DNA of 64,000 nucleotides from Eledone cirrhosa (Eukaryota), in contig OZ024745.1 of NCBI GenBank assembly GCA_964016885.1, forward strand, positions 80,910,001 through 80,974,000, given 5' to 3'. Below are positions 1 through 64,000 of this stretch, one piece after another. The notes beneath the pieces were generated by a model, which was given only the letters and a program-made list of their open reading frames with translations, did not search any database and was not told where the DNA came from. How positions within the stretch are numbered: position 1 is the stretch's first letter; each line of letters begins with the position of its first letter. The translations under genes and the position numbers were made by a program.

Positions 1-97
1 ATGACAGTATAGGATATAGCTCAATGTAATTAAACAGAGCCAAAGAATTATAAAAAATAAACCAAAGAAGCCTTCAATACATCAAAAGTCTTTATTA

Positions 98-135
98 GCC
101 AACAATGTTTCGTCCTATTAAGGACTCATCAGGGC
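98..135 (-). ncRNA. Minimal type I hammerhead ribozyme motif (Penelope-like element type)
   Basis: Minus strand reads GCC-CTGATGA-GTCCT-TAAT-AGGAC-GAAA-C-ATT-GTT-GGC. It has the core boxes CUGAUGA and GAAA, a 5-bp stem II, a very short stem III, the NUH triplet GUU and a 3-bp stem I (GCC/GGC). Confidence 0.6.
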
Positions 136-830
136 AAGTAAAGCTACAAGAAGCACTATCGGCCAATACAAGCCTAAAACTCAGAAGAATATGGAGTATA
201 CATCTATTAAAGCTTAGGAAAGATATCAAGGAAAAGTTGTCTAAGATTAAGAGTGAGCAGTTACAAACATAGATATAGACCAAATAGCAAGGAAGTGATT
301 AACATGTTGAACCCACACTGCAAATATTGTATAATGCAAAAACTTGAAACACAAATGGTAATATAATGCGAGTATAATATAATATAATAGATGGTGATAA
401 TAAAAAGCTTAATATATGTATATATATACATATATCTCTATACATTTACACATTAGTACAAATACAAACTAACACTTATTAAGTATTTAAATATATATAT
501 ATATATATATATTGTTTACAGTATAATATAATAAAGATAAAAATAAGAATAAAGATAAAAATAAAAATAAAATATAATATATAATTCCCTGTCAGTGTGC
601 ATAAACAATATAGAAACATTATAATAACATTATAATAACAATATTATAATATATTGGCATCAAAAGATATACAAAATTACATCATACATATAATTCAAGG
701 TTAACAAATAGTATAAAGTTTTACACAGGGTAAGAAAAAATCATATAGAACTAAATTGTGTTGAAAAAATATCTATACCATTGTAACAAATACACGGAGG
801 TCAAGTCATTTTACATTGGCATAAATATTA

Positions 831-833
<3 letters not shown>

Positions 834-923
<90 letters not shown>
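834..923. repeat. (TA)n-(TG)n compound microsatellite
   Basis: Read directly from the sequence. Confidence 0.95.
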
Positions 924-925
<2 letters not shown>

Positions 926-1448
926 TGAAACCTCAATGAGATTATTCCCATGTTCTCAAATAGCTGCATATTGATACACACTGGTCATTAAACTCAGTCA
1001 GTCAAAGTTAGATGCCGATTCCTTTGTTTGAGTTAGCTTGTTGCTGTTTAGATTTACAGCCTTTGTTTAAAAAGAAATTATTAAAGGCCCTCAGTTTAAT
1101 GTTTCTGGGTAACCCATCCTTATAAATACTGCAGAATTTGATCCCAGAAAACACAGTCTGCTTTTTTGCTCAGGCTAGGCAGTTCCAACCTATGTGGTCG
1201 GCTGTTCTGTATATTGGTTATTAGAAAAACAAGGCACATTTGTTGATGTTCAATGATACATTTAATAATAGAGATTCTCTCACACATGTTTCAATACATT
1301 ATGTAAGTGATGGCCAGTGAAATTTGTATTATTATGGAATTCATTATTTCACTATTGTTCTAATGGATTTCATGTGTGAGAGAGTGTTCAGGGAGAAAAA
1401 AAGATATACAAATGTTCAAATATATGAGTGTTCAGGGAGAAAAAAAAA

Positions 1449-3338
1449 TATAAAAGCGAGGATGTGTGTGTCTGTGTACAACTTTGCATGCATAAGGCTT
1501 TCACAATTACCAACTGAATTTGACCAAATTTTCTGTGCACGTTGCACAGGTCGCTAATATTGTCACATCACAAACATTTTTCAAATCGACCCACGTTGAG
1601 CAATACAAAATCCTTATCAAAATTATCGGTCGAAAAATTGATGTAAGGGAGATAACAAACTTTATTGACAATCCTTATAAAAAAGGGAGATAACCTTTTC
1701 ACCAAATATGCACCGTAAAAGAAAGTATGCACATATTGGCTATCGACCGAAGAAAACAATGCGTGTAAATGACGCTCCGCCGATAACCGAAAATAGACAA
1801 TCACTAAATGTGGTGAGTACAGTTATTGCAACATCTTTGTCCGCCGCTGAGTGTCGATTAGTGCGGCAAACCAATAATGCTAAAACAACTGTTGCAGCAC
1901 GAGCTGCAGAGACTACAGTTTTTAAATTGCCCCTTGATTTGGCAAAATTAGAAACTCCTACTTGCCATATCACCAAAGACTCCGAAAGGGCTCATCTGCT
2001 GCGAAGGTGTCACCTTATTGTTTGGGATGAGTGCACAATGGCACACAAAGGTGCTTTTGAGGCACTAGACAGGTCTTTGCAAGACATACGGGATTGCAGT
2101 GATGTTATGGGTGGTGTCACCCTTCTGCTATCAGGAGACTTCAGACAGACTCTTCCTATAATACCGAAAGGAACAAGAGCAGATGCGGTAAATGCATGTC
2201 TTAAGTCTTAACCATTGTGGCGACAAGTGACATCATTAAGACTAACTACCAACATGCGTGCAAGGTTGCATGGGGACCCTCTGTCATCAACATTTTCTGG
2301 AGACATTCTTACAATAGGAGATGGTAACCTACCTCCGGATACAGATGGACACATAGCAATTGATCACATCTGCAATGTAGTTGAAACTGTCGATGATCTC
2401 AAGGCGAGTGTATTCCTGAACTTGCGTGATAACTATACGAATCTTGACTGGCTATTCGAAAGAGCTATTCTTGCACCCAAAAATATCACGGTTAGCTGTA
2501 TTAACGATCAGCTTCTTCAGCTTCTTCCTGGATGTCCACGGAGATATAAATCTATTGATACTGTATGTGACCCACAGGATGCGGTCAATTATCCAGTTGA
2601 ATTTCTAAATTCTTTAAATCCCCCTGGTTTACCTCCTAATACATTGGTTCTGAAAGAGGGAACACCAGTTATTTTGCTGAGAAATATCACTCCTCCAAAA
2701 CTATGCAATGGTACACGCCTTGTGGTTAAAAAAATGTCTCCACTTAATATTGACGCTACCATTCTAACCGGATCAGGCAGTCAAGATAATCTCTTTGCGT
2801 TTGTTCCGAAAAGAAAAACAAAGAATATCGTCTATCCTGAAGTGCTTTAGTTTTAACAAAAAAACTTATTACAGCTCTGCCTTGACTTCACCTTACTCAT
2901 TACAAAACATACAAATGAATATGTCATGCAGGATATTTTGGATTATAAGTATAAGTTAAAAATTTAACCATACACAGCAAAGGATGCTCTCAGAGAATAG
3001 ATTTTCTCTTATTCTACTCTCATTGTTTTTTTGTTTGTATACAACTCTGCTTTCATTACAACTTTTTGTACTTTAGCAAAACTGCCTGTTTTTTTTACAG
3101 ATATGCAACGTGTATTGTCTTTAATCATTTGTATAACTACATCCTGTTCAGTGTTTTCCTTCATTATCAGCATAGTTTTATGCGTACAAAGATTGCACTA
3201 AATATTTGTTTGCATTAATTATTGAAGACTTCTGCTTATTTTGACAGGTTGGGGACAAATAATGTTCTTCTTTTACTTCCTAGCTGTATATTCTTAGCAT
3301 AATTTCAAACCCCGAGCAACGCCGGGTAAATGTGCTAG
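1449..3338 (+). mobile_element. Internally deleted non-autonomous Helitron
   Basis: The 3' end has the GC hairpin CCCGAGCAACGCCGGG (3311-3326), then 8 nt, then CTAG (3335-3338) followed by T. A PIF1 helicase remnant is internal. The 5' part resembles Helitron starts (TATAAAAGCGAGGATGTGTGTG), but the terminal TC is not visible, so the left boundary is approximate. Confidence 0.8.
1915..2850 (+). pseudogene. PIF1-family helicase remnant of Helitron RepHel
   Basis: Motifs LIVWDECTM, LLSGDFRQTLP, LTTNMR, AILAPKN, YPVEFLNSL, LRNITPPKLCNGTRL and TKNIVYPEVL are present. There is an in-frame stop at 2209-2211. Walker A, the Rep domain and motifs V/VI are missing. Confidence 0.85.
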
Positions 3339-3749
3339 TATATATATATAAAAAAAATCATTTCAGCTGTATGGATGTCTTCACTGGGATTATAACTAAA
3401 TCCACAATGAAAAGTTTATTCAATGATTATTTTGAAAATAATCAAGAATTTGAAGGGGTTTATTCATATAACTTACTCCATTATTAATCTGGTAGTTAGA
3501 ACAAAACTCAACAAAGGTACTTACATAAACTTATGATGGAAGGTTTTTAAATAAATATAAACATTTTGAGGCAAATGGTTTTGAATGTTAGAACCAGGAA
3601 CACTTTCATATGGGTTAGAGTCAAAAGGACAGTTCCAGGTGGGTTAGTGTCAAAAAGACAGTTCCAGGTGGGTTAGTGTCAAAAGGGTTAAAAGACTACC
3701 TAAACAGAGTTCCTAATGAATGTTTCCATTTTTTTTTATTTTACAGAAA

Positions 3750-4030
3750 GAATGAAAGCTCAGTTTTTACAGTCTTTTATTACTTGCTTTAGTTCAAGTG
3801 CAGTTGAAAAACTTTTAGACAATCAAATACTGCCAGACAATATAATCTCCAACAATGTTTAGGATGAATCATTAGTTTCTGAACATGTAGATGATGCAGA
3901 TGTAGCATCAAGTATGAATGTTTGTGATGTAAAATATCATAGGATTGATATTTTATGGAATTATTTAGAGCCACAACAGTTTTATTTGTTTGTAACTTCA
4001 CACGAATGCTACCGAAAAAATCTCAGAAAA
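3750..4030 (+). pseudogene. Possible decayed hAT-like transposase C-terminal fragment
   Basis: Translates to ...YHRIDILWNYL... followed by a frameshifted LHTNATEK, loosely like the hAT dimerisation region. Contains an internal stop. Weak resemblance only. Confidence 0.3.
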
Positions 4031-4104
4031 TCTATCTTATATCTAATAAGTAGTGGAGGGTGATGTTGGAGTAATTGCATTTTCTTTGTTATATATACAA
4101 TACT

Positions 4105-4470
4105 GATGAGCTGAATAATCCCCAGGTTTGATGCTGAGTGCTGCATGGCTGGAATGGAAAATAAGTGCTGCAAAAACCGAGACACTCGTCCTGTCAAGGA
4201 AGCTTGCGCAGTACACTCTACATGTGAATAGAGTTCCACTAAGGCAAGTGGAGAAGTTCAAGTATCTTGGGGCCATGTTCACTAGTGCTGGAAAGCAGGA
4301 GGCTGAATGAAGTGCAAGAATTGCAGGAGCTGGTGCAGCTTCAGCATTCAGTAATCAGAAGAAGGGAGGTTGGCGTAAAAGCCAAACTCGCTATTTGTGC
4401 CAGCCCTTATCTATGGTCATGAATCTTGAGTAATGACCGAAAGAATAAAATTGCAAATACAAGTGGCCGA
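4105..4470 (+). mobile_element. RTE-type LINE RT C-terminal fragment
   Basis: KISAAKTETLVLS...LRQVEKFKYLGAMFTSAGK, then a decayed LIYGHESW motif; stops and frameshifts throughout. Confidence 0.7.
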
Positions 4471-5190
4471 AATTTTAATGAAAAAAAAACAAAAAACAAG
4501 TAGCAAATAGAGGTAAATTTACAGAAAGGCACCTCCACCGATCTTAGTGGAAAATAATTTTTTTCTTCCTTTTTTTTCTTTGTATGCTATCAAACTTACC
4601 CCCTAATATGGTGCAAAAGACTTTTCTCTGGAAAAGAGAGGGGATGAGGGGGGATCCTAGGAGTTTTCCCTCCCAAGTTTTCTTCCTATCCATAACCCAA
4701 CCGCAACCCCCAGCTCTAACTCCTGGAAAGGAGGTGAAAAGTCCAAGGGTCCCTCCTCCTTCTTCCTCCATTCTCCAGGAAAAAGTCCTTTGCAGTATGT
4801 TCAGGTGTCAGATTAGTTAGTAGAAGAAGCACCGAATAAAAAAGATTATTTCCTACTGAAATCATAATACCCATATAGAAACAAATGAATAAATAAAGGA
4901 AAAGAAAAGACATTAATAAATATTGATTTCTAATTTAGGAACAAAGCTGCAAATAAATAAAGATCATGAAAACAAAACAGACATAACAGATTTTTCACCA
5001 AGATACTTCTTAGGGACTAGACTTAATTTTATGTCTCATTTATACTTTGTGTAATAATTATTAACCTAGATGTGTGGGACAATTTAACACACAAACTATT
5101 TTCGTTTAGCTGCAGTAAATAAATGTAAGGAAAGCATAAAAGAAAACAAAGAAATTTTAACTGGTTCAACTTGTATGGTGTGAAATAAAT

Positions 5191-5372
5191 AATTGTTTCT
5201 ACTTTAGGCACAAGGCCAGCAATTATCCAGTGCATTACTGGTACTTTATTTTATCCACCCCGTAAGGATGAAAGGCAAAGTCAACCTCGGCGGGATTTGA
5301 ACTCAGATCGTAAAGGGACGTAACTATGCTGGAAAGCATGGCGTCCGACCCTCTACCGATACTGCCAATCCA
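5191..5372 (-). mobile_element. tRNA-derived SINE (family A)
   Basis: Reverse complement of the copy at 25556-25743, with A box TGGCAGTATCGG, B box GAGTTCAAATCC and core CTTTGCCTTTCATCCT. Confidence 0.85.
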
Positions 5373-5789
5373 TAAATAATGATATTGAACATGAAATCAA
5401 AGGAAAATGTTGATAGAATATTTATAAATAGAATTATCAAGGAAGTAAGAAGAAAATCAGCTGATTTCCTGTGATTTTATTTGATTTTATTTCATTGACT
5501 TCATTAGAAGAGATAAGGCAGCACCTATGAATGCTAGACCTAGCTCGAATGCTTGAACAGTTTACTCTATTAAAGACATCCAAAGAATGATTATGGGATT
5601 TGTACCTGGAAAGTTCCCTTCTAAGGCACAAGCATACATACCAGTCTCCCCTCTCCGCGTCACCGATGTTGTTCAAGGGAAAGGCAAAGGTTGATACAGC
5701 TTGGCACCAGTGATGTCACAACTCATATATATACAATATAAATGCTATATGTCTAGGGCGGGTAAAATTCCCGAGATCTCTCCAGCGTT

Positions 5790-6140
5790 CTCTGTCCCTC
5801 ATCTCCAACAGACCAGTGTCCTTAGGGTATCAACATACGTTTACTTTGGTCTTCCTCTTCTAGTGTGTCCATGTAGGGGCTCCCACAGGAGCACTGAGTG
5901 CAATGTCAACTCTGGATGTCGGTGAGCATGTCCAGCTAACCTCAGTCTCCTCTGTGGTCACTTTTGAGCTGACTTTTGGGAGGCTCCCATACAGCTCGGA
6001 GTTTTTTATCCTCAGTGTATACTGATTAATGTTCAGAGCCATCCTCAGCATTCTCGTGTAGCACCCATCCACCATCTGAGTGAGTTTCTTGGTCAGTGTC
6101 CAAGCTCAGACCCGTACAGCAGCACAGACTCCACTACAGC
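5790..6140 (-). mobile_element. LINE RT C-terminal fragment (RTE-like)
   Basis: Minus strand gives VESVLLYGS..WTLTKKL..DGCYTRMLRMALNI and a GRPK-type terminal motif. Confidence 0.7.
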
Positions 6141-6149
6141 AATGATATA

Positions 6150-6330
6150 TGATGTTGTCTGAGAGAAAGGCAAAGGCTGATACATCTTGGTACCAGTGAT
6201 GTTGCAACTTATTTTTTCATTTGGAGCAACATGAAATAATGTATTACTCAAGGACACAACACTCTACCCTGTCCAGGAATTGAACCCACAGCCCCATGAT
6301 TGTAAGCCCAGTGCTAAAAACTATGCACTT
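6150..6330 (-). mobile_element. Second tRNA-derived SINE family (family B), with a partial sister copy at about 5645-5727
   Basis: Shared segment AAGGCAAAGG(T/C)TGATACA.CTTGG.ACCAGTGATGT at about 5680 and 6167. B-box-like GGTTCAATTCC on the minus strand near 6275-6285. Confidence 0.6.
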
Positions 6331-6806
6331 GACGTTAAACTAAATAATGAGTCTGTTACTCAAACACAAAAAAAAAACCTAGAGTTGTTCCTTTGATAGA
6401 TTTCTATAATTTCCTTCTCACCCTTTGTCATCTCTTTTATGAATTTCAGCGATTTAAAATCAGCTCTGAACACTTCTGTCTATGTCTTCCTTGGTTTTCC
6501 TCTGCTGCAGCTTCCTTCGATTAAGATTTCCTGGCACTTTTTCACCCAGGAATCATCATCCATACACATCATAAGTCCATCCTTAGGGTAAAAACTGTGG
6601 AAAAAAACCCAGGGATATGTTCTAATATACTTTATCTATAGTACAGACCACTTCTGAAGTGCTATACTCAATAACCTGAGTCAAATATATATGTATGAAC
6701 CCGCAAATCTTGGTGGAGTCCTAGGGATGCCGTAGCAATGTTTCTCAGGCATTTAAAATCCGGAGGGGACCATATGCTCTCCAGGTTTGAAAACAAAACA
6801 GTCTAT

Positions 6807-6809
<3 letters not shown>

Positions 6810-6875
<66 letters not shown>
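6810..6875. repeat. (GA)n microsatellite
   Basis: Read directly; it explains the ERERER ORF. Confidence 0.95.
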
Positions 6876-6878
<3 letters not shown>

Positions 6879-7790
6879 ACTCAGTATTGGCCTGGTACTT
6901 TTTATCACCTCGAAAGGATAATCAGCAAAGTTGACTCAGCAGGATTTGAACTTATATCATAGAGATCCAGAATGAATATACCAAACCATTCTATGTTGTT
7001 CTAATGACTCTGCCAATTTCCCAACTTCTCTGGTAAAATAACTGGCTTAAATTAACTTTTGTTAGCAAGCTTTCTCTTAATGTCACACACCAACACACAC
7101 TTATGTTAACTGATTCATGTCACACACCTACACCACACTTATGTTGATTGATTCATTAGAAATAAATGAATTAGATATCGCAATAAACTTATTGGTGATA
7201 TTGGGGATTAGTGTAGCAAGTTAATTATGATAATATGACAAAGTAACGGAGTTTAGGAGTGTATGGACTGAAATAAATGTTTGAACAGCTAACAAAGACA
7301 CTGCTTAATATCGTGGAGCATGCAATTATGATGGATCAATAATATGCTCAGGTAATTAATGTTCACATGATGAACTAATTATTACCACATCTATCTGGCC
7401 ATTAAATTCTGAACCACAGAAGGAATTTTATTAACCCTGTATTAATCTCTCCTCGCCATTGCAATGTATTGAGTTATTTTGGTTCCATACCAAGAAAATA
7501 TTGAAAGGGATTAATTAAAATAATTTCAACTTAATGGCAGATTGAAACATGACAATGTTGGTGATTGAGCATTTGAAAAATTTCCAAATACTTTATGTGA
7601 ACAATATGTTTTTCAAATATTTATTTTTATATATATATATAAAAATATATGTATAGGGAGCAGCCGCTGTTAGGGCAAGACGTGTTTTCCTGGGCTCTGC
7701 TAGAGTCAGCAGCAACACACACAACCACGTGTTGCTACACACAAAGGGAAAGAGAAAAAATTATGAGACCAATAGAGATATGTACATTTA

Positions 7791-8164
7791 TATCTAAATA
7801 TTGTTATTATCATTTACAGTCTCTCTGTGTTTAATGTAAAAACATGTTCATTAGTATATGTGTTGTTATTTCTGTTTACATTTTACATACATATATATAT
7901 CAATGCTTGCGTGGACCTCTCTCAAAATTCGTTGGATTTTCTAATTGGATTCTCACCCCGAAACTGGATACCAATCCTGAGTACATCTAAATATTGTTAT
8001 TATCATTTACAGATGTCCCTCTGTGTTTAATGTAAAAACATGTTCATTAGTATGTGTTGTTATTTCTGTTTGCATTTTACATACATATATATATCAATGC
8101 TTACGTGGACCTCTCAAAATTAGTTGGATTTTCACCCCGAAACTGGATACCAACCCTGAGTACA
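7791..8164. repeat. Local tandem duplication of about 190 bp (2 copies)
   Basis: ATCTAAATATTGTTATTATCATTTACAG...CACCCCGAAACTGGATACCAA.CCTGAGTACA occurs twice in tandem with small indels. Confidence 0.9.
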
Positions 8165-8631
8165 CCTGAACTTCCACCAGGAAATCTTTAGTATCATTGA
8201 AATTTTCTTTGCTTCTCTTATATATATATATATTATATATACTTGTCCGCGATTGCAAAAGGCCATAAATTCAAAATTTTGAAGAGAGAGGAAAAGAGAC
8301 AAGTGAACTTTGAACTTGTACATCTCACTGACCCCCACCACCACAATAACAATAACGTCTACACTCGCTCCCCACCATCACCACAGTACTCATTACTCTA
8401 TCTAAGGTGGCTGACCTGTTCCCTGTTCCCTGTTGACATACTGCTGACTCTTTTGATGTATGTATGTGTATATACATATATATATGTGTGTGTATATGTA
8501 TATCTCAGTGGATGCGACCAGATTTCAACACAGCAACAACAACAACAACAACAGCAGTAACACCAACAATAACAACGGCAACAACATCATTGTCTGTGTT
8601 GAATGTGTGTATATGTATGTATTTATATATA

Positions 8632-8750
8632 TTGTTTCTACATTTGGCACAAGGCCAGCAATTACTCAGTACATTACTGGTACTTTATTTTATCGACCCC
8701 GTAAGGATGAAAGGCAAAGTTAACCTCGGCGGGATTTGAACTCAGACTGT
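8632..8750 (-). mobile_element. SINE family A, 5'-truncated, within (AAC)n-rich simple repeats
   Basis: Matches 5191-5307 closely. Confidence 0.8.
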
Positions 8751-9199
8751 AAATATGCGACTGCAATAGCATCAACACCATTGTCTGCAGCAACAGCAGC
8801 AGTGAAATGAAGTAGAAGAACAACAACAACAGCAACAACAACAACAACAGCAACTACAATAACAACTGCAGCACCAACAACTGCCACCACCATCACTGAC
8901 CATCCACCACCACCGCCATTACCAGCGTAAAGCAAACAATTATTATTATTATTATATACAAGCTGAACTGGACTGGGAAAGGTCAACAGTTGACATAATA
9001 TTGATTTTGATTTTGTATTTGTATCAGTACTGCCGGTAATATATATATATATATATATGTGTGTTTGTGAGTGGTGTGTGTGTTTGTCTGCATGAATGAG
9101 TGTTGGTATGTGAGTGGCGTGTGTGTAGTTGTGGTTTGTATGCATGAGTGTTGGTGTGTGTGTATGCGTCGTGTCAATAAGTTTTTTTTATTTTATTTT

Positions 9200-12100
9200 T
9201 TTTATGACCATGCTGTAAAATGGAGGGGTAGAGAGGGCCCTTGAGTCTAGTAAGACATCCTCTCTAGTGCTGGTGGCACAAATAAAAGCACCCTGTCCAT
9301 GCTGTAAATTGGCGCTGGTATTAGGAAGGGCATCCAACCAGTGTATCAATGCCAAAACGCTTATCAGCACAGCAACAAATAGGAACAACAACAAAATATG
9401 AAGACGTCGCACCTCAGAGTTGCAACTCTTAATGTTGGCACTCTCAGAGGTAGATCTGCTGAAATAGCGGAGATGCTGGAGAGAAGGCAGGTGGATGTGT
9501 GCTGCGTGCAAGAGGTGAGATGGAGAGGTGCCTCTGCGAGACTAGTCGTAGGCAAACGTCTTAGCTATAAGCTATTCTGGGTAGGTAAGGATGATGGGTT
9601 AGGGGGGGAGTAGGCATTTTCCTGGCTGAGAAATGGATCAATAAGACAATAGAGGTAGTTCGAGTTAGTAATCGAATAATTAAGCTTAGATTAGTTGTAG
9701 GTAGGAGACTACTGACAATCATCTCGGCCTATGCTCCCCAAGCAGGTCTAGGCAAAGATGAGAAAGACTGCTTTTATGAACAACTTTTGCAAACAACCGC
9801 AATGACAGAGGACGGAGACATCGTTATGCTAGCAGGAAACTTCAATGGTCATGGTTGGACAGCTCCAGGATGGTTACACTGGGGTACATGGTGGGCACGG
9901 TTACGGTTCAAGAAATGAAGAAGGAGTGAGACTTCTTGAATTTTGTGATGCGAGTACATTGACTATTTGCAACACAAACTTCCAGAAACCTGCCAATCAC
10001 CTAATAACCTACAAATCTGGTGAGCACATAAGCCAGATTGACTTCTTACTAGTTAGGCAGCGGGACAGGCAGATAGTGTCTAATACCAAGGCATCCCTGG
10101 GGAAGAATGTACCCCACAGCATAGGTTAGTTGTTAGTGATATCTCAGTAAGCAAGAGATGGAATGAGACATATAGGAAGGTGTGGAGAAGAAAGGTCTGG
10201 AAGCCAAAAGACCTTTCACTAAAATACAAATTTAGGAAAGCCCTTCAAGATGTATATGACGAAAAAGAAGACGATTTAGAGACGTATGACAGATAATAAC
10301 TGGAATTTCTTACGTGACAACTTGCTGCAGGCTACTGATGAAACTTGTGGCTGGAGCAGAGCTCCAACCAGACGGAGAGTGACCTGGTGGTGGAACAGCA
10401 CAGTAGATAAGGCTATTAGAGACAAAAGACTAGCATGGAAGGCTTGGAAAAAGGGTGGGAGTAGGGAAGAATATACAGCCACTAAGAGAGAAGCTAGACG
10501 TCAGGTGTACTTAGCACGCAGCAAGGCAGAGAGTAGGAGGTTTGCCAATGTTCTGTGACGGGAAGATCAGAGGCGTGCGGTGTTCCACATTGCAAGGCAG
10601 TGTGTCAATGCAAATCAGGATGTTGTTGGAGATAAACGTGTCCAGGATGATGCCGGTGTACTTAGTGTCACGAATGATCAGAAAAAGGAGGCCTGGAAAT
10701 GTCATTATGAGAGACTGATGAATGTGGAGAACAAATGGGAGAGAGAGAAATTACCCTTGGTAGATCCGACAGAGGGACCAGATATTGAGATTGACGAATA
10801 TAGGGTCCAAGAGGCGATTAGGGAAATGAAAAATGGTAAGGCTGCCGGACCATCGGGAATAGTTGCTGAGATGCTGAAGGCATCAGGGGACGTAGGCACT
10901 AAACTGGTTACACGCATCATCAATCAGGCTATATATGGTGGTGTCATACCCAAAGACTGGTGCAGCAGTATTCTCATAAATTGTTACAAAGGTAAAGGGG
11001 ATGCTCTGGAGAGGAGCAATTATAGGAGTATAAAACTGATAGATCAGGTTATGAACGTGGCAGAAAGGATTTTAGCACAACTAATTAGAGAAAGGGTCAA
11101 ACTAGATGAGATACAGTTTGGTTTTGTGCCTGGGAAGAGTACAACAGATGCCCTCTTCTTGGTGAGACAATTACAAGAGAGGTTCTTAGAGAAGAATAAG
11201 CCACTATACTTAGCCTTTCCTAGAGAAGGCCTTTGATAGGGTACCCCGATCTGTCATCTGGTGGTCCCTAAGGAAGCTAGGTGTTGAGGAATGGCTTGTG
11301 AGGACAGTGCAAACTTTGTACAGAGGTACTCTCAGTAAAGTCAGGGTAGGAATGGAGTTTAGTGAGGAATTCCAGATACAAGTAGGAGTACATCAGGGTT
11401 CGGTCCTCAGCCTGCTCTTGTTCATTATAGTCCTCCAAGCCATAACAGAGGAGTTTAAGACTGGCTGTCCATGGGAACTTCTCTATGCTGACGATCTGGT
11501 TCTTATAGCAGAATCAGTAGAGGAGCTAGAGAATAAATTCTGGCTATGGAAACAGCAGTTGGAATCAAGAGGACTGAGAATGAATCTAGCTAAGACAAAA
11601 GTGTTGATGAGTAGAAAAGAGGACAAAACCCTGATTCCGTCAGGGAAATGGCCATGTTCGATATGCAGAAAAGGAACTGGCATAAATTCTATAAAATGCA
11701 CACAATGCAGATCCTGGGTACACAAGAGATGTAGCGGGATAGCAGGCAAACTAACAGTAGATGTACAGGGAAATTAGACGGTAGAAGTCGCATTGATAGA
11801 CACATTTTTCAGATGCAGGAGGGCGCTATAGAAGTGGTGGATAGCTTCCGGTACCTAGGAGATCAGATTAGCATGGGAGGAGGGTGTTCCGAGGCCATAG
11901 TATCTAGAATAAGTGACGGGTTGGAAGAAGTTTAGGGAGCTGCTTCCTCTGTTGACGAAGAAGGGTTTCTCCCTGCGTACGAAAGGCCGGTTGTATGATG
12001 CCTGTGTGAGGAGCGCGATGCTGCATCGTAGTGAGACATGGGCAGCAACTGCAGAGGATATGCGACGGCTGGAGAGAAATGAGGCAAGCATGCTCCGTTG

Positions 12101-12470
12101 GATGTGCAGTGTAAATGTGTGTGAACGACCCAGCATAAATGTGTTGAAAGAGAAATTGTCTGAGAGGGATAGAATGTAGTGTACGGGAGAGGAGACTGAG
12201 GTGGTATGGACATGTCATGCGCATGGATGATGACCGATGGGTGAAGAAGTGCCAGGAAATGCCAGTTGAAGGAAGACGTGGTAGAGGTAGACCACGAAAA
12301 ACATGGGCGGAGGTGGTGAGAACAGACCTCAGATCATTGAAGCTCACGGTGGAGATGACGAAGGACCGTGACTAGTGGAGAGATGCTTGTGCTGAATAAG
12401 ACCCGTCCCACCCTTGCAAGCGGGGAAAAGCGGATGTAAAATGATGATGATGATGATGATGATGATGATG
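9200..12470 (+). mobile_element. Decayed near-full-length RTE-clade LINE (APE endonuclease, RT, PHD-like Cys/His finger) with (ATG)n tail
   Basis: Motifs VATLNVGTL, CCVQEVRW, SAYAPQ, SQIDFLL, QFGFVPGKSTTDA, GVHQGSVLS, LLYADDL, CSIC..C..C..WVHKRC and GRGRPRKTW. Many frameshifts and stops. Tail at 12441-12470. Confidence 0.92.
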
Positions 12471-12690
12471 GCACTCAGCAGGACTACCCGAGGACTCAAC
12501 CAGAAGCTCCAGGTGCAACACCAACCAAGTCCTAAGAACCACTTCTTTTCTGCATGTGCGATCAAACCACTGAAACAACCTCAAACAAGAAACAACTGAT
12601 GCATCTTCAGTCAACATTTTAAAGTCAAGGGTCAAGAAAGAGTGGAGCAACCACCCTCTCAAGTTTAACTATCGCTTCTCGTATTGATTC
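12471..12690 (+). mobile_element. CR1/L2-group LINE 3' fragment
   Basis: TRGLNQKL...KNHFFS resembles the CR1 ORF2 C-terminal TRGH..KL...R..FFS motif. Confidence 0.5.
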
Positions 12691-14382
12691 CCATCTGGGA
12701 GACATCAATATTAAGTGATGCTCGATACTCAGAAGGGGATCATCTCTACCTTGGTATGAGTCTAATACCCTTACCGGGTACCAAATGACCATACTTAAGA
12801 TATTTCATTGGTTTTTTGGGGCTAAATTAAAAATATAATCAGTATTTATCTTTAGGTTGTAAAGCAGCTTTCTTTAAATATGTTTTGTTAATGAATGCTT
12901 GGATCTGTTGGGATTTTCTTTTTGATTAGTACAGGAGAGGTTGCTATCCTCAACAATCCTGCCCAACATAAGTCTCAGGCACAGCTGACAGTATCTGGAA
13001 TGGGCCCCTATCCAGGATTATGGAATTCCCTTCTTTGACTTCAAAACACCCAATTGGTATCCAGTCTGTGTTGAAAAAAGAGGAGGGAATGAGCACAAAC
13101 TAGCAACCTTGCCTCCACTAATTAAAATTGCTAGAGAAATGAGGAACACATCCAAGCATTCATTAACAAGGCAACTAGTAGATGGCTGATATATCTACAA
13201 GGGAAGTTGAGTCAGTGTTGAAAGGATGCTCAGTTTCCGACATGTCAGATGAAGTATCGCTTAGATCACCTTTACTTTTCATCCTTCATTGCTTTAACAA
13301 TATGTTAAAAACTGTGATTGGAAACTTGACATTTATGTATTTCCATGGCATATTATACCAACAAGGTTAAATGTTACTTCTGAACAAGATACACTTCAAC
13401 CTTGAATAGTTTCTGTCCTTCTAAAAACATCTATATGAGAGTATTGCTCACATATATTCTATTAAAACAATCAAGCAAATATGAAATGATTGCAGAGGCA
13501 AAAGTGAAGTGGACACAGCTCAGAAGAGAGGCGCAAATATACAAGAGACAACAATAGGGATGGAAACAAAGAATCAAATACAACTATCTGGAAGAGTTTT
13601 AATGATCACTGCCAGAAACATAAGTAAGAATACATGATTTCTTCTGTTTCAGCTCTTGCAATTTTCCTACCACCGATATATGTTTATGTGTGAGCGTACA
13701 TGCGTGTTAGCCATTTTCTTTACTTAAATATAGACGATTAGAGGGAGATGACTCTAAACTAAGGGACATCATTCTGTTCAAGATCGAAAATATATTTCCA
13801 CTGTATATATGAAAGCTTTTTATTTTTTTCGGAGTGACGGTTAATCAACAAGAAGGAACGAGATCCTATTGATTTTTCTAATACATTATTTCTTCCCATA
13901 AAATAGTCATATTAAACCTTAAATAGCTCAAATACTATATATAAGCTAAAAACTATGATTTGTGGACTTCATTTTTTCAAATATTATATTTTAGGTGTAA
14001 AAATTATTAGTATATTAAAAGTAGGCATTACAAGCAAAAAATATATTTTAGAATAAAAGTATAATTTCACCTATAAATTCGTGCTTATACTGCGGTTTCG
14101 TTCCGACAAAGAAATAGATATTAAGATAATTAATGAATAAATTAAGACGCCGTAAACCTACCAGTAAGCAATGTCTTAAAACATACCTTATGGCTTGTAC
14201 AAAAAAAAATTCAAGTGAAACACATATCTAGACAGCAAAAACCATCTCTCGGCAAAAATACACTAATATTATGGATAAAATTCCATGTACTTTTGGCTTT
14301 TAAATAGTAGGTCGGACGTCAAAATCCAGAGGTTAAAAGAGAAGCTAGAAATAGACCCATAACAATTATGCAGCCATTATAT

Positions 14383-14497
14383 AAGTTCAAATCCCGCCGA
14401 GGTTAACTTTACCTTTCATCCTTACGGGGTCTATAAAATAAAGCACCAGTAATGCACTGGAATAATTGCTGGCCTTGTGTCAAAAGAAGAAACAATT
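14383..14497 (+). mobile_element. SINE family A, 5'-truncated
   Basis: AGTTCAAATCCCGCCGAGGTTAACTTTACCTTTCATCC...GGCCTTGTGTCAAAAG. Confidence 0.8.
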
Positions 14498-14506
14498 ATA
14501 TATATT

Positions 14507-14935
14507 GTCTAGGACGTCACTGTTAGAGACTCTTTTGCTTCTTCCCACATCCTGGATGCTGCGATTAGGACGAGAGCCACAGCTTCGCAGCCGAGTGGAG
14601 TAAGACCCTCAAATACTCTGATCTGTCGGCAGCTACATTTTTCAGCCTGTGGCTTTCGAGACGTTTGGGGGAGTCGGGCTGCTGACTGCGAAGTTCCTCT
14701 CTTCACTGGCGGCTCGCCTAATAGAGGTAAGTGGCGAATCTCGCGAGGGTGCTTGGTTGTTCCAGCACATTAGCCTCGCCATCACCCGAGGCAACGCTGC
14801 GAGTGAGCTGGCTTGCCTCAAAAATCATTAGACAGGTTGCCCGGTACTCCTCGCGCCGCTGCTATCTTTTGCTCTGGTGTTAGCTCGGTTATTCATCCCT
14901 TCCTTTACATTTTATTTAATATTGCAACATTAAAA
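14507..14935 (+). mobile_element. 3' fragment of a CRE-like (RLE-type) non-LTR retrotransposon
   Basis: DVTVRDSFA...AFETFGGVG...LFQHISLAITRGNAAS; a diverged inverted copy of about 14972-15397. Confidence 0.8.
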
Positions 14936-16738
14936 GTACACACACACACACACACATATATAAAGATATATTCTTTTAATGTTACAATATTAAAGAAAAT
15001 GTAAAAGAAGGGGTGAACAACGGAGCCAACACCAGAGCAAAAGATAGCAACGTCGCGAGTACTGGGCAACCTCTCTAATGATTTTTGAGGCAAGCCAGCA
15101 CACTCGCAGTGTTGCTTCGGGTGATGGCGAGGCTGATGCGCTGAAACAGCCAAGCGCCCTCGTGAGATTCGCCAGTTACCTCTTAGGCGAGCCGCCAGTG
15201 AAGAGAGGAACCTCGCAGTCAGCGGCCCGACTCCCCCAAACGTCTCGAAAGCCACAGGATAAAAAATGTAGCTGCCGACAGATCAGAGTATTTGAGGGTC
15301 TTACTCCACTCGGCTGCGAAGCTGTGGCTCTCGTCCTAACAGCAACATCCAGGATGTGGGAGAGAGCAAAAGAGTCACTAACAGTAACGTCCCAGACAAG
15401 GCACCTGCCTCTCTACCAGAGGCACAGGGTAAGACCGTCAGGTCTTTTGCCGTCACTTATGGTCAACCCAGATGGTTCCAAGACTGAGGGGATATTCGCC
15501 CGGGCCAATGTTCTCTTCAGAATGAGGTTTAGCTCCGTGTGACGCCTGAAGCGGCCGGCATTCAGGCGGCAAGAAAGACCGCGGAGGCCTGTGGAGTCGA
15601 GGAGTTTGCTGCATCGGCACCTCAAACCCATGCAGACGTTAGCTCCCACTTTGAGGGCGATGGAGACACGAAGTTCGTCCAGGCTGAGTAGGCCACCGAC
15701 GTTGGCCATGGGTAGGGCATCAACCCAGTCGCCTGAGTATTTGGCGTTGGCAGGTAGTAAGCGGCACCTTGCAAACTGATCTGACTGGATGAAGAGGGAG
15801 TCGAAAGTGGCCTTCGAACTTATGCTGTCCCAAATTCTCTGACTTCGACTGTCCTCCACCTTCTCAGGAAGAGACAAGCCCAACTCACTCCATTGCTGGA
15901 GACTTCACCCAACTCCCTGTTGGAACTAGTCCGTGTTGGAGAGGAGAGAATGTTGCTCACCAGGGTGGAGCAAGCGTAGGTGGAGGAAAGGAAGCAGGGG
16001 AGAGAGAGAGGGACGAACATTTACGAAGACCAAGACCCCCAAATCGCTTGGGCAACGCAGCCTGATCGCGGGACTTTGGAGAGAGTCTAACATTGACCAG
16101 GCACTCGAGTCTCTCGAAGATTAGGTCGTCGAAGCGTTGGAGGCAAAACGGAAATCTATGAGAGGAGCTGACCCTGGGCAGATACAGAAGCTTAGGAATA
16201 GACAGGTAGTTCCTGAGTATGAAGAAACCTTAATGGGGTTCGATAACTTCGATATTCCTCAGCAGCTGCTCAAGGCCAACCATCTTCGATTGGAAGGTTG
16301 ACTCGAAGGCCAAGTCTGTGATTGGGGCTCCTAAGGAGCACCAAGCCGACGGGGGAGGGACCGCGATGGGAGGGAAGGACTCTGCAAGCAGGTCTATTAG
16401 CTGTTGGTGTTCAGAAGCCGGGTGGCTGAGGATCCAGAGCTCACATTTGGAGCTATTGATCTGGAGACCCCGGCGGCCAAGCTCCTCCACCATCTTGTTG
16501 GCAGTAGCGAGAACCATATACGGAGTTCCCCCCCAAACAAGCGTCGTCGAGGTACCAGACATTGAACTCCACCTCAGCCCCCATCTTAGTGACGTCATCA
16601 ATGCCCAGTGCAAACAGAGCGGGCCCGAGTGGGTCACCCTGTTGGACTCCTGAGGCAGAGGTGATGATTTGGTCACCGAAAGAGAGGTAGGAGGGCTCCC
16701 GATAAGCCTGCCAAGCAAAGTGGTAGAGTTGTGGGACC

Positions 16739-16942
16739 TGTGGGTATGGTGTGGTGTGCGGTGGCCGGAGGCTGGGGAGTGCTTGACCGGAAGGGCCAAC
16801 AGGTCTGCCTCTCTAAGGTGGATGTCAGTTTTGGAGCTCCCGGTTAACGAGTTGGCTTGTACGCACGTGGGAGAGGAAAAACCAGCCATGGGATTAGCGG
16901 TGCCAGCAAAAGCGGTAAGTGAGGTAGCTTTTTCTAACCACA
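16739..16942 (+). repeat. 5' LTR (204 bp)
   Basis: TGTGGGTATGG...TTTTTCTAACCACA, matching the 3' LTR. Confidence 0.9.
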
Positions 16943-17072
16943 AGCTATTTCGGCACTGGAAACTGAGATCTGATTGATAAAAAAAAAAAGAACTTTCTCG
17001 AAAACAAAGCTACTGGAAAAACAGAGAGGAGTCTGTTGTTTTTTATTACTTACCGCAGGACAAAATTAGGAT

Positions 17073-17830
17073 ATGGCGACGAGATTACGAATGAGCGGAG
17101 AAGCGATTAGAGCATTTACCGGTGAAGGCGATGTTGTCGCTTGGCTGCGAAAAGTCCGGCTGGTCGCAAGCTTACAGAAGATAGAAGATGTGGCTGGCCT
17201 CATGGCACTGTACCTCGAAGGGGGTGCGTTGGCACTCTTCCTAGAGATGGATGAACACAGCCAAAGGGATGCGCAAAAGATTGAGAGGCGTATGATGGAA
17301 GCGTTCGCGGAAGGACCGTTAGCCGCTTTTGCTAAGCTGGCAAGGATTAGATGGAACGGTGAACGCGTTGACATTTTCGCAGCAGAAATACGGCGATTGG
17401 CCATGTTGGCTGGATATCAGGTGGAATGCGAACGCACGGTGCGGTTGGCGTTCATAAATGGATTTCCAGACGACATAGCGGTGAAACTGCAGCAAGTCCC
17501 GGGTTACAAGGAAATGGAGATGCATGCACTGGTGGAGCAAGTCTGCATCATAGCAGAAGATGCCAAGAAGAGTGTCGCGACGATAGCAATGACAGAGGCC
17601 CAAGGCAGCCGGCAGCGAAATGGTGAAAGGGAGGCAACCACTGCCGCGGTCGCCCGCGAACGTTTAGAGGTCGCTGTTTTAGGTGCCAAGGCCCGCACAT
17701 GGCGAGAGACTGTAGAGAGTCAAGGCCGGACAAAATATGCTACCGGTGTAAGCGACCAGGCCACATCGCTACTAGCTGCGACCAGGAAAAACGATCCAAG
17801 GGGAACTACTGCGCCGGTAGCTGCCCCTTA
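17073..17830 (+). pseudogene. Gypsy gag with zinc knuckles (frameshifted)
   Basis: AFTGEGDVVAWL...LYLEGGALA; knuckles CFRCQGPHMARDC and CYRCKRPGHIATSC lie in a shifted frame. Confidence 0.8.
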
Positions 17831-19700
17831 CGAGTAGAGGCGCTGCCCGTGGTGAAAGTTTTCGTGAGGGGAAAGCCACGGCGAGCCCTTGTGGACACGG
17901 GCTGTACGAACGACGACACTGGTGACTGCGGGGGTAGCGCAGAGGTGGAGAGGGAAGAGCAGCGTAAGGGCAGTCGACGGTAGGAAAATTGAATGCCGAG
18001 GTCGCAGCGAGGTGGAGATGGCTGCTCGGGGAAAGAAAATAAGGCTTTCTGCCATCGTAGTCGACAACGTGGTGGATGGGATCGGCGTAGTTATGGGCAT
18101 GGACGCAATTGGTCGTCTAGGAGGCATCACAGTGAACAATGTCGGTGTGTCGTTTGGCGGCACCGCATCGGTATGCGCTGTGAGTACGCGACAGGAGGAC
18201 CAGAAGGCCTGCGAAGAGGAAATATCCCGCTTACACTGTACAGGACAAAGACTTCAAGGCCGTGTTCGATGGGCAACGATGGGTTGTTGAGTGGTACTGG
18301 AAGGGAGAACCACCAACACTGAAGACCAAAGTGGGCTGCTATCAATACACATTGAAGGGAGAAATTAGGAGCGAGTTCGAGCGAGAGGTAGAGCGATGGA
18401 TTGAAGAGGGCATACTGCTTCCCTGGAAAGAGGAGGTGAAGTGCGGAGTATTGCCGTTAATGGCAGTGGCACAACCCACGAAGAACAAAGTGAGGCCGGT
18501 ACTGGACTTTCGGGAGCTGAACGAGCACGTGTCATGCCACACGGGTGGCGAGGTCACGGATGGCTGTGGGGGAAACCCTGCGTGAGTGGAGACGCATGAC
18601 GGGGGCTTCCGCAATCGTCGATCTAAAGTCGGCATACTTACAATTACACATAGATAAGAAGATCTGGCAGTATCAGCTGGTCAGGTATAAGGGCCGGACA
18701 TATTGCCTGACCAGCCTCGGTTTCGGGCCGAGCTCTGCACCGAAGATCATGGCGGCGGTCCTCAAGACCATTCTGGGAACGGCTGACAAGATGAAGAGGG
18801 CCACTAATTCCTACATTGAGGACATCCTAGTGGACGAGTCTGTAGTGTCGGCGGTGGAGGTCACGAGCCATTTACAGGGGTATGGACTGGCTGCGAAGCC
18901 GTCAGAAGCGTTGGAGGGAGGAGGATCGCGACTGGATGCGATTGGCGGTGGATGTAACACACTACCGACAAGGAACATACCTCTTAATGGTCGACTGTCG
19001 ACCGGGACGGATGGCGATATGGAGGGAGATGAAGACTGGAACGGCCGAGGAAATCACGCGGACGTTGAGGGAGGTGTTCTTGGAGCAGGGCCCTGTGGAC
19101 GAACTGCTGATGGACAACAGCGCAGCGTTCCGCTCGGAGGTGCTGAGGGAGATACTCGATGGATGGAAGGTGGACCGTTTCTTCAGAGCAGCGTACAGGC
19201 TGAGCGGAAATGGAATCGTGGAGCGACACCACCGGACGATCAAAGCAATGGCGGAGCAGGGCCACATCTCACCAATGGAGGCAGTGTTCTGGTACAACAT
19301 GTCTCCTCGGGTCGGACAGGTTGAGGAATCGGTGCCACACAGAGCAGTATTCAGATACGACTAGCGGCACCCGTGCACGCCACCACAACGGCCAGTGGAG
19401 AGAGAGAATACATTCGTGCAGGTGGGCGAAGAAGTCTGGGTTAAGCCCCCAGATACACGTTGCACATCTCACTGGGGAAGGGGAATGGTGACAGCCGTAA
19501 ATTCCCAGAACAATGTGTCCGTGGACGGTGTACCACGTCATGTCCTGGATATCCGTAGAATTACTGTGTCAACGGACTCCGAGGAAGAGGAAACCCAAAG
19601 TACCTCCCCAACACTGCGGAGATCGCAAAGAAGTCGCAAACCACCAACCTGGACAGCAGACTTTCATATGCAGCAGGACGAGGAGGAAATTGATCCTTGA
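17830..19700 (+). pseudogene. Gypsy pol remnant: protease, RT, integrase core; RNase H deleted
   Basis: LVDTGCT (protease); KVRPVLDFRELN, VDLKSAYLQ and SYIEDIL (RT); LAVDVTH, LMDNSAAF and GNGIVERHHRTIK (DDE integrase). RT runs directly into the integrase core near 18920. Confidence 0.85.
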
Positions 19701-19713
19701 GATCAGGGGGGCG

Positions 19714-19980
19714 TGTGGGTATGGTGTGGTGTGCAGTGGCCGGAGGCTGGGGAGAGCTCGACCGGAAGAGTGCTTGACCCGAAGGGTGCTTGACCGGAAG
19801 GGTGCTCGACCGGAAGGGCCAACAGGTCTGCCTCTCTAGGGTGGTCAGCGAACGTGGTGGACGTCAGTTTTGGAGCTCCGGTTAACGAGTTGGATTGTAC
19901 ACACGTGGGAGAGGAGAAACCAGCCATGGGATTAGCGGTGCCAGCGAAAGCGGTAAGTGAAGTACCTTTTTCTAACCACA
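19714..19980 (+). repeat. 3' LTR (267 bp)
   Basis: Same termini as the 5' LTR, with extra copies of a GTGCTYGACCGGAAGG-like unit. Confidence 0.9.
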
Positions 19981-20074
19981 GGACCCTCTCTCTTACTGAG
20001 CCGAGGACGATGTCGCGGCTGACGGAGTTGAATATATATATATGAGTGTTAAAGTTTACTTGAAGCATTGCGGA

Positions 20075-20209
20075 ATATGAAAAATAGTCGTTTTGTAAGC
20101 CTCAACAATGAGTGGGCAAATCTCCGGGTAACAAAATCCATCCGATTTTGTTACCCGGAGATTTGCCCACCTGCATTGTTGAGGCTTCCAAAACGACTAT
20201 TTTTCATAT
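20075..20209. repeat. Near-perfect palindrome (arms of about 65 bp, 5-nt loop), MITE-like
   Basis: ATATGAAAAATAGTCGTTTTG...CCGGGTAACAAAATC catcc GATTTTGTTACCCGG...CAAAACGACTATTTTTCATAT. Confidence 0.9.
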
Positions 20210-20399
20210 GTTTAAATCAAGTAATGCCTGTGCCGAAGCTTTTTTAAGTGAAGAGTGGGATTGGTTCTTACAGTGCACTAATCCCACTCTCTGAACAGAG
20301 GGGACAGGTATCCAAATAAAAGAACAGGTCAATATCATTGGTTGCCATTCTCCTAGAATGACGTCATAACAAGAACTAGAGGTCTCTCACTTCCGGTGA

Positions 20400-21084
20400 G
20401 CTAACGCGCACTCGGGCACCAAATCTAGTATTTCAATGTTTCCGTGCAAAGAAGGCCGAGGGTGTCTTAGCATCACTCAGCAAGACCTTTGTCAGCCGCT
20501 CTCCAGCTATCTATTTAAAGCTGTTTATAGCTATGGTGCGGCCACACTTAGAATTTGCATCACCAGTCTGGAACCCCTATCTTGCTCACAACATTGACCG
20601 CCTGGAAACTGTTCCGAGACGTGCAACCAAGCGAATACCCTCCATCAGGCATCTACCATACTCTGAATGCCTTGCTTCCCTGGGTATGGATACATTGAAG
20701 CTCCGACGTCTGGCAACTGACAAAATCATTAACCATCTTGCCAACAACAACCCTGAGCACCTTTTTGATTTCTATGTGTCTAACACACGTGGGCATGCCT
20801 ACAAACAGCACAGCTCCCATGACTTTCGGAAACATTTTTTCACGTTCAGAGTTGCTGGAGCATGGAACAAACTACCTGCATTAGTTGTTAGCCGTCGAGA
20901 CACTGCATCCTTTAAAACCTCCATGCTTCCTGAGATTCGCCAACACCACACCTGATGTCCCCCCCCCCCCATGTATTTCATGACTCGTACACTGTTCATT
21001 TTCCTGACATTTGTACATTATTCTATGTACTATACATGCACCTTTGATGAGTTGTAGTGCGCCTGAGCACTGTACATAATAATT

Positions 21085-21113
<29 letters not shown>
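20400..21113 (+). mobile_element. CR1-group LINE 3' fragment with (ATT)n tail
   Basis: VRPHLEFASPVWNP, RRATK, TRGH, RKHFFTFRV..WNKLP; tail at about 21087-21113. Confidence 0.85.
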
Positions 21114-21116
<3 letters not shown>

Positions 21117-21496
21117 TGTACCATGCACAAGAACTTCTCTTCATTCTTGTGCCTGGTACAAATTCCAGGATTACTAATAAAGTACCAGTAATGCACTGGC
21201 TATTTGCTGGCCTTGTGCCAAAAAGTAGAAACAATTATTATAAACAAGTGTGAATTTTTTAGAATGAGGGAAATAAATAAAATGCTACGATTCGAGGAAC
21301 AATATACAGAAGGGACCATATGACGGTTGGTACCGGTTAGCTCATGTGATCTCTTAGTTCATTGAAATGTTTATAAACATCAAATCTTATCGTTAAATAT
21401 CTGTTTCATGTATCCTACTTATTAATTAAAAGATTTTTTTTAGAAAGGGGCTTTAGATTTTATCACCTCCAGTTTCTTAAACACGCTTGAGAAGAA

Positions 21497-21850
21497 ATGG
21501 AACATAATGTACAATTGCTTACAGTGTTATTTCTACTTCTAGTAAATAGCTTCCGTGTATCGTTATGCGAGAAAAATATATCCTGGAATTTGTACCATGC
21601 ACAAGAACGTCTCTTTAATAATGAAACATTTACAGAATCAAATCAGACAACGGCATCGACATCACAACCAACAACTGAAATACCTAAACCAATTTCAAAG
21701 CCATGTGAATTCATTATCGGTAACATTAGTAATGTAGTATCAACATTTTATCGATGTAGTATTGAACGGGCTCGTCCTTATCGCTTTTGTACGAAATGTG
21801 TGCAAGAATACATGTCGGCTGTTCAACTTTATTCTGCCATTGATGAAGCT
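21497..21850 (+). CDS. OSTM1: OSTM1 orthologue, coding exon 1
   Basis: Signal peptide (LLTVLFLLLVNS), several N-glycosylation sequons and C..F..CSIERARPYRFCTKC, matching the OSTM1 ARP.R.C..C motif. 354 nt, donor GTGAGT at 21851, phase 0. Confidence 0.88.
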
Positions 21851-21899
21851 GTGAGTAGTCTTCTTCAGACAATTTTTATTTCTCTCCTATAAATAGACA

Positions 21900-22400
21900 C
21901 ATGTAGTACTTCGCCTGTGTGTGTATATGTGGTGTGTATATGTGCTTTTGTGTGAATGTATGGTGTGTGTCTGTGTGAACTATTAGAAGCTGACACAAAT
22001 CGCAACTCAGTTTCATGTTTCCGTGAAACTTCTACTTTTTTCTCTATTAATAATTGTTTGATTAAATCGTATTTTATGTTGGTAACCCCTCGCCACGAAA
22101 ACTACAAGATATAACTCAATTACACACCATACATACACACAACACCACATACACAAACACCACCACACACATACACTCAGACACCACACATACAGACATA
22201 GGCACACACAAACACCACATACACATGCACACCACTCACAACATAAACACACATACACCACACCCACATCACAGACATATACACCACTCAGAACATAAAC
22301 ACACATACACCACACGTACATACACACCACACACAAACACACTCTACATACACATACACACACACCACACCTCATATACATACCACACACACAAAGAGCA
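21900..22400. repeat. Degenerate TG/CA-rich simple sequence in intron 1
   Basis: Read directly; it explains the Cys/Val-rich and His/Thr-rich ORFs. Confidence 0.85.
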
Positions 22401-22814
22401 ACAAATAAGGCTGGAAAGGACAGAAGTTCAGTGACAGAGGGAGGAAGACAATGAATTGCAGAAGATGATTGGGAATGGAGGCAGTGATGAATGGGTCATG
22501 TGTTGAGGAAAGGAGAAAGTGATTAGGTGAGAGGAATAAAGGCAGTGATGAATGTTGTGAAAAGAAATGGAATAAGATGGTTGGGTCATGAGGAAGGATG
22601 ATAGTGGCTGGGTGATAGGAGTGATGGAAATGAATGTGGCAGGAAGTAAAAGAAGGGGAAGACCAAGAAAGCCATGGTTAAATATGAAAGGAAATAAAAA
22701 CCAGGGGTGCAGACAATAGAGAAAAATTGAAGAACTTGTCATGGCACCTCCAAGGCTAACCCTTGCTTTAACAGAGAAGATGGCCTTAAAACATTTTCTG
22801 TAGTAATAATGATT

Positions 22815-22971
22815 ACTACAGGCACAAGGCTAGGAATTTTGGGGGCGGGGAAAGTTGATTAAATCGACCCCAGTGCATTACTGGTGCTTTATTTTATCGA
22901 CCCTGTAAGGATGAAAGGCAACTCTACCACGAAGCATGGTGTCCGACGCTCTACCAATACTGCCAATCCAC
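22815..22971 (-). mobile_element. SINE family A-related copy with internal deletion
   Basis: GGCACAAGGC...CCAGTGCATTACTGG...GGATGAAAGGCAA...CTCTACCAATACTGCCAATCCACC. Confidence 0.7.
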
Positions 22972-23049
22972 CAAATAGTTGTTGTTGTTGCCACTGCTGT
23001 TGTATGCAGTTAGTCCAATAACAGTTTTCTTCTCTCTTCATTGTTACAG

Positions 23050-23167
23050 GGCAAGAATAGTACTTTAATAATTTGCAAAAATTTACTAATGAAGTCTGAC
23101 TATGCACCATTAATACCAGCAGTATTTCAAGACATTGAAGCCCTCTGGGGTTCTGCTTATTGTACTA
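23050..23167 (+). CDS. OSTM1: OSTM1 exon 2 (not in the ORF track)
   Basis: Acceptor TTGTTACAG; GKNSTLIICKNLLMKSDYAPLIPAVFQDIEALWGSAYCT matches OSTM1 C...LLM.D...W..A.C. Donor GTAAGT, 118 nt, phase 1. Confidence 0.88.
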
Positions 23168-23872
23168 GTAAGTAGCGTTTTTGCTTTTAATTTTTATACT
23201 GTCAAAGGCAATTTGAATTAAAACCAAAGCAATTATAATCTGGAACAGGACTCTCAAACACGTGACCCACAAACTGCTTTTCTATGGCCCATGGCAGAAC
23301 AATTTTCATGACTAATTAAGGAAAAATTTAAACAGAAAATTTGTCCCCTTACATTTTGTAATAATTCACATATCTCACTATCATATGTGTATTTATTTTG
23401 ATGAAAAAAGATGATAAATAGCAGCCTACCAGCCGTATTGCAGATTAGCATTATAACTGTTGGAAATCACTTTCAGCCATCCACCTCATCTCACTTTTGG
23501 CTTGCTTTGCTTCTTCCCCAGAACCTAATGGCCCTTTTGAATTTGAGACCCCTGATCTAGAACTCTAAATTGTAAGCACAAGACTGTCAAGTATTGGATG
23601 ACCAGCAGTTGTTGAGTGTCTCTGGTGTTTTACATCGTTTCCTGTACTGGCATGGGTTGGATGAGATTTTTCTTTTGGCTGGATACTCTTCTTGATGTCA
23701 ATCCTTACTTTATCTTTAACTTTGGTATTTATTATGCAGATCTTTGTCAAACTGTGGATTTAAACAAATGGCACTGCTTACTTTGAGACAGACAGACACA
23801 CACACAGACAGTCAGAGTCACACACATACCCCTGTTTCTGGTTTATTACATTAAAATGTGTTTAATTTACAG

Positions 23873-23988
23873 GTTGCTATAGTCAGTCTGATAATAAAGA
23901 AAAAACTGAATTGAACAATAGAACTATTGAATTCATTGATAGCTACAAGGAAATGATTGGTTGTGTTGAAAATAATACAAATGCACAG
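23873..23988 (+). CDS. OSTM1: OSTM1 exon 3 (not in the ORF track)
   Basis: Acceptor TTTACAG; (S)CYSQSDNKEKTELNNRTIEFIDSYKEMIGCVENNTNAQ. Donor CAG|GTAAGT; 116 nt restores phase 0. Confidence 0.88.
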
Positions 23989-24141
23989 GTAAGTCAGTTC
24001 TTGTTAATCTACTTCAAGGCACGTTTATAATTATTCACCATTTCTGTTATATTTCTTGCCTATATTTAGTTGCAAATTTTTTAGGACTTGAAATCTAATT
24101 CCTTGTTAATTATTAACCAGTAATTATTTATTTTTTATCAG

Positions 24142-24255
24142 TCAAAGATGAACATCTGTCTGAACTGCACTAAAAACTACAAGAACCTCAATACGAAGTT
24201 CAAGAAAATAGAAGATTATTCTTCACCAAGTATTTGCATGGATGTTATGGATATG
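24142..24255 (+). CDS. OSTM1: OSTM1 exon 4
   Basis: Acceptor TTTTATCAG; SKMNICLNCTKNYKNLNTKFKKIEDYSSPSICMDVMDM matches C.NC...Y..L...C.DV.D. Donor GTGAGT, 114 nt. Confidence 0.9.
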
Positions 24256-24280
24256 GTGAGTACTTTGTTTCCAGAAGGTC

Positions 24281-24398
24281 ATGCAGGTCTTGTGACCAGA
24301 TTAGCTTTTGTGATCAGCTGGAGATCTTGTGACTAGCTGCAGATTTTGTGACCAGATGTAGATCTTGTGGCCAGCTGCAGATCTTGTGACTGGATGCA
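24281..24398. repeat. Degenerate 20-bp minisatellite (about 6 copies), consensus near GCAGATCTTGTGACCAGCT
   Basis: Read directly, just downstream of the exon 4 donor. Confidence 0.8.
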
Positions 24399-24531
24399 TA
24401 GATCATATCTTAGAAGTGAGTCCTTTATTCTTAGGTTGTAGACTTACTCCATCACCCAATTTAACGTCACCACCTAGTACTTTAGCAGGTTCTACTATGT
24501 TGTAAGCATTTGGTCCAGGTCTCTGGTTTAA

Positions 24532-24739
24532 CCCTTTAGCATTTACATTACTCTATATTTACTATTATATTTTCATGGTAAAGGCTTTATCTCACATAAT
24601 ATTGAATCTATGAGATTTTGATATTATTTATTTTGAGAACCACACCTTAACATCAGTATGAGCAGCTGGTTACAGCCGGTTTGAACAGAAAGAGGTGAGA
24701 GAATTCTGGCCAGATACAGCCTGTTTAAATGCTAAAAGG
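24532..24739. mobile_element. piggyBac-like MITE with TTAA target duplication
   Basis: TTAA|CCCTTTAGCATTTA ... TAAATGCTAAAAGG|TTAA: 14-bp TIRs with one mismatch, flanked by TTAA. Confidence 0.7.
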
Positions 24740-25555
24740 TTAAGGATACCTTCCACATTCTCTACCACTAGTCTCAGAGGTTCTGGAAACGGTCATGGGC
24801 ATTGCCACCCTCTCCCTGATTAAACAGTAGAAAGAATAATCATATCACAGTTTATCCCTTTTAGTACCAACCTGCCTGAGACTTCATCATCATCATTACC
24901 GTTTTACGTCCGTTCTTCCATGCTAGCATGCATTCATATTTGAATTAAATCTGTATCAAATTCTCATAACATGAATGATATAAGATTTAAGTTGTAGTTA
25001 ACACCAACATAATACACAAATATATAAAGTTACAAATGAAGTTTATAGGAAACTCAGACATAGACAATAGCTGGAAACACAGTTGGTTGTTATAAACAGC
25101 TTAGAAAATTGGGTAAAGATGGAAAGAATTGGCCATAAGGAGCCTATCAAGGGTATTTCCCATTATAGCAACCAGCTGTGTTTACGATAATTACAGCATC
25201 TGAGTTTCCTAAATTTTCCATGAACCCCATAATAATCCCTCAGCACTTCAAAAATTTGAACTTGGCATACAAAGTTACAGGTATTTTATTAAACTCTTTG
25301 ATAGACGGTTATATTAAAAACTAATTGAAATACACAGGCAGTCTACTCATTAGAAATATAGTCACAACAGTGACCATATTTGGAAGCTGGGTTAATAGTC
25401 TTAATAGGTTAATGTTTTATGTCATCTGTAGTGGTTGTTAGTGAATAAAGGCTCTCTGTAGGGTTTTTATATCAGGTTGTATATAGTAAAATATCCCTGA
25501 TAGACTGCCAATGTGCTTTCTGAACTAACAGTATTATATGTATTCATCATACAAC

Positions 25556-25743
25556 GGCGGTGGATTGGCAGTATCGGTAGAGGGTCGGACACCATACTTT
25601 GCAGCATAGAGTTACGGCCCTTGCCATTCTGAGTTCAAATCCTGCCGAGGTTAACTTTGCCTTTCATCCTACGAGGTCGATAAAATAAAGTACCAGTAAT
25701 GTACTGGGTAATTGCTGGCCTTGTGCCAAAAGTAGAGACAATT
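25556..25743 (+). mobile_element. Full-length tRNA-derived SINE (family A)
   Basis: GGCGGTGGATTGGCAGTATCGGTAG (A box) ... GAGTTCAAATCC (B box) ... GCCTTTCATCC ... GGCCTTGTGCCAAAAGTAG. At least six related copies occur in the window. Confidence 0.88.
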
Positions 25744-25905
25744 ATATGTCTTTGAAGATCTGACTTGCAATGAAGCATTTGAAGATCTGATTTGCAATAT
25801 TCTAGCCATTTCTAAACACGCTTTCTCTTCTTTCTCTCTGTCTTACCTCTAATTATCTACCTGTTCCTTCTTTCTCTCTTACCTCTAATTATCTACCTGC
25901 TATAG

Positions 25906-26065
25906 ATGAACTACACAAGACTACTATGGAGCCAAAATTGTCCCACCAAGACCAGTCAAGACAATAAAGTGTTGACCATTACTGCATCTATTAGTCTTAT
26001 GGTCATTACTATTATCTACTATTTATGCATGTATCTTATTGGCAAAGGGAAAATTTTTAATTTCT
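25906..26065 (+). CDS. OSTM1: OSTM1 exon 5 (transmembrane exon); final exon lies outside the window
   Basis: Acceptor CTGCTATAG; MNYTRLLWSQNC matches OSTM1 MN.TR.LWS...C, followed by the hydrophobic segment VLTITASISLMVITIIYYLCMYLI. Donor T|GTGAGT at 26066, phase 1. Confidence 0.88.
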
Positions 26066-26174
26066 GTGAGTATTTAAAATTGTATTTTATTTTATCCGAG
26101 GTTTTGACTATTGTGGTTAGTGCAGGTCAGCTTCACTTAAATGAATCTAACCTGATTAAATAAATCATTTAATA

Positions 26175-29100
26175 AGCTTTACTTACCTTAGACATTGTAA
26201 ATCAGGCTCTACTTACCTTAGACATTGTAAATCAGGCTTTACTTACCTTAGTCATTGTAAATCAAGCTTTAGTTACCTTAGTCATTGTAAATCAAGCTTT
26301 ACTTACCTTAGTCATTGTAAATCAAGCTCTACTTACCTTAGTCATTGTAAATCAAGCTTTAGTTACCTTAGTCATTGTAAATCAAGCTTTAGTTACCTTA
26401 GTCATTGTAATCAGGCTCTACTTACCTTAGTCATTGTAAATCAGGCTTTACTTACCTTAGTCATTGTAAATCAAGCTTTACTTACCTTAGACATTGTAAA
26501 TCAGGCTTTACTTACCTTAGTCATTGTAAATCAAGCTCTACTTACCTTAGTCATTGTAAATCAAGCTTTACTTACCTTAGTCATTGTAAATCAAGCTCTA
26601 CTTACCTTAGTCATTGTAAATCAAGCTTTACTTACCTTAGTCATTGTAAATCAGGCTTTACGTACCTTAGTCATTGTAAATCAAGCTCTACTTACCTTAG
26701 TCATTGTAAATCAAGCTTTACTTACCTTAGTCATTGTAAATCAGGCTTTACTTACCTTAGACATTGTAAATCAAGCTTTACTTACCTTAGTCATTGTAAA
26801 TCAAGCTTTAGTTACCTTAGTCATTGTAAATCAAGCTTTACTTACCTTAGTCATTGTAAATCAAGCTCTACTTACCTTAGTCATTGTAAATCAAGCTCTA
26901 CTTACCTTAGTCATTGTAAATCAAGCTTTACTTACCTTAGTCATTGTAAATCAAGCTTTAGTTACCTTAGTCATTGTAAATCAGGCTTTACTTACCTTAG
27001 ACATTGTAAATCAAGCTTTACTTACCTTAGTCATTGTAAATCAAGCTCTACTTACCTTAGACATTGTAAATCAGGCTTTACTTACCTTAGTCATTGTAAA
27101 TCAAGCTTTAGTTACCTTAGTCATTGTAAATCAAGCTTTACTTACCTTAGTCATTGTAAATCAAGCTCTACTTACCTTAGTCATTGTAAATCAAGCTCTA
27201 CTTACCTTAGTCATTGTAAATCAAGCTCTACTTACCTTAGTCATTGTAAATCAGGCTTTACTTACCTTAGTCATTGTAAATCAGGCTTTACTTACCTTAG
27301 ACATTGTAAATCAGGCTTTACTTACCTTAGACATTGTAAATCAGGCTTTACTTACCTTAGTCATTGTAAATCAAGCTTTACGTACCTTAGACATTGTAAA
27401 TCAGGCTTTACTTACCTTAGACATTGTAAATCAAGCTTTACTTACCTTAGTCATTGTAAATCAGGCTTTACTTACCTTAGTCATTGTAAATCAGGCTTTA
27501 CTTACCTTAGACATTGTAAATCAAGCTTTACTTACCTTAGTCATTGTAAATCAGGCTTTACTTACCTTAGTCATTGTAAATCAAGCTTTAGTTACCTTAG
27601 ACATTGTAAATCAGGCTTTACTTACCTTAGACATTGTAAATCAGGCTTTACTTACCTTAGACATTGTAAATCAAGCTTTACGTACCTTAGTCATTGTAAA
27701 TCAGGCTTTACTTACCTTAGTCATTGTAAATCAAGCTTTACTTACCTTAGTCATTGTAAATCAGGCTTTACTTACCTTAGTCATTGTAAATCAAGCTTTA
27801 CTTACCTTAGACATTGTAAATCAAGCTTTACTTACCTTAGTCATTGTAAATCAAGCTTTACTTACCTTAGTCATTGTAAATCAAGCTTTACTTACCTTAG
27901 TCATTGTAAATCAAGCTTTACTTACCTTAGACATTGTAAATCAAGCTTTACGTACCTTAGACATTGTAAATCAGGCTTTACTTACCTTAGTCATTGTAAA
28001 TCAAGCTTTACTTACCTTAGTCATTGTAAATCAAGCTTTAGTTACCTTAGTCATTGTAAATCAAGCTTTACTTACCTTAGACATTGTAAATCAGGCTCTA
28101 CTTACCTTAGTCATTGTAAATCAGGCTTTACTTACCTTAGTCATTGTAAATCAGGCTTTACTTACCTTAGTCATTGTAAATCAAGCTTTACTTACCTTAG
28201 TCATTGTAAATCAAGCTTTACTTACCTTAGTCATTGTAAATCAGGCTTTACTTTCCTTAGTCATTGTAAATCAGGCTTTACTTACCTTAGACATTGTAAA
28301 TCAAGCTTTACTTACCTTAGTCATTGTAAATCAGGCTTTACTTACCTTAGTCATTGTAAATCAAGCTTTAGTTACCTTACTCATTGTAAATCAAGCTTTA
28401 GTTACCTTAGTCATTGTAAATCAAGCTTTACTTACCTTAGACATTGTAAATCAAGCTTTACTTACCTTAGTCATTGTAAATCAAGCTTTACTTACCTTAG
28501 ACATTGTAAATCAAGATTTACTTACCTTAGCCATTGTAAATCAAGCTTTACTTACCTTAGTCATTGTAAATCAAGCTCTACTTACCTTAGTCATTGTAAA
28601 TCAAGCTTTACTTACCTTAGTCATTGTAAATCAAGCTTTACTTACCTTAGACATTGTAAATCAAGATTTACTTACCTTAGTCATTGTAAATCAAGCTCTA
28701 CTTACCTTAGTTATTGTAAATCAAGCTTTAGTTACCTTAGTCATTGTAAATCAAGCTTTAGTTACCTTAGTCATTGTAAATCAAGCTTTAGTTACCTTAG
28801 TCATTGTAAATCAAGCTTTAGTTACCTTAGTCATTGTAAATCAAGCTCTACTTACCTTAGACATTGTAAATCAAGCTTTACTTACCTTAGACATTGTAAA
28901 TCAAGCTCTACTTACCTTAGTCATTGTAAATCAAGATTTACTTACCTTAGTCATTGTAAATCAAGCTCTACTTACCTTAGTCATTGTAAATCAGGCTTTA
29001 CTTACCTTAGACATTGTAAATCAGGCTTTACTTACCTTAGTCATTGTAAATCAAGCTCTACTTACCTTAGTCATTGTAAATCAAGATTTACTTACCTTAG

Positions 29101-32100
29101 TCATTGTAAATCAAGCTTTACTTACCTTAGTCATTGTAAATCAAGATTTACTTACCTTAGTCATTGTAAATCAAGCTCTACTTACCTTAGTCATTGTAAA
29201 TCAGGCTTTACTTACCTTAGACATTGTAAATCAGGCTTTACTTACCTTAGTCATTGTAAATCAAGCTCTACTTACCTTAGTCATTGTAAATCAAGATTTA
29301 CTTACCTTAGTCATTGTAAATCAAGCTTTACTTACCTTAGTCATTGTAAATCAAGATTTACTTACCTTAGTCATTGTAAATCAGGCTTTACTTACCTTAG
29401 ACATTGTAAATCAGGCTTTACTTACCTTAGACATTGTAAATCAGGCTTTACTTACCTTAGTCATTGTAAATCAAGCTCTACTTACCTTAGTCATTGTAAA
29501 TCAAGCTTTACTTACCTTAGACATTGTAAATCAAGCTTTACTTACCTTAGACATTGTAAATCAGGCTTTACTTACCTTAGTCATTGTAAATCAGGCTCTA
29601 CTTACCTTAGTCATTGTAAATCAAGCTTTACTTACCTTAGTCATTGTAAATCAAGCTTTACTTACCTTAGTCATTGTAAATCAGGCTTTACTTACCTTAG
29701 ACATTGTAAATCAGGCTTTACTTACCTTAGTCATTGTAAATCAAGCTTTACTTACCTTAGTCATTGTAAATCAGGCTTTACTTACCTTAGTCATTGTAAA
29801 TCAAGCTTTACTTACCTTAGTCATTGTAAATCAAGCTTTACTTACCTTAGTCATTGTAAATCAGGCTTTACTTACCTTAGTCATTGTAAATCAAGCTTTA
29901 CTTACCTTAGTCATTGTAAATCAAGCTTTACTTACCTTAGTCATTGTAAATCAGGCTTTACTTACCTTAGTCATTGTAAATCAGGCTTTACTTACCTTAG
30001 TCATTGTAAATCAGGCTTTACTTACCTTAGTCATTGTAAATCAAGATTTACTTACCTTAGACATTGTAAATCAGGCTTTACTTACCTTAGACATTGTAAA
30101 TCAGGCTTTACTTACCTTAGACATTGTAAATCAAGCTTTACTTACCTTAGTCATTGTAAATCAGGCTCTACTTACTTTAGTCATTGTAAATCAGGCTCTA
30201 CTTACCTTAGACATTGTAAATCAAGCTCTACTTACCTTAGTCATTGTAAATCAAGCTTTACTTACCTTAGTCATTGTAAATCAAGATTTACTTACCTTAG
30301 ACATTGTAAATCAAGCTTTACTTACCTTAGACATTGTAAATCAAGCTTTACTTACCTTAGTCATTGTAAATCAAGCTCTACTTACCTTAGACATTGTAAA
30401 TCAAGCTCTACTTACCTTAGTCATTGTAAATCAAGCTCTACTTACCTTAGTCATTGTAAATCAAGCTTTACTTACCTTAGTCATTGTAAATCAGGCTTTA
30501 CTTACCTTAGTCATTGTAAATCAGGCTTTACTTACCTTAGTTATTGTAAATCAGGCTTTACTTACCTTAGTCATTGTAAATCAGGCTTTACTTACCTTAG
30601 TCATTGTAAATCAGGCTTTACTTACCTTAGACATTGTAAATCAGGCTTTACTTACCTTAGACATTGTAAATCAGGCTTTACTTACCTTAGACATTGTAAA
30701 TCAGGCTTTACTTACCTTAGTCATTGTAAATCAGGCTTTACTTACCTTAGACATTGTAAATCAGGCTTTACTTACCTTAGACATTGTAAATCAGGCTTTA
30801 CTTACCTTAGTCATTGTAAATCAGGCTTTACTTACCTTAGACATTGTAAATCAGGCTTTACTTACCTTAGACATTGTAAATCAGGCTTTACGTACCTTAG
30901 TCATTGTAAATCAGGCTTTACTTACCTTAGACATTGTAAATCAGGCTTTACTTACCTTAGACATTGTAAATCAGGCTTTACTTACCTTAGTCATTGTAAA
31001 TCAGGCTTTACTTACCTTAGACATTGTAAATCAGGCTTTACTTACCTTAGACATTGTAAATCAGGCTTTACTTACCTTAGTCGTTGTAAATCAGGCTTTA
31101 CGTACCTTAGACATTGTAAATCAAGCTCTACTTACCTTAGTCATTGTAAATCAAGATTTACTTACCTTAGACATTGTAAATCAGGCTTTACTTACCTTAG
31201 ACATTGTAAATCAGGCTTTACGTACCTTAGTCATTGTAAATCAGGCTTTACTTACCTTAGACATTGTAAATCAGGCTTTACTTACCTTAGTCATTGTAAA
31301 TCAGGCTTTACTTACCTTAGTCATTGTAAATCAAGATTTACTTACCTTAGTCATTGTAAATCAGGCTTTACTTACCTTAGTCATTGTAAATCAGGCTTTA
31401 CTTACCTTAGACATTGTAATCAGGCTTTACTTACCTTAGTCATTGTAAATCAAGCTTTACTTACCTTAGACATTGTAATCAGGCTTTACTTACCTTAGTC
31501 ATTGTAAATCAAGATTTACTTACCTTAGACATTGTAATCAGGCTTTACTTACCTTAGACATTGTAATCAGGCTTTACTTACCTTAGACATTGTAAATCAG
31601 GCTTTACTTACCTTAGACATTGTAAATCAGGCTTTACTTACCCTAGTCATTGTAAATCAGGCTCTACTTACCTTAGTCATTGTAAATCAAGATTTACTTA
31701 CCTTAGACATTGTAATCAGGCTTTACTTACCTTAGACATTGTAATCAGGCTTTACTTACCTTAGACATTGTAAATCAGGCTTTACTTACCTTAGTCATTG
31801 TAAATCAGGCTTTACGTACCTTAGTCATTGTAAATCAGGCTCTACTTACCTTAGTCATTGTAAATCAAGATTTACTTACCTTAGACATTGTAATCAGGCT
31901 TTACTTACCTTAGACATTGTAATCAGGCTTTACTTACCTTAGACATTGTAATCAGGCTTTACTTACCTTAGACATTGTAAATCAGGCTTTACTTACCTTA
32001 GTCATTGTAAATCAGGCTCTACTTACCTTAGTCATTGTAAATCAAGATTTACTTACCTTAGACATTGTAATCAGGCTTTACTTACCTTAGACATTGTAAT

Positions 32101-35100
32101 CAGGCTTTACTTACCTTAGACATTGTAAATCAGGCTTTACTTACCTTAGTCATTGTAAATCAGGCTCTACTTACCTTAGACATTGTAAATCAGGCTTTAC
32201 TTACCTTAGACATTGTAATCAGGCTTTACTTACCTTAGACATTGTAATCAGGCTTTACTTACCTTAGACATTGTAAATCAGGCTTTACTTACCTTAGACA
32301 TTGTAAATCAGGCTTTACTTACCTTAGTCATTGTAAATCAGGCTCTACTTACCTTAGACATTGTAAATCAAGCTTTACTTACCTTAGTCATTGTCATTCA
32401 AGCTCTACTTACCTTAGTCATTGTAAATCAAGCTTTAGTTACCTTAGTCATTGTAAATCAAGCTTTACTTACCTTAGTCATTGTAAATCAAGCTCTACTT
32501 ACCTTAGCCATTGTAAATCAAGCTTTAGTTACCTTAGACATTGTAAATCAAGATTTACTTACCTTAGTCATTGTAAATCAAGCTTTACTTACCTTAGACA
32601 TTGTAAATCAAGATTTACTTACCTTAGTCATTGTAAATCAGGCTCTACTTACCTTAGTCATTGTAAATCAAGATTTACTTACCTTAGACATTGTAATCAG
32701 GCTTTACTTACCTTAGACATTGTAATCAGGCTTTACTTACCTTAGACATTGTAAATCAGGCTTTACTTACCTTAGTCATTGTAAATCAGGCTTTACGTAC
32801 CTTAGTCATTGTAAATCAGGCTCTACTTACCTTAGTCATTGTAAATCAAGATTTACTTACCTTAGACATTGTAATCAGGCTTTACTTACCTTAGACATTG
32901 TAATCAGGCTTTACTTACCTTAGACATTGTAATCAGGCTTTACTTACCTTAGACATTGTAAATCAGGCTTTACTTACCTTAGTCATTGTAAATCAGGCTC
33001 TACTTACCTTAGTCATTGTAAATCAAGATTTACTTACCTTAGACATTGTAATCAGGCTTTACTTACCTTAGACATTGTAATCAGGCTTTACTTACCTTAG
33101 ACATTGTAAATCAGGCTTTACTTACCTTAGTCATTGTAAATCAGGCTCTACTTACCTTAGACATTGTAAATCAGGCTTTACTTACCTTAGACATTGTAAT
33201 CAGGCTTTACTTACCTTAGACATTGTAATCAGGCTTTACTTACCTTAGACATTGTAATCAGGCTTTACTTACCTTAGACATTGTAATCAGGCTTTACTTA
33301 CCTTAGACATTGTAAATCAGGCTTTACTTACCTTAGTCATTGTAAATCAGGCTCTACTTACCTTAGACATTGTAAATCAAGCTTTACTTACCTTAGTCAT
33401 TGTAAATCAAGCTCTACTTACCTTAGTCATTGTAAATCAAGCTTTAGTTACCTTAGTCATTGTAAATCAAGCTTTACTTACCTTAGTCATTGTAAATCAA
33501 GCTCTACTTACCTTAGCCATTGTAAATCAAGCTTTAGTTACCTTAGACATTGTAAATCAAGATTTACTTACCTTAGTCATTGTAAATCAAGCTTTACTTA
33601 CCTTAGACATTGTAAATCAAGATTTACTTACCTTAGTCATTGTAAATCAAGCTTTACTTACCTTAGACATTGTAAATCAAGCTTTACTTACCTTAGACAT
33701 TGTAAATCAAGCTTTACTTACCTTAGTCATTGTAAATCAAGCTCTACTTACCTTAGTCATTGTAAATCAAGCTTTAGTTACCTTAGTCATTGTAAATCAA
33801 GCTTTAGTTACCTTAGTCATTGTAAATCAAGCTTTAGTTACCTTAGACATTGTAAATCAAGATTTACTTACCTTAGTCATTGTAAATCAAGCTCTACTTA
33901 CCTTAGTCATTGTAAATCAAGCTTTAGTTACCTTAGTCATTGTAAATCAAGCTTTAGTTACCTTAGTCATTGTAAATCAAGCTTTACTTACCTTAGACAT
34001 TGTAAATCAAGATTTACTTACCTTAGTCATTGTAAATCAAGCTCTACTTACCTTAGTCATTGTAAATCAAGCTTTAGTTACCTTAGTCATTGTAAATCAA
34101 GCTTTAGTTACCTTAGTCATTGTAAATCAAGCTTTACTTACCTTAGACATTGTAAATCAAGCTTTACTTACCTTAGACATTGTAAATCAAGCTTTACTTA
34201 CCTTAGTCATTGTAAATCAAGCTTTACTTACCTTAGACATTGTAAATCAAGATTTACTTACCTTAGTCATTGTAAATCAAGCTTTACTTACCTTAGTCAT
34301 TGTAAATCAAGCTCTACTTACCTTAGTCATTGTAAATCAAGCTTTACTTACCTTAGTCATTGTAAATCAAGCTTTACTTACCTTAGACATTGTAAATCAA
34401 GATTTACTTACCTTAGTCATTGTAAATCAAGCTCTACTTACCTTAGTCATTGTAAATCAAGCTTTAGTTACCTTAGTCATTGTAAATCAAGCTTTAGTTA
34501 CCTTAGTCATTGTAAATCAAGCTGTAGTTACCTTAGTCATTGTAAATCAAGCTTTAGTTACCTTAGTCATTGTAAATCAAGCTCTACTTACCTTAGACAT
34601 TGTAAATCAAGCTTTACTTACCTTAGACATTGTAAATCAAGCTCTACTTACCTTAGTCATTGTAAATCAAGATTTACTTACCTTAGTCATTGTAAATCAA
34701 GCTCTACTTACCTTAGTCATTGTAAATCAGGCTTTACTTACCTTAGACATTGTAAATCAGGCTTTACTTACCTTAGTCATTGTAAATCAAGCTCTACTTA
34801 CCTTAGTCATTGTAAATCAAGATTTACTTACCTTAGTCATTGTAAATCAAGCTTTACTTACCTTAGTCATTGTAAATCAAGATTTACTTACCTTAGTCAT
34901 TGTAAATCAAGCTCTACTTACCTTAGTCATTGTAAATCAGGCTTTACTTACCTTAGACATTGTAAATCAGGCTTTACTTACCTTAGTCATTGTAAATCAA
35001 GCTCTACTTACCTTAGTCATTGTAAATCAAGCTTTACTTACCTTAGTCATTGTAAATCAAGCTTTACTTACCTTAGACATTGTAAATCAAGATTTACTTA

Positions 35101-38100
35101 CCTTAGTCATTGTAAATCAAGCTCTACTTACCTTAGTCATTGTAAATCAAGCTTTAGTTACCTTAGTCATTGTAAATCAAGCTTTAGTTACCTTAGTCAT
35201 TGTAAATCAAGCTGTAGTTACCTTAGTCATTGTAAATCAAGCTTTAGTTACCTTAGTCATTGTAAATCAAGCTCTACTTACCTTAGACATTGTAAATCAA
35301 GCTTTACTTACCTTAGACATTGTAAATCAAGCTCTACTTACCTTAGTCATTGTAAATCAAGATTTACTTACCTTAGTCATTGTAAATCAAGCTCTACTTA
35401 CCTTAGTCATTGTAAATCAGGCTTTACTTACCTTAGACATTGTAAATCAGGCTTTACTTACCTTAGTCATTGTAAATCAAGCTCTACTTACCTTAGTCAT
35501 TGTAAATCAAGATTTACTTACCTTAGTCATTGTAAATCAAGCTTTACTTACCTTAGTCATTGTAAATCAAGATTTACTTACCTTAGTCATTGTAAATCAA
35601 GCTCTACTTACCTTAGTCATTGTAAATCAGGCTTTACTTACCTTAGACATTGTAAATCAGGCTTTACTTACCTTAGTCATTGTAAATCAAGCTCTACTTA
35701 CCTTAGTCATTGTAAATCAAGATTTACTTACCTTAGTCATTGTAAATCAAGCTTTACTTACCTTAGTCATTGTAAATCAAGATTTACTTACCTTAGTCAT
35801 TGTAAATCAGGCTTTACTTACCTTAGACATTGTAAATCAGGCTTTACTTACCTTAGACATTGTAAATCAGGCTTTACTTACCTTAGTCATTGTAAATCAA
35901 GCTCTACTTACCTTAGTCATTGTAAATCAAGCTTTACTTACCTTAGACATTGTAAATCAAGCTTTACTTACCTTAGACATTGTAAATCAGGCTTTACTTA
36001 CCTTAGTCATTGTAAATCAGGCTCTACTTACCTTAGTCATTGTAAATCAAGCTTTACTTACCTCAGTCATTGTAAATCAAGCTTTACTTACCTTAGTCAT
36101 TGTAAATCAGGCTTTACTTACCTTAGACATTGTAAATCAGACTTTACTTACCTTAGTCATTGTAAATCAAGCTTTACTTACCTTAGTCATTGTAAATCAG
36201 GCTTTACTTACCTTAGTCATTGTAAATCAAGCTTTACTTACCTTAGTCATTGTAAATCAAGCTTTACTTACCTTAGTCATTGTAAATCAAGCTTTACTTA
36301 CCTTAGTCATTGTAAATCAGGCTTTACTTACCTTAGTCATTGTAAATCAGGCTTTACTTACCTTAGTCATTGTAAATCAAGATTTACTTACCTTAGTCAT
36401 TGTAAATCAAGCTTTACTTACCTTAGTCATTGTAAATCAGGCTTTACTTACCTTAGTCATTGTAAATCAGGCTTTACTTACCTTAGTCATTGTAAATCAA
36501 GATTTACTTACCTTAGTCATTGTAAATCAAGCTTTACTTACCTTAGTCATTGTAAATCAGGCTTTACTTACCTTAGTCATTGTAAATCAAGCTCTACTTA
36601 CCTTAGTCATTGTAAATCAAGCTTTACTTACCTTAGTCATTGTAAATCAAGCTTTACTTACCTTAGACATTGTAAATCAGGCTTTACTTACCTTAGTCAT
36701 TGTAAATCAAGATTTACTTACCTTAGTCATTGTAAATCAGGCTCTACTTACCTTAGACATTGTAAATCAGGCTTTACTTACCTTAGACATTGTAAATCAG
36801 GCTTTTCTTACCTTAGACATTGTAAATCAGGCTTTACTTACCTTAGACATTGTAAATCAAGCTCTACTTACCTTAGTCATTGTAAATCAAGCTCTACTTA
36901 CCTTAGTCATTGTAAATCAAGATTTACTTACCTTAGTCATTGTAAATCAGGCTTTACTTACCTTAGTCATTGTAAATCAAGATTTACTTACCTTAGACAT
37001 TGTAAATCAGGCTTTACTTACCTTAGACATTGTAAATCAGGCTTTACTTACCTTAGACATTGTAAATCAAGCTTTACTTACCTTAGTCATTGTAAATCAG
37101 GCTCTACTTACTTTAGTCATTGTAAATCAGGCTCTACTTACCTTAGACATTGTAAATCAAGCTCTACTTACCTTAGTCATTGTAAATCCAGCTTTACTTA
37201 CCTTAGTCATTGTAAATCAAGATTTACTTACCTTAGACATTGTAAATCAAGCTTTACTTACCTTAGACATTGTAAATCAAGCTTTACTTACCTTAGTCAT
37301 TGTAAATCAAGCTCTACTTACCTTAGACATTGTAAATCAAGCTCTACTTACCTTAGTCATTGTAAATCAAGCTCTACTTACCTTAGTCATTGTAAATCAA
37401 GCTTTACTTACCTTAGTCATTGTAAATCAGGCTTTACTTACCTTAGTCATTGTAAATCAGGCTTTACTTACCTTAGTTATTGTAAATCAGGCTTTACTTA
37501 CCTTAGTCATTGTAAATCAGGCTTTACTTACCTTAGTCATTGTAAATCAGGCTTTACTTACCTTAGACATTGTAAATCAGGCTTTACTTACCTTAGACAT
37601 TGTAAATCAGGCTTTACTTACCTTAGACATTGTAAATCAGGCTTTACTTACCTTAGTCATTGTAAATCAGGCTTTACTTACCTTAGACATTGTAAATCAG
37701 GCTTTACTTACCTTAGACATTGTAAATCAGGCTTTACTTACCTTAGTCATTGTAAATCAGGCTTTACTTACCTTAGACATTGTAAATCAGGCTTTACTTA
37801 CCTTAGACATTGTAAATCAGGCTTTACGTACCTTAGTCATTGTAAATCAGGCTTTACTTACCTTAGACATTGTAAATCAGGCTTTACTTACCTTAGACAT
37901 TGTAAATCAGGCTTTACTTACCTTAGTCATTGTAAATCAGGCTTTACTTACCTTAGACATTGTAAATCAGGCTTTACTTACCTTAGACATTGTAAATCAG
38001 GCTTTACTTACCTTAGTCGTTGTAAATCAGGCTTTACGTACCTTAGACATTGTAAATCAAGCTCTACTTACCTTAGTCATTGTAAATCAAGATTTACTTA

Positions 38101-41100
38101 CCTTAGACATTGTAAATCAGGCTTTACTTACCTTAGACATTGTAAATCAGGCTTCACGTACCTTAGTCATTGTAAATCAGGCTTTACTTACCTTAGACAT
38201 TGTAAATCAGGCTTTACTTACCTTAGTCATTGTAAATCAGGCTTTACTTACCTTAGTCATTGTAAATCAAGATTTACTTACCTTAGTCATTGTAAATCAA
38301 GCTTTACTTACCTTAGACATTGTAATCAGGCTTTACTTACCTTAGTCATTGTAAATCAAGCTTTACTTACCTTAGACATTGTAAATCAGGCTTTACTTAC
38401 CTTAGTCATTGTAAATCAAGATTTACTTACCTTAGACATTGTAATCAGGCTTTACTTACCTTAGACATTGTAATCAGGCTTTACTTACCTTAGACATTGT
38501 AAATCAGGCTTTACTTACCTTAGACATTGTAAATCAGGCTTTACTTACCTTAGTCATTGTAAATCAGGCTCTACTTACCTTAGTCATTGTAAATCAAGAT
38601 TTACTTACCTTAGACATTGTAATCAGGCTTTACTTACCTTAGACATTGTAATCAGGCTTTACTTACCTTAGACATTGTAAATCAGGCTTTACTTACCTTA
38701 GTCATTGTAAATCAGGCTTTACGTACCTTAGTCATTGTAAATCAGGCTCTACTTACCTTAGTCATTGTAAATCAAGCTTTAGTTACCTTAGTCATTGTAA
38801 ATCAAGCTTTACTTACCTTAGTCATTGTAAGTCAAGCTTTACTTACCTTAGACATTGTAAATCAGGCTTTACTTACCTTAGACATTGTAAATCAAGCTCT
38901 ACTTACCTTAGACATTGTAAATCAAGCTTTACTTACCTTAGTCATTGTAAATCAAGCTTTAGTTACCTTAGTCATTGTAAATCAAGCTTTACTTACCTTA
39001 GACATTGTAAATCAGGCTTTACTTACCTTAGACATTGTAAATCAAGCTCTACTTACCTTAGTCATTGTAAATCAAGCTTTACTTACCTTAGTCATTGTAA
39101 ATCAAGCTCTACTTACCTTAGTCATTGTAAATCAAGCTTTAGTTACCTTAGTCATTGTAAATCAAGCTTTAGTTACCTTAGTCATTGTAATCAGGCTTTA
39201 CTTACCTTAGTCATTGTAAATCAAGCTTTACTTACCTTAGACATTGTAAATCAAGCTCTACTTACCTTAGTCATTGTAAATCAAGCTTTAGTTACCTTAG
39301 TCATTGTAAATCAAGCTTTAGTTACCTTAGTCATTGTAATCAGGCTTTACTTACCTTAGTCATTGTAAATCAAGCTTTACTTACCTTAGTCATTGTAAAT
39401 CAAGCTCTACTTACCTTAGTCATTGTAAATCAAGCTTTAGTTACCTTAGTCATTGTAAATCAAGCTTTAGTTACCTTAGTCATTGTAATCAGGCTCTACT
39501 TACCTTAGTCATTGTAAATCAGGCTTTACTTACCTTAGTCATTGTAAATCAAGCTTTACTTACCTTAGACATTGTAAATCAGGCTTTACTTACCTTAGTC
39601 ATTGTAAATCAAGCTCTACTTACCTTAGTCATTGTAAATCAAGCTTTACTTACCTTAGTCATTGTAAATCAAGCTCTACTTACCTTAGTCATTGTAAATC
39701 AAGCTTTACTTACCTTAGTCATTGTAAATCAGGCTTTACGTACCTTAGTCATTGTAAATCAAGCTCTACTTACCTTAGTCATTGTAAATCAAGCTTTACT
39801 TACCTTAGTCATTGTAAATCAGGCTTTACTTACCTTAGACATTGTAAATCAAGCTTTACTTACCTTAGTCATTGTAAATCAAGCTTTAGTTACCTTAGTC
39901 ATTGTAAATCAAGCTTTACTTACCTTAGTCATTGTAAATCAAGCTCTACTTACCTTAGTCATTGTAAATCAAGCTCTACTTACCTTAGTCATTGTAAATC
40001 AAGCTTTACTTACCTTAGTCATTGTAAATCAAGCTTTAGTTACCTTAGTCATTGTAAATCAGGCTTTACTTACCTTAGACATTGTAAATCAAGCTTTACT
40101 TACCTTAGTCATTGTAAATCAAGCTCTACTTACCTTAGACATTGTAAATCAGGCTTTACTTACCTTAGTCATTGTAAATCAAGCTTTAGTTACCTTAGTC
40201 ATTGTAAATCAAGCTTTACTTACCTTAGTCATTGTAAATCAAGCTCTACTTACCTTAGTCATTGTAAATCAAGCTCTACTTACCTTAGTCATTGTAAATC
40301 AAGCTCTACTTACCTTAGTCATTGTAAATCAGGTTTTACTTACCTTAGTCATTGTAAATCAGGCTTTACTTACCTTAGACATTGTAAATCAGGCTTTACT
40401 TACCTTAGACATTGTAAATCAGGCTTTACTTACCTTAGTCATTGTAAATCAAGCTTTACGTACCTTAGACATTGTAAATCAGGCTTTACTTACCTTAGAC
40501 ATTGTAAATCAAGCTTTACTTACCTTAGTCATTGTAAATCAGGCTTTACTTACTTTAGTCATTGTAAATCAGGCTTTACTTACCTTAGACATTGTAAATC
40601 AAGCTTTACTTACCTTAGTCATTGTAAATCAGGCTTTACTTACCTTAGTCATTGTAAATCAAGCTTTAGTTACCTTAGACATTGTAAATCAGGCTTTACT
40701 TACCTTAGACATTGTAAATCAGGCTTTACTTACCTTAGACATTGTAAATCAAGCTTTACGTACCTTAGTCATTGTAAATCAGGCTTTACTTACCTTAGTC
40801 ATTGTAAATCAAGCTTTACTTACCTTAGTCATTGTAAATCAGGCTTTACTTACCTTAGTCATTGTAAATCAAGCTTTACTTACCTTAGACATTGTAAATC
40901 AAGCTTTACTTACCTTAGTCATTGTAAATCAAGCTTTACTTACCTTAGTCATTGTAAATCAAGCTTTACTTACCTTAGTCATTGTAAATCAAGCTTTACT
41001 TACCTTAGACATTGTAAATCAAGCTTTACGTACCTTAGACATTGTAAATCAGGCTTTACTTACCTTAGTCATTGTAAATCAAGCTTTACTTACCTTAGTC

Positions 41101-44100
41101 ATTGTAAATCAAGCTTTAGTTACCTTAGTCATTGTAAATCAAGCTTTACTTACCTTAGACATTGTAAATCAGGCTCTACTTACCTTAGTCATTGTAAATC
41201 AGGCTTTACTTACCTTAGTCATTGTAAATCAGGCTTTACTTACCTTAGTCATTGTAAATCAAGCTTTACTTACCTTAGTCATTGTAAATCAAGCTTTACT
41301 TACCTTAGTCATTGTAAATCAGGCTTTACTTACCTTAGTCATTGTAAATCAGGCTTTACTTACCTTAGACATTGTAAATCAAGCTTTACTTACCTTAGTC
41401 ATTGTAAATCAGGCTTTACTTACCTTAGTCATTGTAAATCAAGCTTTAGTTACCTTACTCATTGTAAATCAAGCTTTAGTTACCTTAGTCATTGTAAATC
41501 AAGCTTTACTTACCTTAGACATTGTAAATCAAGCTTTACTTACCTTAGTCATTGTAAATCAAGCTTTACTTACCTTAGACATTGTAAATCAAGATTTACT
41601 TACCTTAGTCATTGTAAATCAAGCTTTACTTACCTTAGTCATTGTAAATCAAGCTCTACTTACCTTAGTCATTGTAAATCAAGCTTTACTTACCTTAGTC
41701 ATTGTAAATCAAGCTTTACTTACCTTAGACATTGTAAATCAAGATTTACTTACCTTAGTCATTGTAAATCAAGCTCTACTTACCTTAGTCATTGTAAATC
41801 AAGCTTTAGTTACCTTAGTCATTGTAAATCAAGCTTTAGTTACCTTAGTCATTGTAAATCAAGCTTTAGTTACCTTAGTCATTGTAAATCAAGCTCTACT
41901 TACCTTAGACATTGTAAATCAAGCTTTACTTACCTTAGACATTGTAAATCAAGCTCTACTTACCTTAGTCATTGTAAATCAAGATTTACTTACCTTAGTC
42001 ATTGTAAATCAAGCTCTACTTACCTTAGTCATTGTAAATCAGGCTTTACTTACCTTAGACATTGTAAATCAGGCTTTACTTACCTTAGTCATTGTAAATC
42101 AAGCTCTACTTACCTTAGTCATTGTAAATCAAGATTTACTTACCTTAGTCATTGTAAATCAAGCTTTACTTACCTTAGTCATTGTAAATCAAGATTTACT
42201 TACCTTAGTCATTGTAAATCAAGCTCTACTTACCTTAGTCATTGTAAATCAGGCTTTACTTACCTTAGACATTGTAAATCAGGCTTTACTTACCTTAGTC
42301 ATTGTAAATCAAGCTTTACTTACCTTAGTCATTGTAAATCAGGCTCTACTTACCTTAGTCATTGTAAATCAAGCTTTACTTACCTTAGTCATTGTAAATC
42401 AAGCTTTACTTACCTTAGTCATTGTAAATCAGGCTTTACTTACCTTAGACATTGTAAATCAGGCTTTACTTACCTTAGTCATTGTAAATCAAGCTTTACT
42501 TACCTTAGTCATTGTAAATCAGGCTTTACTTACCTTAGTCATTGTAAATCAAGCTTTACTTACCTTAGTCATTGTAAATCAAGCTTTACTTACCTTAGTC
42601 ATTGTAAATCAGGCTTTACTTACCTTAGTCATTGTAAATCAAGCTTTACTTACCTTAGTCATTGTAAATCAAGCTTTACTTACCTTAGTCATTGTAAATC
42701 AGGCTTTACTTACCTTAGTCATTGTAAATCAGGCTTTACTTACCTTAGTCATTGTAAATCAAGATTTACTTACCTTAGTCATTGTAAATCAAGCTTTACT
42801 TACCTTAGTCATTGTAAATCAGGCTTTACTTACCTTAGTCATTGTAAATCAAGCTCTACTTACCTTAGTCATTGTAAATCAAGCTTTACTTACCTTAGAC
42901 ATTGTAAATCAGGCTTTACTTACCTTAGACATTGTAAATCAGGCTTTACTTACCTTAGACATTGTAAATCAAGCTCTACTTACCTTAGTCATTGTAAATC
43001 AAGCTCTACTTACCTTAGTCATTGTAAATCAAAATTTACTTACCTTAGTCATTGTAAATCAGGCTTTACTTACCTTAGTCATTGTAAATCAAGATTTACT
43101 TACCTTAGACATTGTAAATCAGGCTTTACTTACCTTAGACATTGTAAATCAGGCTTTACTTACCTTAGACATTGTAAATCAAGCTTTACTTACCTTAGTC
43201 ATTGTAAATCAGGCTCTACTTACTTTAGTCATTGTAAATCAGGCTCTACTTACCTTAGACATTGTAAATCAAGCTCTACTTACCTTAGTCATTGTAAATC
43301 AAGCTTTACTTACCTTAGTCATTGTAAATCAAGATTTACTTACCTTAGACATTGTAAATCAAGCTTTACTTACCTTAGACATTGTAAATCAAGCTTTACT
43401 TACCTTAGTCATTGTAAATCAAGCTATACTTACCTTAGACATTGTAAATCAAGCTCTACTTACCTTAGTCATTGTAAATCAAGCTCTACTTACCTTAGTC
43501 ATTGTAAATCAAGCTTTACTTACCTTAGTCATTGTAAATCAGGCTTTACTTACCTTAGTCATTGTAAATCAGGCTTTACTTACCTTAGTTATTGTAAATC
43601 AGGCTTTACTTACCTTAGTCATTGTAAATCAGGCTTTACTTACCTTAGTCATTGTAAATCAGGCTTTACTTACCTTAGACATTGTAAATCAGGCTTTACT
43701 TACCTTAGACATTGTAAATCAGGCTTTACTTACCTTAGACATTGTAAATCAGGCTTTACTTACCTTAGTCATTGTAAATCAGGCTTTACTTACCTTAGAC
43801 ATTGTAAATCAGGCTTTACTTACCTTAGACATTGTAAATCAGGCTTTACTTACCTTAGTCATTGTAAATCAGGCTTTACTTACCTTAGACATTGTAAATC
43901 AGGCTTTACTTACCTTAGACATTGTAAATCAGGCTTTACGTACCTTAGTCATTGTAAATCAGGCTTTACTTACCTTAGACATTGTAAATCAGGCTTTACT
44001 TACCTTAGACATTGTAAATCAGGCTTTACTTACCTTAGTCATTGTAAATCAGGCTTTACTTACCTTAGACATTGTAAATCAGGCTTTACTTACCTTAGAC

Positions 44101-45235
44101 ATTGTAAATCAGGCTTTACTTACCTTAGTCGTTGTAAATCAGGCTTTACGTACCTTAGACATTGTAAATCAAGCTCTACTTACCTTAGTCATTGTAAATC
44201 AAGATTTACTTACCTTAGACATTGTAAATCAGGCTTTACTTACCTTAGACATTGTAAATCAGGCTTTACGTACCTTAGTCATTGTAAATCGGGCTTTACT
44301 TACCTTAGACATTGTAAATCAGGCTTTACTTACCTTAGTCATTGTAAATCAGGCTTTACTTACCTTAGTCATTGTAAATCAAGATTTACTTACCTTAGTC
44401 ATTGTAAATCAGGCTTTACTTACCTTAGTCATTGTAAATCAGGCTTTACTTACCTTAGACATTGTAATCAGGCTTTACTTACCTTAGTCATTGTAAATCA
44501 AGCTTTACTTACCTTAGTCATTGTAAATCAAGATTTACTTACCTTAGACATTGTAAATCAAGCTTTACTTACCTTAGACATTGTAAATCAAGCTTTACTT
44601 ACCTTAGTCATTGTAAATCAAGCTCTACTTACCTTAGACATTGTAAATCAAGCTCTACTTACCTTAGTCATTGTAAATCAAGCTCTACTTACCTTAGTCA
44701 TTGTAAATCAAGCTTTACTTACCTTAGTCATTGTAAATCAGGCTTTACTTACCTTAGTCATTGTAAATCAGGCTTTACTTACCTTAGTTATTGTAAATCA
44801 GGCTTTACTTACCTTAGTCATTGTAAATCAGGCTTTACTTACCTTAGTCATTGTAAATCAGGCTTTACTTACCTTAGACATTGTAAATCAGGCTTTACTT
44901 ACCTTAGTCATTGTAAATCAGGCTTTACTTACCTTAGACATTGTAAATCAGGCTTTACTTACCTTAGACATTGTAAATCAGGCTTTACTTACCTTAGTCA
45001 TTGTAAATCAGGCTTTACTTACCTTAGACATTGTAAATCAGGCTTTACTTACCTTAGACATTGTAAATCAGGCTTTACGTACCTTAGTCATTGTAAATCA
45101 GGCTTTACTTACCTTAGACATTGTAAATCAGGCTTTACTTACCTTAGACATTGTAAATCAGGCTTTACTTACCTTAGTCATTGTAAATCAGGCTTTACTT
45201 ACCTTAGACATTGTAAATCAGGCTTTACTTACCTT
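26175..45235. repeat. 30-bp satellite array, left block (about 635 units), consensus WCATTGTAAATCARGCTTTACTTACCTTAG
   Basis: Continuous tandem array with a small set of recurring variants and occasional 29-bp units. Unit count estimated from length. Confidence 0.98.
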
Positions 45236-45595
45236 CATCATCATCATCATCATCATCAACGTTTAACGTCCGTGTTCCACGCTTGCATGGGTTTGGACGG
45301 GGGTAGTCCCACTTGAGGCAAGAGTGATTGTCTTGCTCGCATAGGACTGTCTGGCAGGTTTTCTACAGTTGGATGCCCTTCCTAACACCAACCACATTTA
45401 CAGTGTGGGTCTGGGAGGTTTTTACCGTGTTGCCTACACGGCCACATTACAGCGTGGACTGTGTGTTTTTTTGTCGTGACACCTACACGATCTCATTTGT
45501 TTCGGCCCGGATGGCGCGGCACCAACATAACTTTACATAGGACGGGGTGGTGTGGATGGGGTGGGGGTGGTGGTGGTGGGACGGGGTGTATTTTG

Positions 45596-48500
45596 TTAGA
45601 GATGCCTACTGGCAAGGCGGGTCTTCTCTGTTACTGAGTACCGCCAAAGGTCTCGGTCCAGTGACATTGTCTTGGAGAGGTGTAAGTGTGTGAGGTCGGA
45701 GTTTATCAGCTCGTCCCAGGTTTTTCTAGGTCTGCCTATTCCGTGGCTACCGTCTATCTTTATTGCCCTGCACTTTGTTATACAGCTATCGACTTTCATG
45801 CGCATCACGTGTCCATACCAACGTAGCCTTCTCTCGAGTAAACAACATCTGATCCCTCTTATCTCTAATTTTTTCCTTAGTTCGTTTATGCTTTGCCGTT
45901 CACGTATATTACTGTTACACATCCAGCGGAGCATGCAAGCTTCGTTCCTCTCTAGTCTGCGTATATCCTCTGCACACAATGCCCAGGTCTCACTGCCATG
46001 CAACATTGCTGTTCGTATGCAGGCATCGTACAACCTGCCTTTCATTTTTAGGGAGAACCCTTTAGCAGCTAATAGTGGTATAAGCTCTCTGAACTTTTTC
46101 CAACCAGTTCTGACTCTAGCTACAGTACTTTCAGAGCACCCTCCCCCACTGCTGATTTTATCGCCCAGGTAACGGAAGCTGTCCACTATTTCTATAGAAC
46201 CCTCTGCGCAATTGAAAGAGCTAGTATTGTGTGGGCACTTGCTGCTACTTATTGCACCAGAACACCGGCCACATGTAAAATCTATGTTCTTAGTTAGCTT
46301 ACCTGTGATCCCACTACATCTTTTATGCACCCATACTTTGCATTTAGGACACAAAATGGAGTTTCTACCTACGCCTTTCCTACACACCGAGCACGACCAT
46401 TTCCCAGAAGGGACCGCCGCCTTGTTTTCTTTCCTACAAACTAGAACTTTGGTCTTAGCCAGGTTAATTTTAAGTCCTTTTGACTCTAGGCCGTGCTTCC
46501 ATGTTTGGAATTTCTTCTCTAGCTCGGCCATTGATTCCGCTATGAGTGTCAGGTCGTCTGCGTATAGGAGTTCCCATGGGCAGCCTGTCTTGAACTCCTC
46601 TGTTATAGCCTGAAGGGCAATAATAAATAGTAGGGGGCTGAGAACAGAGCCCTGATGGACGCCAACTTTTACGCTAAACTCTTCACTATATTCGTTGTTA
46701 ATTCTAACCTTGCTGACTGTTTCTTTATACATGGCTTGTATAGCCCTCACAAGCCATTCGTCAACGCCTAGTTTTCTAAGAGCCCACCAGATAATGGAGC
46801 GGGGGACTCTGTCGAAGGCTTTCTCCAAGTCGACAAAAGCTAAGTAGAGGGGTTTACCTTTAGCTAGGTACTTCTCCTGTAGTTGTCGTACTATGAAAAG
46901 AGCGTCTGTGGTACTTTTGCCTGACACAAACCCGAACTGCATTTCATCTAGGTCAATTCTCTCTCTGATTAGTTGCGCTATTACTTTTTCTGTGACCTTC
47001 ATGACCTGGTCGATTAATTTAATGCCTCTATAGTTACTCCTATCTAGGGCGTCTCCTTTACCCTTATAACAGTTAACGATGATGCTGCTATGCCAGTCCT
47101 TCGGAACAGCCCCATTCTGTACGACTTGGTTAACTATGCGGGTGACCATGGTGTGTCCCACCGTGCCAGATGCCTTCAGCATCTCAGCAACTATTTCCGA
47201 AGGCCCAGCCGCCTTACCTGTCTTCATATCCTTGATTGCCTTACTTATTATACTCCCCTCGACTAACACTGCTGGTCCCTCTATTGGGTCGACATGGGGG
47301 AGACTGTCTTTCTCCCATTTATTCTCCTCATTTAGTAGCCTTTCATAGTGACACTTCCAAGCTGCCTTCTTATCAGTGTCGGTGATGGCAAGTATGCCAT
47401 CATCGTTAAGTACACACTTCTCCCCGACAATATCACGGTTTTCCTTGACGCATTGCCTAGCAATCCTGAACACCTCACGTTTTTGGTCATCGCGTTGTAG
47501 GACATGCTTGAACTTTCTTTCCTCAGCTTCCCTTCTTGCTAAGTACACTTCTCTCCTAGCTTCCCTCCTGGCCACTTGATAGTCTACTCTACTTCCCCCA
47601 TCCCGCCATACTTTCCAAGCCTGCTTTTTGGCCTTAATTGACTCCTCCACCTTACTGTTCCACCACCATGTTACTCTCCTCCTGCCTACAGGCCTGCTCC
47701 AGCCACAGACTTCGTCTGTGGCCAACAGCAGGTTTGCTTTCAGAAATTCCCACTGTCCCTCTATATTGTCCGACTCTAAGTGTTCTTCCTTACTGTCGAA
47801 AGCATCAAGTAATATGTTTTGAAATTTATTTTTGGCTGTGGGGTCCTTTAGCTTCCATATTTTTCTCCTGAGGATAGTCCTCTTCTGCTGTCGAGTACGT
47901 CTCGACCTGACTATGAGGTCGCTAATTATCAGTCTATGTTGGGAGGTGCATTCTTCATGGGGGAGGGATTTAGTGTTTACAACAGACACTCTGTCACGTC
48001 TTCTGGTAAGGATATAATCTACCTGGCTTGTGTGTTCCCCGGATCTATAGGTGATCAGGTGATTGTCACGTTTTTTGAAGTTAGTGTTACAGATAGTTAG
48101 GTTATTTGCATCACAGAATTCCAGGATTCTGGAGCCTTCCTCATTTCTAGTACCAAACCCATAGCCTCCATGGATTTCGTCGTAGCCGTCACAATGTTGC
48201 CCAACGTGACCATTTAGGTCGCCTGCAATAATTATATAGTCACTGTCAGATATTTGGGAGGTAGTGAGCATCAGTGTCTCATAGAATCTGTCTTTTATAG
48301 TGCCGGGCAGTCCGGATTGGGGTGCATACGCAGATATTACTGTCACCGTAGTTCTATTGAGGACAAGTCGTATTTTAATTATTCTGTCGTTCACTCTATT
48401 TACGTCTATTATCTTATCCGCCCACTTTTCTGCTACCATGATTCCTACTCCACCCAGCCCATCGTCGTTTCCCACCCAGAAAAGCTTATAACATCGTTTT

Positions 48501-48874
48501 TTACCCTCAATGAATCTAGCAGACCCACCCCTCCACCTGGTCTCTTGAATACAACAAACATCGACCTCCTTACGTTCAAGCATTTCTACAACCTCGTTAG
48601 CGCGCCCCTTTAGGGTGCCTACATTTATGGTACCAACTCTGAAGTTTTGGATCGCGTTTGGAGGGTGGGGGTGGTGTGGGGCGGGGGGAGATGGGGTTAT
48701 GTTAGCCATCCGCGGGCGAAACAAAGAAGAGTGCTCGCATTCTCGTCCACGAGGTGAATTTGACTTTAGCATTGGCATTTTCGCTCTGAGCGTCCAGATT
48801 TTTCTCTCCCCTCCACTCTCCAGGATTCCGCAGTCCGTCCATCCATCCATCATATATCGAAGGCAACCGTGCAA
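45596..48874 (-). CDS. LINE ORF: APE endonuclease + reverse transcriptase + PHD-like zinc finger (true start uncertain; ATG of MANIT at 48709 is one candidate)
   Basis: 1092 uninterrupted codons with VGTINVGTL, CCIQETRW, GDLNGH, SQVDYIL, SQHRL, FVDLEKAFDRV, GVHQGSVLSP, YADD and CSVC..C..C..WVHKRC...CGRC. Homologous to the decayed copy at 9398-12400. Confidence 0.93.
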   Translation of the reverse strand: MHGCLRYMMDGWTDCGILESGGERKIWTLRAKMPMLKSNSPRGRECEHSSLFRPRMANITPSPPAPHHPHPPNAIQNFRVGTINVGTLKGRANEVVEMLERKEVDVCCIQETRWRGGSARFIEGKKRCYKLFWVGNDDGLGGVGIMVAEKWADKIIDVNRVNDRIIKIRLVLNRTTVTVISAYAPQSGLPGTIKDRFYETLMLTTSQISDSDYIIIAGDLNGHVGQHCDGYDEIHGGYGFGTRNEEGSRILEFCDANNLTICNTNFKKRDNHLITYRSGEHTSQVDYILTRRRDRVSVVNTKSLPHEECTSQHRLIISDLIVRSRRTRQQKRTILRRKIWKLKDPTAKNKFQNILLDAFDSKEEHLESDNIEGQWEFLKANLLLATDEVCGWSRPVGRRRVTWWWNSKVEESIKAKKQAWKVWRDGGSRVDYQVARREARREVYLARREAEERKFKHVLQRDDQKREVFRIARQCVKENRDIVGEKCVLNDDGILAITDTDKKAAWKCHYERLLNEENKWEKDSLPHVDPIEGPAVLVEGSIISKAIKDMKTGKAAGPSEIVAEMLKASGTVGHTMVTRIVNQVVQNGAVPKDWHSSIIVNCYKGKGDALDRSNYRGIKLIDQVMKVTEKVIAQLIRERIDLDEMQFGFVSGKSTTDALFIVRQLQEKYLAKGKPLYLAFVDLEKAFDRVPRSIIWWALRKLGVDEWLVRAIQAMYKETVSKVRINNEYSEEFSVKVGVHQGSVLSPLLFIIALQAITEEFKTGCPWELLYADDLTLIAESMAELEKKFQTWKHGLESKGLKINLAKTKVLVCRKENKAAVPSGKWSCSVCRKGVGRNSILCPKCKVWVHKRCSGITGKLTKNIDFTCGRCSGAISSSKCPHNTSSFNCAEGSIEIVDSFRYLGDKISSGGGCSESTVARVRTGWKKFRELIPLLAAKGFSLKMKGRLYDACIRTAMLHGSETWALCAEDIRRLERNEACMLRWMCNSNIRERQSINELRKKLEIRGIRCCLLERRLRWYGHVMRMKVDSCITKCRAIKIDGSHGIGRPRKTWDELINSDLTHLHLSKTMSLDRDLWRYSVTEKTRLASRHL

Positions 48875-49063
48875 GCGATAGTATAGGCCTCTGGCTTATG
48901 ATTGGTCCGCGTAATAATAATAATGGTGATGCGTGTGGGGGGGGGGGTCTCTGGCTTATAGTAATAATGGTGATGCGTGTGGGGGGGGGTCTCTGGCTTA
49001 TGATTGGTCCACGTATTAAGAATGGTGGTGTGTGGGGGCGGGTGGGAGGGATGTGGGGTAGCT

Positions 49064-50151
49064 AGCTGGAAGGTTATGAATGTTTACCAGCGAGTAACAA
49101 AAAGCAAAACTGCAAGATTTGTTCTGTTCAATACGACAAAAACACCGTATTTAAACCTTAATAAATAACAAAAAATACAGATTTCGGATTTTGCGGGATT
49201 GGATGTTTGTACGAAATTGTGGTGTGTGGAGGAGATAGGAAAAACGTGAACGTTACGATTACATGGTTACACCGTAGTAGGGGTAGTTGAAGCAGCAATT
49301 GTTTGGCGAAAGTGAATAAACATGAACGGGAATTTATCTTATATATATATGTGTGTGTGTGTGTGTGTAGCTAAGAGAGAGAGAGAGAGAGTGGGAAGGG
49401 GGAGAGAGAGAGAGAGAGAGTGGCTGACCGCAACCCCTCGTGAAGAAAATGGTGGGTGAGGGGTGTATGAGCGGGATTTTTGACTTTCGAGGTAGCATGA
49501 TATATATATTTAAAGTAAATTATAAGGAGTAGAATGGAAAGGATTTTGTTGTTTTTTGTTTTTTTGTTTGAGAATACGATAGAATTAGGGAATTGGAGGA
49601 TAAGCTGGAAGGTTATGAATGTTTACCAGCGAGTAACAAAAAGCAAAACTGCAAGATTTGTTCTGTTCAATACGACAAAAACACCGTATTTAAACCTTAA
49701 TAAATAACAAAAAATACAGATTTCGGATTTTGCGGGATTGGATGTTTGTACGAAATTGTGGTGTGTGGAGGAGATAGGAAAAACGTGAACGTTACGATTA
49801 CATGGTTACACCGTAGTAGGGGTAGTTGAAGCAGCAATTGTTTGGCGAAAGTGAATAAACATGAACGGGAATTTATCTTATATATATATGTGTGTGTGTG
49901 TGTGTGTAGCTAAGAGAGAGAGAGAGAGAGTGGGAAGGGGGAGAGAGAGAGAGAGAGAGTGGCTGACCGCAACCCCTCGTGAAGAAAATGGTGGGTGAGG
50001 GGTGTATGAGCGGGATTTTTGACTTTCGAGGTAGCATGATATATATATTTAAAGTAAATTATAAGGAGTAGAATGGAAAGGATTTTGTTGTTTTTTGTTT
50101 TTTTGTTTGAGAATACGATAGAATTAGGGAATTGGAGGATAAGCTGGAAGG
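49064..50151 (-). repeat. Two tandem 539-bp monomers in the LINE 5' region
   Basis: AGCTGGAAGG recurs at 49064, 49603 and 50142. The two units look identical by eye, including their internal microsatellites. Confidence 0.92.
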
Positions 50152-50155
50152 GAAT

Positions 50156-53100
50156 AGACATTGTAAATCAGGCTTTACTTACCTTAGTCGTTGTAAATCA
50201 GGCTTTACGTACCTTAGACATTGTAAATCAAGCTCTACTTATCTTAGTCATTGTAAATCAAGATTTACTTACCTTAGACATTGTAAATCAGGCTTTACTT
50301 ACCTTAGACATTGTAAATCAAGCTTTACTTACCTTAGTCATTGTAAATCAAGCTTTAGTTACCTTAGTCATTGTAAATCAGGCTTTACTTACCTTAGACA
50401 TTGTAAATCAAGCTTTACTTACCTTAGTCATTGTAAATCAAGCTCTACTTACCTTAGACATTGTAAATCAGGCTTTACTTACCTTAGTCATTGTAAATCA
50501 AGCTTTAGTTACCTTAGTCATTGTAAATCAAGCTTTACTTACCTTAGTCATTGTAAATCAAGCTCTACTTACCTTAGTCATTGTAAATCAAGCTCTACTT
50601 ACCTTAGTCATTGTAAATCAAGCTCTACTTACCTTAGTCATTGTAAATCAGGCTTTACTTACCTTAGTCATTGTAAATCAGGCTTTACTTACCTTAGACA
50701 TTGTAAATCAGGCTTTACTTACCTTAGACATTGTAAATCAGGCTTAACTTACCTTAGTCATTGTAAATCAAGCTTTACGTACCTTAGACATTGTAAATCA
50801 GGCTTTACTTACCTTAGACATTGTAAATCAAGCTTTACTTACCTTAGTCATTGTAAATCAGGCTTTACTTACTTTAGTCATTGTAAATCAGGCTTTACTT
50901 ACCTTAGACATTGTAAATCAAGCTTTACTTACCTTAGTCATTGTAAATCAGGCTTTACTTACCTTAGTCATTGTAAATCAAGCTTTAGTTACCTTAGACA
51001 TTGTAAATCAGGCTTTACTTACCTTAGACATTGTAAATCAGGCTTTACTTACCTTAGACATTGTAAATCAAGCTTTACGTACCTTAGTCATTGTAAATCA
51101 AGCTTTAGTTACCTTAGTCATTGTAAATCAAGCTTTACTTACCTTAGACATTGTAAATCAGGCTTTACTTACCTTAGTCATTGTAAATCAGGCTTTACTT
51201 ACCTTAGTCATTGTAAATCAAGCTTTACTTACCTTAGTCATTGTAAATCAAGCTTTACTTACCTTAGTCATTGTAAATCAGGCTTTACTTACCTTAGTCA
51301 TTGTAAATCAAGCTTTAGTTACCTTACTCATTGTAAATCAAGCTTTAGTTACCTTAGTCATTGTAAATCAAGCTTTACTTACCTTAGTCATTGTAAATCA
51401 AGCTTTACTTACCTTAGACATTGTAAATCAAGATTTACTTACCTTAGTCATTGTAAATCAAGCTTTACTTACCTTAGTCATTGTAAATCAAGCTCTACTT
51501 ACCTTAGTCATTGTAAATCAAGCTTTACTTACCTTAGTCATTGTAAATCAAGCTTTACTTACCTTAGACATTGTAAATCAAGATTTACTTACCTTAGTCA
51601 TTGTAAATCAAGCTCTACTTACCTTAGTCATTGTAAATCAAGCTTTAGTTACCTTAGTCATTGTAAATCAAGCTTTAGTTACCTTAGTCATTGTAAATCA
51701 AGCTTTAGTTACCTTAGTCATTGTAAATCAAGCTTTAGTTACCTTAGTCATTGTAAATCAAGCTCTACTTACCTTAGACATTGTAAATCAAGCTTTACTT
51801 ACCTTAGACATTGTAAATCAAGCTCTACTTACCTTAGTCATTGTAAATCAAGATTTACTTACCTTAGTCATTGTAAATCAAGCTCTACTTACCTTAGTCA
51901 TTGTAAATCAGGCTTTACTTACCTTAGACATTGTAAATCAGGCTTTACTTACCTTAGTCATTGTAAATCAAGCTCTACTTACCTTAGTCATTGTAAATCA
52001 AGATTTACTTACCTTAGTCATTGTAAATCAAGCTTTACTTACCTTAGTCATTGTAAATCAAGATTTACTTACCTTAGTCATTGTAAATCAAGCTCTACTT
52101 ACCTTAGTCATTGTAAATCAGGCTTTACTTACCTTAGACATTGTAAATCAGGCTTTACTTACCTTAGTCATTGTAAATCAAGCTCTACTTACCTTAGTCA
52201 TTGTAAATCAAGATTTACTTACCTTAGTCATTGTAAATCAAGCTTTACTTACCTTAGTCATTGTAAATCAAGATTTACTTACCTTAGTCATTGTAAATCA
52301 GGCTTTACTTACCTTAGACATTGTAAATCAGGCTTTACTTACCTTAGACATTGTAAATCAGGCTTTACTTACCTTAGTCATTGTAAATCAAGCTCTACTT
52401 ACCTTAGTTATTGTAAATCAAGCTTTACTTACCTTAGACATTGTAAATCAAGCTTTACTTACCTTAGACATTGTAAATCAGGCTTTACTTACCTTAGTCA
52501 TTGTAAATCAGGCTCTACTTACCTTAGTCATTGTAAATCAAGCTTTACTTACCTTAGTCATTGTAAATCAAGCTTTACTTACCTTAGTCATTGTAAATCA
52601 GGCTTTACTTACCTTAGACATTGTAAATCAGGCTTTACTTACCTTAGTCATTGTAAATCAAGCTTTACTTACCTTAGTCATTGTAAATCAGGCTTTACTT
52701 ACCTTAGTCATTGTAAATCAAGCTTTACTTACCTTAGTCATTGTAAATCAAGCTTTACTTACCTTAGTCATTGTAAATCAGGCTTTACTTACCTTAGTCA
52801 TTGTAAATCAAGCTTTACTTACCTTAGTCATTGTAAATCAAGCTTTACTTACCTTAGTCATTGTAAATCAGGCTTTACTTACCTTAGTCATTGTAAATCA
52901 GGCTTTACTTACCTTAGTCATTGTAAATCAAGATTTACTTACCTTAGTCATTGTAAATCAAGCTTTACTTACCTTAGTCATTGTAAATCAGGCTTTACTT
53001 ACCTTAGTCATTGTAAATCAAGCTTTACTTACCTTAGACATTGTAAATCAAGCTTTACTTACCTTAGTCATTGTAAATCAAGCTCTACTTACCTTAGACA

Positions 53101-56100
53101 TTGTAAATCAAGCTCTACTTACCTTAGTCATTGTAAATCAAGCTCTACTTACCTTAGTCATTGTAAATCAAGCTTTACTTACCTTAGTCATTGTAAATCA
53201 GGCTTTACTTACCTTAGTCATTGTAAATCAGGCTTTACTTACCTTAGTTATTGTAAATCAGGCTTTACTTACCTTAGTCATTGTAAATCAGGCTTTACTT
53301 ACCTTAGTCATTGTAAATCAGGCTTTACTTACCTTAGACATTGTAAATCAGGCTTTACTTACCTTAGACATTGTAAATCAGGCTTTACTTACCTTAGACA
53401 TTGTAAATCAGGCTTTACTTACCTTAGACATTGTAAATCAGGCTTTACTTACCTTAGACATTGTAAATCAGGCTTTACTTACCTTAGTCATTGTAAATCA
53501 GGCTTTACTTACCTTAGACATTGTAAATCAGGCTTTACTTACCTTAGTCATTGTAAATCAGGCTTTACTTACCTTAGACATTGTAAATCAGGCTTTACTT
53601 ACCTTAGACATTGTAAATCAGGCTTTACTTACCTTAGTCATTGTAAATCAGGCTTTACTTACCTTAGACATTGTAAATCAGGCTTTACTTACCTTAGACA
53701 TTGTAAATCAGGCTTTACTTACCTTAGTCGTTGTAAATCAGGCTTTACGTACCTTAGACATTGTAAATCAAGCTCTACTTACCTTAGTCATTGTAAATCA
53801 AGATTTACTTACCTTAGACATTGTAAATCAGGCTTTACTTACCTTAGACATTGTAAATCAGGCTTTACTTACCTTAGTCATTGTAAATCAGGCTTTACTT
53901 ACCTTAGTCATTGTAAATCAAGATTTACTTACCTTAGTCATTGTAAATCAGGCTTTACTTACCTTAGTCATTGTAAATCAGGCTTTACTTACCTTAGACA
54001 TTGTAATCAGGCTTTACTTACCTTAGTCATTGTAAATCAAGCTTTACTTACCTTAGTCATTGTAAATCAAGATTTACTTACCTTAGACATTGTAAATCAA
54101 GCTTTACTTACCTTAGACATTGTAAATCAAGCTTTACTTACCTTAGTCATTGTAAATCAAGCTCTACTTACCTTAGACATTGTAAATCAAGCTCTACTTA
54201 CCTTAGTCATTGTAAATCAAGCTCTACTTACCTTAGTCATTGTAAATCAAGCTTTACTTACCTTAGTCATTGTAAATCAGGCTTTACTTACCTTAGTCAT
54301 TGTAAATCAGGCTTTACTTACCTTAGTTATTGTAAATCAGGCTTTACTTACCTTAGTCATTGTAAATCAGGCTTTACTTACCTTAGTCATTGTAAATCAG
54401 GCTTTACTTACCTTAGACATTGTAAATCAGGCTTTACTTACCTTAGACATTGTAAATCAGGCTTTACTTACCTTAGACATTGTAAATCAGGCTTTACTTA
54501 CCTTAGTCATTGTAAATCAGGCTTTACTTACCTTAGACATTGTAAATCAGGCTTTACTTACCTTAGACATTGTAAATCAGGCTTTACTTACCTTAGTCAT
54601 TGTAAATCAGGCTTTACTTACCTTAGACATTGTAAATCAGGCTTTACTTACCTTAGACATTGTAAATCAGGCTTTACGTACCTTAGTCATTGTAAATCAG
54701 GCTTTACTTACCTTAGACATTGTAAATCAGGCTTTACTTACCTTAGACATTGTAAATCAGGCTTTACTTACCTTAGTCATTGTAAATCAGGCTTTACTTA
54801 CCTTAGACATTGTAAATCAGGCTTTACTTACCTTAGACATTGTAAATCAGGCTTTACTTACCTTAGTCGTTGTAAATCAGGCTTTACGTACCTTAGACAT
54901 TGTAAATCAAGCTCTACTTATCTTAGTCATTGTAAATCAAGATTTACTTACCTTAGACATTGTAAATCAGGCTTTACTTACCTTAGACATTGTAAATCAA
55001 GCTTTACTTACCTTAGTCATTGTAAATCAAGCTTTAGTTACCTTAGTCATTGTAAATCAGGCTTTACTTACCTTAGACATTGTAAATCAAGCTTTACTTA
55101 CCTTAGTCATTGTAAATCAAGCTCTACTTACCTTAGACATTGTAAATCAGGCTTTACTTACCTTAGTCATTGTAAATCAAGCTTTAGTTACCTTAGTCAT
55201 TGTAAATCAAGCTTTACTTACCTTAGTCATTGTAAATCAAGCTCTACTTACCTTAGTCATTGTAAATCAAGCTCTACTTACCTTAGTCATTGTAAATCAA
55301 GCTCTACTTACCTTAGTCATTGTAAATCAGGCTTTACTTACCTTAGTCATTGTAAATCAGGCTTTACTTACCTTAGACATTGTAAATCAGGCTTTACTTA
55401 CCTTAGACATTGTAAATCAGGCTTTACTTACCTTAGTCATTGTAAATCAAGCTTTACGTACCTTAGACATTGTAAATCAGGCTTTACTTACCTTAGACAT
55501 TGTAAATCAAGCTTTACTTACCTTAGTCATTGTAAATCAGGCTTTACTTACTTTAGTCATTGTAAATCAGGCTTTACTTACCTTAGACATTGTAAATCAA
55601 GCTTTACTTACCTTAGTCATTGTAAATCAGGCTTTACTTACCTTAGTCATTGTAAATCAAGCTTTAGTTACCTTAGACATTGTAAATCAGGCTTTACTTA
55701 CCTTAGACATTGTAAATCAGGCTTTACTTACCTTAGACATTGTAAATCAAGCTTTACGTACCTTAGTCATTGTAAATCAGGCTTTACTTACCTTAGTCAT
55801 TGTAAATCAAGCTTTACTTACCTTAGTCATTGTAAATCAGGCTTTACTTACCTTAGTCATTGTAAATCAAGCTTTACTTACCTTAGACATTGTAAATCAA
55901 GCTTTACTTACCTTAGTCATTGTAAATCAAGCTTTACTTACCTTAGTCATTGTAAATCAAGCTTTACTTACCTTAGTCATTGTAAATCAAGCTTTACTTA
56001 CCTTAGACATTGTAAATCAAGCTTTACGTACCTTAGACATTGTAAATCAGGCTTTACTTACCTTAGTCATTGTAAATCAGGCTTTACTTACCTTAGTCAT

Positions 56101-59100
56101 TGTAAATCAAGCTTTACTTACCTTAGTCATTGTAAATCAAGCTTTACTTACCTTAGTCATTGTAAATCAGGCTTTACTTACCTTAGTCATTGTAAATCAG
56201 GCTTTACTTACCTTAGACATTGTAAATCAAGCTTTACTTACCTTAGTCATTGTAAATCAGGCTTTACTTACCTTAGTCATTGTAAATCAAGCTTTAGTTA
56301 CCTTACTCATTGTAAATCAAGCTTTAGTTACCTTAGTCATTGTAAATCAAGCTTTACTTACCTTAGACATTGTAAATCAAGCTTTACTTACCTTAGTCAT
56401 TGTAAATCAAGCTTTACTTACCTTAGACATTGTAAATCAAGATTTACTTACCTTAGTCATTGTAAATCAAGCTTTACTTACCTTAGTCATTGTAAATCAA
56501 GCTCTACTTACCTTAGTCATTGTAAATCAAGCTTTACTTACCTTAGTCATTGTAAATCAAGCTTTACTTACCTTAGACATTGTAAATCAAGATTTACTTA
56601 CCTTAGTCATTGTAAATCAAGCTCTACTTACCTTAGTCATTGTAAATCAAGCTTTAGTTACCTTAGTCATTGTAAATCAAGCTTTAGTTACCTTAGTCAT
56701 TGTAAATCAAGCTTTAGTTACCTTAGTCATTGTAAATCAAGCTTTAGTTACCTTAGTCATTGTAAATCAAGCTCTACTTACCTTAGACATTGTAAATCAA
56801 GCTTTACTTACCTTAGACATTGTAAATCAAGCTCTACTTACCTTAGTCATTGTAAATCAAGATTTACTTACCTTAGTCATTGTAAATCAAGCTCTACTTA
56901 CCTTAGTCATTGTAAATCAGGCTTTACTTACCTTAGACATTGTAAATCAGGCTTTACTTACCTTAGTCATTGTAAATCAAGCTCTACTTACCTTAGTCAT
57001 TGTAAATCAAGATTTACTTACCTTAGTCATTGTAAATCAAGCTTTACTTACCTTAGTCATTGTAAATCAAGATTTACTTACCTTAGTCATTGTAAATCAA
57101 GCTCTACTTACCTTAGTCATTGTAAATCAGGCTTTACTTACCTTAGACATTGTAAATCAGGCTTTACTTACCTTAGTCATTGTAAATCAAGCTCTACTTA
57201 CCTTAGTCATTGTAAATCAAGATTTACTTACCTTAGTCATTGTAAATCAAGCTTTACTTACCTTAGTCATTGTAAATCAAGATTTACTTACCTTAGTCAT
57301 TGTAAATCAGGCTTTACTTACCTTAGACATTGTAAATCAGGCTTTACTTACCTTAGACATTGTAAATCAGGCTTTACTTACCTTAGTCATTGTAAATCAA
57401 GCTCTACTTACCTTAGTTATTGTAAATCAAGCTTTACTTACCTTAGATATTGTAAATCAAGCTTTACTTACCTTAGACATTGTAAATCAGGCTTTACTTA
57501 CCTTAGTCATTGTAAATCAGGCTCTACTTACCTTAGTCATTGTAAATCAAGCTTTACTTACCTTAGTCATTGTAAATCAAGCTTTACTTACCTTAGTCAT
57601 TGTAAATCAGGCTTTACTTACCTTAGACATTGTAAATCAGGCTTTACTTACCTTAGTCATTGTAAATCAAGCTTTACTTACCTTAGTCATTGTAAATCAG
57701 GCTTTACTTACCTTAGTCATTGTAAATCAAGCTTTACTTACCTTAGTCATTGTAAATCAAGCTTTACTTACCTTAGTCATTGTAAATCAGGCTTTACTTA
57801 CCTTAGTCATTGTAAATCAAGCTTTACTTACCTTAGTCATTGTAAATCAAGCTTTACTTACCTTAGTCATTGTAAATCAGGCTTTACTTACCTTAGTCAT
57901 TGTAAATCAGGCTTTACTTACCTTAGTCATTGTAAATCAAGATTTACTTACCTTAGTCATTGTAAATCAAGCTTTACTTACCTTAGTCATTGTAAATCAG
58001 GCTTTACTTACCTTAGTCATTGTAAATCAAGCTCTACTTACCTTAGTCATTGTAAATCAAGCTTTACTTACCTTAGACATTGTAAATCAGGCTTTACTTA
58101 CCTTAGACATTGTAAATCAAGCTCTACTTACCTTAGTCATTGTAAATCAAGCTCTACTTACCTTAGTCATTGTAAATCAAAATTTACTTACCTTAGTCAT
58201 TGTAAATCAGGCTTTACTTACCTTAGTCATTGTAAATCAAGATTTACTTACCTTAGACATTGTAAATCAGGCTTTACTTACCTTAGACATTGTAAATCAG
58301 GCTTTACTTACCTTAGACATTGTAAATCAAGCTTTACTTACCTTAGTCATTGTAAATCAGGCTCTACTTACTTTAGTCATTGTAAATCAGGCTCTACTTA
58401 CCTTAGACATTGTAAATCAAGCTCTACTTACCTTAGTCATTGTAAATCAAGCTTTACTTACCTTAGTCATTGTAAATCAAGATTTACTTACCTTAGACAT
58501 TGTAAATCAAGCTTTACTTACCTTAGACATTGTAAATCAAGCTTTACTTACCTTAGTCATTGTAAATCAAGCTCTACTTACCTTAGACATTGTAAATCAA
58601 GCTCTACTTACCTTAGACATTGTAAATCAAGCTTTACTTACCTTAGTCATTGTAAATCAGGCTCTACTTACTTTAGTCATTGTAAATCAGGCTCTACTTA
58701 CCTTAGACATTGTAAATCAAGCTCTACTTACCTTAGTCATTGTAAATCAAGCTTTACTTACCTTAGTCATTGTAAATCAAGATTTACTTACCTTAGACAT
58801 TGTAAATCAAGCTTTACTTACCTTAGACATTGTAAATCAAGCTTTACTTACCTTAGTCATTGTAAATCAAGCTCTACTTACCTTAGACATTGTAAATCAA
58901 GCTCTACTTACCTTAGTCATTGTAAATCAAGCTCTACTTACCTTAGTCATTGTAAATCAAGCTTTACTTACCTTAGTCATTGTAAATCAGGCTTTACTTA
59001 CCTTAGTCATTGTAAATCAGGCTTTACTTACCTTAGTTATTGTAAATCAGGCTTTACTTACCTTAGTCATTGTAAATCAGGCTTTACTTACCTTAGACAT

Positions 59101-62100
59101 TGTAAATCAGGCTTTACTTACCTTAGACATTGTAAATCAGGCTTTACTTACCTTAGACATTGTAAATCAGGCTTTACTTACCTTAGTCATTGTAAATCAG
59201 GCTTTACTTACCTTAGACATTGTAAATCAGGCTTTACTTACCTTAGACATTGTAAATCAGGCTTTACTTACCTTAGTCATTGTAAATCAGGCTTTACTTA
59301 CCTTAGACATTGTAAATCAGGCTTTACTTACCTTAGACATTGTAAATCAGGCTTTACGTACCTTAGTCATTGTAAATCAGGCTTTACTTACCTTAGACAT
59401 TGTAAATCAGGCTTTACTTACCTTAGACATTGTAAATCAGGCTTTACTTACCTTAGTCATTGTAAATCAGGCTTTACTTACCTTAGACATTGTAAATCAG
59501 GCTTTACTTACCTTAGACATTGTAAATCAGGCTTTACTTACCTTAGTCGTTGTAAATCAGGCTTTACGTACCTTAGACATTGTAAATCAAGCTCTACTTA
59601 CCTTAGTCATTGTAAATCAAGATTTACTTACCTTAGACATTGTAAATCAGGCTTTACTTACCTTAGACATTGTAAATCAGGCTTTACGTACCTTAGTCAT
59701 TGTAAATCAGGCTTTACTTACCTTAGACATTGTAAATCAGGCTTTACTTACCTTAGTCATTGTAAATCAGGCTTTACTTACCTTAGTCATTGTAAATCAA
59801 GATTTACTTACCTTAGTCATTGTAAATCAGGCTTTACTTACCTTAGTCATTGTAAATCAGGCTTTACTTACCTTAGACATTGTAATCAGGCTTTACTTAC
59901 CTTAGTCATTGTAAATCAAGCTTTACTTACCTTAGTCATTGTAAATCAAGATTTACTTACCTTAGACATTGTAAATCAAGCTTTACTTACCTTAGACATT
60001 GTAAATCAAGCTTTACTTACCTTAGTCATTGTAAATCAAGCTCTACTTACCTTAGACATTGTAAATCAAGCTCTACTTACCTTAGTCATTGTAAATCAAG
60101 CTCTACTTACCTTAGTCATTGTAAATCAAGCTTTACTTACCTTAGTCATTGTAAATCAGGCTTTACTTACCTTAGTCATTGTAAATCAGGCTTTACTTAC
60201 CTTAGTTATTGTAAATCAGGCTTTACTTACCTTAGTCATTGTAAATCAGGCTTTACTTACCTTAGTCATTGTAAATCAGGCTTTACTTACCTTAGACATT
60301 GTAAATCTGGCTTTACTTACCTTAGACATTGTAAATCAGGCTTTACTTACCTTAGACATTGTAAATCAGGCTTTACTTACCTTAGTCATTGTAAATCAGG
60401 CTTTACTTACCTTAGACATTGTAAATCAGGCTTTACTTACCTTAGACATTGTAAATCAGGCTTTACTTACCTTAGTCATTGTAAATCAGGCTTTACTTAC
60501 CTTAGACATTGTAAATCAGGCTTTACTTACCTTAGACATTGTAAATCAGGCTTTACGTACCTTAGTCATTGTAAATCAGGCTTTACTTACCTTAGACATT
60601 GTAAATCAGGCTTTACTTACCTTAGACATTGTAAATCAGGCTTTACTTACCTTAGTCATTGTAAATCAGGCTTTACTTACCTTAGACATTGTAAATCAGG
60701 CTTTACTTACCTTAGACATTGTAAATCAGGCTTTACTTACCTTAGTCGTTGTAAATCAGGCTTTACGTACCTTAGACATTGTAAATCAAGCTCTACTTAC
60801 CTTAGTCATTGTAAATCAAGATTTACTTACCTTAGACATTGTAAATCAGGCTTTACTTACCTTAGACATTGTAAATCAGGCTTTACGTACCTTAGTCATT
60901 GTAAATCAGGCTTTACTTACCTTAGACATTGTAAATCAGGCTTTACTTACCTTAGTCATTGTAAATCAGGCTTTACTTACCTTAGTCATTGTAAATCAAG
61001 ATTTACTTACCTTAGTCATTGTAAATCAGGCTTTACTTACCTTAGTCATTGTAAATCAGGCTTTACTTACCTTAGACATTGTAATCAGGCTTTACTTACC
61101 TTAGTCATTGTAAATCAAGCTTTACTTACCTTAGACATTGTAATCAGGCTTTACTTACCTTAGTCATTGTAAATCAAGCTTTACTTACCTTAGACATTGT
61201 AAATCAGGCTTTACTTACCTTAGTCATTGTAAATCAAGATTTACTTACCTTAGACATTGTAATCAGGCTTTACTTACCTTAGACATTGTAATCAGGCTTT
61301 ACTTACCTTAGACATTGTAAATCAGGCTTTACTTACCTTAGACATTGTAAATCAGGCTTTACTTACCTTAGTCATTGTAAATCAGGCTCTACTTACCTTA
61401 GTCATTGTAAATCAAGATTTACTTACCTTAGACATTGTAATCAGGCTTTACTTACCTTAGACATTGTAATCAGGCTTTACTTACCTTAGACATTGTAAAT
61501 CAGGCTTTACTTACCTTAGTCATTGTAAATCAGGCTTTACGTACCTTAGTCATTGTAAATCAGGCTCTACTTACCTTAGTCATTGTAAATCAAGATTTAC
61601 TTACCTTAGACATTGTAATCAGGCTTTACTTACCTTAGTCATTGTAAATCAAGCTTTACTTACCTTAGACATTGTAATCAGGCTTTACTTACCTTAGTCA
61701 TTGTAAATCAAGATTTACTTACCTTAGACATTGTAATCAGGCTTTACTTACCTTAGACATTGTAATCAGGCTTTACTTACCTTAGACATTGTAAATCAGG
61801 CTTTACTTACCTTAGACATTGTAAATCAGGCTTTACTTACCCTAGTCATTGTAAATCAGGCTCTACTTACCTTAGTCATTGTAAATCAAGATTTACTTAC
61901 CTTAGACATTGTAATCAGGCTTTACTTACCTTAGACATTGTAATCAGGCTTTACTTACCTTAGACATTGTAAATCAGGCTTTACTTACCTTAGTCATTGT
62001 AAATCAGGCTTTACGTACCTTAGTCATTGTAAATCAGGCTCTACTTACCTTAGTCATTGTAAATCAAGATTTACTTACCTTAGACATTGTAATCAGGCTT

Positions 62101-64000
62101 TACTTACCTTAGACATTGTAATCAGGCTTTACTTACCTTAGACATTGTAATCAGGCTTTACTTACCTTAGACATTGTAAATCAGGCTTTACTTACCTTAG
62201 TCATTGTAAATCAGGCTCTACTTACCTTAGTCATTGTAAATCAAGATTTACTTACCTTAGACATTGTAATCAGGCTTTACTTACCTTAGACATTGTAATC
62301 AGGCTTTACTTACCTTAGACATTGTAAATCAGGCTTTACTTACCTTAGTCATTGTAAATCAGGCTCTACTTACCTTAGACATTGTAAATCAGGCTTTACT
62401 TACCTTAGACATTGTAATCAGGCTTTACTTACCTTAGACATTGTAATCAGGCTTTACTTACCTTAGACATTGTAAATCAGGCTTTACTTACCTTAGACAT
62501 TGTAAATCAGGCTTTACTTACCTTAGTCATTGTAAATCAGGCTCTACTTACCTTAGACATTGTAAATCAAGCTTTACTTACCTTAGTCATTGTCATTCAA
62601 GCTCTACTTACCTTAGTCATTGTAAATCAAGCTTTAGTTACCTTAGTCATTGTAAATCAAGCTTTACTTACCTTAGTCATTGTAAATCAAGCTCTACTTA
62701 CCTTAGCCATTGTAAATCAAGCTTTAGTTACCTTAGACATTGTAAATCAAGATTTACTTACCTTAGTCATTGTAAATCAAGCTTTACTTACCTTAGACAT
62801 TGTAAATCAAGATTTACTTACCTTAGTCATTGTAAATCAGGCTCTACTTACCTTAGTCATTGTAAATCAAGATTTACTTACCTTAGACATTGTAATCAGG
62901 CTTTACTTACCTTAGACATTGTAATCAGGCTTTACTTACCTTAGACATTGTAAATCAGGCTTTACTTACCTTAGTCATTGTAAATCAGGCTTTACGTACC
63001 TTAGTCATTGTAAATCAGGCTCTACTTACCTTAGTCATTGTAAATCAAGATTTACTTACCTTAGACATTGTAATCAGGCTTTACTTACCTTAGACATTGT
63101 AATCAGGCTTTACTTACCTTAGACATTGTAATCAGGCTTTACTTACCTTAGACATTGTAAATCAGGCTTTACTTACCTTAGTCATTGTAAATCAGGCTCT
63201 ACTTACCTTAGTCATTGTAAATCAAGATTTACTTACCTTAGACATTGTAATCAGGCTTTACTTACCTTAGACATTGTAATCAGGCTTTACTTACCTTAGA
63301 CATTGTAAATCAGGCTTTACTTACCTTAGTCATTGTAAATCAGGCTCTACTTACCTTAGACATTGTAAATCAGGCTTTACTTACCTTAGACATTGTAATC
63401 AGGCTTTACTTACCTTAGACATTGTAATCAGGCTTTACTTACCTTAGACATTGTAATCAGGCTTTACTTACCTTAGACATTGTAATCAGGCTTTACTTAC
63501 CTTAGACATTGTAAATCAGGCTTTACTTACCTTAGTCATTGTAAATCAGGCTCTACTTACCTTAGACATTGTAAATCAAGCTTTACTTACCTTAGTCATT
63601 GTAAATCAAGCTCTACTTACCTTAGTCATTGTAAATCAAGCTTTAGTTACCTTAGTCATTGTAAATCAAGCTTTACTTACCTTAGTCATTGTAAATCAAG
63701 CTCTACTTACCTTAGCCATTGTAAATCAAGCTTTAGTTACCTTAGACATTGTAAATCAAGATTTACTTACCTTAGTCATTGTAAATCAAGCTTTACTTAC
63801 CTTAGACATTGTAAATCAAGATTTACTTACCTTAGTCATTGTAAATCAAGCTTTACTTACCTTAGACATTGTAAATCAAGCTTTACTTACCTTAGACATT
63901 GTAAATCAAGCTTTACTTACCTTAGTCATTGTAAATCAAGCTCTACTTACCTTAGTCATTGTAAATCAAGCTTTAGTTACCTTAGTCATTGTAAATCAAG
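50156..64000. repeat. 30-bp satellite array, right block (about 460 units, runs off the window)
   Basis: Same unit and variant set as the left block. Confidence 0.98.

What the first reader, a model, noticed from the sequence alone, without database searches (positions are those of the whole stretch)
26175..64000. Intronic satellite whose sense RNA would carry about 1,100 copies of the U1 snRNA 5' end
Seen: most units contain TACTTACCT, and the array begins about 110 nt after the OSTM1 exon-5 donor. Common variation falls mainly elsewhere in the unit (CAA/CAG, TCA/ACA, GCT/GAT, TTT/TCT), although minority AGTTACC and ACGTACC variants break the motif. Known: the U1 snRNA 5' end is AUACUUACCUG and pairs with AG|GUAAGU. 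Inference: OSTM1 pre-mRNA or the excised intron would carry a large array of U1-mimic 9-mers able to pair with 5' splice sites, including the gene's own exon-3 donor CAG|GTAAGT. It could act as a splice-site decoy or a nuclear RNA scaffold. The unit has no sense-strand AATAAA/ATTAAA, which is compatible with read-through. A neutral origin by amplification of a fragment that happened to contain a reversed donor is also plausible.
Basis: partly seen in the sequence, partly recalled or inferred. Interest (0 to 1): 0.75.

Follow-up and report, generated by a model that had tools for sequence, protein, structure and literature searches.

The report
Private satellite fills octopod OSTM1 intron
In what is likely an octopus genome, a 30-base repeat found at no other place fills about 105,000 bases of one intron of the OSTM1 gene; most copies hold nine letters that match the start of the splicing RNA U1, but those letters are no better preserved than the rest and a normally spliced message exists, so the match is likely a coincidence in a repeat that likely grew in place.

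Summary
The array is real and larger than reported: 3,170 units of 30 bp over about 105 kb in a 110-kb intron 5 of OSTM1. In the window 969 of 1,098 units hold TACTTACCT. All 2,709 genome-wide hits of a 22-base probe lie here. One spliced contig joins exons 1-6 across the array, so the pre-mRNA likely carries it and is spliced normally. The 9-mer is not specially conserved: 1.67 variant alleles per position inside and outside. Giant satellites fill 6 of 59 sampled 10-kb stretches, so about 0.5-3 such matches are expected by chance. Naked-RNA pairing with the gene's donors is predicted, but no function is shown. The scan has noted other private satellite-filled introns in this genome. Verdict: ordinary local intron expansion.

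The parts
21346..21850 (+). OSTM1 exon 1 (ATG at 21,497; 5' part from the spliced contig)
   Evidence: PF09777, E 1.1e-5, 25.4 bits, just under the 25.8 cut-off
23050..23167 (+). OSTM1 exon 2
23873..23988 (+). OSTM1 exon 3, donor CAG|GTAAGTCA
24142..24255 (+). OSTM1 exon 4
25906..26065 (+). OSTM1 exon 5, donor TCT|GTGAGTAT. It opens intron 5 (about 110 kb); exon 6 is at L009:1933-2045, extended coordinates 135,933-136,045
26066..26175 (+). 110 nt of unique intron before the array, with overlapping ATTAAA (26,155) and AATAAA (26,159)
26176..45235 (+). 30-bp satellite, first segment (19,060 bp). Sense strand holds the U1-like 9-mer; minus strand reads as the perfect donor AAG|GTAAGTA (558 copies)
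45236..50154 (-). RTE-type non-LTR retrotransposon, 4,919 bp: two 539-bp 5' monomers, open 1,099-aa frame (45,596-48,895, stop to stop; endonuclease, RT, PHD-like), (GAT)n tail; young family with 99.6-99.9% identical copies elsewhere
   Evidence: the label RTE rests on recalled features (single APE-RT frame, short tandem tail), not on a tree
50155..64000 (+). 30-bp satellite, second segment; continues beyond the window to 75,434, then a second LINE copy, then a third segment to 130,971 (extended coordinates)
31397..51387 (+). 19,991-bp block (satellite plus LINE) repeated with no mismatch 30,199 bp downstream

Best explanation
The array is a single-locus minisatellite inside OSTM1 intron 5 that likely arose by tandem copying of a 30-bp piece of that intron and likely has no function tied to its U1-like 9-mer. 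Shown: it is confined to this intron, both flanks are unique, the coding exons are intact, a contig splices exon 5 to exon 6 across it, and the 9-mer varies as often as the other positions. Inferred: one local copy was duplicated, then grew by slippage and unequal exchange of ever larger blocks (identical runs of 44 to 501 units), took up a young LINE, and duplicated again with it. Inferred: polymerase II reads through, U1 snRNP occupies the exon-5 donor before and while the repeat emerges, and the intron is removed whole or in steps and degraded. The 9-mer is a reversed donor-like string that the founder piece likely held by chance.
For: Single locus: 2,709 of 2,709 genome hits of the 22-base probe are in this array, 0 on the reverse strand. 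Local origin: at the left edge unique intron runs into the first unit and at the right edge the last unit runs into unique intron; no U1-gene ancestry above control in 10 of 10 alignments; no Rfam family near its cut-off. No selection on the 9-mer (3,170 units): 1.67 alleles per position inside and outside; positions with an allele at 1% or more 2 of 9 vs 5 of 21 (Fisher p 1.0); invariant 1 of 9 vs 2 of 21; Mann-Whitney p 0.47; permutation p 0.18; six other 9-base windows are more often intact. Normal splicing: a 1,156-nt contig of run X4 covers exons 1-5, exon 6 and 30 nt that map to a seventh exon at 139,256. Chance: TACTTACCT occurs 32,885 times in the genome, 2,850 here, fewer than its reversed control (44,893); chance per 30-bp unit strand is 1.5e-4 for this 9-mer and 1.0e-3 for any U1 9-mer in shuffled units; 6 of 59 evenly spaced 10-kb samples are filled by other 26-49-bp satellites, and a 424-bp tandem repeat on C1 also holds the 9-mer (L096). 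Recent growth: 19,991 bp duplicated without a mismatch.
Against: Naked-RNA models do let the repeat pair with donors: the repeat 11-mer binds the six donors at -4.1 to -10.7 kcal/mol, close to U1's -3.2 to -12.1. In a fold of the exon-5 end plus 20 units the donor pairs with the array with P 0.49, against 0.28 mean for shuffled units, though 9 of 40 shuffles were higher. For donors 2 and 3 the unit beats 97-98% of 500 shuffles. The array is so young that purifying selection would be hard to see. The transcript evidence is one contig from one run of one study, of a sample (S2) other than the DNA sample (S1); contigs drop rare isoforms, and that sample's array was not seen. The orthologous intron in other octopods could not be read.
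Confidence: 0.8

Rival explanations
1. Antisense, LINE-driven donor array (LL2R-like). The LINE's 5' monomers would start minus-strand transcription that runs past its (GAT)n tail straight into perfect donors AAG|GUAAGUA; bound U1 snRNP would be concentrated at the locus and the RNA could run on antisense into OSTM1 or pair with the sense intron RNA.
For: The minus-strand site binds U1's 5' end at -12.2 kcal/mol, as strongly as the gene's best donor. 558 such sites lie downstream of LINE copy 1 and 746 downstream of copy 2, with no AATAAA or ATTAAA on that strand in either segment; the last AATAAA in the LINE is at 4,391 of 4,919, inside its reading frame. The LINE frame is intact and its family is young. 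Chicken LL2R has the same layout and recruits snRNPs (bioRxiv 10.64898/2026.03.19.712899; abstract and two results sections read).
Against: No evidence that this LINE copy is transcribed; its copies elsewhere are 99.6-99.9% identical, so short reads could not be assigned. That the monomers are a promoter is an analogy recalled from mouse L1, not tested. The LINE came after the array, so this would be an accident, and the donor motif is no more conserved than the rest.
Confidence: 0.08
2. One reading: sense repeat RNA works as a U1-mimic that masks 5' splice sites of OSTM1 or of other transcripts, or as a nuclear scaffold.
For: The pre-mRNA must contain the array if the animal carries it. About 2,850 copies, 8.7% of all genomic copies of the 9-mer. 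Predicted duplexes with the donors are similar to U1's, and the exon-5 donor is predicted to be less often free with the array present (P unpaired 0.42 to 0.26).
Against: No excess conservation. The 9-mer is predicted fully unpaired only 6.5% of the time. The match lacks U1 nt 1 and 11, and there is no U1 body or other snRNA-like structure; U1's binding is helped by its proteins (own knowledge; PMC4383343 seen only as a search listing). The strongest target, donor 3, opens a 153-nt intron 2.2 kb upstream of the array, and the one donor that must stay open during array transcription (exon 5) pairs weakly (-7.1, matched by 32% of shuffles). The observed contig is normally spliced.
Confidence: 0.06
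3. The array exists but the assembly overstates its size: the 30-kb repeat of satellite plus LINE is a stacked duplicate.
For: 19,991 bp, LINE included, are identical at offset 30,199, and the next 247 units are identical at almost the same offset.
Against: Rare variant units recur in many nested blocks of different sizes, as expected of real stepwise growth. A DNA contig of run X1 confirms the unique left flank up to the first unit. Removing the duplicate would still leave about 2,300 units.
Confidence: 0.06

Closest known systems
Avian intron 'sequence stuttering' (Hron et al. 2026, PMC12954441; abstract and part 1 of one results section read)
   Same: A locally born repeat expanded inside one intron, not crossing into exons, coding sequence intact, apparently recent.
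   Different: Cephalopod, not a bird dot chromosome; far more homogeneous (1.4 differences per 30 bases) and about 105 kb long; length variation between individuals not tested.
Drosophila Y-linked satellite-filled giant introns, kl-3 and kl-5 (PMC11207136 abstract and outline; PMC6508621 search listing only)
   Same: A protein gene transcribed through a long satellite intron and spliced correctly.
   Different: Those are megabase introns in spermatocyte genes; this is 110 kb in a conserved membrane-protein gene with a private 30-bp unit; no dedicated expression programme is shown here.
Chicken LL2R tandem repeat RNA (bioRxiv 10.64898/2026.03.19.712899; abstract and sections 25 and 29 read)
   Same: On the minus strand: a LINE upstream of a tandem array rich in donors and poor in poly(A) signals.
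   Different: LL2R transcription and snRNP recruitment are shown; nothing of that is shown here. Here the donor strand is antisense to a host gene and the LINE sits inside the array.
Human F7 intron-7 37-bp VNTR with 5' pseudo-sites (PMC1557585; abstract and outline read)
   Same: A minisatellite near an exon end whose units each hold a donor sequence that leaves normal splicing intact.
   Different: In F7 the first unit spans the exon boundary and the donors face sense; here the array starts 110 nt into the intron and the donor is reversed.

Membership tests
Locally expanded intronic repeat (intron stuttering) | Repeat block confined to one intron, not crossing exons | tested here: met
   26,176-130,971 lies between exon 5 (ends 26,065) and exon 6 (starts 135,933)
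Locally expanded intronic repeat (intron stuttering) | Local origin, not a dispersed family | tested here: met
   2,709 of 2,709 exact probe hits at this locus; diverged copies elsewhere would escape an exact probe
Locally expanded intronic repeat (intron stuttering) | Coding region stays intact | tested here: met
   Open frame over exons 1-5; exon 6 87% identical to Octopus sinensis over 30 aa; spliced contig
Locally expanded intronic repeat (intron stuttering) | Intron length varies among individuals | not testable with these tools
   Only short-read contigs of one study were listed
Locally expanded intronic repeat (intron stuttering) | Sits on an avian dot chromosome (the described cases) | tested here: not met
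   134.7-Mb contig of a genome whose OSTM1 is closest to Octopus proteins; so a counterpart, not a member of the avian set
   Inferred from the exon 5 to exon 6 junction in one contig; repeat RNA itself not seen
   Predicted for naked RNA only
   equal allele counts per position; permutation p 0.18
   One normally spliced contig; 1 X4 record laid on exon 6; contigs drop rare forms
LL2R-type donor-rich architectural RNA | LINE upstream on the donor strand | tested here: met
   Two LINE copies on the minus strand with 5' monomers; promoter activity untested
LL2R-type donor-rich architectural RNA | Excess of donors and no poly(A) signals | tested here: met
   558 and 746 donors, 0 AATAAA/ATTAAA in the two segments downstream of the LINEs; acceptors on that strand not scored
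LL2R-type donor-rich architectural RNA | The donor strand is transcribed | not tested
   No stranded reads listed; both read-laying runs went to the exons
LL2R-type donor-rich architectural RNA | Recruits snRNPs into a locus-bound body | not testable with these tools
   Needs RNA-FISH with immunostaining
F7-type exon-spanning VNTR with 5' pseudo-sites | First unit spans the exon-intron boundary; donors face sense | tested here: not met
   Array starts 110 nt into the intron; the donor string is on the minus strand

The most novel reading that the evidence does not exclude
The array is an accidental two-faced splicing element: the young antisense LINE drives read-through RNA with hundreds of perfect donors that gathers U1 snRNP at the OSTM1 locus, while the sense intron RNA with about 2,850 U1-like 9-mers pairs with it or with OSTM1's own donors, so that repeat length and LINE activity tune OSTM1 splicing or termination.
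Probability: 0.07. Interest if true: 0.65.

Novelty: new member of a known kind. Interest (0 to 1): 0.2.

Why it matters
As found, it is one more case showing that this cephalopod genome tolerates 100-kb private satellites inside ordinary genes, and that about 2,850 donor-complementary 9-mers in a pre-mRNA do not prevent a correctly spliced message. It is a ready natural test of whether tethered RNA can compete with U1 snRNP. If the LINE-driven antisense reading were true, it would be an invertebrate counterpart of chicken LL2R that formed by accident within a gene.

Tried and rejected
U1-gene origin: U1 genes here are preceded by aagc and have an aatcag string about 60 nt upstream, both also seen in the unit, but 10 of 10 flank-to-U1 alignments scored no better than controls that kept the 9-mer (31-74% of 500 shuffles reached the score); Rfam gave 5 weak hits at E 4.3-9.5, all far below their cut-offs. 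Coding repeat: two of three plus frames of the unit are open, but they are not spliced into the contig and single-base deletions shift them (66 of 1,098 units). Gene ending at exon 5: read-through would give 319 aa with a poly(A) signal at 26,155-26,164, but exon 6 is conserved and used; an early-ending isoform is not excluded. Antisense exon as the source of the reversed donor: no long open frame on the minus strand in the 570 bases at the right edge; not tested on RNA. Special fold: 8 units fold at -28.0 kcal/mol, shuffled units at -33.6 +/- 15.7. Recursive splice sites: the unit's two AG are followed by CT/GC and TC/AC, not GT. Run search: no RNA holder listed; X4 is not on record as RNA and is taken as RNA-derived because its contig is spliced and only one OSTM1 family match exists in the genome. 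Literature: 7 searches showed no paper on a U1-like satellite or on an OSTM1 intronic repeat in the listings seen; the library lacks most subscription papers, and supplements of the bioRxiv preprint were not seen. The 59 sample stretches were evenly spaced, not random, and lean to the first parts of C1-C4; L096 was picked on purpose and left out of that count.
Full report
What was checked. The window is G000:C5:80,910,001-80,974,000 of a 3.0-Gb animal genome. The closest proteins to its OSTM1 exon 5 are from Octopus sinensis and O. bimaculoides at 75% identity (2 hits among 5 candidates), so the animal is likely an octopod. 'Extended coordinates' continue the window's numbering into the next 200 kb, fetched as L002-L021.

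The array. Tandem Repeats Finder gives one 30-bp array from 26,176 to the window end. Tiling gives 1,098 complete units in the window; 969 hold TACTTACCT, 75 TAGTTACCT, 38 TACGTACCT, and 16 other forms. The raw motif count is 970, all on the plus strand. The array continues to 130,971: 3,170 complete units of 78 types, 2,847 with the 9-mer intact, in three segments of 19.1, 25.3 and 50.6 kb. Two 4,919-bp insertions separate them and are identical to each other. It is a minus-strand non-LTR retrotransposon with an open 1,099-aa frame (endonuclease, RT, PHD-like), a (GAT)n tail and two 539-bp 5' monomers; five copies fetched from other contigs are 99.6-99.9% identical. A 22-base probe has 2,709 exact hits in the whole genome and all 2,709 lie in this array.

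The gene. Exons 1-5 lie at 21,497-26,065 and read in one open frame, with PF09777 matches in the three exons scanned, one above the cut-off. The Octopus proteins place exon 6 beyond the array, at 135,933. Run X4 has one 1,156-nt contig that covers exons 1-5 as record positions 1-1,013 and exon 6 as 1,014-1,126 (same length and depth, so taken as the same contig); its last 30 nt map to a seventh exon at 139,256. Intron 5 is thus about 110 kb, the array is intronic and sense, and a normally spliced message exists. Limits: one contig, one study, a sample other than the DNA sample, and contigs drop rare forms. The unit lacks AATAAA and ATTAAA, but the intron has them, 90 nt after the donor and five times in each LINE.

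The U1 match. Five of five fetched U1 genes begin ATACTTACCTG, so the unit matches U1 nt 2-10. Over 3,170 units the 9 motif positions carry 15 different variant alleles and the other 21 carry 35, 1.67 per position in both; positions with a common allele are 2 of 9 and 5 of 21 (Fisher p 1.0); permutation p is 0.18; and the motif shares rank 7-8 of 30 nine-base windows for intactness. Allele frequencies are a poor measure here because blocks of units were copied together (identical runs of up to 501 units). The array is young, which limits the power of this test.

How surprising is the match? TACTTACCT occurs 17,313 plus 15,572 times in the genome, fewer than its reversed control (22,077 plus 22,816). 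Outside the array that is 1.5e-4 per 30-bp unit strand; any of the three U1 9-mers appears in 1.0e-3 of shuffled units. In 59 evenly spaced 10-kb samples, 6 are filled by other satellites of 26-49 bp and 14 hold an array of 1 kb or more; none of those 15 arrays has a U1 9-mer. If about a tenth of the genome is such arrays and they average 100 kb (my assumption), there are about 3,000, and 0.5 to 3 would carry the match on a given strand. A 424-bp tandem repeat on C1 also holds the 9-mer (L096). The unit is not derived from a U1 gene.

Could it pair? In naked-RNA models, yes. The repeat 11-mer against donors 1-6 gives -7.3, -7.4, -10.1, -10.7, -7.1 and -4.1 kcal/mol; U1's 5' end gives -7.1, -7.2, -12.1, -10.6, -7.4 and -3.2. 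The 9-mer is fully unpaired 6.5% of the time. Folding the exon-5 end with 20 units, the donor pairs with the array with P 0.49; shuffled units give a mean of 0.28 and 9 of 40 exceed 0.49. A two-unit strand beats 97-98% of 500 shuffles for donors 2 and 3, and is unremarkable for donors 1, 4, 5 and 6 (11-32% of shuffles as good). In cells U1 snRNP binds with protein help and early in transcription (own knowledge), introns 1-4 are 153-1,650 nt and precede the array, and the observed product is normal.

Most likely account. A 30-bp piece of intron 5 was copied in place and grew by block duplications; a LINE landed in it and was duplicated with a 30-kb block (19,991 bp still without a mismatch, which could also be an assembly duplicate). 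The gene is transcribed through it and spliced. Shown: anatomy, single locus, splicing across, no excess conservation. Inferred: the order of events, read-through in the animal that carries the array, and lack of function.

The other strand. Read on the minus strand each unit is a perfect donor, AAG|GTAAGTA, which binds U1's 5' end at -12.2 kcal/mol. Each LINE copy points into such donors, 558 and 746 of them, with no poly(A) hexamer on that strand. Chicken LL2R is a donor-rich tandem array transcribed from a LINE promoter that gathers snRNPs (bioRxiv 10.64898/2026.03.19.712899; abstract and two sections read). This is the more plausible way the array could touch U1, but no transcription of that strand was tested.

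Comparison. It is not an F7-type VNTR (PMC1557585, abstract), since the donors are reversed and the array does not span the exon end. Earlier unchecked notes of this scan describe several other private satellite-filled introns in this genome, one with sense donors; none was listed near this place. Seven paper searches showed no report of a U1-like satellite in the listings seen.

Verdict. Observation partly confirmed, interpretation partly supported (read-through yes, decoy function no). New member of a known kind; interest 0.2. The novel two-strand reading keeps about 7%.

Noticed in passing
window 45,236-50,154 and G000:C5:80,985,435-80,990,353: A young RTE-type LINE whose 5' end is built of tandem 539-bp monomers: two here, more in the copies in L097 and L100, fewer in L099 and L101. 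40 places match the 431-base 5' probe in full at 96-100%.
   Followed up: partly
window 31,397-51,387 and +30,199: Zero-mismatch duplication of 19,991 bp including the LINE: a very recent event or an assembly duplicate.
   Followed up: partly
L009, extended coordinates 136,045 and 139,256: OSTM1 has a further intron just after the stop codon (donor AAA|GTAAAT) and a seventh, 3'-untranslated exon, seen as the contig's last 30 nt.
   Followed up: partly
window 16,733-19,980: A broken LTR-retrotransposon-like element: direct terminal repeats at 92-94% identity about 3.0 kb apart and an integrase-core match below the Pfam cut-off. Described only.
   Followed up: no
window 14,505-15,399: A long inverted repeat with arms of about 430 bases at 90-94% complementarity around a 36-nt loop, 6 kb upstream of OSTM1.
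   Followed up: no
window 1,681-2,850 and 10,559-11,777: A PIF1-type helicase fragment split by a stop (Helitron-like; label recalled) and an older, frameshifted relative of the LINE.
   Followed up: no
L032-L036 (U1 genes): All five fetched U1 genes share an aatcag string about 60 nt upstream, an AT-rich TATA-like stretch near -30 and aagc just before +1; 42 U1 matches were scored, many in tandem arrays of about 2.67-kb period.
   Followed up: no
L038, L039, L048, L059, L074, L077: Six of 59 sampled 10-kb stretches are filled by satellites of 26-49 bp, each with a different unit; 14% of sampled bases lie in arrays of 1 kb or more.
   Followed up: partly
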